Source of the DNA: an uncultured Actinomycetes bacterium
Lineage (GTDB): Bacteria; Actinomycetota; UBA4738; HRBIN12
Reading direction: 5' to 3'
DNA: 64,000 bases
Assembly (NCBI GenBank): GCA_963751665.1
Contig: CAVVVF010000004.1
Span: 210,141 to 274,140 of the forward strand
The notes under the pieces are model-generated. The model was not told the origin of the DNA, did no database searches, and saw only the letters and a program-made list of their open reading frames with translations. Shown here in pieces: positions 1-64,000 of the stretch; positions within the stretch are counted from its first letter, which is position 1; each line of letters begins with the position of its first letter. Made by a program: the position numbers and the translations under genes.

Positions 1-21
1 GTATCGGGGGAGCCACCTCCT

Positions 22-50
22 TTGCCGCCCCCACCGGGGCCACCTATACT
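22..50 (+). promoter_or_regulatory. candidate sigma70-type promoter for tRNA-Trp/secE (TTGCCG - 17 bp - TATACT)
   Basis: -35-like TTGCCG at 22-27, 17-bp spacer, -10 TATACT at 45-50, about 40 nt upstream of the tRNA. By-eye motif match only. Confidence 0.4.
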
Positions 51-91
51 CGATCGTTGGTGTCCCCCGGCTTCCGGGACGAAAGACTCGG

Positions 92-165
92 AGGGGCGTA
101 GCTCAACCTGGTAGAGCACCGGTCTCCAAAACCGGCGGTTGGGGGTTCAAGTCCCTCCGCCCCTG
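92..165 (+). tRNA. tRNA-Trp (anticodon CCA)
   Basis: Cloverleaf readable by eye: acceptor AGGGGCG/CGCCCCT, anticodon arm CCGGT-CTCCAAA-ACCGG, T arm GGGGG-TTCAAGT-CCCTC. No encoded 3' CCA. Classic position just upstream of secE-nusG. Confidence 0.9.
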
Positions 166-187
166 CAAGGACCCTGCAAGGAGCACG

Positions 188-484
188 ATGAACAGGCAGA
201 TGAAGAGGATGCAGCGCCGTCAGGGCGGCACGAACATGGACCGCGCCGCCGCCGCGGCCACCACGCGGCGGGCCGCCGTCCAGGAGAAGCGCAAGCGGAC
301 GGGGGTGCGGCAGTTCCTGCGGGAGGTCCGTCAGGAGCTGAAGCGGGTGAACTGGCCGACGCGCCAGGAGCTCGTGGCCTATACGGTCGTCGTCCTGGTG
401 TCGGTGACGGTGCTCACCTCCTTCGTCTTCGGCCTGGACTACGTGTTCTCCAAGCTCGTCCTGCGGGTGTTCTCGAACGGTTAG
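188..484 (+). CDS. secE: preprotein translocase subunit SecE
   Basis: 98-aa ORF with a basic N-terminus and one C-terminal TM helix (LVAYTVVVLVSVTVLTSFVFGL). Canonical position between tRNA-Trp and nusG. Confidence 0.85.
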   Translation: MNRQMKRMQRRQGGTNMDRAAAAATTRRAAVQEKRKRTGVRQFLREVRQELKRVNWPTRQELVAYTVVVLVSVTVLTSFVFGLDYVFSKLVLRVFSNG

Positions 485-504
485 GAAGACCACCTCCGAC
501 CACG

Positions 505-1572
505 ATGAACGGAACCCAAGAAGAGATGTCGTCATCCGAATTCGCCCCTGGAGAACCACAGCCCGGCGAGCCTGAGGACTCCGGTTCGCAGGCCGACGAG
601 GTTTCCCCGGACGCCGCGTCCGACGAGGCGGCTCCTCAAGAGCCCGACTCCCAGGAGGAGGAGGTCCCCAGTCCGGCCGAGGAGGCGTTCGAGGCACGGG
701 TCGAGGAAGCGGCCGCGGAGGCCGACCTGATCGACGCCGCCACCGAATCGGCCTGGAGGAGACGGTGGCGGAGGCCGCGCAGACGGCGGAGACCGAGGGG
801 GAGTTCCAGGAGACCGTGGCCGAGGTGGCTCGGGAGGCCGAGCTGATCGAGGCGGCGAACGAGCAGGTCTTCGAGGAGCGCGTCGTGGAGGCCGCGGAGG
901 TCGCCGCGCGAGACCACGGCGGAGGAGGAGGTCCTGGCCGAGGCCGAAGCCATCGCCCAGAAGGCCGCCCGGGCTCCGGCGGAGACGCCCTCGGAGGACG
1001 AGCAGGTCGTCGAGACCACCATTCCGGACCCGTTCAAGGGACCCGGCGAGTGGTACGTCGTCCACACCTACGCGGGCTACGAGAACAAGGTGAAGGCCAA
1101 CCTCGAGTCGCGCATCCACACCATGCAGATGGAGAACAAGATCTTCGACGTCGTCATCCCCATGGAGGACGTCATGGAGATCAAGGGCGGCAAGAAGCAG
1201 ATCGTCCAGCGGAAGGTGTTCCCGGGCTACCTGCTCGTGAAGATGGTCTACGACAACGACTCGTGGTACGTGGTCCGCAACACCCCGGGCGTCACGGGGT
1301 TCGTCGCGGCCGGCACGGGGTCCAAGCCGACGCCGCTGTCGCGCCGGGAGGTCGAGAAGATCCTGGCCGTGAAGAAGCAGGAGGTGAAGCCCACCTTCCG
1401 CCTGGGGTTCGAGGAGGGCGACGTGGTGCGGATCATCTCCGGACCGTTCGCGGACTTCAACGGCACGATCAGCGAGATCAACGTGGACCAGAGCAAGCTG
1501 AAGGTCCTGGTGAACATCTTCGACCGCGAGACGCCGGTCGAGCTCGGCTTCGACCAGGTCGCGAAGGTCTAG
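505..1572 (+). CDS. nusG: transcription termination/antitermination factor NusG with acidic N-terminal extension; two compensating 1-nt indels
   Basis: The conserved core reads GEWYVVHTYAGYENKVKANLESRI ... GDVVRIISGPFADFNGTISEI (KOW). The Glu/Ala-rich extension starts at ATG 505. The reading frame goes from frame 1 to frame 3 near 750 and back to frame 1 at 909. Confidence 0.85.
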
Positions 1573-1585
1573 CCTCGGCGTCCGA

Positions 1586-2857
1586 TCACGACCAGAGGCA
1601 GGAGATCGGAAGCGCCTTCAAACGGTCGCCAAACGGCAAGGACAGTGGGCCCGTATAAAGGACGCTGCCGAGTCGGAAGCGCGAGCCATTCTTGTCCCGG
1701 AGATAGCTGAGACTCCTGAAGTCGGACGAAGTAACGGTCGCTCTTGCTTTGACTTCCAGTCCAATAAGGTCGCCGTCTGCCCGCTCGAGAACGACATCGA
1801 CCTCTCGCTGGTCGTGATCTCGATAATGGAAGACGCGTACCGTCGCGTCTGTCCAGCTAGCAAGTTTGACGAGCTCCATCACGACGAAGGTCTCGAATAC
1901 CATTCCGGTTAGCCGAGGATCATTCGCGATCCGCTGGGAATCTGCCCCGACCAGGGCCGTCAACATCCCAGTGTCCGTCACGTAGATCTTTGGAGTCTTG
2001 ACTTCTCTGCGTGAGAGATTGCTATGCCATGGTTGATGAAGGCGGACCAGCATCAGGTCCTGCAGGATGCCAAGGTAATGTTCGATGGTCTTTCGTTCAA
2101 CGCCAAGCTCCTGTGCTAATCCCTCGCGACTCAGCAGAGATGCGGATCGGGCGGCAAGGAGTCGCAGCAGCCGGCCAACGTTGCCTGCGTCTCGGGTGCG
2201 GGCGATCTCCGGTACGTCGCGACCGACAACCGAGTCGACGTATGCCTCGAAGGAGCTGGCGCGGGCTCTTGGTGACCGGGTGAAGACTCCGGGGAAACCG
2301 CCTGCAGCGATCCTCTTCGCGACGTCCAGCCTATCTGTCGCCCTGGTGTCGGAAGGCCACGACCCGTCGAAGAGCGTGTCAACGAGGTTTCGATCACCTT
2401 GCTCGATCTCGCACTGTGCCAGAGGCCACAGATGAACATAGTCGACGCGTCCAGGGAGAGCATCCCTGATGGTCGGAAGGGTCTGGATGTTGGCCGATCC
2501 GGTGAGCAGGAACTGTCCGGGTCGCTGATCTCGATCCAGGCGTTCTTTCAGCGAGAGTAGGAGGTCCGGTACCCTCTGGACCTCGTCGATGATGCTGTAG
2601 CGACCCATCTGGGCTATGAATCCCGTGGGGTCGCTCCGAGCCGCGTTTCTGGTGGCTGTGTCGTCGAGGGTGAAGTAGGTCGCCGGAGAGCGAGTGTGCA
2701 CGAGATCGCGGACGAGCGTGGTCTTGCCAGCCTGGCGAGGTCCGAGGACGGCGACCGCCCGAGATTCGGAGAGTGCTTCACGGACCCTCGGCCCGATCGC
2801 GCGGGGGATAAGCCGCCTACCGGTGGGGGAACCGCTGGCCTCTCCGGTCATGTGCAT
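1586..2857 (-). CDS. AAA-family ATPase of the AAA_14/DUF4143 type (function unknown)
   Basis: Intact 423-aa ORF with Walker A GPRQAGKTT, Walker-B-like IIDEVQ and a long C-terminal region typical of DUF4143 ATPases. Visibly lower GC than its flanks. Convergent with nusG (13-nt gap) and interrupts the usual nusG-rplK adjacency. Confidence 0.75.
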   Translation of the reverse strand: MHMTGEASGSPTGRRLIPRAIGPRVREALSESRAVAVLGPRQAGKTTLVRDLVHTRSPATYFTLDDTATRNAARSDPTGFIAQMGRYSIIDEVQRVPDLLLSLKERLDRDQRPGQFLLTGSANIQTLPTIRDALPGRVDYVHLWPLAQCEIEQGDRNLVDTLFDGSWPSDTRATDRLDVAKRIAAGGFPGVFTRSPRARASSFEAYVDSVVGRDVPEIARTRDAGNVGRLLRLLAARSASLLSREGLAQELGVERKTIEHYLGILQDLMLVRLHQPWHSNLSRREVKTPKIYVTDTGMLTALVGADSQRIANDPRLTGMVFETFVVMELVKLASWTDATVRVFHYRDHDQREVDVVLERADGDLIGLEVKARATVTSSDFRSLSYLRDKNGSRFRLGSVLYTGPLSLPFGDRLKALPISCLWS

Positions 2858-2867
2858 GATTGCCCGA

Positions 2868-2957
2868 CCTCGGAAATCTGGGACTTCGTCGCTCGGAAAT
2901 CTGGGACTTTAGGCCTCGGAAATCTGGGAGTCTATGCCTCGGAAATCTGGGAGTCAA
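2868..2957. repeat. four tandem direct repeats, period exactly 23 bp, core CTCGGAAATCTGGGA(C/G)T
   Basis: Copies start at 2868, 2891, 2914 and 2937. They lie in the intergenic region, immediately upstream of the ATPase start codon (minus strand, 2857) and upstream of rplK. Confidence 0.9.
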
Positions 2958-3096
2958 CCATGGGCTCTGCTGCCGAGCGTTGGCGCCTAAGACCCGGGTC
3001 GTTACTATCGATGGGCCCCGGAGCCCTCCGGGTGACGTCCATCGAGCGCGCGGGAGGCCGGAAGGCCGCTTGCACCGCAGGAGGTGAACGAAGGAA

Positions 3097-3525
3097 ATGG
3101 CGAAGAAGAGGGTCGTCGCCGTCGTCAAGCTCCAGATCAGGGCGGGGCAGGCCACCCCGGCGCCGCCCGTGGGCACCGCGCTGGGCCAGCACGGGGTGAA
3201 CATCATGGAGTTCTGCCGGCAATACAACGAGCAGACACAGCAGTTCGCCGGGCAGGTCATCCCGGTCGAGATGACGATCTACGAGGACCGCTCGTTCACG
3301 TTCGTCACCAAGCAGTCGCCGGCCGCCGAGCTGATCAAGCAGGCCGCCGGGATCGAGAAGGGCTCGGGTGAGCCGAACCGCGAGAAGGTGGCCTCGATCA
3401 CCCGGGAGCAGCTGCGGCGGATCGCCGAGCGCAAGATGGCCGACCTCAACGCGAACGACGTGGACGCCGCCATGAAGATCATCGCCGGCACGGCCCGCAG
3501 CATGGGCGTGGAGGTGGTCGCGTGA
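3097..3525 (+). CDS. rplK: 50S ribosomal protein L11
   Basis: Intact 142-aa [43 protein letters not shown]... is an unmistakable L11 N-terminus. Overlaps the rplA start. Confidence 0.95.
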
Positions 3526-4235
3526 GCGGCAAGCGGTACCGCGAGGCGGCCAAGCTGGTGGACCGGGAGCGGGAGTACCTGCCGGCCGAGGCCGTCCGGC
3601 TCATCAAGCAGTTCCCCGACGCGAAGTTCGACGAGACCGTGGAGCTCGCGCTCCGACTGGGGGTGGACCCCCGCAAGGCGGATCAGATGGTCCGCGGTAC
3701 GGTGACCCTCCCGCACGGGACGGGCAGGTCGGTGCGGGTCGCGGCCTTCGCCACCGGCCCCAAGGCCACCGAGGCCAAGGAGGCGGGGGCCGACATCGTG
3801 GGCGGCGAGGAGCTCGTCGAGGAGGTCATGAAGGGGAACATCGACTTCGATGCCACGGTCGCAACCCCGGACATGATGGCCACGGTGGGCAAGGCAGGCC
3901 GGGTCCTCGGGCCCCGGGGTCTCATGCCGAACCCGAAGACCGGGACGGTCACGAACGACATCGGCAAGGCCGTTCGCGACATCAAGGGCGGCAGGGTCGA
4001 GTACAAAGTGGACAAGACGGGGAACCTGCACACGATCGTCGGGAAGCGCTCGTTCTCCGAACAGCAGCTGCTGGAGAACTACCTGGCGGTCGTGGACGAG
4101 GTCCTCCGGGCCAAGCCCTCGGCGGCCAAGGGCAAGTACGTGATCAGCGCGACCGTCGCTCCGACCATGGGCCCGGGCATCCCCCTCGACACGAACCGGC
4201 TGAAGGACGCCGAAGCGGCGGCCGTGCCGGCGTAG
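3522..4235 (+). CDS. rplA: 50S ribosomal protein L1
   Basis: Intact 237-aa ORF with L1 sequence (...[29 protein letters not shown]...). GTG start overlaps the rplK stop. Confidence 0.95.
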
Positions 4236-4241
4236 GCGGGC

Positions 4242-4493
4242 TCAGCCGGTGTGCCGGTGGCCGCCCATGTGATCGTCCAGACGCCCCGCGAGCGAATCCA
4301 ACCGTGCGTCGAGTCGGGCCGCGAGTGCGTCGATCCGCGAGCCAAGCTCCGCCCCCTGGGCCTCGATCTTCGAGCCGAGAGCGTCGATCTTCGTGCCGAG
4401 GTAGACGAAGAACGTGACGGAGATTGCCGCCAACACCGCCAGCGTCGCCCATGTGGCCGCCATGTCTCCGACCATAGCACCCAGGGGTGACAT
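4242..4493 (-). CDS. hypothetical small membrane-anchored coiled-coil protein
   Basis: 83-aa ORF with an N-terminal TM segment (WATLAVLAAISVTFFVYLG). This is followed by repeated IDALxxxI/L heptad-like units and a C-terminal HMGGHRH. GC3-rich codon usage fits the host. No family recognised. Confidence 0.4.
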   Translation of the reverse strand: MSPLGAMVGDMAATWATLAVLAAISVTFFVYLGTKIDALGSKIEAQGAELGSRIDALAARLDARLDSLAGRLDDHMGGHRHTG

Positions 4494-4616
4494 TCCGAGG
4501 CCGGTGTCGCCCGCTGGGGGCCTCGTGTGGCCGAGGCTTCTGCTGGGTGCTCCGCCTGTTCAAACTAGCAACCGCCGCCGACGGGGAAGCTCGGAGAGGG
4601 CGTCGATGCGGGCTCC

Positions 4617-4682
4617 GAGATCCGCCCCCTGCGCGGCGATGGCGCCTCGGAGATCCGCCCCCTGCGCGGCGATGGCGCCTCG
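4617..4682. repeat. perfect 33-bp tandem duplication (GAGATCCGCCCCCTGCGCGGCGATGGCGCCTCG x2)
   Basis: Copy 1 is 4617-4649 and copy 2 is 4650-4682, identical by direct reading. Intergenic, just upstream of conserved module A. Confidence 0.9.
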
Positions 4683-4700
4683 GGGCTCTGGGGCCGGGAA

Positions 4701-4800
4701 GATGGGCCGAAAGACCTAGGCCCCTCGCCATTGCCGAAATCCCCTGTCCAGCCGACCATGCGTAGGTCAAGGCGGTTACTGCTGCCAGGCCGAGTGGGCT
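4701..4800 (+). promoter_or_regulatory. conserved module copy A (palindrome/hairpin + -35/-10-like boxes + CGTAGGTCA + TACTGC box) upstream of pilB
   Basis: Aligns without gaps to 10505-10605 and 12436-12535. Boxes: GGGCCGAAAGACCTAGGCCC 4704-4723, TTGCCG 4731-4736, GACCAT 4754-4759, CGTAGGTCA 4761-4769, TACTGC 4777-4782. The pilB start lies about 90 nt downstream. Confidence 0.7.
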
Positions 4801-4887
4801 ACAGTGTGCATCCACTCGGGCCGACGGGCATAGCAGTGAGTCGCTGGTCCACAGGGGGATCGGACAACCGCAGGGGGATATCTTTCG

Positions 4888-6696
4888 ATGACAAGGGGAG
4901 CTAGCGAACGTTCGGGCCTGGCCGAACACGGTGAGGAGACCGACCAGGATTCAGGTGCGACCGGATCCGACATCTGGGCCCGCCCGGCGGAACCTGTGGA
5001 CGAGCAGCAGCTCAACGGCGAGCGGAAAGCGGGCAGGCTCGGCGATCTCCTCGTCGAACGGGAGCTGATCACCCAGAGCCAGCTGGGAGAGGCGCTCCTC
5101 CAGCAGCCCGCTTCGGGCAAGCCCCTTGGCTCGCTGCTGGTTGAGCTCGGCGCCCTCGACGAGCTCGCGCTCGCTCGCGTGCTCGCGGAGCAGCTCGGCG
5201 TGCCGCTGGCGGACCTGAGGAAAGACGCGCCCGACGATGCCGCCATCGCGATCCTGCCGGAATCCGTCGCCAGGGCGCACACGGCGATCCCGATCCGCAA
5301 AACAGACTCCGGGCTCGAGGTGGCGATGCCCGATCCGCTGGACCGGGCAGCGATCGCGGAGATCTCCGAAGCGGTGAAGACCAACGTCATCGGCTTCATC
5401 GCCCCAGCCTCGGATATCCGGCGGGCCATCGACAAGGCCTATCGAGCGATCACGGCGGTCGAACGGCACGTTGAAGCGTTCCTCGCAACCGAGGCCATCA
5501 CGAGTCGGGCCCTTCAGGAACAGGATGTCGCAGAGAACGCACCCGTCGTCAAGGTCGTGAACCTCATCATCACGCAGGCGGTGCGAGACCGGGCCTCGGA
5601 CATCCACATCGAACCGCAGGATTCGCGGGTTCGGGTTCGGTACCGGATCGACGGCGCGCTCCATGACGTGCTGGCCCTCCCGCCGAACATGGGGCCGGCC
5701 GTGGTCAGCCGGATCAAGGTCCTCGCGGAGATGAACATCGTCGAGCGTCGCCGTCCACAGGACGGGAAGATCGCCATGGAGGTGGACGGTCGCTCGATCG
5801 ACCTGCGCGTGGCGACGGCGGCAACGATCTGGGGCGAGAAGGCCGTGATGCGGCTGCTGGACAAGAGCCGCTCCCTCTTCCGCCTGGACGAGCTGGGGAT
5901 GGAGGAGGACATCCACGGGGCTTTCTCGCGCGCGATCCGAACCCCGTTCGGCATGGTGATCTGCGCCGGCCCGACCGGGAGCGGGAAGACCACCACCCTC
6001 TACGCCACCCTGGCAGAGATCAACATGAGCGAGCGCAACATCATGACGGTGGAGGACCCGGTCGAATACACGTTGCCCTCCATCAACCAGATCCAGATCC
6101 ACGACCAGTCCGGCATCACGTTCGCCGGCGGGCTGAAGGCCATCCTCCGTCAGGATCCCGACGTCATCCTCGTCGGCGAGATGCGGGACGTGGAGACGGC
6201 TCGCATCGGGGTCCAGTCCGCGCTCACGGGGCACCTCGTGCTGACGTCGCTGCACGCGACCGATACGGCAGGTGCCCTCCAGCGGTTCCTGGACATGGGC
6301 ATCGAGTCGTTCCTGGTCGCCTCGGCCGTCGTGGGGGTGCTCGCGCAGCGCCTGGTCCGCCGGATCTGCCCGTCCTGCAAGGTCCCGTACACGCCGTCGG
6401 TGGAGGAACGCCAGTTCTACGAGGACGCGGGCGGCCCCCTCAAGGCTGTCTTCTGGCATGGCGAAGGGTGCAACTTCTGTTTCCGGACCGGCTACGAGGA
6501 CCGGATCGGGGTCTACGAGCTGCTTCGCGTCACCGAGGAGATCAAGGAGTTGCTGCTTCGAAAGGCCCCCCACGACGAGCTTCGAGCGATGGCCGTCAGC
6601 CAGGGCATGCGGACGCTCCTCGATGCAGGGATCCGATTGGTTGCCGACGACGTCACCACCATCTCCGAGGTGGTGCGGAGCATCTACACCGTGTGA
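4888..6696 (+). CDS. pilB: type IV pilus assembly ATPase PilB (GspE-family secretion ATPase)
   Basis: Intact 602-aa ORF with a T2SSE_N-like N-domain (LGDLLVERELITQSQLGEAL...). Also Walker A GPTGSGKTTT and the tetracysteine motif CPSCK...GCNFC. Followed by pilC. The exact start is uncertain. Confidence 0.9.
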   Translation: MTRGASERSGLAEHGEETDQDSGATGSDIWARPAEPVDEQQLNGERKAGRLGDLLVERELITQSQLGEALLQQPASGKPLGSLLVELGALDELALARVLAEQLGVPLADLRKDAPDDAAIAILPESVARAHTAIPIRKTDSGLEVAMPDPLDRAAIAEISEAVKTNVIGFIAPASDIRRAIDKAYRAITAVERHVEAFLATEAITSRALQEQDVAENAPVVKVVNLIITQAVRDRASDIHIEPQDSRVRVRYRIDGALHDVLALPPNMGPAVVSRIKVLAEMNIVERRRPQDGKIAMEVDGRSIDLRVATAATIWGEKAVMRLLDKSRSLFRLDELGMEEDIHGAFSRAIRTPFGMVICAGPTGSGKTTTLYATLAEINMSERNIMTVEDPVEYTLPSINQIQIHDQSGITFAGGLKAILRQDPDVILVGEMRDVETARIGVQSALTGHLVLTSLHATDTAGALQRFLDMGIESFLVASAVVGVLAQRLVRRICPSCKVPYTPSVEERQFYEDAGGPLKAVFWHGEGCNFCFRTGYEDRIGVYELLRVTEEIKELLLRKAPHDELRAMAVSQGMRTLLDAGIRLVADDVTTISEVVRSIYTV

Positions 6697-6704
6697 GGTG
6701 ACGG

Positions 6705-7910
6705 ATGACCACGTTCAAGTACACGGCGGTGAAACCGGATGGCCAGCGGGTTCGCGGCAATACGCGGGCCGACACGATCAAGCTGGCCATGGCCGGCTTG
6801 ATGGACCAGTCCTTCGACGTCGTCGATCTGAAGGAGAGCAAGAGCGTCCTCCAGTTCGAGATCACGAAGAAGAAGCTGCCGCCTGCCGAGGTGATGCACT
6901 TCTCGCGGCAGCTCGGGGCGTTCGTCCGGGCCGGCGTCCCCCTGATCGAGGCCATCGAGGTGATCGAGGAGGAGGCGGAGAACAAGGTCCTGCGGCGGGT
7001 CCTGGCGGCCGTTCGCGAGGAGCTCCGCACGGGGGAGACCTTCTCCTCTGCGCTTGCACCGTTCCAGACCATGTTCCCGCAGTTCTACGTGGACATGCTT
7101 CGGGCAGCGGAGCTGACCGGGACCCTCGACAACGTGCTCGACGAGATCTCCCGCTACATCGAGCGCGATCTCGACGCCAGGCAGAAGATCAGGTCCGCGA
7201 TGGTCTACCCGCTCGTGGTACTGGTCATGGCGATCATCACCATCACCGTGCTTGCCGTATACGTCCTGCCCCGCTTCAAGGACTTCTTCGCGTCGCTCGG
7301 CGCCAAGCTTCCGCTCCCCACCCGCATGCTGATCGGACTGACGGACTTCCTGGGGAATTGGTGGTGGGCACTGTTGGGCGGGATCGTCCTGATCGTGGTG
7401 GGCTTCGCCCTCCTGTTCAGGGCGCACTGGGGCCGGAGGCTGCGGGATCGCACCCTCCTGAAGCTGTGGGTGGTCGGGGAGGTCGTCCGGTACACGATCG
7501 TGGAGCGCTTCTGCCGGCTGCTGGCGTCGATGATGGAGGCCGGCGTCCCCCTCCCCGAAGCCATGACGGTCCTCGGCCGGGGGACGAACAACGTGATCTT
7601 CCAGGAAGGCCTGGCCTCCGTCCGCGAGGCGATGGTCCGGGGCCAGGGGATCGCGGCGCCGATGGCGGCCTCGAAGCTGTTCCCGGGAGCGGTGATCCAG
7701 ATGGTGCGCGTGGGGGAGGACACCGGGTCGCTCGACCAGCAGCTGGAAGCCGCCGCCGCCTACTTCGACAAGGAGCTCGACTACAAGATCAAGAAGCTCA
7801 CCTCTCTCTTCGAGCCCGCGGTGATCCTGTTCATGGGGCTCATCGTGGGCTTCGTGGCGATCGCGCTCGTCTCTGCCATGTACGGCATCTACAACCAGGT
7901 GAATATCTAA
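6705..7910 (+). CDS. pilC: type IV pilus platform protein PilC (GspF family)
   Basis: Intact 401-aa ORF with two GspF-type repeats and three TM segments. Typical motifs are FSRQLGAFVRAGVPLIEAI and FCRLLASMMEAGVPLPEAM. Confidence 0.9.
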   Translation: MTTFKYTAVKPDGQRVRGNTRADTIKLAMAGLMDQSFDVVDLKESKSVLQFEITKKKLPPAEVMHFSRQLGAFVRAGVPLIEAIEVIEEEAENKVLRRVLAAVREELRTGETFSSALAPFQTMFPQFYVDMLRAAELTGTLDNVLDEISRYIERDLDARQKIRSAMVYPLVVLVMAIITITVLAVYVLPRFKDFFASLGAKLPLPTRMLIGLTDFLGNWWWALLGGIVLIVVGFALLFRAHWGRRLRDRTLLKLWVVGEVVRYTIVERFCRLLASMMEAGVPLPEAMTVLGRGTNNVIFQEGLASVREAMVRGQGIAAPMAASKLFPGAVIQMVRVGEDTGSLDQQLEAAAAYFDKELDYKIKKLTSLFEPAVILFMGLIVGFVAIALVSAMYGIYNQVNI

Positions 7911-9364
7911 TGAGTACGGCCCGTTCCAGAGCCGAAAGGAGGCGGGCGGGGCTGAACGCCGTCGCCGCCCGCATGAGGAGGGACGACGGCTTCACGCTCA
8001 TCGAGCTGCTCATCGGGACGGTCATCCTCGGCATCATCATCGGGGCGATCGCGCAAGCCCTCATCGTGGGGTTCACCACAACGGGCGATACGTCCCAGCG
8101 CTTCTCCGAGAGCCATGACGCCCAGATCAGCTCCGCTTACCTGGCCAACGACGTCCAGAGCGCGAAGACGGTCTCGGTCGCGGCGGGCGGCTCGAGCTGC
8201 GCCTCGGCGACGAATCTGGTCGACTTGACCTACTCGGACGGGAAGGTCGCCTCCTATTCCTGCGGGCCGTCCGGGGGTGAGACGAGGGTGACGCGTACCT
8301 TCGATGGAACCACGGTCGTGCTGGCCCACTTCGCCGGGGTCGGCAAGCCTACCGTGACGTGCAGCCCGAGCTGCGGCACGTCCACGCCGGTCCGCGTCGA
8401 CATCGCGTTCACCGAGGCGAGCGGCTACAGCTTCACGCTGGCAGGCTCGCAGAGGCTCACGAAGCCGAGCTCGCCGCCGCCGCCGCCGGGAGGGGGGGCG
8501 ACCGCGGACGTGACCCTCTTCGTGCTTCCCGGGGTCGGTGGCTCGAACACCCCGCTCTGGGTATCAGGGGGCTGCCCACCCGGGCAGATCGACAACCCCG
8601 GCAACCCCAACAACGACTGCACGTCCGATTCGGAGCAGGGTCCCCTCACGCGCCCGCACCTCACGGTCAGGGGGAACCTGTACGTCAACTCGCCCGTGAA
8701 CGGCGCGGTCCGGCTCTCCGGGATGAAGAGCCAGGAGAAGCTCGCGGTATCCGACGGCGGCGATTTCAAGATCCTGCAGGGAGGGACGTGTCAGGGCTGC
8801 ACCCCGCAGACCGTCACCTGCCCCGCGTGCTCGACCTTCCCGTACGGGTCGTACTCGCCGGCCCTGCTCGACCCGTTGCGGTTCATGGCTCCTCCACCTC
8901 AAAGCGGCCCCGGGATCTACGTCCACACGGGCACGTTCAACATCTCGGGCAACACGAGCCTTCCCGCGGGGATCCACATCCTGAAGGCCGGGATGAACGT
9001 GAACGGGAACGCGAACGTCAGCGTGAGCGGGACCGGCGGGATCATGTTCTACAACGAGTCGGGCTCGATCAGCTTCGCCGGTGGGTCGCGGTTCAACCTC
9101 CCAGCCTACGATGCGGCCCCGTACAAGAACATCCTGATCTTCCAGGCCCGCACGAACACGAACGACCTCAGCCTGAGCGGCGGAACGAACGTTGCATCCA
9201 AGTTGGGGGGGGTCATCTACGCGCCGAACGCCGGCCGGGTCGTGCTCGGAACGGGGGGCGCGAACCTCGAGGTGACGGCGGTCATCGCCCAGGGCATCAA
9301 GGTGATCGGCACCACGCAGGTGACGATCGGTCCCCCGGTCGCCGTTTCCATCCCCGGTCCCTGA
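7910..9364 (+). CDS. large minor pilin / pseudopilin with prepilin-type N-terminal domain and ~450-aa C-terminal domain
   Basis: ATG overlaps the pilC stop (ATGA-type coupling). Class III signal ...DDGFTLIELLIGTVILGIIIGAI. Pro-rich linker PSSPPPPPGGG and Cys cluster TCQGCTPQTVTCPAC. C-terminal GGVIYAPNAGRVVLGTGGANLEVTAVIAQGI resembles TadG-like pilus tip proteins. Confidence 0.75.
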   Translation: MSTARSRAERRRAGLNAVAARMRRDDGFTLIELLIGTVILGIIIGAIAQALIVGFTTTGDTSQRFSESHDAQISSAYLANDVQSAKTVSVAAGGSSCASATNLVDLTYSDGKVASYSCGPSGGETRVTRTFDGTTVVLAHFAGVGKPTVTCSPSCGTSTPVRVDIAFTEASGYSFTLAGSQRLTKPSSPPPPPGGGATADVTLFVLPGVGGSNTPLWVSGGCPPGQIDNPGNPNNDCTSDSEQGPLTRPHLTVRGNLYVNSPVNGAVRLSGMKSQEKLAVSDGGDFKILQGGTCQGCTPQTVTCPACSTFPYGSYSPALLDPLRFMAPPPQSGPGIYVHTGTFNISGNTSLPAGIHILKAGMNVNGNANVSVSGTGGIMFYNESGSISFAGGSRFNLPAYDAAPYKNILIFQARTNTNDLSLSGGTNVASKLGGVIYAPNAGRVVLGTGGANLEVTAVIAQGIKVIGTTQVTIGPPVAVSIPGP

Positions 9365-9369
9365 CAGTC

Positions 9370-9825
9370 ATGGGTGCCCGACGTGTGCTCGACGACGAGG
9401 CGGGCTTCTCCCTCCCGGAGGTCCTCATCACGATCGCCATCGTCGGGATCGCTTTCGCGGCGATCCTCGGCGGCATGCTGACGTCGATCGTCGTGTCGGA
9501 CGTGCACCGCAAAGAGGCCACGGCGGACGCGCTCGCGCGGAGCGCGGCCGAGCGGCTGAAGGACCAAGGCGTGGCCTACGTGAGCTGCGCCGGCTTGAAC
9601 GCCTACGACTCGGCGCTGCCCACCGCGCCGAGCTACATGGTCTCCGTGACCAGCCTCGAGGTGTGGAACGGCAACCTGACCGCCGGTGCAGCGCCCGAGC
9701 CGGTCTTCGCGCAGTCCGGCCCGGGATGCCCGGACCAGGGTGTCCAGCGCATCACTATCGTCGCCTCCGCGACCGACGGTCGGGCGACCGAGACCGTCCA
9801 GATCCTCAAGCGGCAGGGCACGTGA
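9370..9825 (+). CDS. minor pilin / pseudopilin (prepilin-type N-terminal cleavage/methylation domain)
   Basis: 151 aa with N-terminus ...DEAGFSLPEVLITIAIVGIAFAAILGG (G-F-S-L-P-E prepilin motif plus hydrophobic helix). Confidence 0.75.
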   Translation: MGARRVLDDEAGFSLPEVLITIAIVGIAFAAILGGMLTSIVVSDVHRKEATADALARSAAERLKDQGVAYVSCAGLNAYDSALPTAPSYMVSVTSLEVWNGNLTAGAAPEPVFAQSGPGCPDQGVQRITIVASATDGRATETVQILKRQGT

Positions 9826-10271
9826 TGGGCGGGTTCCGAGTGAGGCTCCGCGACGAGGACGGCCAGGCTCTCCTGCTCGCGCTCGGATTCATCCTGTTCT
9901 TCGGGCTTGTGATCCCGGCGATCCTCGGCTTCGCGGAGGCGAGCGTCCGCGCGACGACCGCCCTCCGCGAGCAGCGTAACATCGTGTACGCGGCCGACGG
10001 CGCGATGGATGGGGCGATCCAATACGGGCGCCGGAACCCCGCCGTGGGGGCCTACGGAGCCGTTCCATGCATCGCGTACTCCGCCACCCTGAACGGCAAG
10101 ACGGCCACCGTGACGTGCGTCTCGGTCGGGAGTCCGACCAGCATGGATCGCCTGGTCACGTTCACCGCGTCCGTGGACGGGGTGGCCCGCGTCCAGGCCG
10201 AAGTCGTCTTCTTCGGCTCCACGGCCACGCCGGCCCCCGTTCGTGTCATCTCCTGGACGTACCGTCGGTAG
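9825..10271 (+). CDS. pilus-associated small membrane protein (pilin-like hydrophobic N-terminus, no canonical G/FxxxE site)
   Basis: 148 aa. ATG overlaps the upstream stop (GTGATG). N-terminal helix ALLLALGFILFFGLVIPAILGF. Translational coupling to the minor pilins suggests an operon member. Family not recognised. Confidence 0.55.
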   Translation: MGGFRVRLRDEDGQALLLALGFILFFGLVIPAILGFAEASVRATTALREQRNIVYAADGAMDGAIQYGRRNPAVGAYGAVPCIAYSATLNGKTATVTCVSVGSPTSMDRLVTFTASVDGVARVQAEVVFFGSTATPAPVRVISWTYRR

Positions 10272-10504
10272 GTCGCGCTGAAGGACCGATATCCCGCCGA
10301 CGGCGGACGCGACCGACCGGGACCGAACCGTCTATTCACGGCCTCGGTCGGGGGGCGTGCCGTAGGTCAGGGCCAACGTGCGGTTCTACGACGGCACCGG
10401 TGCCGTACCCCTTCCCGTTGACGTGCTTTCCTGGACGGTTCTCGGGTAGCGGCAGCCGGCCCCGGGATCGGCGACTGTGACTGCAAGGGCTGTTGGACCA
10501 AAGA

Positions 10505-10605
10505 ATATGGGCCGAAAGACCTAGGTCTTCCGCGATTTACAAGATCCCCTTCTCGACCCACCATTCGTAGGTCAACACGACTACTGCCGGTAGGCCGACT
10601 TCCCC
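10505..10605 (+). promoter_or_regulatory. conserved module copy B upstream of pilA (perfect 14-bp palindrome AAGACCTAGGTCTT)
   Basis: Boxes: GGGCCGAAAGACCTAGGTCT 10509-10528, TTTACA 10536-10541, CACCAT 10559-10564, CGTAGGTCA 10566-10574, TACTGC 10582-10587. pilA ATG at 10739. Confidence 0.7.
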
Positions 10606-10738
10606 GCCCCAGACCAAACGGGGGAGAGGGGTCTCCCGGCGGCGGAAGGGCCGTGCAGAAGGGGGTGAACCGTCGAGAGCCGGCCAGGCATCGCGCATAC
10701 GTACTAACTGACAAGGCAATCGTCTAAGGAGGGGGTAA

Positions 10739-11164
10739 ATGAACGAGCGCGTAAGGCGCGCAAGAGAGGATCAGGGGGGTTTCACCCTGATCGAGTTGAT
10801 GATCGTGATCATCATCCTCGGCGTCCTGGCCGGGATCGTGATCTTCTCTGTCCGGGGAATCACGGACCGAGGCAATGTGGCGGCCTGCAAGGCCGACCTC
10901 AGTGCCATCACGACGGCGGTCGAAGCGTATCGCACGCAGAATCCAGGCTTCCCGCCTGACCTCGTGCCGAGCCTGACCTCAGGTACCAACGTGTTCCTCC
11001 GTTGGGATTCCGGCTTCACGGGGACTACCGCTGCCGATGGCCCGGCCGGGTCGACCAGCTCTGTGCATGTCGGGGGGTCGGGGACCACCACGTGGACGAT
11101 CACCTATCACCCGGTCGCGGGGACCGGTTTCGCTGCCGGAGACGTCACGACGACCGACTGTTAG
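10739..11164 (+). CDS. pilA: type IV major pilin
   Basis: Intact 141-aa ORF with strong RBS AAGGAGGGGG. Class III signal ...EDQGGFTLIELMIVIIILGVLAGIVIF, a C-terminal Cys and a Gly/Thr/Ser-rich surface region. Confidence 0.85.
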   Translation: MNERVRRAREDQGGFTLIELMIVIIILGVLAGIVIFSVRGITDRGNVAACKADLSAITTAVEAYRTQNPGFPPDLVPSLTSGTNVFLRWDSGFTGTTAADGPAGSTSSVHVGGSGTTTWTITYHPVAGTGFAAGDVTTTDC

Positions 11165-11200
11165 TACGCCTCGGGCAGGTCAGTAAGGAGCCAAACGTGG

Positions 11201-11231
11201 GAGCCCGGCGACCAACCGGGCTCTCACTCTT
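11201..11231. terminator. bidirectional intrinsic-terminator-like hairpin between convergent pilA and pilT
   Basis: GAGCCCGG (11201-11208) - CGACCAA - CCGGGCTC (11216-11223), followed by TCACTCTTTAT. Confidence 0.5.
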
Positions 11232-12331
11232 TATGGGGTCGCTGCCGGCTGGACACCATGCCCCGCGGGAGGCTTCGCGACCTCCTTGGGGTAGATGCTC
11301 CTCGCCACGGCCTCCTCGTAGGTGACCACGCCCCGGGTCACCAGGGCGGACAGGGCCATCTCCAGGGTCTGCATCTGGTCCTGGACACCGGTGGCCACCA
11401 CGTTTCGGATCTGGTGGCTCTTGCCGCCCCTGATCAGGTTCCGCACCGGGTGGGTGGCGACCAGGACCTCGAACGCCGCGACCTGTCCGCCGCCGATCCT
11501 GGGGAGGAGCTGCTGGTAGAGGACTCCCACCAGCGTGTTGGCGAGCTGCACCCGGATCTGGTTCTGGCTCTCCTGGGGGAAGACGTCCACGATCCTGTCC
11601 ATGGCCTGCGCCGTGTCGTTCGTGTGAAGCGTGGCGAAGACCAGGTGGCCCGTCTCGGCCAGGCTGAGGGTGGTCTGGATCGTCTCGAGGTCCCGCATCT
11701 CCCCCACCAGGAGCACGTCGGGGTCCGCCCGGAGTGCCGAGCGGAGGGCTCGCGGGAACGAGACCGTGTCCTGGCCCACCTCCCGTTGGTTCACGGCGGC
11801 CTTCTTGTGCTTATGGACGTACTCGATGGGGTCCTCGATGGTGATGATGTGGCAGGCCCGGTGGTTGTTGATGTAGTCGATCATCGAAGCGAGGGTCGTC
11901 GACTTCCCGGCCCCGGTCGGACCGGTCACGAGCACGAAGCCCTGCCGGATCGTGACGAACCGCTCGATGATCGGCGGCAGGCCGAGGTCCTCGAACGAGG
12001 GGATCTCGAACGGGATCAACCGGAGCGCGAGGCCCATCGAGCCGCGCTGGACGAACGCGTTCGCTCGGAACCGCGCCTTCCCTTCCCAGTTGAAGGAGAA
12101 GTCCACGTCGAGTAAGGCGCGGTAGTCCTCATGGAGCTTCTCGGGCAGGACGGTGAGGACGATCTTCTCGACATCCTCGGGCGTGAGCCGGGCCGACCCG
12201 TTCGCGGGGCGGGGAGTGCCGTCCACCCGAAGGAGCGGCGGAGCTCCTGCGGTCACCAGGAGGTCGGTCCCGTGGAGGTCCCACAGCTCCTGGAGGTAGG
12301 GGTCGATCGGCGTCGTCGTCGTGGTGGCCAT
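11231..12331 (-). CDS. pilT: type IV pilus retraction ATPase PilT
   Basis: Intact 366-aa ORF with Walker A GPTGAGKSTT, a PilT-type core (...HIITIEDPIEYVH...LLVGEMRDLETI...TGHLVFATLHTNDTAQA) and AHPVRNLIRGGK-like motif. Confidence 0.9.
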   Translation of the reverse strand: MATTTTTPIDPYLQELWDLHGTDLLVTAGAPPLLRVDGTPRPANGSARLTPEDVEKIVLTVLPEKLHEDYRALLDVDFSFNWEGKARFRANAFVQRGSMGLALRLIPFEIPSFEDLGLPPIIERFVTIRQGFVLVTGPTGAGKSTTLASMIDYINNHRACHIITIEDPIEYVHKHKKAAVNQREVGQDTVSFPRALRSALRADPDVLLVGEMRDLETIQTTLSLAETGHLVFATLHTNDTAQAMDRIVDVFPQESQNQIRVQLANTLVGVLYQQLLPRIGGGQVAAFEVLVATHPVRNLIRGGKSHQIRNVVATGVQDQMQTLEMALSALVTRGVVTYEEAVARSIYPKEVAKPPAGHGVQPAATP

Positions 12332-12435
12332 GGGCGAAGTATGCCAGGGGGGGCAAGTGCCTCGGAGGTGGCCCGCCGCCCATCGTTGTGCCTAGAGCGA
12401 CTTGCCGCCGATGGAGGGGACGAGGGGCCCCGGGG

Positions 12436-12535
12436 AAGATAGGTCTAAAGACCTAGGCCTCCAGCTATTGCTAGACAGTGCTCCACGGACGACCATACGT
12501 AGGTCACTGGGCCTACTGCTCGTAGGTGGGCTCCT
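12436..12535 (+). promoter_or_regulatory. conserved module copy C upstream of the giant S8/DUF11 surface-protein gene (divergent from pilT)
   Basis: Boxes: AGGTCTAAAGACCTAGGCCT 12441-12460, TTGCTA 12468-12473, GACCAT 12491-12496, CGTAGGTCA 12498-12506, TACTGC 12514-12519. Gene ATG at 12618. Confidence 0.7.
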
Positions 12536-12617
12536 TTGTCTTGGGCACTGATCGGGGGACAAGGGGCCACGGGGGCGCGGCAAGTGGCGCTCGCTTCATT
12601 TGAGAGAGGGAGAAGGT

Positions 12618-15600
12618 ATGAGAGGGGCTCGAAACAGACGCCGAGAGCGGGAACTCCTTCTAGCAAAGGTCACGAGGGTCCTCGGCCCTCTTCCTCAGAG
12701 GGCATGGCGCCTGCGAACGACACACAAGACGCTGATCGTTTTCGTCATCCTCGGCATGATCGTCTCGATCGTCGGGCCCGTAGCTTTCGCAGACGACACT
12801 GCACCGGACGCGACGCCGACCGAGAGTCCTTCTCCGCCACCGACCGACACACCCGCACCGTCGCCAACCGATAGTCCGAGTCCTTCCCCAACCGACACCG
12901 CCAGTCCCTCTCCAGCCGATAGCCCTTCGCCGACCGACAGCCCTTCGCCGTCCGATACCGCGAGTCCTTCTCCTTCTCAAACCCCCAGTGCTTCTCCGAC
13001 CCCGTACTCCGGTCCGACCGCGAGCATCATCGTTCAGACGGTCCCGGGGCTGACCAAGCCACAGCAGGCCGACGTGATCGCCAGGGACGGGGGCGTGGAG
13101 AGTTCGTCGATCCCGGTCCTCCGGCTGCACGTGGTGGACGTGCCCGCAGGCGAGGTGAGCTCGTACGCCGACGCGTACGCGGCCGACCCCGACGTGGCAA
13201 GCGTTGACCGGGACCGGACGCGAGACGCTGAGGCGACCCCTTCCGACCCGGCGTACGGAGACCAGTGGTCGCTGCCGCAGATCGGCTGGGACCAGGTCTA
13301 CGGGTCGGTACAGCCGACCGGGTTCGCGACGCTCGCCGTCCTCGACACCGGCGTCGACGCCGATCTCGGATCTCCGGGCCGGTTCGTCACCGGATGGTCA
13401 GCATTCGGGACCGATCCGAAGAGCGACCCGAACGGCCACGGCACCTGGCTGGCTCGAGCATCGCCGCGGCCGACACCGACAACGCGAACGGGCATCGCCG
13501 GCGTCGCGTACGACGGCGTGAAGGTCATGCCGGTCACAGGTCCTCGGACGCGAGCGGCCAGGGCCAGGACAGCGACATCATCAAGGGCCTCGTCTGGGCC
13601 GTGGACCACGGCGCGAACGTCGTGCTGATGGGCTTCAGCAACCCAGGCTTCAGCGACGCCCTGCAGGCCGCGGTCGACTACGCGTGGGCGCAGGGCGTCG
13701 TGCTCGTGGCCGCGACCGGCAACGACGGTGTCGTCGACACCCACCTACCCGGCCGGCGACGCCGGGGTCGTCGGCGTGTCGGCGACCGACCAGACCGACG
13801 CGCTGTGGAGTGGCAGCAACTACGGCGCGGACGCGTTCCTCGCGGCCCCCGGCGTCGGCGATCCCGACCGACGACGTCGGCGGCGGGACGACGAGCTGAC
13901 GGGAACCTCGGCCGCCGCCGCGCACGTCGCGGCAGCCGCCGCGCTGATGCGGGCCGTCGACCCGAGCGCCTCGAACGGCGTCATCGTCGGCCGCCTGGCC
14001 CGGAACGCCGATCCGGCCGGCACGGCAGACCAGACCGGCAACGGCCGCCTGAACCTCGCCCGCGCGATCGCCGACACGTCGACGCGATCCGGTCAGTCCC
14101 GCACGGGGCCCCCGGCGGCGGCCCGCTCGTCGGGCCGTATGTCGCGGGTCTGACTGGTGCCTACACGTTCAAGCTGACGGGCGCCGATCCATCCAAGTAC
14201 ACGATTAAGCCTCCTTCCCAGCAGCCGTGCCCGACACCGGCGAACGCCATCGGCACCGGCACGGCGAGCAACCCGATCCCTGGCGCGGACTGGTCGACGG
14301 GTCTCACCTCGCTTGCTCCGGAAAGGCTGGGCTGGGGCCAGGTCGTGCCGCTCGAGGTGCAGGTGACGGTAAACGGGAACACCACGCCCGAGAACGGCGT
14401 GGTCGCGTTCACCATGGATCTGGCCGGACGCACGTCCGGCGGCACCGACAAGAACTTCGGTTTCGACCCCGCATACGGTATCTACTGTGCGTTTGTAGAC
14501 ACGGGTGACGGCTCTTCGGTCGATCCGGGGGCGGATGCGAGGGTCGATTCCTACCGATTCCGTCGTGAGTCCAAATACGGACAATGAGAAGACGACAGGC
14601 ACCATCCAGCTCTCCGGTCTGAACAGTGGCGACACCGTCATCGTTGAGGTGTGGGGGGTCCTCAAGACCTCGGCTCCCCACTGCGAACGGGAACGTCCAG
14701 GTCGGCATGGTGAACTTCACGACGTGCGTGACGACGAATCCCTGTGCGGGCAGCACCGGCAGTATCGGCAACCAGACGATCGCGATCAAGAACGTTCAGG
14801 TTTTCTTCAGCCAGGCCTCTGCCGACGTCTCGGTCACGAAGAGCGATAGCCCCGACCCGGTCGTGCTCAACGGAACGCTCACGTACACGATTACCGTCAA
14901 GAACAACAACAGCACGGCTGACGAGAATCGTCGCCAACGGCGTCGCGATCCTCGACACCATCGATCCGCAGACCACATTCGTTCCTCCCGATCCGGGCAA
15001 TCCGAGTACGACTTCGAGCCCCGGCTGCACGCTCTCGTCGGGCGTGGTCACCTGTTCGATTGGGTTCCTGAGCGCCCAGCAGACCGTCACCCGAACGATG
15101 CGTGACACCGTCAAACCGACCGCACCCACCGCGGGAACGGTTCAGGACCGGGACCTGCGTGGCAAGTGGCAACCGGCCGTGCGACCTCTCGCAACAAAGT
15201 GAGCCTGCGATACGGCGGGTTCGAGCGGGCCACGCACTCCGGATCCGAACAGCGCCAACGACAGTCGACTCGAGCCCACGAACGTCCTTCCGACGGCCGA
15301 CCTGGCGATCACGAAGAGACGACGACCACGATCGCCGACAGGGGAAGCACTCTCACCTACACGATAACGATCACCAATATCGGCCCGAGCAGGGGACCGG
15401 TGGCGACCGTCAGCGACACGTTCGATTCGACAAAGTTTTCGAGCGAGTCTTGGAGCTGCTCGGTGTCACCTGGGCCGCGGGCAACTTTGCGGGACGCCAG
15501 CCTCCGGCAACACCGGGAACATACAACCGCGCGATCAACCTGAATAGCGGCGCCGCGCGACATCCACAGTCACGGCTGTTGTCAGCGCGACGGCGACCGG

Positions 15601-18600
15601 AACGATCTCAAACACCGCCGGCGTTCAGGTTCCGGCCGGGACTACCGACTCGGACACTAGCAATAAAGACAACGCCACCGCCAACACGCCGGTTCGCACC
15701 ACCAAGCTCGCGGTTACGAAGAGCGACAGCCCTGACCCTGTGAGCCCCGGCGGTACTCTGACCTGACGATCGAGGTCACGAACAACGGACCCCACGCCGT
15801 GACGAACGCCTCGAGTAACCGATTCGTTCGACACGACGAAGCTTCTCCACTATCAGTTGGACCTGCGTTGTCTCCCCGGTCGCCGCGGGCAACAGCTGCG
15901 GTGCGGCGAGCGGCGGTGGCGAAAAGAGCAACACAGACGGTCAGTCTGAATAAGGACGCGAAGGCGACATATACCGTCACGGCCACGGTCCTTTCGAGTG
16001 CGACCGGCACCATCTCGAATACAGCATCCGTGACTGCTCCGGCAACGACCGACGACAATGTCAGTGGCAACAACAGCGCGACTGCCACGACAGAAGTGAC
16101 CGCCTCGGCCGACCTGTCGATCGACAAGAAGGACTCGGCCGACCCCGTGGCGGCCGGGCACGAACTTCAGCTACACCCTCGACGTCTCGAACGGCGGGCC
16201 CTGGGCGCCCACAACGTCAAGGTCGTGGACACCCTGCCGGCCGGCGTCACGTTCGTCTCGGCCTCGGGCGGGGCCACCTGGTCCTGCGCCTACAGCATCA
16301 TCACCAACAAGGTCACCTGCGACCTGACCGGGACCCTCGCCTCCGGCGCCTCGGCCGCCACGATCACCGTCACGGTGAAGGCCCCGAACAGCCCGAGGTC
16401 CTGTCCAACTCGGCCACCGTGTCCTCCACGACGAGCGACCCGGTGGCCGCCAACAACACCGACACCGAGACCACCACGGTCAACGCCTCGGCCGACCTGT
16501 CGATCGACAAGAAGGACTCGGCCGACCCCGTGGGCGGGTCCGGCACGAACTTCAGCTACACCCTCGACGAGCTCAAACGGCGGGCGCCTCGGGTTAGCCG
16601 ACACAACGTCAAGGTCGTGGACACCCTGCCGGCCGGCGTCACGTTCGTCTCGGCCTCGGGCGGGGCCGCCTGGTCCTGCGCCTACAGCATCATCACCAAC
16701 AAGGTCACCTGCGACCTGACCGGGACCCTCGCCTCCGGCGCCTCGGCCGCCACGATCACCGTCACGGTGAAGGCCCCGAACGAGCCCGAGGTCCTGTCCA
16801 ACTCGGCCACCTGGTCCTCCACGACGAGCGACCCGGTGGCCGCCAGCACAACACCGACACCGAGACCACCACGGTCAACGCCTCGGCCGACCTGTCGATC
16901 GACAAGAAGGACTCGGCCGACCCGTGGCGGCCGGCACGAACTTCAGCTACACCCTCGACGTCTCAAACGGCGGGCCCTCGGGCGCCCACAACGTCAAGGT
17001 CGTGGACACCCTGCCGGCCGGCGTCACGTTCGTCTCGGCCTCGGGCGGGGCCACCTGGTCCTGCGCCTACAGCATCATCACCAAGCAAGGTCACCTACGA
17101 CCTGACCGGGACCCTCGCCTCCGGCGCCTTCGGCCGCCACGATCACCGTCACGGTGAAGGCCCCGAACGAGCCCGAGGTCCTGTCCAACTCGGCCACCGT
17201 GTCCTCCACGACGAGCGACCCGGTGGCCGCCAACAACACCGACACCGAGACGACCACGGTCAACGCCTCGGCCGACCTGTCGATCGACAAGAAGGCGCGG
17301 CCGACCCCGTGCGGCCGGCACGAACTTCAGCTACACCCTCGACGTCTCAAACGGCGGGCCCTCGGGCGCCCACAACGTCAAGGTCGTGGACACCCTGCCG
17401 GCCGGCGTCACGTTCGTCTCGGCCTCGGCGGGGCCACCTGGTCCTGCGCCCCCCAGCGCTCATCACCGACAAGGTCACCTGCGACCTGACCGGGACCTCG
17501 CCTCCGGCGCCTCGGCCGCCACGATCACCGTCACGGTGAAGGCCCCGAACGAGCCCGAGGTCCTGTCCAACTCGGCCACCGTGTCCTCCACGACGAGCGA
17601 CCCGGTGGCCGCCAACAACACCGACACCGAGGCCACCACGGTCAACGCCTCGGCCGACCTGTCGATCGACAAGACAGGACTCGGCCGACCCCGTGGCGGC
17701 CGGCACGAACTTCAGCTACACCCTCGACGTCTCAAACGGCGGGCCCTCGGGCGCCCACAACGTCAAGGTCGTGGACACCCTGCCGGCCGGCGTCACGTTC
17801 GTCTCGGCCTCGGGCGGGGCCACCTGGTCCTGCGCCTACAGCATCATCACCAACAAGGTCACCTGCGACCTCGACCGGGACCCTCGCCTCCGGCGCCTCG
17901 GCCGCCACGATCACCGTCACGGTGAAGGCCCCGAACGAGCCCGAGGTCCTGTCCAACTCGGCCACCGTGTCCTCCACGACGAGCGACCCGGTGGCCGCCA
18001 ACAACACCGACACCGAGGCCACCACGGTCAACCGCCTCGGCCGACCTGTCGATCGACAAGAAGGACTGCGGCCGACCCCGTGCCGGCCGGCACGAACTTC
18101 AGCTACACCCTCGACGTCGCAAACGGCGGGCCCTCGGGCGCCCACAACGTCAAGGTCGTGGACACCCTGCCGGCCGGCGTCACGTTCGTCTCGGCCTCGG
18201 GCGGGGCCACCTGGTCCTGCGCCTACAGCATCATCACCAACAAGGTCACCTGCGACCTGACCGGGACCCTCGCCTCCGGCGCCTCGGCCGCCACGATCAC
18301 CGTCACGGTGAAGGCCCCGAACGAGCCCGAGGTCCTGTCCAACTCGGCCACCGTGTCCTCCACGACGAGCGACCCGGTGGCCGCCAACAACACCGACACC
18401 GAGGCCACCACGGTCAACGCCTCGGCCGACCTGTCGATCGACAAGAAGGACTCGGCCGACCCCGTGGCGGCCGGCACGAACTTCAGCTACACCCTCGACG
18501 TCGCAAACGGCGGGCCCTCGGGCGCCCACAACGTCAAGGTCGTGGACACCCTGCCGGCCGGCGTCACGTTCGTCTCGGCCTCGGGCGGGGCCACCTGGTC

Positions 18601-21600
18601 CTGCGCCTACAGCATCATCACCAACAAGGTCACCTGCGACCTGACCGGGACCGCTCGCCTCCGGCGCCTCGGCCGCCACGATCACCGTCACGGTGAAGGC
18701 CCCGAACGAGCCCGAGGTCCTGTCCAACTCGGCCACCGTGTCCTCCACGACGAGCGACCCGGTGCGCCGCCAACAACACCGACACCGAGGCCACCACGGT
18801 CAACGCCTCGGCCGACCTGTCGATCGACAAGAAGGACTGCGGCCGACCCCGTGGCGGCCGGCAAGAACTTCAGCTACACCCTCGACGTCGCCAACGGCGG
18901 GCCCTCGGGCGCCCACAACGTCAAGGTCGTGGACACCCTGCCGGCCGGCGTCACGTTCGTCTCGGCCTCGGGCGGGGCCACCTGGTCCTGCGCCTACAGC
19001 ATCATCACCAACAAGGTCACCTGCGACCTGACCGGGACCCTCGCCTCCGGCGCCTCGGCCGCCACGATCACCGTCACGTGAAGGCCCCGAACGAGCCCGA
19101 GGTCCTGTCCAACTCGGCCACGTGTCCTCCACGACGCGACCCGGTGGCCGCCAACAACACCGACACCGAGACCACCACGGTCAACGCCTCGGCCGACCTG
19201 TCGATCGACAAGAAGGACTCGGCCGACCCCGTGGCGGCCGGCACGAACTTCAGCTACACCCTCGACGTTGCAAACGGCGGGCCCTCGGGCGCCCACAACG
19301 TCAAGGTCGTGGACACCCTGCCCGCCGGCGTCACGTTCGTCTCGGCCTCGGGCGGGGCCACCTGGTCCTGCGCCTACAGCATCATCACCAACAAGGTCAC
19401 CTGCGACCTGACCGGGACCCTCGCCGCCGGCGCCTCGGCCGCCACGATCACCGTCACGGTGAAGGCCCCGAACGAGCCCGAGGTCCTGTCCAACTCGGCC
19501 ACCGTGTCCTCCACGACGATCGACCCGGTGGCCGCCAACAACACCGACACCGAGACCACCACGGTCAACGCCTCGGCCGACCTGTCGATCGACAAGAAGG
19601 ACTCGGCCGACCCCGTGGCGGCCGGCACGAACTTCAGCTACACCCTCGACGTCGCAAACGGCGGGCCCTCGGGCGCCCACAACGTCAAGGTCGTGGACAC
19701 CCTGCCGGCCGGCGTCACGTTCGTCTCGGCCTCGGGCGGGGCCACCTGGTCCTGCGCCTACAGCATCATCACCAACAAGGTCACCTGCGACCTGACCGGG
19801 ACCCTCGCCTCCGGCGCCTCGGCCGCCACGATCACCGTCACGGTGAAGGCCCCGAACGAGCCCGAGGTCCTGTCCAACTCGGCCACCGTGTCCTCCACGA
19901 CGAGCGACCCGGTGGCCGCCAACAACACCGACACCGAGACCACCACGGTCAACGCCTCGGCCGACCTGCGGGTCACCAAGTCCGACTCGCCCGACCCGGT
20001 GTTCGCCGGCAACAACGTCACCTACACGATCACCGTCTACAACGACGGGCCCTCCGACGCACCGGGGTGAGCTTGTCCGACGTCGTGCCGGCCGGCACCA
20101 GCTTCGTGTCGGCCTCTAACGGCGGCACGAACACCGCCGGGACCGTCACCTGGTCGCTCGGCACCATCGCGGCCAACGCGAACAAGGCCGTCACGCTCGT
20201 GGTGAAGGTCGATCCCTCGCGGACCACCGACATCTCCAACACCGCCACCGCGACCTCCGGTGTCTCGGACCCCAACACCGCCAACAACTCGGCGATCGAG
20301 GGCACCAAGGTCAACGCCTCGGCCGACCTGCGGGTCACCAAGTCCGACTCGCCCGACCCGGTGTTCGCCGGCAACAACGTCACCTACACGATCACCGTCT
20401 ACAACGACGGGCCCTCCGACGCCACCGGGGTGAGCTTGTCCGACGTCGTGCCGGCCGGCACCAGCTTCGTGTCGGCCTCTAACGGCGGCACGAACACCGC
20501 CGGGACCGTCACCTGGTCGCTCGGCACCATCGCGGCCAACGCGAACAAGGCCGTCACGCTCGTGGTGAAGGTCGATCCCGTCGCGGACCACCGACATCTC
20601 CAACACCGCCACCGCGACCTCCGGTGTCTCGGACCCCAACACCGCCAACAACTCGGCGATCGAGGGCACCAAGGTCAACGCCTCGGCCGACCTGCGGGTC
20701 ACCAAGTCCGACTCGCCCGACCCGGTGTTCGCCGGGCAACAACGTCACCTACACGCATCACCGTCTACAACGACGGGCCCTCCGACGCCACCGGGGTGAG
20801 CTTGTCCGACGTCGTGCCGGCCGGCACTCAGCTTCGTGTCGGCCTCTACCGGCGGCACGAACACCGCCGGGACCGTCACCTGGTCGCTCGGCACCATCGC
20901 GGCCAACGGCGAACAAGGCCGTCACGCTCGTGGTGAAGGTCGATCCCTCGCGGACCACCGACATCTCCAACACCGCCACCGCGACCTCCGGTGTCGCGCG
21001 ACCCCGACACCGCCAACAACTCGGCGATCGAGGGCACCAAGCGTCAACGCCTCGGCCGACCTGTCGCTCACCAAGACCGACTCGCCCGACCCGGTGTTCG
21101 CCGGCAACAGCCGCTCACCTACACGATCACCGTCTACAACGACGGGCCCTCCGACGCCACCGGCGTGAGCTTGACCGACGTCGTGCCGGCCGGCGTCACG
21201 CTTCGTGTCCGCCACCCGTCGCAGGGCACCTGCACCACCGCCGGGACCGTCACCTGCGTCGCTCGGCACGATCGCGGCCAACGGCGACCAAGGCCGTCAC
21301 GCTCGAGGTCAAGGTCGATCCCGCCGCGGACCGCCACGCGACATCTCCAACACCGCCACCGTCGACCTCCGGCGTCGCGGACCCCGACACCGCTCAACAA
21401 CTCGGCGATCGAGAGGCACCAAGGTCAACCCGGCGGCCGACCTGTCGGGTCACCAAGTCCGACTCGCCCGACCCGGTGTTCGCCGGCAACAACGCTCACC
21501 TACACGCTCACCGTCCACAACGCCGGGCCCTCCGACGCCACCGGGGTGAGCTTCACCGACGACGCTGCCGGCGGGCGTCACCTTCGTGTCGGCCTCCCTA

Positions 21601-23749
21601 ACAGGCGGCTCGCACACCGCGGGACCGTCACCTGCGTCGCTCGGCACGCATCGCGGCCAACGCGAACAAGGCCGTCACGCTCGTGGTCAAGGTCGATCCC
21701 TCGCGGACCACCGACATCTCCAACACCGCCACCGTGAGCTCCGGTGTCTCGGCACCCCAACACCGCCAACAACTCGGCGATCGAGGGCACCAAGGTCAAC
21801 GCCTCGCCGACCTGTCGGGTCACCAAGTCCGACTCGCCCGACCCGGTGTTCGCCGGCAACAACGTCACCTACACGATCACCGTCTACAACGACGGGCCCT
21901 CCGACGCCACCGGGGTGAGCTTGTCCGACGTCGTGCCGGCCGGCACCAGCTTCGTGTCGGCCTCTAACGGCGGCACGAACACCGCCGGGACCGTCACCTG
22001 GTCGCTCGGCACCATCGCGGCCAACGCGAACAAGGCCGTCACGCTCGTGGTGAAGGTCGATCCCTCGCGGACCACCGACATCTCCAACACCGCCACCGCG
22101 ACCTCCGGTGTCTCGGACCCCAACACCGCCAACAACTCGGCGATCGAGGGCACCAAGGTCAACACCTCGGCCGACCTGACGATTTCCAAGACGGGCCCCT
22201 CTTCCGCCTACTATTTGGACAACGTCACCTACTCGATCACAGTGAACAATCTGGGTCCGTCCGATGCCCAGGGCGTCGCCGTCACCGACTATCTCCCTGC
22301 TGCGGGCACAACATTCGTGTCGGCCTCCAACGGAGGCATTTACGACTCGGGCACAAACACCATGAAGTGGAACCTCAACACTTACACGGCCAGCCAAGGT
22401 TCGACGACGCTCACCCTCACCGTGAACGTTACCGGTTCGGCGCCGTCGTCGATCACAAACACCGCGAAGGTCACAACACGACACCTGATCCGTCCAGCCC
22501 AACACGAGTTCGTGGTCCACTCACGATCAACAAGAGGCTGGTTCAGCTGAGCACACTGGCGCGATATCCGGTCAGTGATCCGGTTGGGGCGAGCGCAACG
22601 CTCGCTGGACGTGACTAACGGCACGCCAGGGACCCCGTCGGCGGCAAGACAATCACGTTCTCGCTCGGTGGTCAGACCGTGTTTACCGCAATGACTGATG
22701 CCACAGGAATCGCGGCGACCAGTCTGGTTACGACCGACGTCGCGGACCGACTGAACCAGCCGGCTGGGCGCGAAGTACATCGCATCGAACTTCGCAGGGG
22801 ATGGCGTCTATGGGAGCCGAGTCCGATAACGATGCATACAACGTGCAACTTGAGGACGCAGATGTCACGATGATTACCCCGTCAGTTCTCTCGATTACTA
22901 CCTCGACCACGAACGCGAACCTCGAGTTGACCGTCGTTGAGAAATCGGACGGGTATCCGAGCTCGGACTTCGCGCCGACAACTGCTCCCTCGGGTCTACT
23001 CGGTCTCGACAACGCGCGTCCAATCAAGGTTGATGCGCAGTCGGTCACGAATGGAGCGACCGCTGCGACGTGCTCCGCGACTGATACCGCCCGAACGGCC
23101 AACCCGAGCATTGCGCTTGCACACTGCACGCTCATCGAACCTCGGTCCTGACGTCTACGAGCTCACCGCGACCATCCAGGGGAGCTACTTCACGGGTGGC
23201 GGAGTGGGTGCGCTCACCGTGTACAACCCGTCGCTCGGCTTCACCACGGGTGGCGGTTGGTACGCGGATCCCAACAGCGGCTACCGGTACAACTTCGGGT
23301 TCAACGCGAAGATCCTCAAGAGCGGTCAAGTCCAAGGATCGCTCCTCGCGATCGTGCGCACCCCGCAAGGGATCTTCGAGGTGAAGAGCAACGCTATGGG
23401 CGGTCTGATCGTGGCCCCCGTCAAGGACTCGACTGGAAACGTCCTGTACTACACGGCGACCTTCAGCGGGAAGGCCAACTACTCCATCCCGCCGTCGCAA
23501 CCGCTCCTTTGGTGCGGCGCTCGGAAGTGCGGCGACTACCGGTTCACCGTGTACGTCGAGGACCGCAAGGAACCGGGCGGCGGCTTCGACAAGTTCTGGA
23601 TCCAGGTCCTAAACTCGCCGACGGCGACCGGTGGGTTTGCGAACAAGCCGGTGACGCTCTTCTACATGACGTCGCCGGCGGCGAGCAACACGATCACGAT
23701 CGACAACGGCAACATCCAGGTGCCGCAGCCGCAGTCGAGCACGAAGTAG
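12618..23749 (+). CDS. giant secreted surface protein: signal/TM - Pro/Ser/Thr linker - S8 subtilisin-like peptidase - ~21 DUF11 repeats - Ig-like domain - C-terminal beta-rich domain; reading frame broken by >25 indels
   Basis: RBS GGGAGAAGG plus ATG 12618. Recognisable protein sequence can be followed continuously by hopping between the three + frames in the ORF track (12600, 13265, 13728, 14505, 14626, 14744, 15166, 15799, 16419 ... 21744, 22367, 22801, 22937), ending at stop 23749. No internal start/RBS or intergenic gap is evident. The single-gene interpretation is an inference. Confidence 0.55.
13230..14080 (+). other. S8 (subtilisin-like) peptidase catalytic domain within the giant gene
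   Basis: Catalytic triad motifs in order: AVLDTGVD (Asp codon 13344-13346), NGHGTW (His 13437-13439), LTGTSAAAAHVAAAAAL (Ser 13908-13910). Preceded by an inhibitor_I9-like propeptide (ASIIVQTVPGL...VASVDRDR). At least six frame switches inside the domain. Confidence 0.8.
16102..19953 (+). repeat. 10 tandem near-identical coding repeats, unit ~384 bp (128 aa, DUF11 type)
   Basis: The marker GCCTCGGCCGACCTGTCGATCGAC recurs at 16102, 16485, 16880, 17265, 17647, 18034, 18419, 18805, 19186, 19570 (next family starts at 19954). The two cleanest units are exactly 384 bp. Unit protein: ADLSIDKKDSADPVAAGTNFSYTLDVANGGPSGAHNVKVVDTLPAGVTFVSASGGATWSCAYSIITNKVTCDLTGTLASGASAATITVTVKAPNEPEVLSNSATVSSTTSDPVAANNTDTETTTVNAS. 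Confidence 0.9.
19954..22163 (+). repeat. 6 tandem coding repeats of a second DUF11 family, unit ~363 bp (121 aa), plus one divergent terminal unit to ~22500
   Basis: Marker ...GCCGACCTGCGGGTCACCAAGTCCGAC at 19954, 20316, 20680, 21049, ~21429, 21801 (next unit at 22164). Unit protein: ADLRVTKSDSPDPVFAGNNVTYTITVYNDGPSDATGVSLSDVVPAGTSFVSASNGGTNTAGTVTWSLGTIAANANKAVTLVVKVDPSRTTDISNTATATSGVSDPNTANNSAIEGTKVNAS. Confidence 0.9.
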
Positions 23750-23919
23750 GGAGAGACCGTATCGGGCATCGGCCAAGGATTGGAGAGGGCCGGGTTGAGG
23801 CCTGGCCCTCGTGATAAGGGAGCGTCCACGCGCCCAGAAACTGTCTCTCGCGCTCTCACACAACCTGCGGTAGCATCAGCCGAGCTGCGACCGGTCAAGA
23901 GAAACAGCGGGAGGACAGT

Positions 23920-24367
23920 ATGAGGCGTCTGGCGCTGATGCTGGCGGTCTCGGTTTCCGTTCTGCTCTCGGGGGTGGCGGTTGCCTCGGTGATGGCGAGT
24001 TCCGGGCAGTCGCCGAATCCTACCGCGGGCGACCGGTCGGATCACCACGAGACAGCCGATGAGGCCGGCGTCCACGGCGGGCCGATCGATCGGTTCCACG
24101 GCTCGGGCTCCTGCGGGCTCACGAGCGTCTGGGGCGCTCCCGGGGAACTGGACCCACGGCGACTACGTGAGCGCGGTGGCCACGGCGACGGGGGACTCCA
24201 CGATGATCGTCCAGGCCGCCCAGAGCGACTGCGGCAAGCCCATGGTGGCGGTGAACCACGGCGGCTCGCCCATCGGCGGCCTTCCGTCCGAGGCGGCCCC
24301 GCAAGCGAAGGAGCATGCGGCGGCGCACGTCGGAGCGGGGACACCCGGAGGCTCGCCCGGGAGCTGA
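23920..24367 (+). CDS. hypothetical small secreted protein (one frameshift near 24125)
   Basis: Signal peptide MRRLALMLAVSVSVLLSGVAVASVMA in ORF 23920. It continues in ORF 24059 as ...GNWTHGDYVSAVATATGDSTMIVQAAQSDCGKPMV... to stop 24367. No family recognised. Confidence 0.45.
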
Positions 24368-24381
24368 CCGGACTCCGGACG

Positions 24382-25012
24382 CTATTCGATGATCCCCAGC
24401 CGAAAGGCCTTGACCACCGCGTCGGTCCGATCGCCCACCTCGAGGCGCTTGAAGATCCGCGCGACATGGGTCTTCACCGTGGTCGGCGAGAGCCCGAGCG
24501 ACTCGGCGATCTGGCGATTGCGGTAGCCCCGTCCCAACAGGTGCAGCACGTCCATCTCTCGCCTGGTCAACCCGTACTGCTCGCCGCGTGACTTTCCTTC
24601 CCCCGCCAGGGCATCCCACACGCTGTTGTCGAGCACCGCGTGGCCGTGCGCGACCATCCGAACGGTATCGAGCACTTCCTCGCCTTCGGCGGTCTTCAGG
24701 ACGTAGGCCTTTGCCCCCGCCCTCATCGCCTCGGTCGCGTACGCCGGGTCCTCGTAGGCGGTCAGGATGATGACGCTGGACGTCGGGATGCTGGCGGCTC
24801 AGCCTGCGGGTGACCTCCAGGCCGTCGATCCCCGGAAGCCGGATGTCGACGAGGAAGACCTCCGGCTCGCCGGCCTCGGATCCGGCGAGCTCCATCGCCT
24901 CCTCGCCGTCGGCGGCCTCGCCCACCACCACCATGTCGCCCGCCGATTCCAGGAGCTGGACGAGGCCCTCGCGTGCCAGGGGATGGTCCTCGGCGACGCC
25001 GACCCTGATCAC
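24382..25012 (-). CDS. NarL/LuxR-family response regulator (REC + HTH), orphan; one 1-nt indel near 24780
   Basis: The receiver domain reads VIRVGVAEDHPLAREGLVQLLE...VFLVDIRLPGIDGLEVTRRL...HPDV in ORF 24119-25174. After the frame switch it reads VIILTAYEDPAYATEAMRAGAKAYVLK. The LuxR-type HTH is LTRREMDVLHLLGRGYRNRQIAESLGLSPTTVKTHVARIFKRL (ORF 24382-24726). No histidine kinase is adjacent. The start (GTG 25012) is uncertain. Confidence 0.8.
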
Positions 25013-25199
25013 CTTGTCCGGCGTGATCTGTGCCCCACCTTCTCGCGACTTCCTTGGTGATCGGTTTCTCACCCTGGGGCCGCCGCGTCTATCCCTCCCT
25101 CGCGGGATTCCAGACGGCGAATGGTCTTCCCCCATCTGCCCGGCAGAGGGGTCGGCGCGACGGAGATGAAGCAATGCCGTTCGCCTATCGGTTCGGCGA

Positions 25200-27507
25200 G
25201 TGTGGCCGTGGGATTATCGGCCCGTGGCCGACCCCGGTGAGATGGCGGCGCCCGTTCGAGAGGCGCGGTGGGACGAGGCCGTCCCTCGGCGCCCTCCGGC
25301 GCCGAGATGGAGGACCCGGGTGCGACGGCGCCTCGGCCGGCTCCCGGAGCTTCCTTCGGACGAGGGCAAGCGGCTCGGGCCGCTAGCCCTCGTCGCCATC
25401 GCCGTCGGGTTCAACCTCTACGTCCTGCGGGCCGAGATCCTGCCGGTCCTGTACCTGAACGACAGCTCCGTGCACCTGTCGATGGTTCGGTGGGCGGTCG
25501 CGCGGATGCAGGAGGGCCACCTGCCGTTCGACGGCTGGTACCCCTACCTCGGCCTGGGGTCCTCGCTCTTCCATCACTACCAGAGCCTGCCGCACACCTT
25601 GACGGGCACGCTGGGGCTGGCCATCGGAGCCGACCGGGCCTACGCGGGAACGCTGTACGTCCTGCTGGCCACGTGGCCCATCAGCGTGTACCTGGGCGCG
25701 CGGTGGCTGGGGTGGGAACGGTGGGCGGCGGGGGCCGCGGCGCTCGTCTCCCCGCTCGTCCTGAGCACCCCCGGGTACGGCTACGAGCACGGCAGCTACA
25801 CGTGGCGCGGCCTCGGCGTGTGGTCGCAGGAGTGGGCGATGTGGCTGCTCCCGCTGGCACTCGGCCTGTCGTGGCGGGCGGTGAGCCGGAGCACGCCGAC
25901 CCGCTACGCGGTCGCCGCGCTCGTCGTGGGGCTCACCGCGGCCTGTCACTTCCTCACCGGCTACCTCGCGTTCCTGGCGATCGGGGTGTGGGTGCTGATC
26001 CGCCCGAGCGAGCTGTGGAAGCGCATCGGCCGGGCGGCGCTGGTGGGGTTCGGGGCGCTCCTGATCATCTCCTGGGTGGTCGTTCCGCTCCTCCTCGACA
26101 GCCGATGGACCAGCCAGAGCCGGTACCTGAAGGGGACCTTCTGGTTCGACTCCTTCGGCGCGCGCAAGGTCCTGGCATGGCTGTTCACGGGGCAGCTCTT
26201 CGACGGGACCCGGACGATCCCCGTGATCAGCGTGCTCGTCGCGGTCGGAGCGGGCGTCTGCATCGCGCGCTTCCGTCGTGACGAACGCGCGCGGGCGCTG
26301 CTCGGCCTGCTCGCGCTCTCGCTGCTGCTGTTCTTCGGCCGGCCCACGCTGGGGCCGTTGCTGAAGCTGCTGCCGGGGAGCGACGACCTGCTGCTGCACC
26401 GGTACATCATGGGCGTGCACCTTGCGGGCATCATGCTCGCGGGCGTGGGCGGGGCCTGGCTCGGCCTGGCCGCGGTGCGGGGTGTGCGACGGCTCGGCTC
26501 CCAGCGTGGCGCCTGCGGTGAGGACGGCCGGAGTCGCCGTGGCCTGCTTCGTCGTCCTCGCGCCCGCGGTGGGGGAGCGGTGGGCGTTCGACCAGAGGGA
26601 CGTCGGTTGGGTCCGACACCAGCGGACGATCGACGCAACCGACGGCGCCGCCATCCGCTCGCTGGTCGAGGAGGCCAAGGCCCGCGGGCCAGGTCGGATC
26701 TACGCCGGGCTGTCGGGCGGCTGGGGCGCGAACTTCCGGCTGTGGGAGGTGCCGGTGTACTCGGCCCTGCTCGCCTACGGTGCCGACAGCGTCGGGTTCG
26801 TGCTTCGGACGACATCGCTCTCGTCTGACTTCGAAGGCCTCTTCGACGATGGGAATCCCTCGCAGTACGACATGTTCGACGTCCGCTATCTGATCCTTCC
26901 GGCCACCCGGCAGCCGACGGTGCCGGCGACCCTGCTCGACACGCGCAACGGCAACACGCTGTGGGAGGTCCCGACCAGTGGGTACGTCCAGGTGGTGGAC
27001 GCCGTCCTTCCGCCGATCACGGCCGATCGAAGCAACCTGTCGCGCCGAGCCGAGTCCTTCCTGTCGTCCAGCCAGCTCGTTGCAGGGCAGTTCCCGACCG
27101 TCGCGTTCGCCGGGGAGCCTGCGGCCCCTCCCACCTTCGCCGGTGGCGAGCCCCCGTCGGGCCCGGCGGGCTCCATCGAGTTCGAGGACGACCGGCTCGC
27201 CGATGGACTCGTCACCGCGCAGATCGTGGCCAATCGCCCGGCCATGGTCATCCTGAAGTCGTCCTTCGATCCCAGGTGGGAGGTCGTGGTCGACGGGGTG
27301 CCGCTCGCGCCGCAGATGGCGGCCCCCAGCTTCGTGGCGCGCGAGGTGCCGGCGGGCCGGCACTCGATCGCGTTCCGCTATCGGCCGTTCCCTCGCTACG
27401 ACCTGCTGTTCGGGATCGGCGCGCTCGCGTTCGTGGGGCTGTGGTTCGGGCCGGGCCTCGTGGCGTGGCGGGTTCGGGGGCATCGCCGGCGGCGGGAGGC
27501 CCGGTGA
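25200..27507 (+). CDS. large polytopic membrane protein, YfhO-like GT-C glycosyltransferase candidate; frame switch near 26500-26510
   Basis: Many TM segments in ORF 25200-26828. It continues in ORF 26422-27507 with an extracytoplasmic C-domain ending ...[42 protein letters not shown], a pattern I associate with YfhO-family proteins. Family call is by recollection only. Confidence 0.55.
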
Positions 27508-28074
27508 GCGGAGCGCGGACCCCGTCCGAAGGCGTGCCCCCCACCTCGATCCATCCCACCGCGGTGGTGGAGGACGGCGCGCAGATCGGGGCCGGCACCA
27601 GAGTCTGGCATCACGTCCACGTCCGGAGCGGGGCCCGCATCGGGGAACGGTGCGTCCTCGGCAAGTCCGTCTTCGTCGATTCGGGCGCGGTGGTCGGGTC
27701 GGGATGCAAGGTCCAGAACTTCGTGTCGATCTACTCGGGCGTGACGCTCGAGGACGACGTGTTCGTGGGACCCTCCGCCGTGTTCACGAACGATCGGTAC
27801 CCCCGGGCGAGCGGGGAAGGCTGGGAGCCGCTGCCGACGCTGGTGCGGCAGGGGCGCCTCGATCGGCGCGAACGCGACGATCCTCCCCGGCCTGACCATC
27901 GGGGAGTGGGCGATGGTCGGCGCCGGTGCGGTCGTGACCAGGGACGTCGAGCCCCACCGGCTGGTCGCCGGCAACCCGGCTAAGGCCGTGGGATGGGCGT
28001 GCCGATGCGGCAGGAGGGTCCCGGGGGGGCCCGGTGCAGCCTGTCCTTCGTGCGGCGAGGTGCTGTCGTTGTGA
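27504..28074 (+). CDS. left-handed beta-helix N-acetyltransferase, WbpD/WlbB-like (3-amino-sugar N-acetyltransferase); 1-nt insertion at 27855
   Basis: [87 protein letters not shown] closely matches the WlbB/WbpD pattern. After the insertion it continues [48 protein letters not shown] to stop 28072-28074. Confidence 0.75.
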
Positions 28075-29189
28075 GCGACGTGGTGGACATGGGGGGCCCG
28101 CGTATCGGCGACGAGGAGCGGGAGGCGGTCGATCGCGTCCTTCGGAGCGGCCGCCTGGCGCAGGGCCCGGAGGTGGAGGCGTTCGAGGCGGAGCTGGCCC
28201 GCGACCTCGCCGGGACGGCCCACGCGGTGGCGGTGGCCTCCGGCAGCGCGGCGCTCGATCTCTGTCTCGTCGCGCTCGGCGTCGGGCGAGGGGGACGAGG
28301 TGGTGACCACGCCGTTCACGTTCCCCGCGACCGTGAACGCCGCGCTTCGATCGGGCGCGACCGTCCGCTTCGCCGACATCGGCGATGATTTCCTTCTCGA
28401 TCCGGAGGCCGCGGCAGAGGCGCTCACGGATCGGACCACGCTGATCCTGGCGGTGCACCTGTACGGGCTGCCGTGCGACGCGCGACGCGCTCGCCGCCCT
28501 GGGCCGGCCGGTGCTCGAGGACGCGGCCCAGGCGCACCTCGCGACCCTTGGCGGCCGGTCGGGCCGGCAGCCTCGGCGTTGCCGGGTGCTTCTCCTTCTA
28601 CGCGTCCAAGAACATGACCACCGGCGAGGGCGGCGCCGTCACGACCGGCGACCCGGAGCTTGCCGAGCGCCTGCGGGTCCTTCGGAACCAGGGGATGCGG
28701 GGCCGCTACGACTTCGCCGCGATCGGGTGGAACCTCCGGCTGACGGAGGTGGCCGCCGCGATCGGCCGGGAGCAGCTCCGGCGCCTTCCCGCGTGGACGG
28801 CCGCCCGCCGGCGGGTGGCGTCGATGCTGTCGGAGGCGCTCGGCGACATCGAGGGCGTGATCCTGCCCGCCGTGCCCGCGGGGCGGGATCACGCCTGGCA
28901 CCGGTACACGATCCGGCTCGACCCCTCGATCGACCGCGACGCGGTCGGGGCCAAGATGGAGGCCGACGGGATCGAGGCCCGCGTGTACTACCCGCAGGTC
29001 GTTCCGGACATGGAGCCGTACGTCGGGCATCCCCGGATCGACGTGAGCCAGCCGCTCGAGCGTGCTCGGGCTGCGGCCCGCACGGTGCTCTCGGTCCCGT
29101 GCCACCCCGGCATCGGGGAGGCAGACGTGGCCCGGATGGCGGGCTCGCTTCGGGCCGCCCTGTCCTCCGCCGGCGGGGGTCGGCCATGA
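28071..29189 (+). CDS. DegT/DnrJ/EryC1-family sugar aminotransferase, WbpE/WlbC-like; 3-4 frame switches
   Basis: Fragments in ORFs 27993, 28300, 28511 and 28473 join as ...[49 protein letters not shown]...[12 protein letters not shown]...LEDAAQAH...[19 protein letters not shown]...LRNQG... The YASKN motif contains the PLP lysine. An alternative start is ATG 28089. Confidence 0.75.
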
Positions 29190-30136
29190 CGGTCTCGGTG
29201 GTGGTGGTGGGCGGTGGGTTCATGGGGACGAACCACGCGCGCGTCCTTTCGGCCCTCCCCGGAGCCCAGCTCGTCGCGATCGTGGACCGCGACCAGGCGC
29301 GAGGGCGCCTGGTCGCGGCCGAGTTCGGCTGCGACTACGCGGCGTCGATGGACGATGTCGGCGTCCACGTGGACGCCGCCATCATCGCCACGCCGACCGA
29401 GACCCACCGCGCGGTTGCCGTCCAGGCCCTGGCCCGCGGGTGGAACGTGCTGGTTGAGAAGCCCTTCGCCCCCACCATCCGGGAGGCCGAGGAGATCGTG
29501 TCCGCCGCCGAGGACGCGAATCGCATCCTCGCCGTCGGCCACATCGAGCGGTTCAACCCCGTGTGCCTGGACCTGCCGAGGTTCGTGACCGAGCCGCTGT
29601 TCATCCAGACCCGCCGGCTGTCTCCCTACAGCGAGCGGGTCAAGGAGGGCGTCGTGCGGGACATGATGATCCACGACGTCGACCTGGTCCTGTGGCTGGC
29701 CCATTCGGAGCCGGTGCGCGTCACGGCCGACGTCTCGTCGTGGCGCTCGGCCACCGAGGACCTGGCCATCGCCACGATCGTCTTCGCCTCCGGCCTGGTG
29801 GCGCACTTGACCGCCACCCGCGTCGGACAGGACAAGGTCCGGCAGATGGACATCCTCCAACGTGAATCGCTTGTGAATGCCGACCTCCTGCGGCAGGACA
29901 TCACGATCCGCCGCCAAGCCACCGCGGAGTACCCCGAGTCGGGGGCCCGTCGGCTGAAGGAGGCCTCGGTCATGGAGATCCCGTACCTCGAGCACCGTGG
30001 GGAGCCCCTGTGGCTGGAGCTCCAGGACTTCGTGGACGCCGTCGCGTCGGGCGGCAGGCCGCTGGTCGACGGGCGGGCCGGGGTGGCGGCGCTCACCCTG
30101 TGCGAGCGGATCCTGGACGCGGCGAAGCGGGACTGA
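29186..30136 (+). CDS. Gfo/Idh/MocA-family NAD-dependent sugar oxidoreductase, WbpB/WlbA-like
   Basis: Intact 316 aa. ATG overlaps the upstream stop. Rossmann motif VVVVGGGFMGTNHARVL and EKPFAPTIREAEEIV, typical of the family. Confidence 0.75.
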   Translation: MTVSVVVVGGGFMGTNHARVLSALPGAQLVAIVDRDQARGRLVAAEFGCDYAASMDDVGVHVDAAIIATPTETHRAVAVQALARGWNVLVEKPFAPTIREAEEIVSAAEDANRILAVGHIERFNPVCLDLPRFVTEPLFIQTRRLSPYSERVKEGVVRDMMIHDVDLVLWLAHSEPVRVTADVSSWRSATEDLAIATIVFASGLVAHLTATRVGQDKVRQMDILQRESLVNADLLRQDITIRRQATAEYPESGARRLKEASVMEIPYLEHRGEPLWLELQDFVDAVASGGRPLVDGRAGVAALTLCERILDAAKRD

Positions 30137-30141
30137 TCGGG

Positions 30142-31074
30142 ATGTACAAGGGCCTTCGCGTCGCCGTGGTCGTCCCCGCCTTCAACGAGGAGGCGCTGAT
30201 CGGGACGACCATCTCCACCCTCCCCGACCTCGTCGACCACATCATCCTGGTGGACGACGCCAGCACCGACGCCACCGCGGAGAAGGCCCGGGCCGCCGGG
30301 GACGAGCGCCTCGATGTGATCACGCACGAGCGGAACCGGGGCGTTGGTGGGGCGGTGCTCACCGGGCACCGGCGAGCCATCGAGATCGGCGCGGACGTTT
30401 CGGTCGTGATGGCCGGCGACGCCCAGATGGACCCGGACTACCTGCCGGCCCTCCTCGACCCCATCGGCGACGACGGGTACGACTTCTCCAAGGCCGACCG
30501 GTTCTTCGACTTCGGCTCGTACGAGGGGATGCCGCGGGCTCGCGTGATCGGCAACGTCCTGGTGGGCTTCCTGGCCAAGGCCTCGACCGGCTACTGGCAC
30601 CTGTTCGACCCGTTGAACGGGTACACGGCCATCCGCACCGCAGCGCTCCGCCGCCTGCCTCTGGACAGGATCCGGCGGGACTACTCGTTCGAGTGCGATC
30701 TGCTCGGCTACCTCAACATCATCCACGCGAAGGGCAAGGACGTTCCGGTGCCGGCCGTGTACGGTGAGGAACGATCGGGGATCCGGCTGTTCCGCGCCGG
30801 GCGCAAGCTGCTGTGGTCGCTGTGGAAGGGCTTCTGGCGCCGGATGATGTGGAAGTACCTGCTGTGGTCGTTCTCGCCGATCGCCATCTTCCTGTTCGCC
30901 GGGCTCGCCCTCTGCCTGTGGGGGATCGGGTTCGGGATCGGGATCGGGATGGCCACCCTGGGCCCGCCGGAGGCCTCGGCCGCGACCGTGCTGATCTCCG
31001 TGGGCCCACTCCTGGTGGGGATCAACCTGCTGATCGTGGCCTGGGTGCTCGACGTCCTCGAGAGCCCTCGGTAG
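30142..31074 (+). CDS. GT2-family polyprenyl-phosphate glycosyltransferase (GtrB/CsbB/DPM1-like) with C-terminal TM helices
   Basis: Intact 310 aa with VAVVVPAFNEE...HIILVDDASTDAT...HERNRGVGGAV...MAGDAQMDPDY (DxD-type GT-A motifs). Two C-terminal TM segments. Confidence 0.75.
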   Translation: MYKGLRVAVVVPAFNEEALIGTTISTLPDLVDHIILVDDASTDATAEKARAAGDERLDVITHERNRGVGGAVLTGHRRAIEIGADVSVVMAGDAQMDPDYLPALLDPIGDDGYDFSKADRFFDFGSYEGMPRARVIGNVLVGFLAKASTGYWHLFDPLNGYTAIRTAALRRLPLDRIRRDYSFECDLLGYLNIIHAKGKDVPVPAVYGEERSGIRLFRAGRKLLWSLWKGFWRRMMWKYLLWSFSPIAIFLFAGLALCLWGIGFGIGIGMATLGPPEASAATVLISVGPLLVGINLLIVAWVLDVLESPR

Positions 31075-31086
31075 CGGCCCTCGACC

Positions 31087-31980
31087 TCACGCTCGCGAGC
31101 GGACCTCTCCTCCGGAGACGGCGTACACGATGCCGCCGACCGCGCTCGATGCCAGGGTCACGGCCAGGACGAGGAGCGCGAACGCCAGGGCCAGGTCGTG
31201 GCCGATCCCGTAGGTGGCCAGGCACCACACGTAAGCCGCCTCCCTGAACCCGAGTCCGTTGATGGAGAGCGGGAGAGCCGTCGTGAGCGTGGCGATCAGG
31301 ACCATCGCGGGCAGAGCCGCGACCGGAAGCGAGATCCCGAGGGAGTCGGCGAGGAGCGCGTTCACGGCCACCAGCAATACCGCGGAGACCACCCCCACCA
31401 CCGTGCCCCACCGGACCGCCTGAGGTTCTCGGCCCGCCGTGGCGAAGGCCTGCCCGAACATCCGGAGCCGCGAGGCAAAGCCGGTGGTGTTGTCGGCACT
31501 CGACCACCTTGGCGCCAGCCACAACGCGACCGTCGAGCCCGCCAGGACCCCGATGCCGAGGATCAGGGCCGCCACGATCACCCTGTCGCCGTGGCCCGCC
31601 GCCAGTCGCCAGCCGCACCCGGCCAGCCCCAGGAGGGCCAGGCCGGCCAGCCCGGCCAGCCGGTCGAGGACCGCGGTGGCAAGGGGCGGCGCCAGGCCCG
31701 CCCGGTCGCGGAGGCGGAACGATTTGTAGGCGTCGCCCCCGAACCCCGTCGGCAGGAAGGCGTTGAAGAACGTCCCGACGAAGGTGAGGCGAAGGAGGGC
31801 GGGAGCCGGCAACGCGAGACCCAGGGGCCGGAGGAACAGCTGCCAACGGAGGGCGTTCACCACCAGCCCGGCGAGCAGCACGACGAAGGCCAGCGCCACC
31901 TCCCCTGCCCGCGCACGCGCCAGTGAGTGGGCCAAGGCGTGAACGTCGGCCCGAGCCAGCAGGAGGACGACGATGAGCAC
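31087..31980 (-). CDS. flippase-like / LPG-synthase-TM (UPF0104) family membrane protein
   Basis: Polytopic 297-aa ORF with FFNAFLPTGFGGDAYKSFRL motif. The frame stays open upstream to the TPR gene stop (32077), so the true start may lie between 31980 and ~32055. Confidence 0.6.
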   Translation of the reverse strand: MLIVVLLLARADVHALAHSLARARAGEVALAFVVLLAGLVVNALRWQLFLRPLGLALPAPALLRLTFVGTFFNAFLPTGFGGDAYKSFRLRDRAGLAPPLATAVLDRLAGLAGLALLGLAGCGWRLAAGHGDRVIVAALILGIGVLAGSTVALWLAPRWSSADNTTGFASRLRMFGQAFATAGREPQAVRWGTVVGVVSAVLLVAVNALLADSLGISLPVAALPAMVLIATLTTALPLSINGLGFREAAYVWCLATYGIGHDLALAFALLVLAVTLASSAVGGIVYAVSGGEVRSRA

Positions 31981-32076
31981 CCCAACCGCGGCCCGGAGCC
32001 CGATCCGGAGGACGCGCCCGCCGGACCGGGATCCGACCGGCGGCGAGGTGGGCAGGTGGTTCTCGATGACCGAGGC

Positions 32077-32742
32077 CTAGGGTGAGGGTGAGGGGGTGGC
32101 GGAGGCGGAGGCCTGAGGCCCGACCGACGCACTCGGCTGCGGCGCCGGGCTCGCCAGGAGATCCTCGGGGATCCGACTGGCGAGCGTCGGATCGAGTCCC
32201 ACGGCGATGGCCAGCTCGGCCTTGCCCTTCTTCGGCTGGCCGTTGTCCACCAGCAGGAATCCCAGGTTCAGGTGGGCCGCCGCGTAGCTCGCGTCGATCT
32301 CGATCACGTGCCGGTACAGGTCGATGGGCTCCTGCCCGCCGCCCTCCGCCGTTCGAAGGATGGCCAGGTTGAACAACGCGGGCACGAAGTCGGGATCGAT
32401 CGTGAGCGCGATCCGGTAGTTGGACTCGGCCGATCCGCCGTCCCCTCGTGCCTGCTCGATGACCCCGAGGTTGTAGTAGGCGAACTTGTTCCGAGGGTCG
32501 TAGACGAGCACCTTGCGGTAGTCGGCAGCGGCCTCGTCCAGCCGGCCCGCGGCATGCGCCTTCAGTCCGGCGGCCAGGGCTACCGAGGCCTGCTCGGCGT
32601 CGCTCTTGCTCTTGGAGCAGGCGCCCGCGAGGAGGACCACGAGGAGCAGGAGGGCCGGCCATGTCCGGAGTCCCGCTCGAACCCGATTCACGCGACCACC
32701 TTCGCTCCTGTCTCGGATGCTACGCCACAACCGGGCCTCCAC
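32077..32742 (-). CDS. TPR-repeat lipoprotein
   Basis: Lipobox LLAGAC after a hydrophobic signal sequence. At least three TPR units (YYNLGVIEQARGD..., ALFNLAILRT..., AHLNLGFLLVDNGQ...). Ser/Pro/Ala-rich C-terminal tail. An alternative start is GTG 32691. Confidence 0.7.
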   Translation of the reverse strand: MEARLWRSIRDRSEGGRVNRVRAGLRTWPALLLLVVLLAGACSKSKSDAEQASVALAAGLKAHAAGRLDEAAADYRKVLVYDPRNKFAYYNLGVIEQARGDGGSAESNYRIALTIDPDFVPALFNLAILRTAEGGGQEPIDLYRHVIEIDASYAAAHLNLGFLLVDNGQPKKGKAELAIAVGLDPTLASRIPEDLLASPAPQPSASVGPQASASATPSPSP

Positions 32743-33105
32743 CCCTCAAGCGCATCTGTCTTGCTCGAACCGCCCGAAGCCGTGCGCGGGCGGGACGAAC
32801 TTCAAGCTCGGCCGATCGGATGGGCCGCTTGAGCGCCGAGGGGAAAGCGCAAGGCCCCTCGAGGCCGGTTCTGCGGCGGTTCAAGATTCGGTCAAGGTCG
32901 GGAGGCGCACTCTCCTGCAACCCCCGGACGGCGGACAACCCATCCCCCGCGTCCCCCCCACTACCCGGCTTGGGGTAGTCAGAAATACCGGGGGAAATAC
33001 TGGTCGGAAGGTTCATTTTCCCCCAGGGGCTCCGATGGTCATAGAGCAAGGTGTCGGTCGTTCGCCGGACTCCCCGGGGCGCGGGCCGACCCTGTAGGTG
33101 GGGTC

Positions 33106-34919
33106 ATGACAAAGTTGAGCGTTAAGTGGGGAAGGCCCGGGATCGTCGCCGGACTCGTCGCCATCGTCCTGCTCATCATGGTAGGAGCCGAGGCGACAAG
33201 AAGCCGCTCGCAGGAGAGCGCCGTTGGCGCGACCCGGGCGACAGGCGCGACCGGGGCCACCGGTGTTGCGGGTGCTACGGGTGCTACGGGTGCTTCAGGT
33301 CTTCCGGGCCCGGCGGGCGTCGGGTCCGTGGGCCCGGCCGGTCCGGCCGGTCAACCCGGTCCCGCCGGTGCAACTGGCCCCAAGGGCGACAAGGGTGCAG
33401 CCGGCGCGAGGGGCGCCACCGGCCCCGCCGGACCCTCTGGTGGCTCGGGCAGTGCTGGTCCGACTGGGGCGACCGGTGCCACAGGTGCTTCGGGCGCTGA
33501 TGGCGCGACCGGCGCCACTGGCGCGACGGGTTCTTCTGGAGCCACCGGCGCTACGGGGGCGAACGGCCCTACCGGCGCTACCGGATCCAATGGCGCTACC
33601 GGCGCTACCGGTTCCGCAGGTACGAACGGTGTGGATGGAGCGACAGGCGCAACAGGCCCCGCGGGGGCGGACGGGGCGACCGGTCCGACTGGCCCGATCG
33701 GTCCCGCTGGTCCTACCGGAGCGACGGGTGCAACCGGGGCTGCCGGCTCGAACGGCTCGGATGGTGCGACCGGAGCAACGGGCGCTGCCGGCTCGAACGG
33801 CTCGGATGGTGCGACCGGAGCAACGGGCGCTGCGGGCTCGAACGGCTCGGATGGTGCGACCGGAGCAACGGGCGCTGCGGGCTCGAACGGCTCGGATGGT
33901 GCGACCGGAGCAACGGGCGCTGCGGGCTCGAACGGCTCGGATGGTGCGACCGGAGCAACGGGCGCTGCGGGCTCGAACGGCTCGGATGGTGCGACCGGGG
34001 CAACGGGCCCGGTTGGCGCGGACGGGGCGACCGGTCCCACGGGCCCGATGGGTCCCGCTGGTCCTACCGGAGCGACGGGTGCAACCGGGGCTACCGGCTC
34101 AAACGGCTCGGATGGTGCGACCGGAGCAACGGGCGCTGCGGGCTCAAACGGCTCGGATGGTGCGACCGGAGCAACGGGCGCTGCGGGCTCGGACGGCTAC
34201 GACGGTCATCGATCTACGGCTCGAACGGCTCGAACGGCTCGAACGGCTCCGACGGCGCGACCGGGGCGACTGGCGCCACGGGCGCGGTCGGTGCGGTCGG
34301 TGCCACTGGGGTGGCGGGCGCAACCGGTCCACTCGGGCCAACCGGCCCGGCCGGTCCAATCGGAGCGACCGGAGCGACAGGCGCCTCTGGTGCGAACGGG
34401 TCCAACGGCTCCAACGGCGCGACGGGCGCCGCAGGTGCGAACGGGTCCAACGGCTCTGACGGCGCGACGGGTTCAACAGGCGCGGCTGGTGCCACCGGCG
34501 CCATTGGCCTCACCGGTGCGGCCGGAGCAACGGGCGCTGCGGGTGCTACCGGACCGGTGGGTGCGACGGGTGCAGCTGGCCCTACAGGCCCGGCGGGTCC
34601 GACCGGGCCAGCGGGGCCGACCGGCGCAACGGGCGCGGCCGGCCCGACCGGCGCGACGGGCCTCACTGGGTATCAGCGGGTTACGGGAACCGCAACGGCG
34701 AGTGACGGAACGAATCCGAAGACGGCTACCGCCACCTGCCCTGCCGGGAAGAAGGCGCTGGGCGGCGGAGGTGTCTCCACGAACAGCGGATCCGGCACGA
34801 TCTCGATGACAGGGACGTACGCCTCCGCCGACGACACGTGGACGGTTACCGGGGAACGACAGAGTGGAAGCGGCAACTGGTCGCTCCAGGCCTACGTCGT
34901 GTGCGCAACCGTTGGCTAA
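33106..34919 (+). CDS. collagen-like (Gly-X-Y) triple-helix repeat protein with N-terminal TM anchor and ~85-aa C-terminal globular domain; frame switch near 34213-34218
   Basis: N-terminus [28 protein letters not shown], then ~470 residues of uninterrupted GXY ([13 protein letters not shown]...). The C-terminal domain is [34 protein letters not shown]...[16 protein letters not shown] 33106 (frame 1) continues in ORF 34311 (frame 3). Confidence 0.8.
33739..34008 (+). repeat. six tandem 45-bp repeats ([15 protein letters not shown]) inside the collagen-like gene
   Basis: Unit GCTGC(C/G)GGCTCGAACGGCTCGGATGGTGCGACCGGAGCAACGGGC starts at 33739, 33784, 33829, 33874, 33919 and 33964. Two further copies lie near 34096-34185. 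Confidence 0.9.
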
Positions 34920-35148
34920 GCCTCCTCCGCCACAACCGGTAAGCATGGCTTGGACGCAATCGGTCTCGCCCTACTCGGCCCCCATCCTCGTCGGCGAAGA
35001 CCACAAGGCCAACAGGATCCTGGTCCAACCGCAGCGCATCGAAGCTTAGGGCGAATCGGCCGGGCCTTCGGCCTAGGAAAGGGATGGGGGAAAAGCCCCG
35101 ATCTCCCGAGGCGCTGAAGGGGCCCATTCTGCCGATACCTATGACGAT

Positions 35149-38031
35149 ATGGGGCTGTCTGCAGCCACGCTGAGGAGACGCCGGTCCCGGTTGCTTGGCC
35201 GGGTGCTCGCGAGCGCGTTCCTGGCCCAAGCGGGCGTATTCCTGATCGCCGGCGCCGGGCCCGCGGCGGCCCAGGTGACCAAGGTCGACACGCAGGTCGT
35301 TCTGACCTCCTTGGTGAACCCCTCGGTGTTCGGCCAGAGCGTGGGGTTCTTCGCCACCGCCATCCCTTCCGATCCGCTGGCCGGGACGCCCACCGGCACG
35401 ATGCAGTTCAGCGTCGACGGCGCGGACCTCGGGGGCCCGATCGTCCTGAACGGCGGCCAGGCGGCGGTCTTCACGCTCTCGCTGTCGGTCGGCACGCACA
35501 CGCGTGGCCGCCGTGTACTCGGGCGACGCCGCGTTCAACGGCAGCACCGGATCGCTCGCCGGGGGGCAGACCGTCAACAAGGCCAACTCCAGGGTGTTGC
35601 TCGTCGACATCCGTCAACCCGTCCGTGTTCGGCCAGCAGGTCACGTTCACGGCGGTGATCCGTCCCATCGCCCCCGGGTCGGGGAGCCCGCAGGGCGGCA
35701 CGGTGCAGTTCCGGGTCGACGGCGCGGACTTCGGCTCGCCCGTCGCAGTCTCGGGCGGGCAGGCCACGAAGTCGACGACGGCGCTCGCGGTTGGATCACA
35801 CGCCGTGACGGCCGTCTTCTCCGGCGATGCCGGCTTCAACGGCAGCACCGGCACCCTCGCCGCGGCCCAGGTCGTGAACAAGGCCAGCACCACCACCTCC
35901 GTCACGTCCTCGGTGAACCCATCGGTGTTCGGCCAGCCGGTGACGTTCACGGCGACGGTGGCGCCGGTGGCCCCCGGCTCCGGCAGCTCCGGGTGGATCC
36001 GTGCAGTTCTCCGTCGGTGGCGTGAGCCTCGGTGGGCCCATCCTCCTGTCGGCCGGAACCGCCTCGATCTCAACGAACACTGTGGCCGTCGGCACCCACG
36101 CCGTGACGGCGTCCTACGGGGGTGGGGCGAACTTCAACGGGAGCACCGGCGCCCTGGCCGGTGGCCAGACGGTCAACAGGGCGGACAGCGTCACCAGCCT
36201 GTCTTCCTCCGACAACCCGTCCAAGCGCGGGCAGTCCGTCACGTTCACCGCGGTCGTGAACCCGAACCCGCCGGGGTCGGGCTCGCCCACCGGATCGGTC
36301 ACGTTCACGATCGACGGGGGCGGTGCCGTGACGGTCGACATCGCCAACCGACAGGCCAGCTTCTCCACGGCGGCTCTGTCCACGGGCGATCACACGGTCA
36401 TGGCCGCGTATTCGGGAGAGGCCGGATTCAACGCCAGCTCTGCCGTCCTCACCCAGACGGTGATCTCCCCTGACACCACGACCGCGCTCACGTCGTCGAC
36501 GAACCCCTCCGTCTTCCGCCAGGAGGTCACCTTCACCGCTACGGTTGCGTCCGATGACCCCGGCGCGGGAACGCCGGGCGGCAAGGTGCAGTTCTCGATC
36601 GACGGCGATCCGTTCGGCCAGCCGGTCGATCTGTCCGGCGGGCAGGCCACGGTCTCAACCGACACCCTCGAGGTGGGTGACCATTCCGTCACGGCCGCCT
36701 ACTCCGGCGACGGCACGTTCAACAAGAGCTCGGGAAGCCTGACCCAGACGGTCGACAAGGCCGACACGACGACCCACGTGGCCTCCAACCACAACCCATC
36801 GGTGTTCGGGCAGCCGGTGACCTTCACCGCCACCGTCAACGTGGATGCGCCCGGCGCGGGGAACCCCGGCGGCACCGTCCAGTTCATGATCGACGGCAAG
36901 GACTTCGGCCAGCCCGTCGACCTGTCGGGCGGCCAGGCCACCATCTCCACCGACGGCCTGGATGTCGGGGACCATGGGGTGAAGGCCGTCTACTCGGGGA
37001 GTGGCAGCTTCAACGGCAGCTCCGACACCCTGAGCCAGTCGGTGAACAGAGCGGACACGTCGACACGCCTGACGTCCGACCACAACCCGTCCGTCTTCGG
37101 GCAGGAGCTCACGTTCACAGCTTCCGTGACCATTGGTTCGCCAGGCGCCGGCACGCCCGGTGGCACGGTCCAGTTCACGATCGACGGCGACGCCCGCCCG
37201 CCGGTCTCCCTCTCCGGAGGCCAGGCCAGCATCACCCTCAGCGGCCTCCCCGTGGGCAATCACAGCGTGAGGGCCGTCTACTCCGGCACCGGTGACTTCA
37301 CGGGAAGCGGCGACTCCCTCACGCAGACCGTCAACAGGGCGGATACCACCACGCAGGTCGTCTCCTCGGCCAACCCATCGGTCGTCGGGTCCTCGGTCAC
37401 CTTCACGGCCCACGTCACCGTGAATGCCCCGGGCGCGGGCACCCCCACCGGGACGATCCAGTTCCAGATGGACGGCTCGGATCTCGGGCCGAGGGTCGGG
37501 CTGAGCGGCGGCTACGCAAGCATGACGGCGTCCGCCCTTCCGCCCGGGACGCACACGATCAGCGCGATCTACGCCGGTGACGGGAGCTTCGCCGGCAGCT
37601 CCGACTGGCTCAGCCAGTCGATCCAGTACGGGACGGGCGAGTGCCAGGGCGCGCCGGGGCGCCAGATCCTGCCTCCGATCAATGCCGGGGACCCGGTCAG
37701 CGAAGTGAATGCCGGCAGCACGGTCCCGGCCAAGTTCCGGGTCTGCGACGCGAGCGGCAACACCATCGGGACGCCCGGCCTGATCCAGAGCTTCGAGCTG
37801 GTCAAGCGGGTGAGCGACGAGGGCGGCGAAGAGGTTCTCCACCAGGCCTGGAACGATGGGGAGTTCAAGTACAGCAACCACGCCTGGAAGCTGAACCTCG
37901 ACACGAAGAGCCTCGACTCCGGGTTCACGTACTTCTGGTCCGTCCACCTGGACGACGGGACCAGCATCGACTTCCGCTTCCACCTCAAGGGCGGATCCTC
38001 CACGAGCCCGGGGACGACCAAGAAGCACTAG
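35149..38031 (+). CDS. secreted Ig-like domain repeat protein (~10 Big_3-type repeats) with distinct C-terminal domain; three indels in the first 900 nt
   Basis: Arg-rich signal sequence MGLSAATLRRRRSRLLGRVLASAFLAQAGVFLIAGAGPAAAQ. Repeats have the form NPSVFGQxVTFTAxVxxxxPGAGTPxGTVQFxIDGxxxGxPVxLSGGQAxxSTxxLxVGxHxVTAxYSGDxxFNGSxGxLTQTV. Frame switches at 35503, ~35600 and ~35995. 36001-38031 is one intact frame. Confidence 0.8.
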
Positions 38032-38128
38032 GCCTGGTAGCCTGGGCGCGCCGCAGACCGCAGGGGCGCCGCATGATCCGGCCACGCCGGTACCTGCCGA
38101 GGCGATGAGGTGAGCGCCGTTCGACGTG

Positions 38129-38160
38129 CGCCTCCGCTGCTGCGGAGGCGTTTTCGTTTG
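38129..38160 (+). promoter_or_regulatory. strong terminator/attenuator hairpin in the rplJ leader
   Basis: CGCCTCCGC (38129-38137) - TGCT - GCGGAGGCG (38142-38150), followed by TTTTCGTTTG. It ends 4 nt before the rplJ RBS GGAGG (38164-38168). It may terminate the Ig-like gene and/or act as the L10-leader attenuator. Confidence 0.6.
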
Positions 38161-38172
38161 TCTGGAGGCGTG

Positions 38173-38848
38173 ATGCCGAGTCCGGAGAAGGTCGAGAAGG
38201 TCGCCAGGCTGAAGGAGCGGATCAGCAGCTCCCAGGCCCTGCTGCTGGCCGAGTACCGGGGCCTGAGCGTGCAGGATGCCACCGAGCTCCGCCGATCCCT
38301 CGGCCAGGACACCCGGTTCTCCGTGGTGAAGAACACCCTGATGAAGCGGGCGGCCGGCGAGGCGGGCGTGGGTGAGCTCGAGCGCCTGCTGGAGGGCCCC
38401 ACCGCCGTCGCCTTCGTGGCCGGCGACCCCGTGGCGGCGGCCAAGAGGGTCGTGGAGGCGGCGAAGAGGTTCCCCGCCCTCGCCCTGAAGGGCGCGTACA
38501 TGGAGGGGCGCGTGCTCGGCGCCGACGAGGCTCGGGGCCTGGCCGAGCTCGAGTCGCGCGAAGTCATGCTGTCGAGGCTCGCCGGCGCCATGAAAGCCGA
38601 GATGTCTCGGGCCGCCGGGATGTTCCAGGCCCTTCAGGGCCGGTTCCTGGCGCTGCTCGATGCGTACAAGGGGAAGGTCCCCGCCGGCGAGGAAGTCTGC
38701 CGAGCCCGAGGCCGCCCCGCCTGCCGGAGCCGAGCCCGAGCCCGAGCCCGCGATCCAGGGTGAAGCCGAAACCCCGGCCCCACAGGCCGAGGGTGCCGAA
38801 TCACTGGAGGCCCAGGCCTCCGACGAAGGAGACGAAGGAGAGGAGTGA
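38173..38848 (+). CDS. rplJ: 50S ribosomal protein L10 with acidic/Pro-rich C-terminal extension; frame switch near 38695
   Basis: The L10 core is [43 protein letters not shown]... After ...GKVPAGEE the sensible continuation ([18 protein letters not shown]...DEGDEGEE*) is in ORF 38660-38848, whose stop abuts rplL. Confidence 0.85.
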
Positions 38849-38850
38849 AC

Positions 38851-39249
38851 ATGGCGACGAAGAAAGTGGACCCGGACACGCTGCTCGAGCAGTTCAAGGA
38901 GATGACGCTCCTGGAGCTGTCGGATTTCATCAAGAAGTTCGAGGAGACCTTCGACGTGAAGGCAGCGGCTGCGGGTCCGGTCATGATGGTCGCCCCGGGA
39001 GCCGGCGGGCAGGGTGGCGGCGAGGAAGCCGAGGAGCAGACGGAGTTCGACGTCGTGCTCACCGGCGCGGGCGAGAAGAAGATCCAGGTGATCAAGGAGG
39101 TCCGGGCCCTGACCAGCCTGGGCCTGAAGGAGGCCAAGGATCTCGTCGACAGCGCGCCGAAGCCGGTCCTGGAACGCGTGAACAAGGAGACGGCCGACAA
39201 GGCCAAGGAGCAGCTCGAGGCGGCCGGAGCCACGGTCGAGGTCAAGTAG
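38851..39249 (+). CDS. rplL: 50S ribosomal protein L7/L12
   Basis: [36 protein letters not shown]...[69 protein letters not shown] precedes ATG 38851. Confidence 0.95.
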
Positions 39250-39268
39250 GGCCCTGGCCTGGGCTTTT
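39249..39268 (+). terminator. weak terminator-like hairpin after rplL
   Basis: GGCCC-TGGCCT-GGGC(T) followed by TTTT. Short stem, low confidence. Confidence 0.3.
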
Positions 39269-39335
39269 GCGCTCTTTGGGGCCCGCATTGATATGCTCCC
39301 GTCACACGGTGGGGGCAATCGAGGGGGCTGTCTCA

Positions 39336-39755
39336 ATGAGAGATGAGAGGACGTTTGGCCGACGTCTGCGCGACACGCGGATCGGGGCCGGATACTCCCA
39401 GTCGGATCTTGAAGAGATCTCCGGGATCCCCAAAGCGCGACTGTCTCGCTATGAGAACGGCCATGTGGCTCCCTCCATCCAGACATTGGAGCGATTGGCG
39501 AGGGCCCTGAAGGTCTCGGAGGCTGCGCTACTCGGCGACGAGCGCGCGATCCTGGAGGACTTCTTCAACGTCCTGCACGAGCGAGGCGTCCGCATCGAGT
39601 CCACCGACCAGGCCCGGACCCTGGCCAACGCCGTGGCGGACATGTACTTCGCCATGCAGCGGGCGGCCGAGGCCCAGTCGTTGTCAGGCCAGCCCCAGGA
39701 GGTCCTTTCCTCGGCCATGGCCCCCGTCCGGGACTGGGCCGGGGCGTCCGACTAG
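39336..39755 (+). CDS. XRE-family (Cro/C1-type HTH) transcriptional regulator
   Basis: 139 aa. The HTH reads FGRRLRDTRIGAGYSQSDLEEISGIPKARLSRYENGHVAPSIQTLERLARALKV. Located between rplL and rpoB in a locally lower-GC stretch. Confidence 0.75.
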   Translation: MRDERTFGRRLRDTRIGAGYSQSDLEEISGIPKARLSRYENGHVAPSIQTLERLARALKVSEAALLGDERAILEDFFNVLHERGVRIESTDQARTLANAVADMYFAMQRAAEAQSLSGQPQEVLSSAMAPVRDWAGASD

Positions 39756-39770
39756 GTGGCCGTGAACGGG

Positions 39771-39799
39771 TTGACCTCGGACCCGGGGAGGAGTACCCT
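39771..39799 (+). promoter_or_regulatory. candidate rpoB promoter P1 (TTGACC - 17 bp - TACCCT)
   Basis: Hexamers at 39771-39776 and 39794-39799. By-eye match to -35 TTGACA and actinobacterial -10 TANNNT. Confidence 0.45.
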
Positions 39800-39832
39800 T
39801 TCCCCCGTCTGACCTGGGCGTTCTTCCCTGGG

Positions 39833-39861
39833 TTGACTTGGCGTGTCTCGGACCCTATACT
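39833..39861 (+). promoter_or_regulatory. candidate rpoB promoter P2 (TTGACT - 17 bp - TATACT)
   Basis: Hexamers at 39833-39838 and 39856-39861, near consensus. About 70 nt upstream of the rpoB TTG start. Confidence 0.55.
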
Positions 39862-39933
39862 GCTTGTTTGCCGTGCCGCCGTCCCGCATGCCCGCCTTTC
39901 AAGCGTGTCATTTCCACCTAGGGGGGAGACTCT

Positions 39934-42900
39934 TTGCCTGATGCGCTCGTTCCTGTGCGCGATCGTCTCAGTTTCGCCAAGCTCGAGGAGGTCCTTCCGC
40001 TACCAGATCTGATCGCCATCCAGCGGGTCTCCTTCCAGACGCTCTTGGACGAGGGCATCCGGGAGGTCCTGGAGGAGGTCTCGCCGATCGAGGACTTCAC
40101 CGAGCAGTTCCAGCTCCATTTCGGCAAGCACCAGTTCAAGGACATCAAGTACTCCGAGGAGGAGTGCAAGGACAAGGACCAGACCTACTCCGCCCCGTTG
40201 TTCGTCGAGGCCATGTTCGTGAACAAGGCCACCGGCGAGATCAAGGAGCAGGAGGTCTTCATGGGGGACTTCCCCATGATGACCGAGCGGGGAACCTTCA
40301 TCATCAACGGCACCGAGCGGGTGGTGGTGTCCCAGCTGGTCCGGTCCCCGGGCGTCTACTTCAGCCGCGACCTGGACAAGACCACCGACAGGGACGTCTT
40401 CCTGGCCAAGATCATCCCCTCCCGGGGGGCCTGGCTCGAGTTCGACGTGGACAAGAAGGAGACCGTCGGGGTCCGGATCGACCGCAAGCGCCGGCAGAGC
40501 GTCACCGTCCTGCTGAAGGCCCTGGGCTGGTCCGAGGATGCCATCCTCGAGCTCTTCGACCACGCCCCGTCGATCAAGCTGACCCTGGAGAAGGACCACG
40601 TCCAGACCCCCGAGGAGGCCCTGGAGGACATCTACCGCAAGCTCCGCCCGGGCGAGCCGCCCACGGCCGAGTCGGCCCGGACGCTGCTCGAGAACCTGTT
40701 CTTCAACCCCAAGCGCTATGACCTGGCCCGGGTGGGCCGGTACAAGGTGTCGAAGAAGCTCGGGCCGGCCGAGGGCAGGCTCCAGGCCCAGCTGAAGGCC
40801 CGGGCCAAGGCCCTGGCCGAGCTCTCCAACCCGGAGAAGAAGGGCTGGGACCAGCCCAAGTTCCGCGTGTGGGGCGAGCTCCAGAAGGACGAGCAGGGCG
40901 AGGGCTCCCCCAAGTTCAAGGGGATCCTGACCTACGAGGACATGCTCAAGGCCGTCCGGTACCTGGTGAAACTGCATGCCGGCGAGGAGGGCTACGAGCC
41001 CGACGACATCGACCACTTCGGCAACCGTCGCCTGCGCTCGGTGGGAGAGCTGATCCAGAATCAGATCCGGATCGGCCTGTCCCGCATGGAGCGCGTGGTC
41101 CGGGAGCGCATGACCACCCAGGATGTGGAGGCCATCACGCCCCAGACGCTCATCAACATCCGCCCGGTGGTCGCCTCCATCAAGGAGTTCTTCGGGACCA
41201 GCCAGCTCTCACAGTTCATGGACCAGACCAACCCCCTGGCCGGGCTGACCCACAAGCGGCGGCTGTCCGCCCTGGGCCCCGGCGGCCTCTCGCGGGAGCG
41301 CGCGGGGTTCGAGGTCCGCGACGTCCACCCGTCCCACTACGGCCGGATGTGCCCCATCGAGACCCCGGAGGGGCCGAACATCGGCCTCATCGGGTCGTTG
41401 TCCACGTACGGCCGGATCAACCCGTTCGGGTTCATCGAGACCCCGTACCGGCGCGTCGAGGCGGGAAGGGTCACGAGCAAGATCGACTACCTGTCCGCCG
41501 ACGAGGAGGACCGGCACGTCATCGCCCAGGCCAACACGCCATATGACCTGAAGTCCGGCCGGTTCACCGACGACTCCATCCTGGTCCGCCGCAAGGGCGG
41601 CGAGGTCGAATCCGTGCCGCCCGACGAGGTCGACTACATGGACGTCTCGCCCAAGCAGATCATCTCGGTGGCGGCGGCGCTGATCCCGTTCCTGGAGCAC
41701 GACGACGCCAACCGGGCCCTGATGGGCGCCAACATGCAGCGCCAGGCGGTGCCGCTCTTGAAGTCCGAGGCCCCGCTGATCGGCACCGGCGTGGAGTTCC
41801 GGGCCGCCGTGGACGCCGGCGACGTGATCCTGGCCGAGGAGACCGGGACCGTGGAGGACGTCTCGGCCGACGAGATCCTGGTTCGGGAGCGGGGCGGAGC
41901 GCGCTCCTACAGGCTCCAGAAGTACCGCCGGTCCAACCAGGGCACCTGCATGAACCAGAAGCCGTTCGTCAGGGAGGGCGACCGGATCGTGAAGGGGCAG
42001 GTCATCGCAGACGGCCCCTCCACCGAGTCCGGCGAGCTGGCCCTGGGCCGGAACCTGATCGTGGCCTACATGCCCTGGGAGGGCCACAACTACGAGGACG
42101 CCATCATCATCTCCGAGCGCCTGGTGAAGGGCGACGTCTTGACCTCGATCCACATCGAGGAGCACGAGGTCGACGCCCGCGACACCAAGCTCGGGGCCGA
42201 GGAGATCACCCGTGACATCCCCAACGTCTCCGAGGAGATCCTGAAGGACCTCGACGAGCGGGGGATCGTCCGGATCGGGGCCGAGGTCAACCCCGGCGAC
42301 TACCTGGTGGGCAAGGTCACCCCCAAGGGCGAGACCGAGCTCACGCCCGAGGAGCGACTGCTCCGGGCCATCTTCGGGGAGAAGGCCCGGGAGGTCCGGG
42401 ACACCTCGCTGAAGGTGCCCCACGGCGAGTCGGGCAAGGTCATCGGGGTCCGCGTGTTCTCACGCGAGGACGGCGACGAGCTCCCGCCGGGTGTGAACCA
42501 GCTGGTCCGGGTGTACGTGGCCCAGAAGCGGAAGATCTCCGACGGGGACAAGCTGGCCGGCCGCCACGGCAACAAGGGCGTCATCTCGACCATCCTGGCC
42601 GAGGAGGACATGCCGTTCCTGGCCGACGGGACCCCGGTCGACATCATCCTGAACCCGCTGGGGGTGCCCTCCCGGATGAACCTGGGCCAGATCCTGGAGG
42701 CCCACCTGGGATGGGCCTCGCTCATGGGGTTCTCCAAGGACGGCCGGAACCTCGAAGGCCCGACCTACATCGCCTCCCCGGTGTTCGACGGGGCCAGGGA
42801 GTGGGAGATCCTGGAGGCCCTCCAGAAGGCCAACTCCGACCGCGATGGGAAGACCCTGGTCGACAAGGTAGGCAAGGCCACCCTGTACGACGGGCGAAAC

Positions 42901-43386
42901 GGCGAGCCCTACGAGGAGCCGGTCACCGTGGGCGTGGCCTACATCATGAAGCTGCTCCACCTGGTGGACGACAAGATCCACGCCAGGAGCACGGGCCCGT
43001 ACTCGATGATCACCCAGCAGCCGCTGGGCGGGAAGGCCCAGTTCGGCGGGCAGCGGTTCGGCGAGATGGAGGTGTGGGCGCTCGAGGCCTACGGGGCGGC
43101 CTATGCCCTGCAGGAGCTGCTCACGATCAAGTCCGACGACGTGCTCGGCCGGGTGAAGGTGTACGAGGCCATCGTGAAGGGCGAGAACATCCCGGAGCCG
43201 GGCATCCCCGAGTCCTTCAAGGTCCTGATCAAGGAGATGCAGTCTCTGTGCCTGAACGTCGAGGTCCGCTCGGCCGAGGGCGAGGAGATCGAGCTCAAGG
43301 AGACCGACGAGGACGTGTTCCGGGCGGCCGAGGAGCTCGGCATCGACCTCTCGCGCCGGGAGCCCGCCGGCGCCGACTACGACTAA
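39934..43386 (+). CDS. rpoB: DNA-directed RNA polymerase subunit beta
   Basis: Intact 1150-aa ORF with canonical beta-subunit blocks (e.g. [52 protein letters not shown]). Confidence 0.97.
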
Positions 43387-43404
43387 CAGAGTGGAGGCAC
43401 CTAC

Positions 43405-47319
<3,915 letters not shown>

Positions 47320-47340
47320 CTCGAGGCTCGGGGCTCGGGG

Positions 47341-47832
47341 TTAGTCCCAGGGATGTGGGGGCGGGACCAGGGCAAGCCTGCCCGCCCCTACGGCCTCAAC
47401 GAGAGCGACGCGGGTTTGCGCCGGGAGCTTCTCCATGTCGCGTTCCACGCTCACTACTGATTCCCGGGCGGTCGCCAGGCGCCTGGTGCCCAGGTCGGTC
47501 AGCCAGATGACGCGAAGCCCGCCGTCCCTCGGTGCGATATCGATGAGATCCAGGCGCCGAAGCCGGTCGACGAGTCCATTGGCCGCCTGTCTCGTCATCC
47601 GGAGGCGCCGGGCGAGCTCGCTCGCGTGCAGGTTCGGCTCTTCCTCGAGGATCTGGAGGATCTCGTACTGCGCGTAGGTGAGCGCGAACTCCTGATCGAA
47701 GCATCGGTTCAGACGGGTGCGGAGGACGCGGTGGAACAGGCGCGCGGCGGCGATGACCTCTCGGCCGGATGGCGCGGCCGGGCGGAGATGCTCGGCGGCG
47801 GGATCGAGTTCTTGAACGGCTTCCGATCTCAC
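47341..47832 (-). CDS. MarR-family transcriptional regulator
   Basis: C-terminal 163 codons of the 657-aa minus-strand ORF: ...FALTYAQYEILQILEEEPNLHASELARRLRMTRQAANGLVDRLRRLDLIDIAPRDGGLRVIWLTDLG (winged helix). GTG start proposed at 47832. Confidence 0.75.
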   Translation of the reverse strand: MRSEAVQELDPAAEHLRPAAPSGREVIAAARLFHRVLRTRLNRCFDQEFALTYAQYEILQILEEEPNLHASELARRLRMTRQAANGLVDRLRRLDLIDIAPRDGGLRVIWLTDLGTRRLATARESVVSVERDMEKLPAQTRVALVEAVGAGRLALVPPPHPWD

Positions 47833-47969
47833 GTCGAGCGAGTGATACCCCGCGCCACTGACAGAGTTTCCGGCATCGCTCCCACGTGTGGACTCGCGGG
47901 CGCTCGCCTGGGCCGTCCGCCGGGGCTCCCTCCTGGGTTTTGGCCCGGGCGGCTCGCTCCTCCCGGGAG

Positions 47970-48023
47970 TTGTCAACACCTTGACAACAAAGCCCCAGGA
48001 CGAACCTGTCAAGGTGTTGACAG
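47970..48023. promoter_or_regulatory. pair of MarR-type palindromic operators upstream of marR
   Basis: Site 1 is TTGTCAA-CACC-TTGACAA (47970-47987). Site 2 is CTGTCAA-GGTG-TTGACAG (48006-48023, arms extend to GAACCTGTCAA/TTGACAGGTTC). Site 2 is the inverted copy of site 1. Both lie 140-190 bp upstream of the marR start. Confidence 0.6.
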
Positions 48024-48074
48024 GTTCGGTGAAGGAAGAGGGCGCCTCAGCGGGGGCGGGTCGGTCAGCGGTGG

Positions 48075-48854
48075 CTATCCGCGTTCGCACGATCTCGAGG
48101 AGCGCGGCGTGGACGGCAGGTGAGCCGGCCAGGACGTCGCCGGCCAGGTAGTCGGGCCCTCCCTCCCAATCGCTCACCACGCCGCCCGCCTCCTCGATCA
48201 GCACCGCCCCAGCGGCCACGTCCCACGGCGCCAGCCCGAGCTCGAAGAACCCCTCGAACACCCCGGCCGCCACCCAGGCCAGGTCCAGCGCCGCGGCCCC
48301 GGGACGGCGGAGGTCCTCGAAGCGCTCCAGGCAGGCCTCGAACGCCGCCAGGTATCGGGGGAGGATGTCCTTCCGTCTGAACGGGAAGCCCGTCCCCAGC
48401 ACGGCTTGCTCGACCGGGCGTCCCGAGACCCTCGCCTCCACCACCGCGCCGTCCCTTCGCACCCGGGCTCCCAGCCCTCGAGCCCCCAGGTACGTCTGGC
48501 CCAGGAACGGGGCATGGACGACGCCCACGGCGGGCCTCCCTTCCTCAACCAGCGCCACCGAGACCCCGACGACCGGGAATCCGTGCAGGTAGTTGGTGGT
48601 GCCATCCAGCGGATCGACCACCCAGTAGCGCTCCCCGACCGCACCTCCGGCTTCCCCTCCGCCCTCCTCGCCCAGGACGGGGATGTCCGGGGTGGCCGCG
48701 CCGAGGACCTCCCGGATGGCCCGCTCAGAGGCCCGGTCCACCTCGGTCACGTAGTCGCCGGCCCCCTTGGACTCGGCCCCGGGGCCGGCTCCCCGGCCAC
48801 GAGCTCGCCGCCGCGCACGGCGGCTCGCTCGGCGAGCTCCAGGAGATCGGCCAT
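48075..48854 (-). CDS. inositol monophosphatase (SuhB/ImpA/CysQ) family protein; indel near 48780, 3' end uncertain
   Basis: ATG at 48854 gives MADLLELAERAAVRGGELVAGE. After a frame switch it reads ...KGAGDYVTEVDRASERAIREVL...WVVDPLDGTTNYLHG...DLAWVAAG...WDVAAGAVLIEEAGG. No stop occurs in the main frame before marR. A TAG at 48075-48077 in a neighbouring frame is the likely real stop. Confidence 0.65.
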
Positions 48855-48920
48855 GCCGGGCACGGCGCCAAGCTAGCAGGGCGGGCGAGCGCCCGGGACG
48901 CCCGCCAATGCCCCGGTTCG

Positions 48921-48950
48921 TTGACGGGCGTGCGTCGTGCCTAGTAGCCT
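48921..48950 (+). promoter_or_regulatory. candidate promoter of the rpsL-rpsG-fusA-tuf operon (TTGACG - 18 bp - TAGCCT)
   Basis: Hexamers at 48921-48926 and 48945-48950, about 170 nt upstream of rpsL. Confidence 0.4.
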
Positions 48951-49122
48951 TATCGATTGCACTCCGGACCCGGCGGGCGGGTTCGGTATCCATGCGAGCT
49001 TTCAGGGGGTACCCCGAAGGGACAACTGTGCCTGAGGCGAGTCCCTGGGAGCCGGGCCCGCGGGTCCGGCTTTTCGTTGGATCCCCTGTGGAGACCAAGG
49101 CGAGAGTGAATACGAGAGCGTC

Positions 49123-49498
49123 ATGCCCACGATCCAGCAACTGGTCCGAGACGGGCGCGAGCGCCCGCGGAGCAAGACGAAGAGCCCTGCGCTCAGGGGC
49201 TCTCCTCAGCGCCGCGGCGTCTGCACGCGCGTGTACACGACCACCCCGAAGAAGCCCAACTCGGCCCTTCGAAAGGTTGCGCGGGTCCGCCTGACCACGC
49301 GGGATCGAGGTCACCGCCTACATCCCCGGCATCGGCCACAACCTCCAGGAGCACTCGATCGTCCTCGTTCGAGGCGGCCGGGTGAAGGACCTGCCGGGCG
49401 TCCGGTACAAGATCATCCGGGGCACGCTCGACACCGCCGGGGTCAGGGACCGCAAGAAGGCCCGGTCCCGGTACGGGGCCAAGAGGGTGGGCGACTAG
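49123..49498 (+). CDS. rpsL: 30S ribosomal protein S12; 1-nt insertion near 49298
   Basis: [58 protein letters not shown], then after the shift [61 protein letters not shown] to TAG 49496-49498. Confidence 0.92.
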
Positions 49499-49500
49499 CG

Positions 49501-49971
49501 ATGCCCCGCAAGGGCCCTGCCGTACGCAGGGAGATCCAGCCCGACCCCGTCTACCAGAACCCGCTGGTGACCCAGCTGATCGACAAGGTCCTGTACGACG
49601 GCAAGAAGTCGCTGGCGGAACGGACGGTCTACAAGGCGCTCGAGGTCATCTCGGAGCGGACGGCGAACGACCCGGTCATCACGCTGAAGCGGGCCGTGGA
49701 GAACGTCCGTCCCATGCTCGAGGTCCGGTCCCGCCGGGTCGGCGGGGCGAACTACCAGGTGCCGGTGGAGGTTCGGCCGACCAGGGGCACCACGCTCGCG
49801 CTGCGGTGGCTCGTGAACTACTCCCGCGCCCGTAAGGAGCACTCCATGTCCGACCGATTGGTGGGGGAGATCATGGACGCCTCCCAAGGCCAGGGGGCCT
49901 CGGTCAAGCGGCGCGAGGACATGCACAAGATGGCCGAGGCGAACAAGGCGTTCGCGCACTACCGATGGTGA
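49501..49971 (+). CDS. rpsG: 30S ribosomal protein S7
   Basis: [48 protein letters not shown]...[10 protein letters not shown]; intact. Confidence 0.95.
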
Positions 49972-50117
49972 TCGAAGGAAACGCTCGTGCCGGGCTCTGG
50001 GGCCCGGCGTTGGTCGAGGGGGTGGGCTAGTGGCCACCTCCGCGGAGAGGATCGACGTGGTCGAAGCGGCACAGCGAAGTCAAGGGACGCCAGCCCGGAG
50101 GGTCCGGCAAGGACCTC

Positions 50118-52199
<2,082 letters not shown>

Positions 52200-52232
52200 G
52201 CCGCGGAAGGAGAAGGAGAAGGGGAAGGAAGC

Positions 52233-53417
52233 ATGGCGAAGAAGAAGTTCGAGCGGACCAAGCCCCACGTGAACATCGGCACCATCGGGCACATCGACCA
52301 CGGCAAGACCACGCTGACCGCCGCCATCACCAAGGTCCTGGCGGAAAAGGGCCTGGCCGACTTCACCCCCTTCGACCAGATCGACAAGGCCCCCGAGGAG
52401 CGGGAGCGAGGCATCACCATCGCCATCGCCCACGTGGAGTACCAGACCGAGGCCCGCCACTACGCCCACGTGGACTGCCCAGGCCACGCCGACTACATCA
52501 AGAACATGATCACCGGAGCGGCCCAGATGGACGGGGCCATCCTGGTGGTCTCTGCGGCCGACGGCCCCATGCCCCAGACCAGGGAGCACGTCCTTTTGGC
52601 CCGCCAGGTGAACGTGCCGGCCATCGTGGTGGCGCTGAACAAGGTGGACATGGTGGATGACCCCGAGCTCCTTGACCTGGTGGAGCTGGAGGTCCGAGAG
52701 CTCCTTTCCTCCTACGAGTTCCCCGGAGACGACGTCCCGGTGATCCGGCTTTCCGCCCTCAAGGCCCTGGAGGGCGACGAGACGGCCAAGGCCCAGGTCA
52801 TGGAGCTCATGACCGCCGTGGACACCTTCATCCCCGAGCCGGTCCGAGACGTGGACAAGCCCTTCCTGATGGCCATCGAGGACGTGTTCACCATCACCGG
52901 GCGGGGCACCGTGGTCACCGGGAGGGTGGAGCGGGGCAAGCTGAAGAAGATGGAGGAGGTGGAGATCGTCGGGCTTCGCGACACCAAGAAGACCACTGCC
53001 ACCGACCTGGAGATGTTCCGAAAGCTCCTTGACGAGGTCCAGGCGGGAGACAACGTGGGGGTGCTGCTTCGAGGGATCGACAAGGAGGACGTGGAGCGGG
53101 GCCAGGTGCTGGCAAAGCCCGGCTCCATCACCCCCCACGCCGACTTCTCCTCCCAGGTCTACGTGCTCTCCAAGGAGGAGGGGGGCCGGCACACCCCGTT
53201 CTTCAACGGGTACAAGCCCCAGTTCTACTTCCGGACCACCGATGTGACCGGGACCCTTCACACCCCCGAGGGGGTGGAGATGGTGATGCCGGGCGACAAC
53301 GTCGAGGTCACCGTGAGCCTGGAGAAGCCCATCGCCATGGAGGAGGCCCTCCGCTTCGCCATCCGCGAGGGCGGGCGGACCGTGGGCGCCGGGCGAGTGA
53401 CCAAGATCGTGAAGTAG
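52233..53417 (+). CDS. tuf: translation elongation factor Tu
   Basis: Intact 394 aa: [37 protein letters not shown]... Confidence 0.97.
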
Positions 53418-53441
53418 GGAAGAGAAGGGACGAAGGGGACA

Positions 53442-53750
53442 GTGGCCGGACCGAAGATCCGCATCAAGCTCAGGGCCTACGACCACCGGATGCTGGACGT
53501 GGCGGCTCGCGACATCGTCGAGCACGTGACGCGAACCGGCGCCAAGGTCGTCGGGCCGGTCCCGCTGCCCACCGAGCGCTCCATCTACACGGTCATCCGC
53601 TCGCCGCACAAGTACAAGGACTCACGAGAGCACTTCCAGATGCTCACGCACAAGCGGCTGATCGACATCGTGGACGCCACCTCCAAGACGGTCCAGGAGC
53701 TCCAGCGCCTGAACCTGTCCGCCGGGGTCGACATCGAGATCAAGCTGTAG
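53442..53750 (+). CDS. rpsJ: 30S ribosomal protein S10
   Basis: Intact 102 aa: ...[40 protein letters not shown]... Confidence 0.95.
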
Positions 53751-53752
53751 CC

Positions 53753-54406
53753 ATGGCCGAGACCAAGGGCATCCTGGGGACGAAGCTGGGCATGACCCAG
53801 ATCTTCGACGACACGCGGGCCATCCCGGTCACGGTGATCAAGGCCGGGCCGTGCTTCGTAGCCCAGGTCAAGACGCAGGCCAAGGACGGCTACGAGGCCG
53901 TCCAGCTCGCGTTCGAGGAGCCCCGGTCCCACCAGCTCACCAAGCCCATGCAGGGGCACTTCGACAAGCACGGGGCGCAGCCAGGAAGGCACGTGGTCGA
54001 GCTTCGTACCGAGGGCGCTGGCAACTACACGCCGGGCCAGGAGATTCGGGCGGACCTGTTCCAGCCGGGGGAGCTGGCGGACGTGATCGGTGTGTCGAAG
54101 GGCAAGGGCTTCGCCGGCCCCATGAAGCGGCACGGGTTCAGCGGCCTGTCCGGGAGCCACGGCACCCAGCGCAAGCACCGGTCGCCCGGCGCCATCGGCG
54201 CCTGTGCCACGCCCTCCCGGGTGTTCAAGGGGATGCGGATGGCGGGGCAGATGGGGAACGAGCGGGTGACCGTCCTGAACCTCGAGGTGGTCCAGGCCGA
54301 CGCCGAGCGCAACCTGCTGCTCCTCCGGGGGGCCGTGCCCGGCCCGTCGGGCGGGCTGGTCATGGTCCGCTCCGCCGTGAAGGCCCCGGCGGGAGGCAAG
54401 GCCTGA
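53753..54406 (+). CDS. rplC: 50S ribosomal protein L3
   Basis: Intact 217 aa: ...[30 protein letters not shown]... Confidence 0.95.
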
Positions 54407-55083
54407 TGCCAAAGGTCCAGGTCGTCGACGCCGCCGGCAAGAAGGTGGCCCAGCGCGAGCTGGCCCCCGAGGTCTTCGAGGCGAAGGTCAGCGTGCCGCT
54501 CATGCACCAGGTGGTGGTGGCCGGGATGGCCGCGATCCGCCGGGGCACCCATTCCACGAAGACCCGGGGCGACGTCTCCGGAGGGGGCCGCAAGCCCTGG
54601 CGCCAGAAGGGCACCGGCCGGGCCAGGCAGGGATCGATCCGGGCTCCCCAGTGGACCGGCGGCGGCGTGGCCCACGGCCCCCACCCCCGGGACCACTCGA
54701 TGCGGGTCAACAAGAAGATGAAGCGCGGTGCGCTCCGCTCGGCTCTCACCGATGCGCTTGCCTCGGGCAAGGTCTCCGTGGTGGACGAGCTCAGGTTCGA
54801 CGAGCCGAAGACCCGCCGGGCGGCCGAGGTGATCCAGGCGCTCGAGCTCGAGGGTACGGTCCTACTGGTGCTGCCGGGCCCGTCGAGCGACGGGATCGTG
54901 GAGCGGTCGTTCCGCAACCTCGTATCCGTGCGCGTGGCGTACGTGCCGGCGCTGGGCGCGTACGAGGTGCTCGGCGCCGACCGCGTGCTGTTCACTCGGG
55001 AGGCCCTGGACGTCCTGGAGGGCAAGAAGCCGGCCGACCCTGCCGACGTCCCTGCGGCCGAAGCCGAGGAGGTGGAAGGATGA
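54406..55083 (+). CDS. rplD: 50S ribosomal protein L4
   Basis: ATG overlaps the rplC stop: [39 protein letters not shown]...[31 protein letters not shown]. Confidence 0.95.
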
Positions 55084-55370
55084 AGACGCCCCGTGACGTC
55101 ATCATCCGCCCGGTGGTCTCGGAGAAGTCCTACGGGGGCCTCGAGTCCAACGTCTACACGTTCCTGGTCGACCCCCGGGCCAACAAGACCGAGATCAAGG
55201 AGGCCATCCAGCAGATCTGGAACGTCCGCGTGATCTCGGTGAACACGCTCAACCGGCAGGGCAAGGTCAAGCGCCGCCGATTCACCCAGGGAAAGCGGGC
55301 CGACCAGAAGCGCGCCATCGTCAAGCTGGCCGAGGGCGACACCATCGAGATCTTCGAGACGGGGAAGTAG
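55080..55370 (+). CDS. rplW: 50S ribosomal protein L23
   Basis: ATGA overlap with rplD: [51 protein letters not shown]... Confidence 0.95.
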
Positions 55371-55372
55371 CC

Positions 55373-56204
55373 ATGCCCATCCGCAAGTACAAGCCGACGA
55401 CGCCGGGCCGCCGGGGGATGACCGGGTCCACCTTCGAGGAGGTCACGCGGGCTCGCCCGGAGAAGTCGCTCGTGGCCAAAGGCCGCAACCGGGCCGGCCG
55501 GAACACCCACGGGCGCGTGACGGCCAGGCACCAGGGCGGCGGCAACAAACGGAGGTACCGGACCATCGACTTCCGGCGCGACAAGGACGGCGTGCCGGCC
55601 AAGGTGGCGCACATCGAGTACGACCCCAACCGGACGGCCCGCATCGCCCTGCTGCATTACCTCGACGGCGAGAAGCGCTACATCCTTGCGCCGCAAGGGC
55701 TCGAGGTGGGCGACACGGTGCGTATCCGGTGAGGGGGCGGACGTTCGCCCGGGCAACGCCCTGGCCCTTCGGAACATCCCGGTCGGGACGACCCTGCACG
55801 CCGTTGAGCTCAAGCCCGGCGCGGGCGCCCGCATGGCCCGCTCGGCGGGGACCAGCGTGCAGCTGATGGCGAAGGAAGGAAAGTACGCCACCGTTCGTTT
55901 GCCGTCGGGCGAGACGCGGCTGGTCGAGGCCACGTGCAGGGCCACCGTCGGCGTCGTGGGCAACCCCGAGCATGAGCTGGTCCAGCAGGGCAAGGCCGGG
56001 CGCAACCGGTGGCGGCGCAAGCGTCCGGGGGTCCGCGGTGTGGCCATGAACCCGGTGGATCACCCGCTCGGCGGCGGCGAGGGCAAGAGCTCGGGCGGCC
56101 GCCACCCCACCTCGCCGTGGGGGAAGAAGGAGGGGCGGACGCGCAAGAAGAACAAGGCGTCGAACAAGCTCATCGTCCGCCGCCGCGGGAAGGGGCGTGG
56201 ATAG
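55373..56204 (+). CDS. rplB: 50S ribosomal protein L2; 1-nt insertion (C) at 55721
   Basis: ORF 55373 ([25 protein letters not shown]...GLEVGDTV) joins ORF 55686 ([32 protein letters not shown]...) once the C between GTG and GTA is removed. Confidence 0.92.
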
Positions 56205-56206
56205 CC

Positions 56207-56488
56207 GTGCCAAGATCGATCAAGAAGGGTCCGTTCGTGGACGACCACCTGATGGTCCGGGTCGTCGAGATGAACCGCCGTGGCGAGAAGAAGGTCCTGC
56301 GGACCTGGTCTCGCCGTTCGACGATCATCCCGGAGATGGTCGGGCACACCATCGCCGTCCACGACGGGCGAAAGCATGTGCCCATCTACGTGTCCGAGTC
56401 GATGGTCGGCCACAAGCTCGGAGAGTTCGCGCCCACCCGGATCTTTCGGTCCCACGCGAGGGCCGAGCGGAGCACGACGGTCAGGTAG
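56207..56488 (+). CDS. rpsS: 30S ribosomal protein S19
   Basis: GTG start: [62 protein letters not shown]... Confidence 0.95.
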
Positions 56489-56491
56489 GAG

Positions 56492-56836
56492 ATGGAAGCG
56501 AAAGCGACGGTCAAGTACGTGCGGCTCTCGCCGATGAAGGCCCGGCGGATGGTCGACCTCATCCGGGGCCGGCAGGTCGAGGAGGCCCGCCGGATCCTCC
56601 GGTTCGCGCCCCAGTCCGCGTCGCGTACCATCGAGAAGGCGCTGAACTCGGCGGTGGCGAACGCGGAGCAGGCGCCCGGCGTGGTGGCCCAGAACCTGGT
56701 CGTCGACCGGGCCTGGGTGGACGAGGGCCCGACGCTCAAGCGGTGGCGACCCCGCGCCTACGGCAGGGCCGCCAGGATCCGAAAGCGCACGTCGCACATC
56801 ACGCTGATCGTGAAGTCGTTGGGAGAGGAACCGTAA
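56492..56836 (+). CDS. rplV: 50S ribosomal protein L22
   Basis: Intact 114 aa: [51 protein letters not shown]... Confidence 0.95.
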
Positions 56837-57744
56837 ATGGGTCACAAGGTCAATCCGTACGGGTTTCGGCTGGGGGTCATCTACACGTGGAAGTCCAACT
56901 GGTTCGGGGGCCGCGACTACGCGGACGCCCTGCACCAGGACGTCTGGATCCGCAAGCACATCCGCAGCCGCCTGTCCCGGGCCGGCATCTCCAGCATCGA
57001 CATCGAGCGCAAGGGCGACCAGATCTGGGTGTTCATCCGTACGGCCCGCCCGGGCATCGTGATCGGCCGCAAGGGCGCCGAGGTCGACCGGATCCGCCGG
57101 GACATCGAGCGGGTGACCAAGAGGCGGGTCGACGTCAAGGTCGAGGACATGAACTCGGCCGCCAGCCAGCTCCGGCCGGAGACCGACGCCACGCTCCTGG
57201 CTCAGGGCGTGGCCGAGCAGCTGGCCGGGAGGGTCTCGTTCCGCCGGGCCATGCGCCGGGCCGTCCAGACCGCAATGCGGGCCGGGGCCCTCGGCGTGCG
57301 GGTGCAGTGCGGCGGCCGCCTCGGCGGGACCGAGATGTCCCGTCGCGAGTGGTACCGCGAGGGCCGGGTCCCGCTGCACACGCTCCGGGCCCGCATCGAC
57401 TTCGGCACGGCGGAGGCGAAGACGACGTTCGGGCAGATCGGCGTGAAGGTGTGGGTGTACCACGGCGACGAGATCCCGGCCGCGGAGAAGGAGACCGAGC
57501 TGGCCCGGGCCCGGGCCCTGGCGCACGTGTCGGCCGGAGGCGCCTCCACCGGGGCGCTGATCACCGACCAGGCCGAGGCCGAGGCCATCGAGACCGAGGA
57601 GCCGGCGCGTCCCGGAGCCGAGCACAGATGGCGGCGAGGAGGCCGGCGAGAGCGGGACGCCCCCCGAGGTCGAGGCGACCGTCGAGGCGACCGTCGAGGC
57701 GACCGTCGAGCGACCGCCGGCGCGCCGAAGGGAGCGAGGCCTGA
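56837..57744 (+). CDS. rpsC: 30S ribosomal protein S3 with acidic C-terminal tail; two 1-nt insertions (57608 and ~57705-57740)
   Basis: [42 protein letters not shown]... is the intact core. The tail switches from frame 2 to frame 3 at 57608 (...[38 protein letters not shown]). It must switch again to reach TGA 57742-57744, which overlaps the rplP ATG. Length 908 nt = 302 codons + 2. Confidence 0.88.
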
Positions 57745-58163
57745 TGCTCGCCCCCAAGAAGGTCAAGCACCGCAAGGTCCACCGGGGCCGGATGCGGGGC
57801 CGGGCCAAGGGTGGGACCGAGGTGCACTTCGGCGACTACGGCCTGGTGGCCCTGCAGCCGGCGTGGATCACCAACCGCCAGATCGAGGCGGCCCGGGTGG
57901 CCATCACCAGGCACATCCGCCGTGGCGGCAAGGTGTGGATCAACATCTTCCCCGACAAGCCGTTCACCAAGAAGCCGGCCGAGACCCGGATGGGCTCGGG
58001 CAAGGGCAACCCGGAGGGATGGGTGGCGGTGGTCAAGCCGGGCCGGGTCATGTTCGAGCTCTCGGGCGTGACCGAGCAGGTGGCCAAGGAGGCCATGAGC
58101 CGGGCGGCCCACAAGCTCCCCATCAAGACCAAGTTCATCAGCCGGGCGGGGGGGTCGGAGTGA
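57744..58163 (+). CDS. rplP: 50S ribosomal protein L16
   Basis: Intact 139 aa: [66 protein letters not shown]... Confidence 0.95.
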
Positions 58164-58561
58164 CCAGGGTCGCCGAGTTCCGCGAGCTCCCCGAGGAGCA
58201 GCTCATCGAGCGGCTGGAATCCCACAAGGAGGAGCTGTTCAACCTGCGGTTCCAGCTGGCCACGGGGCAGCTCGACAACCCCATGCGCATCAAGGACGTT
58301 CGGCACGACGTGTCGCGGATCCTGACCGTGCTGCGCGAACGGCACCTGGAGCAGGACGTCGAGGAGGAGGTGGCCCGGGCGGACACGGAGGCCCTGGCCG
58401 AGTCCCGCCGGGCCCAGGCCACCGGCAGGAAGAAGGGCGAACCGCTCGACGTGATGCTCGAACCGGGCGTGGAGCTCGCTGAGACCGAGGGATCCGAGCC
58501 GGAGACCGGGAAGCGAACGAGGCGGAAGCGAGCGAGCAAGAAGGAAGCGAGCGCGACGTGA
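58160..58561 (+). CDS. rpmC: 50S ribosomal protein L29 with ~60-aa charged C-terminal extension
   Basis: GTGA overlap with rplP: [61 protein letters not shown], then an extension to a stop that overlaps the rpsQ GTG. Confidence 0.88.
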
Positions 58562-58824
58562 GCCAACCGAACGAACGTGGCCGGCGGAAGGTCCGCACCG
58601 GCGTCGTGGTGTCCGACGCGATGGACAAGACCGTGCTGGTCAAGATCGACCGTCAGATCCGCCACCCGCTCTACCAGAAGATCGTTCGGCGCTCGTCAAG
58701 GCTTGCGGCGCATGACGAACGGAACGACGCGCACGTGGGCGACACCGTCCGCGTGGTGGAGACCCGCCCCCTTTCGAAGACCAAGCGGTGGCGGGTCGTG
58801 GAGATCGTGGAACGGGCGAAGTGA
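58558..58824 (+). CDS. rpsQ: 30S ribosomal protein S17
   Basis: Intact 88 aa: ...[72 protein letters not shown]. Confidence 0.95.
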
Positions 58825-58831
58825 GGGAGCG

Positions 58832-59200
58832 GTGATCCAGCAGGAGACCCGGTGCAGGGTCGCGGACAACACGGGGGCCAGGGAGGTCCTGGTGATCCGC
58901 GTCCTCGGGGGCTCCCATCGCCGCTACGCCGGGATCGGCGACGTCGTCGTGGGCTCGGTCAAGGACGCCCTCCCCGGCGGCGCCGTGAAGAAGGGCGAGG
59001 TGGTGAAGGGCGTCGTGGTCCGCACGGCCAAGGAGCGCCGACGCCCCGACGGCTCCTACATCCGATTCGACGACAACGCCGTGGTCCTGATCAACGACCA
59101 GCGGAACCCCCGGGGGACCCGGATCTTCGGCCCGGTGGCCCGCGAGCTCAGGGAGAAGCGGTTCATGAAGATCATCTCGCTCGCGCCGGAGGTGCTGTGA
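58832..59200 (+). CDS. rplN: 50S ribosomal protein L14
   Basis: GTG start: [65 protein letters not shown]... Confidence 0.95.
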
Positions 59201-59202
59201 CG

Positions 59203-59541
59203 ATGCCGGGCGTCGACATCAAGAAGGACGACACCGTGCAGGTGATGACGGGAAAGAGCCGCGGCCACCAGGGCCGGGTGGTCCGGGTGCTGCCCAAGGA
59301 CGGGCGGATCCTGGTGGAGGGCGGGGCCATGGCCAAGAAGCACCAGCGGGCCACGGGCCGCCGGTCCACCAGCGGACAGCAGCTCCAGCAGGGCGGCATC
59401 ATCGACATGGAGCAGTACGTCGACATCTCCAACGTCCAGATCGTGTGCAAGTCGTGCGGCCGGCCCACCCGGGTCGGCCACGAGGTCGGCTCCGACGGCA
59501 AGAAGGTCCGGATCTGCAGGAAGTGCGAGGCGGAGCTGTGA
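59203..59541 (+). CDS. rplX: 50S ribosomal protein L24 (with C-terminal CxxC...CxxC zinc-ribbon-like tail)
   Basis: [40 protein letters not shown]... (KOW). The tail reads ...[32 protein letters not shown]. Confidence 0.93.
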
Positions 59542-60119
59542 GCGAGCGCTACGTGCCCCGGCTGAAGGTCCGCTACCGCGAGGAGGTCCTCCCGCGCCTC
59601 CGGCAGGAGCTCGGGTTCGCCAACTCCATGCAGGTCCCCCGGCTCCAGAAGGTCGTCATCAACATGGGCGTGGGTGACGCCCTGAAGGATGCTCGTATGC
59701 TGGAGGCGGCCACCCAGGACCTGGCCGTCATCACGGGGCAGCGGCCGGTGGTGACCAAGGCCCGGAAGTCGATCGCCGGCTTCAAGCTCCGGGAGGGCAT
59801 GTCCATCGGGGCCAAGGTCACCCTCCGGGGCGACCGCATGTGGGAGTTCGTCGACCGGCTCATCACGGTGGCCATCCCCAGGATCCGCGACTTCCGAGGG
59901 CTGTCCCGCCGGTCGTTCGACGGTCACGGGAACTACACGCTCGGGCTGACCGAGCAGCTGATCTTCCCGGAGGTCGACTACGACAAGGTGGTGAAGGTCC
60001 GGGGGATGGACATCACCGTCGCCACGACGGCGAGGACGGACGACGAGGGCAGGGCGCTGCTGATCGCGCTGGGGTTCCCGTTCGAGGGAGCACCGGCCGT
60101 GAGCGCGGCGGCCTCGTAG
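59538..60119 (+). CDS. rplE: 50S ribosomal protein L5
   Basis: GTGA overlap with rplX: [48 protein letters not shown]... Confidence 0.95.
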
Positions 60120-60131
60120 CGAGGGGACGAG

Positions 60132-60317
60132 ATGGCAGGGAAGGCGAAGATCGAGAAGCAGCTCAAGCCGGCGAAGTTCGCCGTGCGCGAGTACACCAGG
60201 TGCCGTCGGTGCGGCCGAGCGCGGGCCGTCTACCGCAGGTTCCTGCTGTGCCGGATCTGCTTCCGGGAGCTGGCCCACATCGGTGAGCTGCCGGGGGTGA
60301 CGAAGGCTTCATGGTGA
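60132..60317 (+). CDS. rpsN: 30S ribosomal protein S14 type Z (zinc-binding)
   Basis: Intact 61 aa with [10 protein letters not shown]...[22 protein letters not shown]. Confidence 0.95.
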
Positions 60318-60730
60318 AGGCGCTCGTTCGGACCAACGTCACCGATCCCGTTGCGGACATGCTCACGAGGATCCGCAACGCCAACGTGGCCTACAAGGAC
60401 GACCTGCTGGTGCCGGCGTCCAAGCTCAACAAGGCCATCCTCAAGATCCTTGCGGCGGAAGGGTTCGTGGATGGCTTCGGGGGCGAAGGGGAGGGCGTCC
60501 ACCAGGCCCTCCGGGTCCGCCTGAAGTACGGAGCGAAGCGAGAACGGACCATCACCGGCCTCAAGAGGATCTCCACGCCCGGCCGCCGCGTGTACGCGGT
60601 GCGCGACAAGCTTCCCCGGGTCATGGGCGGGCTCGGCATCGCCATCCTGTCCACGTCCCAGGGCGTGATCACGGACCGGGAGGCCGCTCGCCGCGGGATC
60701 GGCGGCGAGGTCCTGGCCCACGTGTGGTGA
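60311..60730 (+). CDS. rpsH: 30S ribosomal protein S8
   Basis: ...[44 protein letters not shown]...; intact. Confidence 0.95.
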
Positions 60731-60740
60731 GGACGAAGCC

Positions 60741-61292
60741 ATGAGTCGGATCGGAAGGCAACCCATCGAGATCCCGAGCGGCGTCGAGGTCGCGGTCGAC
60801 GAGGACGCGACCGTGACCGTGAAGGGGCCGCGGGGAACCCTGTCCCGGCGGCTGCACCCCGAGATGCGCATCGTCCGCGACGACGGCGCGATCCGGGTGG
60901 AGCGCCCCAGCGACGAGGGTTTCCACCGGAGCCTGCACGGCCTCACCCGCACCCTCATCGCGAACATGGTCGAGGGCGTGACCAAGGGCTACGAGAAGCG
61001 CCTGCAGATCGTGGGCGTCGGCTACCGTGCGGCCCTCCGGGGGAAGGACCTGGAAGTCTCGGTGGGGTACTCGCACCCGGTCCACGTCCCGTGTCCCGAC
61101 GGCATCGAGTTCGAGGTCCCCGCCCCCACCAGCGTGGTGATCCGCGGGAACGACAAGCAGCAGGTCGGGCAGATGGCCGCGGACATCCGGCAGATCCGCA
61201 AGCCAGAGCCGTACAAGGGCAAGGGCATCCGGTACGAGGGCGAGTTCGTTCGGAAGAAGGCCGGCAAGGCGGCGAAGGGCGCGACGGCATGA
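60741..61292 (+). CDS. rplF: 50S ribosomal protein L6
   Basis: Intact 183 aa: [42 protein letters not shown]... Confidence 0.95.
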
Positions 61293-61660
61293 GGACCCTC
61301 CAGCGTGGCACCGACAAGCGCTCGGCGCGGGCGCGCCGGCACCTCCGGGTCCGGCGCAAGATCTCGGGCACGGCCGCGCGCCCGCGCCTGGCCGTGTACC
61401 GGTCCAATCGGCACATCTACGTGCAACTGATCGACGACGCCTCCTCCCGCACGATCGCCTCGGCGTCCGATCGCGAGGTCGGTGGGGGCGGGACCAAGGT
61501 CGACAAGAAGGTCGTGGCCAAGGCCGTGGGCGCCCTGATCGCCGACCGGGCGAAGCAGGCGGGCGTCCAGGGTGCGGTGTTCGACCGTGGCGGGCGGCTG
61601 TATCACGGCCGGATCGCCGCGCTGGCCGATGGGGCCAGGGAAGGGGGATTGGCGATCTGA
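61289..61660 (+). CDS. rplR: 50S ribosomal protein L18
   Basis: ATGA overlap with rplF: ...[47 protein letters not shown]...[24 protein letters not shown]. Confidence 0.95.
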
Positions 61661-62259
61661 TGCGACGGTACGACGCGTCCACCGGAGACAAAGGCATGTA
61701 CGAGGAGCGGGTCATCTCGATCAACCGCGTGGCCAAGGTGGTCAAGGGCGGCCGCCGCTTCTCCTTCGCCGCGCTCGTCGTGGTCGGCGACGGCGCGGGG
61801 CGCGTCGGCGTGGGCTACGGCAAGGCCAAGGAGGTCCCCGCGGCCATCGCCAAGGGGGTCGAGGAGGCCAAGCGCAAGATGTTCGAGGTCCCGATGATGG
61901 GGACCACCATCCCGCACCAGGTGACCGGGGAGGACGGCGCCGGCATCGTGCTCCTCAAGCCCGCCGCACCCGGCACCGGCGTCATCGCCGGCGGCCCGGT
62001 CCGGGCCCTGGTCGAGTGCGCGGGGATCAAGGACATCCTGTCCAAGTCCCTGGGCTCGAGCAACGCGATCAACATCGTGAAGGCGGCGGTGGCCGGGCTG
62101 CGGAGCCTGAAGCGGCCCGAGCAGGTGGCGCGGCTCCGCGGCCGCAAGCTGAGCGAGGTCGCGCCCAAGCCGATGCTCTCGGCCGTGGCCGCCGCGGACG
62201 AGCGGATGCAGGCGGCCCGGGCGGCCAAGCTGGAGGAGGCCTACGGTGACCAGGCTTAG
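61660..62259 (+). CDS. rpsE: 30S ribosomal protein S5
   Basis: Intact 199 aa: ...[51 protein letters not shown]... Confidence 0.95.
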
Positions 62260-62431
62260 GGTCACCCAGGTCCGGAGCGTGATCCACCGACCCAAGGATC
62301 AGAAGGCCACGGTCCGCCGGTTGGGCCTTCACCGTCTCGGCCACACGGTGGAAAAGGACGACCGCCCGGAGATCCGGGGCATGATCGCCAAGGTCAGCCA
62401 CCTGGTGAAGGTCGAGGAGGTAGCCGAATGA
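62246..62431 (+). CDS. rpmD: 50S ribosomal protein L30
   Basis: Intact 61 aa: [55 protein letters not shown]. Confidence 0.93.
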
Positions 62432-62865
62432 AGCTCCATCACCTCCGCCCGGCGGAGGGCGCCACCGAGCCGAAGCGGCGCGTCGGCCGGGGCAGGGCCG
62501 CCCGCCGAGGAAAGACCGCCGGCCGCGGCACCAAGGGATACGGAGCCCGCCACAACCCCAAGCTGGGTTTCGAGGGCGGCCAGATGCCCCTCCAGCGACG
62601 GGTGCCCAAGCTGAAGGGCTTCACCAACCGCAACCGGGTCGAGTTCTCGGTGGTGAACGTGGAGACCCTGGCCCAGGCGTTCGAGGGCGGCGAGGTCGAT
62701 CCCGCCGCCATGCTGGCGCGCGGCCTGATCCACGGGGGAAGGCCGGTGAAGGTGCTGGCCCGGGGGGAGATCGGACTGGCCCTGACGGTCAAGGCCCATG
62801 CGTTCTCCGAGGCCGCCCGAGCCAAGATCGAGGCGGCCGGAGGCAGGGCCGAGCTCGTCACCTGA
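62428..62865 (+). CDS. rplO: 50S ribosomal protein L15
   Basis: Intact 145 aa: [37 protein letters not shown]... Confidence 0.95.
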   Translation: MKLHHLRPAEGATEPKRRVGRGRAARRGKTAGRGTKGYGARHNPKLGFEGGQMPLQRRVPKLKGFTNRNRVEFSVVNVETLAQAFEGGEVDPAAMLARGLIHGGRPVKVLARGEIGLALTVKAHAFSEAARAKIEAAGGRAELVT

Positions 62866-62885
62866 CGGGGTAGAATCGAGTTCTC

Positions 62886-64000
62886 GTGCTGCGCGCCTTC
62901 GTCAACGCCTTCAAGGTCCCGGACCTTCGCAAGAAGATCCTGTTCACGCTGTTCATCATCGCGATCTACCGGTTCGGCTCGCACGTGCCCGTCCCCATCG
63001 TCGACATCAGCCGGCTGACGGCCGCGTTCAAGTCGCAGGGCCAGGGCGGGTTCCTGTCGTTCATCGACCTGTTCTCCGGCGGCGCGCTGACCCGGATGGC
63101 CGTGTTCGGCCTGGGGATCATGCCGTACATCACCAGCTCCATCATCATGCAGCTCCTCGACCGTGGTGATCCCCAAGCTCGAGCAGTGGCAGAAGCAAGG
63201 CGAGACGGGCATCAAGAAGATCAACCAGTGGACGCGCTACGTGACGGTGGTCCTGGCGCTCCTCCAGTCCACCGGCCTCGTGTTCCTGTTCCACTCCGGG
63301 GCCCAGCAGCTGAACGGCGTCGACGTGTTCCGGCCGGGGACGTTCACCGCGCCGAACATCGCGCTGATCGTGCTGATCATGACGGCCGGCACGGCGGCGA
63401 TCATGTGGATGGGTGAGCTCATCACCCAGCGCGGGATCGGCAACGGCATGTCGGTCCTCATCTTCGCCAGCGTGATCTCCCGGCTCCCGACCGAGGGCCG
63501 CGCGATCCTGTTGCAGAGCAACGCGAAGTTCATCGTGGTCCTGTTGATCGGCCTGGCCCTCGTCGTGGCCGTGGTCTTCGTCGAGCAGGGCCAGCGGCGG
63601 ATCCCGGTCCAGTACGCCAAGCGCGTCGTGGGGCGCAGGATGACCACCGGCGGCAGTACCTACATCCCGCTCAAGGTCAACCAGGCCGGGGTCATCCCGA
63701 TCATCTTCGCCTCGTCGGTCCTGTACTTCCCGACGCTCCTGGCCAGCGTGTACCACGCCAACTGGTTCACGAACTTCGTGAACAACTACGTCACGAACCA
63801 GCGGAGCCTGGTGTACATGGCCATCTACGGCATGTTGATCGTGTTCTTCGCCTACTTCTACACGGCCATCGCGTTCAACCCCGTCGATACCGCGGACAAC
63901 CTCCGGAAGTACGGGGGATTCATCCCCGGGATCCGGCCCGGCCAGCCCACGGCGAACTACCTGAACGACGTGCTCGTACGCATCACGTTGCCCGGGTCGC
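62886..64000 (+). CDS. secY: preprotein translocase subunit SecY (3' end beyond window); 1-nt insertion at 63159
   Basis: GTG start: ...LRAFVNAFKVPDLRKKILFTLFIIAIYRFGSHVPVPIVD...GIMPYITSSIIMQLL. After removing the G at 63159 it continues VVIPKLEQWQKQGETGIKKINQWTRYVTVVLALLQS... to the window end. Confidence 0.92.

Follow-up and report, generated by a model that had tools for sequence, protein, structure and literature searches.

Envelope genes between rplA and rplJ in an uncultured soil actinobacterium: a 34-kb gap with a probable stepwise origin

Genes and features of the gap

The window, a stretch of 64,000 nucleotides, belongs to an Actinomycetota MAG of an uncultured soil lineage (completeness 83%, 10 contigs). 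It carries the rplK-rplA and rplJ-rplL pairs on either side of a large set of other genes (Table 1). The gap of about 34 kb is real: the last base of rplA is 4235 and the first of rplJ is 38170, a position given as 38173 in the initial annotation, and the domain matches of rplA (PF00687) and rplJ (PF00466) lie 34,004 bp apart. The gene content listed there (pilus, S8/DUF11 protein, regulator, glycosylation, TPR, collagen-like and Ig-repeat proteins) was borne out by Pfam and NCBIfam matches; the statement that every product is surface-exposed or surface-building is better worded as products that are largely surface-related. Regarding other breaks reported in the conserved block, the AAA_14/DUF4143 gene at 1586–2857 is one and is specific to this genome, but the small ORF at 39486–39755, between rplL and rpoB, is kept in nearly all relatives and is no break.

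Table 1. Features of the rplA–rplJ gap and its anchors, in window coordinates.
Feature	Position	Strand	Basis or remark
rplK and rplA (left anchor)	rplK 3097–3525, rplA 3522–4235	+	PF00687 match at 3606–4175; orthologues in genus relatives 92–98% identical
Small membrane-anchored coiled-coil ORF, 77 aa	4242–4475	−	Local 33–45 nt repeats
96-nt upstream element, copy A	4698–4793	+	Repeat-family search; before pilB
96-nt upstream element, copies B and C	10503–10598, 12435–12530		B precedes the major pilin gene, C the giant gene
pilB assembly ATPase, MshEN (c-di-GMP-binding) N-terminus and T2SSE	4888–6696	+	Pfam
pilC platform protein	6705–7910	+	Pfam
Prepilin, 463-aa minor pilin	7973–9364	+	N_methyl motif
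Prepilin, 146-aa minor pilin	9385–9825	+	N_methyl motif
Pilin-like ORF, 149 aa	9822–10271	+	No family match
Major pilin, 141 aa	10739–11164	+	N_methyl motif
pilT retraction ATPase	11231–12331	−	TIGR01420, 438 bits against a cut-off of 319
Giant surface protein gene	~12600–23749	+	Pfam; alignment to intact G012 homologue
Small secreted protein gene	23920–24366	+	One single-base insertion, at 24131; intact orthologue in L027
NarL/LuxR-type response regulator (receiver and GerE HTH)	24382–25060	−	Pfam GerE; three-frame translation; frameshift ~24778
Predicted YfhO-like GT-C membrane glycosyltransferase	25224–27507	+	Orthologues; frameshift at 26496
DegT-family aminotransferase	from 28090	+	Pfam; three single-base insertions
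GFO/IDH/MocA dehydrogenase, UDP-GlcNAc 3-dehydrogenase-like	29186–30136	+	Pfam, NCBIfam
GT2 gene, polyprenyl-phosphate sugar synthase-like	30142–31074	+	Pfam, NCBIfam
Flippase-like LPG_synthase_TM protein	31087–31980	−	Pfam; TIGR00374 above cut-off
TPR lipoprotein	32077–32691	−	Pfam
Membrane-anchored collagen-like protein, (G-A-T)n repeats	33106–34919	+	Pfam Collagen; 45-bp tandem array; frameshift near 34200
Big_3_5 Ig-repeat surface protein, at least 8 repeats, frameshifted	~35149–38031	+	Pfam; G009 orthologue spans ~3 kb
L10-leader-like element, ending in hairpin and T-run (38128–38151)	38051–38165	+	RF00557 below threshold
rplJ and rplL (right anchor)	rplJ 38170–38763, rplL 38845–39249	+	rplJ PF00466

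The left half holds a second, accessory pilus set, the core pilB-pilT-pilC locus lying on contig C1. The type IVa pilus parts present are an assembly ATPase, a platform protein, a retraction ATPase and prepilins with the N-methylation motif. The pilB/pilC pair matches NCBIfam NF053729 above its cut-off; it is 84–88% identical to that of the sister genome G009, but only 44% identical to the core paralogue on C1. The prepilins are less alike, only 47–79% identical to their G009 counterparts. The likeness to type IVa pili under MshE-type c-di-GMP control extends to MshEN-PilB, PilC, PilT, one major and several minor prepilins and the G|FTLIE motif. The cluster differs from these systems in being an accessory set beside a core locus, with neither a prepilin peptidase nor a PilMNO alignment-complex domain in the ORFs scanned. 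The genome has a single prepilin peptidase gene (Peptidase_A24), located at C1:276896 close to that core locus. We infer that the genes of the left half specify a retractile pilus that responds to c-di-GMP and relies on this single peptidase encoded elsewhere.

The 96-nt element occurs three times in the whole genome, always within this stretch, and all three copies are at the same positions in G009. These copies of a private element may tie the pilus genes and the giant gene together, and the pilus set is probably linked to the giant S8/DUF11 protein in its regulation as well as physically. A sigma-70 promoter scan of 4100–12700 gave no match, which is uninformative for a high-GC actinobacterium. 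The spacer between rplA and pilB is only about 230 bp in G009 and lacks the 77-aa coiled-coil ORF.

The giant protein runs from a signal anchor through a Pro/Thr/Ser linker, an I9-like propeptide, an S8 subtilase domain, about 16 tandem DUF11 repeats and an Ig-like segment to a C-terminal domain. Its gene contains tandem arrays of 384 bp × 10.3 at 96% and 364 bp × 6.1 at 92%, and lies in at least ten frame pieces in this assembly. The catalytic Asp, His and Ser of the S8 domain are encoded, since DTG, HGT and GTSAA align with the intact homologue in G012, but they are spread over shifted frames here. The 3′ end of the giant gene (23749) and its join to the small secreted gene (23920) were seen in this assembly alone; a search of G009 DNA with 21800–25300 returned paralogous matches only, this middle part of the island not being covered there.

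Orthologues of the GT-C gene in the right half are 720–780 aa long in relatives. Matches to Pfam YfhO (PF09586) score 23.2 and 27.9 bits, under the gathering cut-off of 28.5, and cover only the C-terminal 40–50 residues; the protein has no NCBIfam match, and a PDB sequence search with the GT-C profile gave nothing meaningful. The top eight Foldseek matches of the AF2 model (pLDDT 61) are all GT-C enzymes (AglB, AftA, PglB, ArnT and EmbC among them), with TM-scores of 0.3–0.5. On this low-confidence model and the sub-cut-off Pfam match, the product is predicted to be a GT-C-fold glycosyltransferase. The genes that follow may be read as a donor-sugar module, because NCBIfam matches support it: an amino sugar would be made, loaded on polyprenyl phosphate and flipped, and the GT-C protein would transfer it to an extracytoplasmic acceptor, for which the Thr-rich collagen-like protein, the pilins and the giant protein are candidates. 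An aminotransferase/dehydrogenase, a GT2, a flippase-like protein and a predicted GT-C fold are the parts in common with ArnB/ArnC/ArnEF/ArnT, CsbB/GtcA/YfhO and mycobacterial PpgS/Rv3779. Compared with these polyprenyl-phosphate glycosylation systems, only the flippase-like domain reaches an equivalog/gathering cut-off here, and the genes sit between ribosomal operons. Minus-strand ORFs at 27396–29105, 34846–35610 and 35471–36073 were rejected as genes, being probably spurious antisense shadows of the DegT and Big_3_5 genes.

As initially annotated, rplJ appears to have kept its own leader hairpin. The L10-leader-like element scores 27.1 bits against RF00557 (gathering score 44), and a stretch of about 120 nt, in which the hairpin lies, is conserved in eight relatives. 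At the gathering threshold, Rfam reported tRNA-Trp only.

The gap in relatives and across the phylum

In relatives of the same order, the spacing between rplA and rplJ is 0.17–5.7 kb. Among 80 loci of the GT-C gene that we compared, rplA is upstream in 44; in 32, from related MAGs, the gene lies between rplA and rplJ in gaps of 2.3–9.6 kb. The TPR gene appears once the gap reaches about 3–4 kb, and collagen-like genes are found at 8–9 kb. The GT-C tree contains a clade of 49 sequences with 100/99 support, and nearly all of those with enough flanking sequence sit at the ribosomal locus. The GT-C protein of the window falls in a separate 100/99-supported paralogue clade, that of the glyco-module, and the gap of L029 contains a tandem pair made up of one copy from each clade.

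Three other members of the genus (G004, G002 and G010) have a gap of 13–16 kb with the order rplA-regulator-GT-C-DegT-GFO-GT2-flippase-TPR-collagen and without pilus genes, the stop codons of rplA and the regulator being 13–31 nt apart. The right-hand 13.7 kb of the gap has its order and orientation in common with three genus members that lack the left half. In L025 and L027, other genes lie upstream of the regulator. The left half, 4236–24381 (20.1 kb), is carried by this genome (G000) and by G009 only, whose rplA genes are 97–98% identical; its right end is the small secreted gene, which is missing in G004, G002 and G010. In G009, one contig carries rplA-pilB...pilT-giant and a second carries collagen-Big_3_5-rplJ. 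The island-type pilB is present in two of 12 genus genomes and in 12 of 294 genomes of the class, the other ten copies being 68–73% identical. Five of these ten were inspected with their flanks, and in all five the gene set recurs at a non-ribosomal locus; in one of them, G012, the module adjoins a homologous giant S8 gene.

The initial annotation had described one island splitting two normally adjacent operons. This description does not hold, the split being ancestral and widespread: besides the 32 MAGs with GT-C in the gap, L1 and L10 are more than 1 kb apart in 44 of 128 genomes of a phylum sample (34%). The synteny comparison that the annotation had proposed as a challenge to an insertion came out largely against it, leaving only 4236–24381 as a gain specific to this genome and G009. 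In the phylum sample, the 34-kb gap lies in the top few percent, and five gaps exceed 34 kb. Mycobacteria carry mycolate-modifying genes at this boundary; in Mycobacterium tuberculosis, the cell-envelope genes mmaA1-4/lipG lie between rplA (Rv0641) and rplJ (Rv0651). According to PMC12993453, other genes come between rplKA and rplJL in Actinomyces israelii and Bradyrhizobium (diazoefficiens). The present locus resembles other split boundaries in that non-ribosomal, often envelope genes lie exactly between rplA and rplJ, and in that the rplK-rplA and rplJ-rplL pairs and, it appears, the rplJ leader are kept. It differs in a gap larger than most and in its content, namely a GT-C glyco-module, collagen-like and Ig-repeat proteins, a second pilus and a giant subtilase-adhesin.

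No integrase, recombinase or transposase domain was found in any ORF scanned across 4236–38128, and blastn of the two insert boundaries gave no significant match that would indicate flanking repeats. The sole tRNA is tRNA-Trp at 92–166, in its usual place before secE, and the earlier view that this is not an obvious mobile element is upheld. Tetranucleotide and codon usage do not support a foreign composition. The pilus genes are native (77th–82nd percentile for tetranucleotides and 87th for codon usage), as is the right half (55th–61st percentile), and the tandem-repeat giant gene is the only outlier. A patchy distribution among close relatives is seen for 4236–24381 only, the right half being common across the genus. 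Since no integrase, target duplication or compositional trace was found, we infer that the module was relocated, or acquired by homologous exchange, among members of the family and did not arrive on a mobile element.

Origin of the gap

The explanation that we consider probable, with good confidence, is a stepwise build-up at an old operon boundary by gains of envelope genes, the latest of 20.1 kb, with the frameshifts being errors of the assembly. The rplA–rplJ junction would be the border of two separately regulated ribosomal operons, rplJ being under its own L10 leader. In an order-level clade of uncultured soil Actinomycetota, this boundary would have long been open and would have become the permanent host of a YfhO-like GT-C gene. 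First, GT-C may have stood alone (about 2.4 kb); the TPR lipoprotein would have joined it next (4–5 kb), followed by the collagen-like protein (8–9 kb). In the genus of the window, a paralogous GT-C, the donor-sugar module accompanying it (dehydrogenase, aminotransferase, polyprenyl-phosphate GT2 and flippase-like protein) and a NarL-type regulator would then account for 13–16 kb. Lastly, the ancestor of G000 and G009 would have received one of the family's accessory modules, comprising the second type IV pilus and the giant S8/DUF11 gene, in the 13–31-nt spacer of the converging rplA and regulator genes, an addition of 20.1 kb.

Judged from outgroups, this last step appears to be a single gain of the pilus module, although one loss is nearly as parsimonious until the genus tree is resolved. 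The pilus and giant genes could have been at the site in the genus ancestor and been cleanly deleted in G004, G002 and G010. Should G000 and G009 prove sister to the rest, a single loss would be no less parsimonious than a single gain. The junction does turn over, as the differing genes in L025 and L027 indicate. However, in other genera of the family the gap is free of pilus genes and the module lies at a different place, and the three relatives share the same tight spacer with no remnant in it. We therefore regard such a deletion as unlikely.

The island could instead be in decay, with true pseudogenization behind the frameshifts and stops of the giant, regulator, GT-C, DegT, collagen-like and Big_3_5 genes. 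The disruptions are indeed far denser in these genes: none was found in rpoBC or across 7.4 kb of pilus sequence and at least eight in the 13.7-kb right half, and because the error density is so uneven, some could be real. However, the essential genes are affected likewise, rplB and rpsL being frameshifted and fusA carrying an in-frame TAG; because these also carry single-base errors, the breaks in the island genes are likely to be artefacts. The short-read relative L027 was used as the intact reference for indels, and the seven single-base coding differences from its intact orthologues are all +1 insertions in the window. The +1 sites include 24131, 24778, 26496, 28288, 28483 and 28559. Moreover, the error-rich parts are the GC-richest or the 96%-identical tandem repeats, where consensus calling is hardest. 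The broken island genes are most likely assembly artefacts and not pseudogenes, and decay is in our view a quite improbable account of them. Stop-codon reassignment was also considered for the in-frame stops and was rejected, because most of the disruptions are +1 frameshifts and only scattered genes are hit. Pseudogene calls in this genome are unsafe until the single-base errors, which are present even in essential genes, have been resolved.

Acquisition of the whole 34 kb as one horizontally transferred surface island between adjacent rplKA and rplJL would suit a block that is large and functionally coherent, with a gap so near the top of the phylum sample; we judge it very unlikely, given that the right 13.7 kb stands without the left half in three genus members, that GT-C occupies the gap in so many related MAGs and that the right half is native in composition. 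A chimeric join, by which rplA and rplJ came to flank unrelated DNA, is conceivable in an error-prone, incomplete MAG of several contigs, but it is extremely improbable, because the independent G009 contigs reproduce the rplA-pilB and Big_3_5-rplJ joins and so clear the junctions at ~4240 and ~38100, L027 reproduces 23907–30006, and G002, G004 and G010 show the right half joined to rplA and rplJ.

Meaning for the ribosomal operons and the cell surface

In stepwise build-up, the 34-kb gap is ordinary genome plasticity, a large example of a split type that was already known. In Actinomycetota, a gene string described as universally conserved is routinely interrupted at one of its operon boundaries; therefore, a mobile island cannot be claimed from a large insert at that point alone. 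It is doubtful, in our estimate, that the rplA–rplJ boundary is a selected, long-lived expression slot for envelope genes and not merely a permissive site. If it were, the order-level clade would retain GT-C there and recruit one surface module after another to it (TPR, collagen-like fibre, amino-sugar donor pathway, second pilus and giant subtilase-adhesin), and envelope glycosylation would be coupled to transcription of the ribosomal operons, with the L10 leader acting as an insulator. The clade-wide GT-C gene between ribosomal operons, together with the pilus/giant-subtilase module and its 96-nt element, provides leads on the cell surface biology of soil actinobacteria.

Gene content and assembly of the rplA-rplJ gap

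The genome under study (G000; the window is C4:210141-274140) comprises 2.6 Mb in 10 contigs, with 69.5% GC and an estimated completeness of about 83%. The relatives retrieved from public genomes are all MAGs of uncultured soil and sediment 'Actinomycetota bacterium' entries, and a long-read soil survey contributed many of them. GC3-guided gene calling followed by Pfam and NCBIfam scans recovered the gene inventory described between rplA and rplJ in the initial annotation. In agreement with that annotation, domain scans of the gap genes found no integrase or transposase domain, and no tRNA is adjacent; a single tRNA, tRNA-Trp, is present at its normal site upstream of secE.

Features of the rplA-rplJ gap and its anchors
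Feature	Position	Strand	Remark
rplK and rplA	end 4235		left anchor
pilB	4888-6696		N-terminal MshEN domain (c-di-GMP-binding)
pilC	6705-7910		
Three prepilins and one pilin-like ORF	7973-11164		
pilT	11231-12331	minus	
Giant S8 and DUF11 gene	roughly 12600-23749		~11 kb
Small secreted-protein gene	23920-24366		
NarL/LuxR response regulator	from 24382	minus	
YfhO-like membrane protein gene (putative GT-C)	from 25224		
DegT aminotransferase, GFO/IDH/MocA dehydrogenase, GT2 gene			right half, after YfhO-like gene
Flippase-like LPG_synthase_TM protein		minus	right half
TPR lipoprotein		minus	right half
Collagen-like protein gene	from 33106		
Big_3_5 Ig-repeat protein gene	~35149-38031		
rplJ	38170		right anchor

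Several genes are broken in this assembly. rplB (55373-56204) and rpsL (49123-49500) carry +1 frameshifts and fusA an in-frame TAG (50724-50726); since a living cell cannot do without these genes, the assembly must contain consensus errors. The collagen-like and Big_3_5 genes are also broken, as is the giant gene, in which the S8 Asp/His/Ser motifs are still encoded across shifted frames. L027, a short-read contig, is 86-88% identical to window positions 23907-30006; relative to it, the window carries an inserted base at seven sites within coding regions, and the ORFs are unbroken in L027. Given the broken rplB, rpsL and fusA, the intact L027 ORFs and the same kind of break in the giant gene, the disruptions in the gap genes are very probably assembly artefacts. 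Consensus errors occur genome-wide in G000 and may have lowered its completeness figure. L027 (VBMI01000004.1) is labelled 'Methanobacteriota archaeon' yet matches the window this closely at the DNA level, and is almost certainly mis-binned. Between rpoC and rpsL, a single long ORF (47341-49314, minus strand) combines an inositol-monophosphatase domain with a MarR HTH and may be two genes joined by an assembly error.

Synteny of rplA and rplJ in relatives

A single 34-kb island inserted between adjacent operons had been proposed. This holds only for the left 20 kb; gene order across relatives shows that the operons were split long ago and that such a split is typical of the lineage. Forty relatives, drawn from the window's genus, family and order, were compared: some have rplA next to rplJ, and in others the two genes lie 1.4-5.7 kb apart or on separate contigs. 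The fetched loci of several family members share one conserved gap gene, encoding a polytopic membrane protein of 720-780 aa (a putative GT-C), and a profile of this protein retrieved 80 loci from public genomes. rplA lies immediately upstream of the GT-C gene in 44 of these loci, and the gene sits between rplA and rplJ in 32, where the gap measures 2.3-9.6 kb. GT-C is the only gene in the smallest gaps, most larger ones add a TPR gene, and those of 8-9 kb also contain collagen-like genes. In a maximum-likelihood tree, 49 GT-C sequences form a clade (support 100/99) in which nearly all members with enough flank are at the ribosomal locus. The GT-C of the window belongs to a separate 100/99 clade, which travels with the DegT/GFO/GT2/flippase module. 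Both paralogues stand in tandem within the gap of one MAG (L029), another MAG carries the module ~19 kb from the ribosomal locus, and G000 has the module-type copy only.

Within the genus, contigs anchored at rplA or rplJ in three relatives (G002, G004 and G010) carry rplA, a convergent regulator and the GT-C, DegT, GFO, GT2, flippase-like, TPR and collagen-like genes. The stop codons of rplA and the regulator are 13-31 nt apart in all three, and pilus genes are absent from their rplA-rplJ locus. The rplJ-proximal part is variable, with Big_3_5 in G000 and its sister genome G009, and HD-GYP and PAS-histidine-kinase signalling genes in G004 and a further genus relative, G003. Of all the relatives, G009 is nearest to G000, with 97-98% identity in rplA. 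One of its contigs reads rplA-pilB-pilC-pilins-pilT-start of the giant gene, and another collagen-Big_3_5-rplJ. This shared gene order independently confirms both outer junctions, for which misassembly had been a concern. What is particular to G000 and G009 is the segment 4236-24381 (20.1 kb), in which the join between the giant gene end and the small secreted gene (23750-23920) comes from the G000 assembly alone. On one G010 contig (L004, G010:C52), rplA is 93% identical to that of the window and rplJ and rplL ~72%, and a second contig of the bin carries an rplJ with 92% identity; these discordant values suggest a mixed bin or recombination at the locus.

The pilus stretch and a predicted glycosylation system

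A core pilB, ~44% identical to the island copy, occurs in nearly every genus member; in G000 the core locus (pilB-pilT-pilC) is on another contig, C1, with the sole prepilin peptidase gene nearby. Island-type pilB is found in 12 of 294 class genomes and is 68-73% identical outside G000 and G009. Five such outside loci were inspected with their flanks, and all are non-ribosomal sites with the order pilB-pilC-pilA, then convergent pilT-orf149-pilin146-pilin463. In G012, a relative with an intact homologue of the giant gene, that gene follows the pilus arrangement. The pilus genes have tetranucleotide and codon usage native to G000, and boundary-versus-boundary comparison found no repeats common to the two insert boundaries. 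The simplest reading is that an accessory module already present in the family entered the very short spacer between the convergent rplA and regulator genes, either by relocation or by recombinational exchange.

A 96-nt element with the conserved core AAAGACCTAGG lies upstream of pilB (4698-4793), the major pilin gene (10503-10598) and the giant gene (12435-12530). These are its only copies in the G000 genome, and all three are kept at the same positions in G009; this pattern marks the pilus set and giant protein as a putative single regulatory unit. Two tandem DUF11-coding arrays (384 bp × 10.3 at 96% and 364 bp × 6.1 at 92%) occupy window positions 16101-22178, within the giant gene. They explain why the tetranucleotide and codon profile of this gene is so extreme and why short-read relatives break at it, and they indicate recent repeat expansion, with an uncertain copy number in the assembly. 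The MshE-type domain of the island PilB (4888-5200) is predicted to bind c-di-GMP. The signalling genes in the G003 and G004 gaps encode PAS histidine kinases and HD-GYP response regulators, HD-GYP being a c-di-GMP phosphodiesterase domain (L006 8714-9799; L003 9182-10306).

In the right half, the nearest NCBIfam matches, all below the equivalog cut-off, are UDP-GlcNAc 3-dehydrogenase for the dehydrogenase, sugar-nucleotide aminotransferases (for example PseC and ArnB) for the aminotransferase, and the polyprenyl-phosphate sugar synthases AglJ, PpgS and ArnC for GT2. The flippase-like domain match of the LPG_synthase_TM protein is above cut-off. The Pfam YfhO score of the conserved membrane protein is just under cut-off; the best eight PDB matches of its AlphaFold2 model (modest pLDDT of 61) are all GT-C enzymes (AglB, AftA, PglB, ArnT and EmbC). 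Together, the family matches, flippase-like domain and GT-C model fit a predicted polyprenyl-phosphate-linked extracytoplasmic glycosylation system. Bacterial collagen-like fibres can be glycosylated, and by this analogy the (Gly-Ala-Thr)n collagen-like protein is an attractive candidate acceptor. In three Acidimicrobiia MAGs (L046, L051 and L073), a related pilC-pilB pair lies ~5 kb from a TPR/YfhO-like GT-C/GT2 group at a non-ribosomal locus, and this co-occurrence in a different lineage hints that the pili and the GT-C system may be functionally linked.

Plasticity of the ribosomal/RNAP cluster

Two further proposed interruptions of the cluster differ in standing. The insert at 1586-2857 (minus strand), between nusG and rplK, encodes an AAA_14/DUF4143 ATPase and is particular to this genome; nusG and rplK are adjacent in three genus relatives, and in some other members of the family the junction is occupied by an unlike insert of 2.3 kb. 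The 89-aa ORF at 39486-39755, between rplL and rpoB, has no family match but is present in nearly every relative examined (48-89% identical), and is best described as a clade-specific conserved small gene.

In an evenly drawn Actinomycetota sample, the L1 and L10 domains shared a contig in 128 genomes. The distance is <0.9 kb in 84 and >1.1 kb in 44 (34%), and reaches at least 9 kb in 11; five exceed the 34 kb of G000 (49, 54, 187, 192 and 812 kb). The mmaA cluster of Mycobacterium tuberculosis occupies the same boundary. A recent paper on the rplKAJL-rpoBC locus describes genes between rplKA and rplJL in Actinomyces israelii and Bradyrhizobium (PMC12993453).

The 120 nt before rplJ match the Rfam L10_leader at 27 bits, below the threshold of 44, and end in a hairpin and T-run, in agreement with the leader hairpin noted initially; the whole 120 nt are almost invariant across eight relatives. 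This leader-like match and its conservation suggest that rplJL is an independent, self-regulated unit with an L10-leader-like element, which would make the boundary tolerant of inserts. In its gene order, G000 adds a large case to a kind of plasticity already known.

What the first reader, a model, noticed from the sequence alone, without database searches (positions are those of the whole stretch)
4701..12535. One ~100-bp module repeated upstream of the pilB operon, pilA and the giant adhesin gene: a candidate shared operator plus weak promoter
Three + strand intergenic segments (4701-4800, 10505-10605, 12436-12535) align without a single gap. The pattern is (G/A)GG(C/T)C-(G/T)AAAGACCTAGG, 9 nt, ATTGCC/ATTTAC/ATTGCT, then ACCAT-N-CGTAGGTCA, 7 nt, TACTGC-Y-NN-YAGG. 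The distance from ...CCTAGG to ACCAT is exactly 34 nt in all three copies. Read as DNA, each copy has a -35-like hexamer (TTGCCG/TTTACA/TTGCTA), a 17-bp spacer and a poor -10-like hexamer (GACCAT/CACCAT/GACCAT). Each also has a palindrome, perfect in copy B (AAGACCTAGGTCTT), centred about 13 bp upstream of the -35. The housekeeping promoter candidates in this window (22-50, 39771-39799, 39833-39861, 48921-48950) have TANNNT -10 boxes. The three island promoters therefore look activator-dependent and co-regulated, tying pilus assembly, the major pilin and the giant adhesin into one regulon. I do not recognise this motif as a described operator.
Basis: partly seen in the sequence, partly recalled or inferred. 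Interest (0 to 1): 0.78.

Follow-up and report, generated by a model that had tools for sequence, protein, structure and literature searches.

The report
Shared promoter-operator cassette for pilus genes
A conserved stretch of about 95 bases sits in front of three transcription units of a type IV pilus gene cluster in an uncultured actinobacterium, and it most likely acts as one promoter-plus-operator cassette, copied three times, that puts the three units under a single unidentified regulator.

Summary
Three gapless copies (4698-4792, 10503-10597, 12435-12529) lie upstream of pilB-pilC, pilA and a subtilase/DUF11 surface-protein gene. A profile built from orthologues of one copy finds the other two (E 1e-9 to 1e-14) and nothing else in the window.

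The same three copies sit at the same positions in related metagenome contigs. Against the most distant of these (PilA 67% identical), the modules are 85-94% identical. That matches or exceeds the coding DNA (70-87%) and exceeds the flanks.

Each of 15 distinct copies has TT(G/T)NNN, exactly 17 bp, then (G/C)ACCAT, which keeps A-11 and T-7. O1 is centred near -55 and O2 near +5, over the predicted start.

An RNA reading is not supported: there is no Rfam hit, folding is weak and the stems are not kept consistently. No known operator consensus fits.

Best reading: a sigma-A-type promoter bracketed by two operators for an unknown regulator. Whether it activates or represses is undetermined. This is a new operator motif in a narrow lineage, of moderate interest.

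The parts
4698..4792 (+). Module copy A, upstream of pilB-pilC (pilB ATG at 4888)
   Evidence: Gapless alignment; nhmmer hits; 94% identical to L015 copy A against 61% and 79% for the flanks
4703..4718 (.). O1 of copy A: TGGGCC-GAAA-GACCTA. The right arm is invariant; the left arm matches TAGGTC at 4 of 6. Centre about -55 from the predicted start
4731..4736 (+). -35-like hexamer TTGCCG of copy A (the same hexamer as in the tRNA-Trp promoter at 22-27)
4754..4759 (+). -10-like hexamer GACCAT of copy A, 17 bp after the -35. Predicted start near 4766, giving a 5' UTR of about 122 nt
   Evidence: the start site is inferred, not mapped
4763..4778 (.). O2 of copy A: TAGGTC-AAGG-CGGTTA. The left arm is invariant and the right arm is degenerate (only TA kept)
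10503..10597 (+). Module copy B, upstream of pilA (ATG at 10739)
   Evidence: 87% identical to L015 against 16% for the upstream flank
10508..10523 (.). O1 of copy B: TGGGCC-GAAA-GACCTA.
10536..10541 (+). -35-like hexamer TTTACA of copy B
10559..10564 (+). -10-like hexamer CACCAT of copy B. Predicted start near 10571, giving a 5' UTR of about 168 nt
   Evidence: inferred
10568..10583 (.). O2 of copy B: TAGGTC-AACA-CGACTA
12435..12529 (+). Module copy C, in the divergent region between pilT (minus strand) and the subtilase/DUF11 gene (ATG at 12618)
12440..12455 (.). O1 of copy C: TAGGTC-TAAA-GACCTA, a perfect inverted repeat (it also reads as 7-2-7, TAGGTCT-AA-AGACCTA)
   Evidence: 0 mismatches
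12468..12473 (+). -35-like hexamer TTGCTA of copy C
12491..12496 (+). -10-like hexamer GACCAT of copy C. Predicted start near 12503, giving a 5' UTR of about 115 nt
   Evidence: inferred
12500..12515 (.). O2 of copy C: TAGGTC-ACTG-GGCCTA (5 of 6 complementary). In L015 and L007 it is TAGGCC...GGCCTA (6 of 6)
4888..6696 (+). pilB (T2SSE plus MshEN ATPase), first gene downstream of copy A; followed by pilC at 6705-7910
10739..11164 (+). pilA (prepilin with an N-terminal methylation motif), downstream of copy B
11231..12331 (-). pilT-like ATPase, transcribed away from copy C. It has its own conserved CATACT box (12343 to 12338 on the minus strand) ending 7 nt before its ATG
12618..22550 (+). Gene downstream of copy C: signal/anchor region, S8 subtilase and many DUF11 repeats, split over several frames in this window. 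The start region and Shine-Dalgarno sequence are conserved in five orthologues

Best explanation
The module is a promoter-operator cassette acting as DNA, present in three diverged copies that drive pilB-pilC (plus minor pilins), pilA and the subtilase/DUF11 surface-protein gene.

Each copy has a housekeeping-type (sigma-A) core promoter: a -35 of TT(G/T)NNN, exactly 17 bp, and a sub-optimal -10 of (G/C)ACCAT. The -10 keeps the two critical positions (A-11, T-7) but lacks T-12.

The core promoter is bracketed by two copies of one 16-bp inverted repeat, consensus TAGGTC-N4-GACCTA. O1 is centred about 55 bp upstream of the predicted start and O2 about 5 bp downstream of it. Their centres are exactly 60 bp apart in 12 of the 15 distinct copies and 61 bp in three A-type orthologues that carry a 1-nt insertion.

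One dimeric or tetrameric DNA-binding regulator, not identified here, is inferred to bind both sites and so co-regulate pilus assembly, the major pilin and the surface protein. Because O2 covers the start site, I lean towards repression, possibly reinforced by O1-O2 cooperation. Activation from O1 at a weak -10 is nearly as likely.

Shown here: the repeat, its anatomy, its conservation and its restriction to pilus loci. Inferred: promoter activity, start sites, protein binding and the sign of regulation.

The cassette probably spread from the pilB promoter. More distant relatives have an O1-like repeat and a NAGGAT -10 upstream of pilB only.
For: - Three copies and no others in 64 kb; leave-one-out profiles find each other at E 1e-9 to 1e-14.
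- The same three positions are occupied in L011 and L015. B and C are present in L012, L014, L019 and L007, and A and B in L002.
- Window against L015: modules 94/87/85% identical, coding genes 70-87%, flanks 16-79%.
- The footprint against L002 starts sharply at the module edge.
- In 15 of 15 distinct copies the -35-like TT(G/T) is exactly 17 bp from the invariant (G/C)ACCAT. The spacer sequence differs between paralogues.
- Housekeeping promoters in the window are TTGNNN-17/18-TANNNT, including TTGCCG.
- The other conserved A...T hexamer (GAAKAT) has no -35 partner in any copy.
- O1 is perfect in the C copies. O2 in the C copies changes from TAGGTC..GGCCTA to TAGGCC..GGCCTA in L015 and L007, which completes the local inverted repeat.
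- Distant relatives keep the repeat upstream of pilB with matched changes in both arms: GGCC-GAAA-GGCC in L024 and TACGTC-AAAG-GACGTA in L016. A NAGGAT -10-like box follows, preceded by a clear -35 (TTGCGC, 18 bp) only in L016.
- All seven real hits of a metagenome-wide pattern scan are A or B copies with the expected module and leader sequence. L007 also carries a C copy.
Against: - No transcription start or binding data exist for this lineage.
- The -10 lacks T-12, and ACCAT is invariant beyond what a -10 box alone needs. It may therefore belong to a protein site or to another sigma factor's motif.
- In the A and B copies the outer arms of O1 and O2 are degenerate (2-5 of 6), so only the inner arms GACCTA and TAGGTC are firmly conserved.
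- A 60-bp spacing is not an integral number of helical turns at 10.5 bp per turn.
- The matched arm changes in distant lineages would also fit a hairpin.
- The source genome outside this window could not be scanned, so a wider regulon or a repeat family elsewhere is not excluded.
Confidence: 0.6

Rival explanations
1. The module is transcribed and acts as RNA. It would be a shared 5' leader (riboswitch-like or attenuator element, or a protein-binding leader), with the promoter at or upstream of GAAKAT. Its hairpins would be GGUC-GAAA-GACC, UAGGUC-N4-GGCCUA and CCUAC-N5-GUAGG, the last two sharing the CCUAC segment and therefore mutually exclusive.
For: - A long-range stem GACCUA/UAGGUC plus an outer helix is 91.5% paired across 15 copies, with some double changes.
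- The O1 stem has a GNRA-type GAAA loop and matched arm changes in L024 and L016.
- The U-to-C change in O2 of L015 and L007 is RNA-compatible.
- Copy C of the window has a terminator-like hairpin followed by a T-rich tail.
- In L002, copy A begins about 25 nt after the rplA stop codon, so read-through is possible.
Against: - No Rfam family matches, at gathering or relaxed thresholds.
- Folding z-scores are only -0.7 to -2.1, and the three predicted structures share no common fold.
- The inner long-range helix never covaries and has three uncompensated breaks. One outer pair is broken in 8 of 15 copies.
- The 4-bp O1 stem has one or two mismatches in most A and B copies.
- The T-tail after copy C is not conserved.
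- GAAKAT has no -35 partner, and a start 7 nt after it would fall inside the outer helix.
- The strictly spaced TTG-17-ACCAT pair would be unexplained.
Confidence: 0.13
2. The module is the promoter of an alternative sigma factor (an ECF or group-3 type). The invariant blocks (GACCTAGG, ACCAT, TAGGNCA) would be its -35 and -10 elements rather than operators.
For: - The invariance of ACCAT and TAGGNCA exceeds what a sigma-A -10 needs.
- From my own knowledge, pilin genes use dedicated sigma factors in some phyla: sigma-54 in proteobacteria and SigF in Synechocystis.
Against: - I found no pair of invariant blocks with the spacing of the alternative-sigma consensuses I compared by hand from memory (GGAAC-N16-18-CGT/GTT, GTTT-N14-16-GGGTAT, TAAA-N15-GCCGATAA). 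No tool call was made for this.
- A classical TTG lies at exactly 17 bp from an A-11/T-7 hexamer.
- No sigma-factor gene was seen among the called or Pfam-scanned genes next to the pilus cluster in the window or in L011, L015, L016 and L024. The rest of the window was not scanned.
Confidence: 0.12
3. The module is a small non-autonomous mobile repeat (MITE- or REP-like) with terminal inverted repeats (..GACCTA / TAGGTC..). It happens to lie in three intergenic regions and has no dedicated regulatory role.
For: - The inner arms GACCTA and TAGGTC form an inverted pair 44 bp apart.
- Its size of about 75-95 bp is typical of such elements.
Against: - There are only three copies in 64 kb, all in the same orientation relative to the downstream gene and 115-170 nt from its start codon.
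- The orthologous positions are kept across lineages with PilA 67% identical.
- Conservation is block-wise, with divergent spacers, and equals or exceeds that of coding DNA.
- No real hit in the scans of 185,579 species genomes and of JGI metagenomes lies outside a pilus locus.
Confidence: 0.05
4. The three direct repeats are sites for site-specific recombination that deletes or rearranges pilus genes (phase variation).
For: - The three copies are direct repeats that flank pilB through the minor pilins and pilA-pilT.
- L011 carries a phage-type integrase 4 kb downstream.
Against: - Gene order between the copies is identical in all related contigs, and no deletion variants were seen.
- The integrase is absent from the corresponding part of the window and belongs to an inserted block in L011.
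- The copies are only about 75% identical.
Confidence: 0.03

Closest known systems
Operator-flanked sigma-70/sigma-A promoters with one site upstream of the -35 and one over the start (as in gal OE/OI or lac O1/O3; own knowledge)
   Same: The same inverted repeat occurs twice and brackets a -35/-10 pair. One copy covers the start site and the spacing between the two is fixed.
   Different: The sequence motif TAGGTC-N4-GACCTA is not a described operator. The regulator is unknown. The 60-bp spacing is shorter than in classical repression loops. Nothing has been tested experimentally.
Promoter reuse / 'mobile promoters' (Nijveen, Matus-Garcia and van Passel, Mob Genet Elements 2012, PMC3575422)
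   Same: A highly similar promoter sequence lies upstream of non-homologous genes within one genome, which rewires them to one regulatory input.
   Different: The three copies are old (about 75% identical to each other) and each is conserved across lineages. All sit within one 8-kb gene cluster rather than being scattered or associated with mobile elements.
DasR/NagR dre sites of GntR/HutC regulators (consensus contains TGGTCTAGACCA; PMC4398421, PMC4333415)
   Same: The half-sites are alike: GGTCT/AGACC occurs in O1 of the C copies (AGGTCT-AA-AGACCT). The host phylum (Actinobacteria) is shared.
   Different: The arm spacing differs by 2 bp. The best ungapped match to the 16-bp dre consensus is 10 of 16, no better than shuffled sequence.
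IdeR/DtxR iron box TTAGGTTAGGCTAACCTAA (PMC4598388; bioRxiv 10.1101/163170)
   Same: The outer arms TAGGT...ACCTA are the same pentamers as in O1.
   Different: The arms are separated by 6 nt here and by 7 nt in the iron box. The best ungapped match is 8-10 of 19, equal to shuffled sequence.
NarL/DosR-type sites of LuxR/GerE-family response regulators (7-2-7 heptamer pairs; DosR box TTSGGGACTWWAGTCCCSAA; own knowledge)
   Same: O1 of the C copies reads as a 7-2-7 inverted repeat. A REC plus GerE response regulator is encoded in the same island in the window and in L011.
   Different: The match to the DosR box is no better than shuffled sequence. The regulator gene is frameshifted in the window. 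It is absent from the neighbourhood of distant loci that keep an O1-like repeat.

Membership tests
Sigma-70/sigma-A-type promoter | -35 hexamer resembling TTGACA (at least TTG) | tested here: met
   TTGCCG, TTGCCC, TTGCTA, TTGCCA and TTGCAA in the A and C copies; TTTACA in the B copies. Found in 15 of 15 distinct copies. The window's tRNA-Trp promoter uses TTGCCG.
Sigma-70/sigma-A-type promoter | Spacer of 17 +/- 1 bp between the hexamers | tested here: met
   Exactly 17 bp in 15 of 15 copies, although the spacer sequence differs between paralogues.
Sigma-70/sigma-A-type promoter | -10 hexamer of the form TANNNT (T-12, A-11, T-7) | tested here: inconclusive
   (G/C)ACCAT keeps A-11 and T-7 but not T-12. 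The consensus scan reported no site in 4200-13000. The five housekeeping-type promoter candidates in the window all have TANNNT.
Sigma-70/sigma-A-type promoter | Transcription starts 6-8 nt downstream of the -10 | not testable with these tools
   No transcript data are available for this lineage.
Transcription-factor operator | Inverted repeat of 14-20 bp, recurring at co-regulated promoters at a fixed position | tested here: met
   TAGGTC-N4-GACCTA occurs with 0-2 mismatches at the same offset in all three copies. It is perfect in the C copies of four of the five lineages. O2 is 60 bp downstream.
Transcription-factor operator | A cognate protein binds it | not testable with these tools
   Requires EMSA, DAP-seq or pull-down.
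Known structured RNA (Rfam 15) | Match to a covariance model | tested here: not met
   Only tRNA-Trp reaches a gathering score in the window. No hit overlaps a module at E <= 10.
Novel structured cis-regulatory RNA | Conserved secondary structure supported by compensatory changes | tested here: inconclusive
   91.5% of cells are paired, but the inner helix is invariant with 3 breaks and one outer pair is broken in 8 of 15 copies. Folding z-scores are -0.7 to -2.1.
Intrinsic terminator / attenuator | GC-rich hairpin followed by a conserved U-tract | tested here: not met
   The hairpin plus T-rich tail is clear in copy C of the window and L011. The tail is lost in L015 and L007, and it is absent from the A and B copies.
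MITE / REP-type repeat | Many dispersed copies without gene association | tested here: not met
   There are 3 copies in 64 kb and 3 in each related locus, all at the same positions. Collection-wide scans gave only pilus-linked real hits. The complete source genome could not be scanned.
DasR dre (GntR/HutC) operator | Match to the 16-bp consensus ASTGGTCTAGACCAST | tested here: not met
   Best match 10 of 16; shuffled mean 9.1-9.2, maximum 12-14.
IdeR/DtxR iron box | Match to the 19-bp consensus TTAGGTTAGSCTAACCTAA | tested here: not met
   Best match 8-10 of 19; shuffled mean 9.3-9.8.
DosR box / actinobacterial SOS box | Match to TTSGGGACTWWAGTCCCSAA or TCGAAC-N4-GTTCGA | tested here: not met
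   Best matches are 11-14 of 20 and 11-13 of 16, within the range of shuffled sequence.
Reused ('mobile') promoter | Homologous promoter region upstream of non-homologous genes in one genome | tested here: met
   The downstream genes are pilB (T2SSE), pilA (prepilin) and an S8/DUF11 protein. The modules are homologous.

The most novel reading that the evidence does not exclude
The module, or at least its O1 and O2 hairpins, might function as RNA: a new class of shared 5' leader controlling type IV pilus transcripts in uncultured Actinobacteria. The CCUAC segment can pair either with the upstream GUAGG (the O2 hairpin, blocks 4-5) or with the downstream GUAGG (blocks 5-6), so the two hairpins exclude each other and could act as a switch. 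The matched arm changes of the O1 hairpin in distant lineages and the U-to-C change in O2 do not exclude this.
Probability: 0.12. Interest if true: 0.65.

Novelty: new member of a known kind. Interest (0 to 1): 0.4.

Why it matters
Little is known, to my knowledge, about how type IV pili are regulated in Actinobacteria. They lack sigma-54 (own knowledge), so the PilR/sigma-54 scheme of proteobacteria should not apply. My one literature search on this, and a search for the motif strings themselves, found no description for this phylum.

This cassette gives a concrete, testable cis-element with defined half-sites, positions and three natural variants. It can be used to fish out the regulator by DNA pull-down or DAP-seq, and to predict the pilus regulon in these uncultured bacteria.

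It links a large subtilase/DUF11 surface protein to pilus expression. It is also a clean natural example of one promoter-operator unit being copied within a gene cluster to wire separate transcription units to one input.

The impact is limited. The element is confined to a narrow uncultured lineage, and its kind (promoter plus operators) is ordinary.

Tried and rejected
- Rfam scans at gathering and relaxed thresholds gave nothing on the modules.
- Single-sequence RNA folding of both strands gave weak z-scores and no shared fold.
- RNAalifold suggested a long-range stem. Pair counting showed that it is mostly invariant, with uncompensated breaks. Two of those 'breaks' turned out to complete the local O2 inverted repeat instead.
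- The sigma-70 consensus scan found no promoter in 4200-13000.
- GAAKAT at the module's 5' edge was considered as an alternative -10. It has no -35 partner in any of 20 sequences.
- Minus-strand promoter readings (TTGACC as the reverse complement of GGTCAA) have no -10 partner. This was checked by eye.
- ECF, SigB/SigF, WhiG/FliA and sigma-54 consensus spacings were compared by eye from memory, and none fits.
- Known operator consensuses (dre, iron box, DosR box, SOS box) match no better than shuffled sequence.
- A literature search for the motif strings returned only unrelated primers and constructs.
- The genome-collection scan returned one chance hit (L001, Clostridia). The metagenome scan returned one chance hit inside a glycosyltransferase gene (L006).
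- The exact CGTAGGTCA at 10361 and at 40928 (inside rpoB) are not module copies.
- The 77-aa ORF between rplA and pilB was checked as a possible regulator. It is a membrane/coiled-coil protein, not a DNA binder, judged from the translated sequence.
- The source contig (658 kb) could not be retrieved, so the rest of the genome was not scanned.

Full report
**Context**

The window has 68% G+C. It carries tRNA-Trp, secE/nusG, rplK and rplA, then an inserted block, then rplJ/rplL, rpoB and rpoC.

Directly after rplA lies a type IV pilus cluster:
- pilB, 4888-6696
- pilC, 6705-7910
- a minor-pilin region, 7910-10271
- pilA, 10739-11164
- a pilT-like ATPase on the minus strand, 11231-12331
- from 12618, a large gene encoding a signal/anchor region, an S8 subtilase domain and many DUF11 repeats

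In this window the large gene is split over several frames. Its orthologue in L015 is intact for at least 1177 residues. The only named relative is a MAG labelled 'Actinobacteria bacterium AC_69' (L002).

**The observation**

The similarity is far beyond chance.
- Profiles built from orthologues of only one paralogue type find the other two window copies at E = 2.8e-14 to 1.5e-9.
- They find nothing else on either strand of the 64 kb.
- A profile of all 15 distinct copies also finds exactly three.

The best boundaries are 4698-4792, 10503-10597 and 12435-12529.

**Conservation in relatives**

Two collection-wide scans were run on the module pattern.
- The scan of 185,579 species genomes gave one real locus (L002) and one chance hit.
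- The metagenome scan gave seven real loci and one chance hit inside a glycosyltransferase gene.
- All real hits are A-type or B-type copies, with the same module and leader sequence as the window.

Contigs found through PilA homologues show the following:
- L011 (a close relative) and L015 (PilA 67% identical) each carry exactly three copies at the same three positions.
- L012, L014, L019 and L007 carry B and C.
- L002 carries A and B.
- L023 carries B.

Identity between the window and L015:

| Region | Identity |
|---|---|
| Module A | 94% |
| Module B | 87% |
| Module C | 85% |
| pilB, pilC, pilA, pilT coding DNA | 70-87% |
| Flanking intergenic DNA | 16-79% |

Against L002, the conservation of copy B begins sharply at the module edge. 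Copy C keeps a constant distance of about 102 nt from the pilT start. It lies about 90 nt upstream of a conserved Shine-Dalgarno sequence and ATG in five lineages, although the C-terminal part of that gene differs between genomes. The module is therefore under purifying selection at all three sites.

**Anatomy**

Alignment of 15 distinct copies shows invariant blocks separated by stretches that are conserved only within a paralogue type.

1. *Core promoter.* TT(G/T)NNN lies exactly 17 bp upstream of (G/C)ACCAT in 15 of 15 copies. The hexamer keeps A-11 and T-7 but not T-12. The five housekeeping-type promoter candidates in the window read TTGNNN-17/18-TANNNT; the one upstream of tRNA-Trp starts with TTGCCG, the same -35 as copy A. 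The only other invariant A...T hexamer, GAA(G/T)AT at the 5' edge, has no -35 partner in any of 20 sequences. It predicts starts near 4766, 10571 and 12503.

   - A different inverted repeat, TAGGTC-N4-GACCTA, is perfect in the C copies of four of the five lineages (5 of 6 in L007). It is present with an invariant right arm in all copies (O1: 4703-4718, 10508-10523, 12440-12455).
   - The same 6-4-6 repeat recurs exactly 60 bp downstream in 12 of the 15 copies, and 61 bp in three A-type orthologues that have a 1-nt insertion. This is O2 (4763-4778, 10568-10583, 12500-12515), with an almost invariant left arm.
   - O1 is centred near -55 and O2 near +5.
   - In the C copies of L015 and L007 the left arm of O2 changes from TAGGTC to TAGGCC. 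This makes it perfectly complementary to its right arm GGCCTA. The local repeat, not a long-range pairing, is therefore the conserved unit.

3. *No further sites.* No other O1-like site above chance occurs in the window, including upstream of the response-regulator gene (10 matches found, 14.5 expected).

**Wider relatives**

Lineages with PilA 56-65% identical have a different gene order: pilB-pilC-pilA, with pilT and the minor pilins on the other strand. They lack the module.

Upstream of pilB they nevertheless keep an O1-like repeat:
- GGCC-GAAA-GACC in L020
- GGCC-GAAA-GGCC in L024
- TACGTC-AAAG-GACGTA in L016

A NAGGAT -10-like hexamer follows in all three, and a clear -35 (TTGCGC, 18 bp upstream) precedes it only in L016. 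Both arms change together across these lineages. This suggests that the pilB promoter-operator is the ancestral unit. In the narrow clade of the window it was copied in front of pilA and the surface-protein gene. This is a case of promoter reuse (PMC3575422, found).

**RNA alternative**

Evidence against:
- No Rfam family matches.
- Folding energies are only 0.7 to 2.1 standard deviations below shuffled sequence, and the three minimum-energy folds differ.
- RNAalifold proposed a long-range stem. When counted, its inner helix is invariant with three uncompensated breaks, and one outer pair is broken in 8 of 15 copies.
- The 4-bp O1 stem is mismatched in most A and B copies.
- The terminator-like hairpin in copy C loses its T-tail in L015 and L007.

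Evidence that keeps it open:
- The GAAA loop of the O1 hairpin.
- The matched arm changes in distant lineages.
- The U-to-C change in O2.

I give this reading about 0.13.

**Other alternatives**

- *Mobile repeat.* This is unlikely, given three fixed, same-orientation, block-wise conserved copies and no dispersed hits.
- *Recombination sites.* These are unlikely because gene order is constant.
- *Alternative sigma factor.* This cannot be excluded, because ACCAT and TAGGNCA are more invariant than a sigma-A promoter requires. However, no known alternative-sigma spacing fits (compared by eye, from memory). No sigma-factor gene was seen among the called or Pfam-scanned genes next to the pilus cluster in the window or in L011, L015, L016 and L024.

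**Comparison with known operators**

- The half-site resembles GntR/HutC dre sites (TGGTCTAGACCA; PMC4398421, PMC4333415) and the arms of the IdeR iron box (PMC4598388), but with different spacing.
- Matches to the dre, iron-box, DosR-box and actinobacterial SOS-box consensuses are no better than shuffled sequence.
- A literature search for the motif strings found nothing relevant.
- The island's REC plus GerE response regulator is a legitimate candidate. However, it is frameshifted in this window, it has no operator upstream, and it is not near the distant loci that keep O1.

**Verdict**

A shared operator-plus-promoter cassette tying three pilus-locus transcription units together is the best reading (confidence about 0.6).
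- The operator is better described as two 16-bp inverted repeats bracketing the promoter. Activator dependence is not established, and O2 over the start site points at least as much to repression.
- This is a previously undescribed operator motif of an ordinary kind, confined to a narrow uncultured lineage. Interest is moderate (0.4).

Noticed in passing
window 24382-25012 (-), compared with L011 17428-18180 (-): The REC plus GerE (LuxR-type) response-regulator gene has one extra C after ...GTCCAG, which breaks the frame inside the receiver domain. The L011 orthologue is intact (250 aa). This is either an assembly indel or a real pseudogene.
   Followed up: partly
window 12618-22550 (+) and 7910-10271 (+): The S8-subtilase/DUF11-repeat gene and the minor-pilin region are split over several frames. 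Orthologues are intact (L015 9017-12547; L011 and L019 with 484, 151 and 148 aa). The window seems to carry many indel errors or decayed genes.
   Followed up: partly
window 12331-12343 (-): pilT looks leaderless. A CATACT box on the minus strand, invariant in five orthologues, ends 7 nt before the A of the ATG.
   Followed up: partly
L011 11870-14318, compared with window 12618 onward: The gene downstream of copy C keeps its Arg-rich and transmembrane N-terminus in all lineages. Its extracellular part is swapped: HYR/Big_3 domains in L011, against S8 plus DUF11 in the window and L015. In L011 it is followed by an HTH_17/integrase/PIN block.
   Followed up: partly
window 1586-2857 (-): A lower-GC (about 61%) AAA_14/DUF4143 ATPase gene is inserted between nusG and rplK. 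It is also present in L011.
   Followed up: no
window 4242-4475 (-) and 4613-4683: A 77-aa transmembrane/coiled-coil ORF lies between rplA and pilB. It is conserved in L011 and L015 and absent in L002, where module A starts about 25 nt after rplA. It is followed by a 33-bp tandem repeat (2.2 copies) just upstream of module A.
   Followed up: partly
window 4793-4887; L015 1414-1511: The pilB leader downstream of module A contains an invariant hairpin, CGAGTGG-N14-CCACTCG, and is 79% conserved against L015. It may be a separate element of the 5' UTR.
   Followed up: no
L016 9897-10000; L017, L018, L020, L022 pilC-pilA spacers: Distant relatives share a different conserved block upstream of pilA (GGGTGACGGAGGGAGGGATGTCTCACGC ...). 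pilA there appears to have its own, unrelated control region.
   Followed up: no
window 33106-34809 (+) and 36001-38031 (+): The same inserted block also encodes a collagen-triple-helix-repeat protein and a protein with six Big_3_5 domains. No module or O1-like site precedes either gene.
   Followed up: partly
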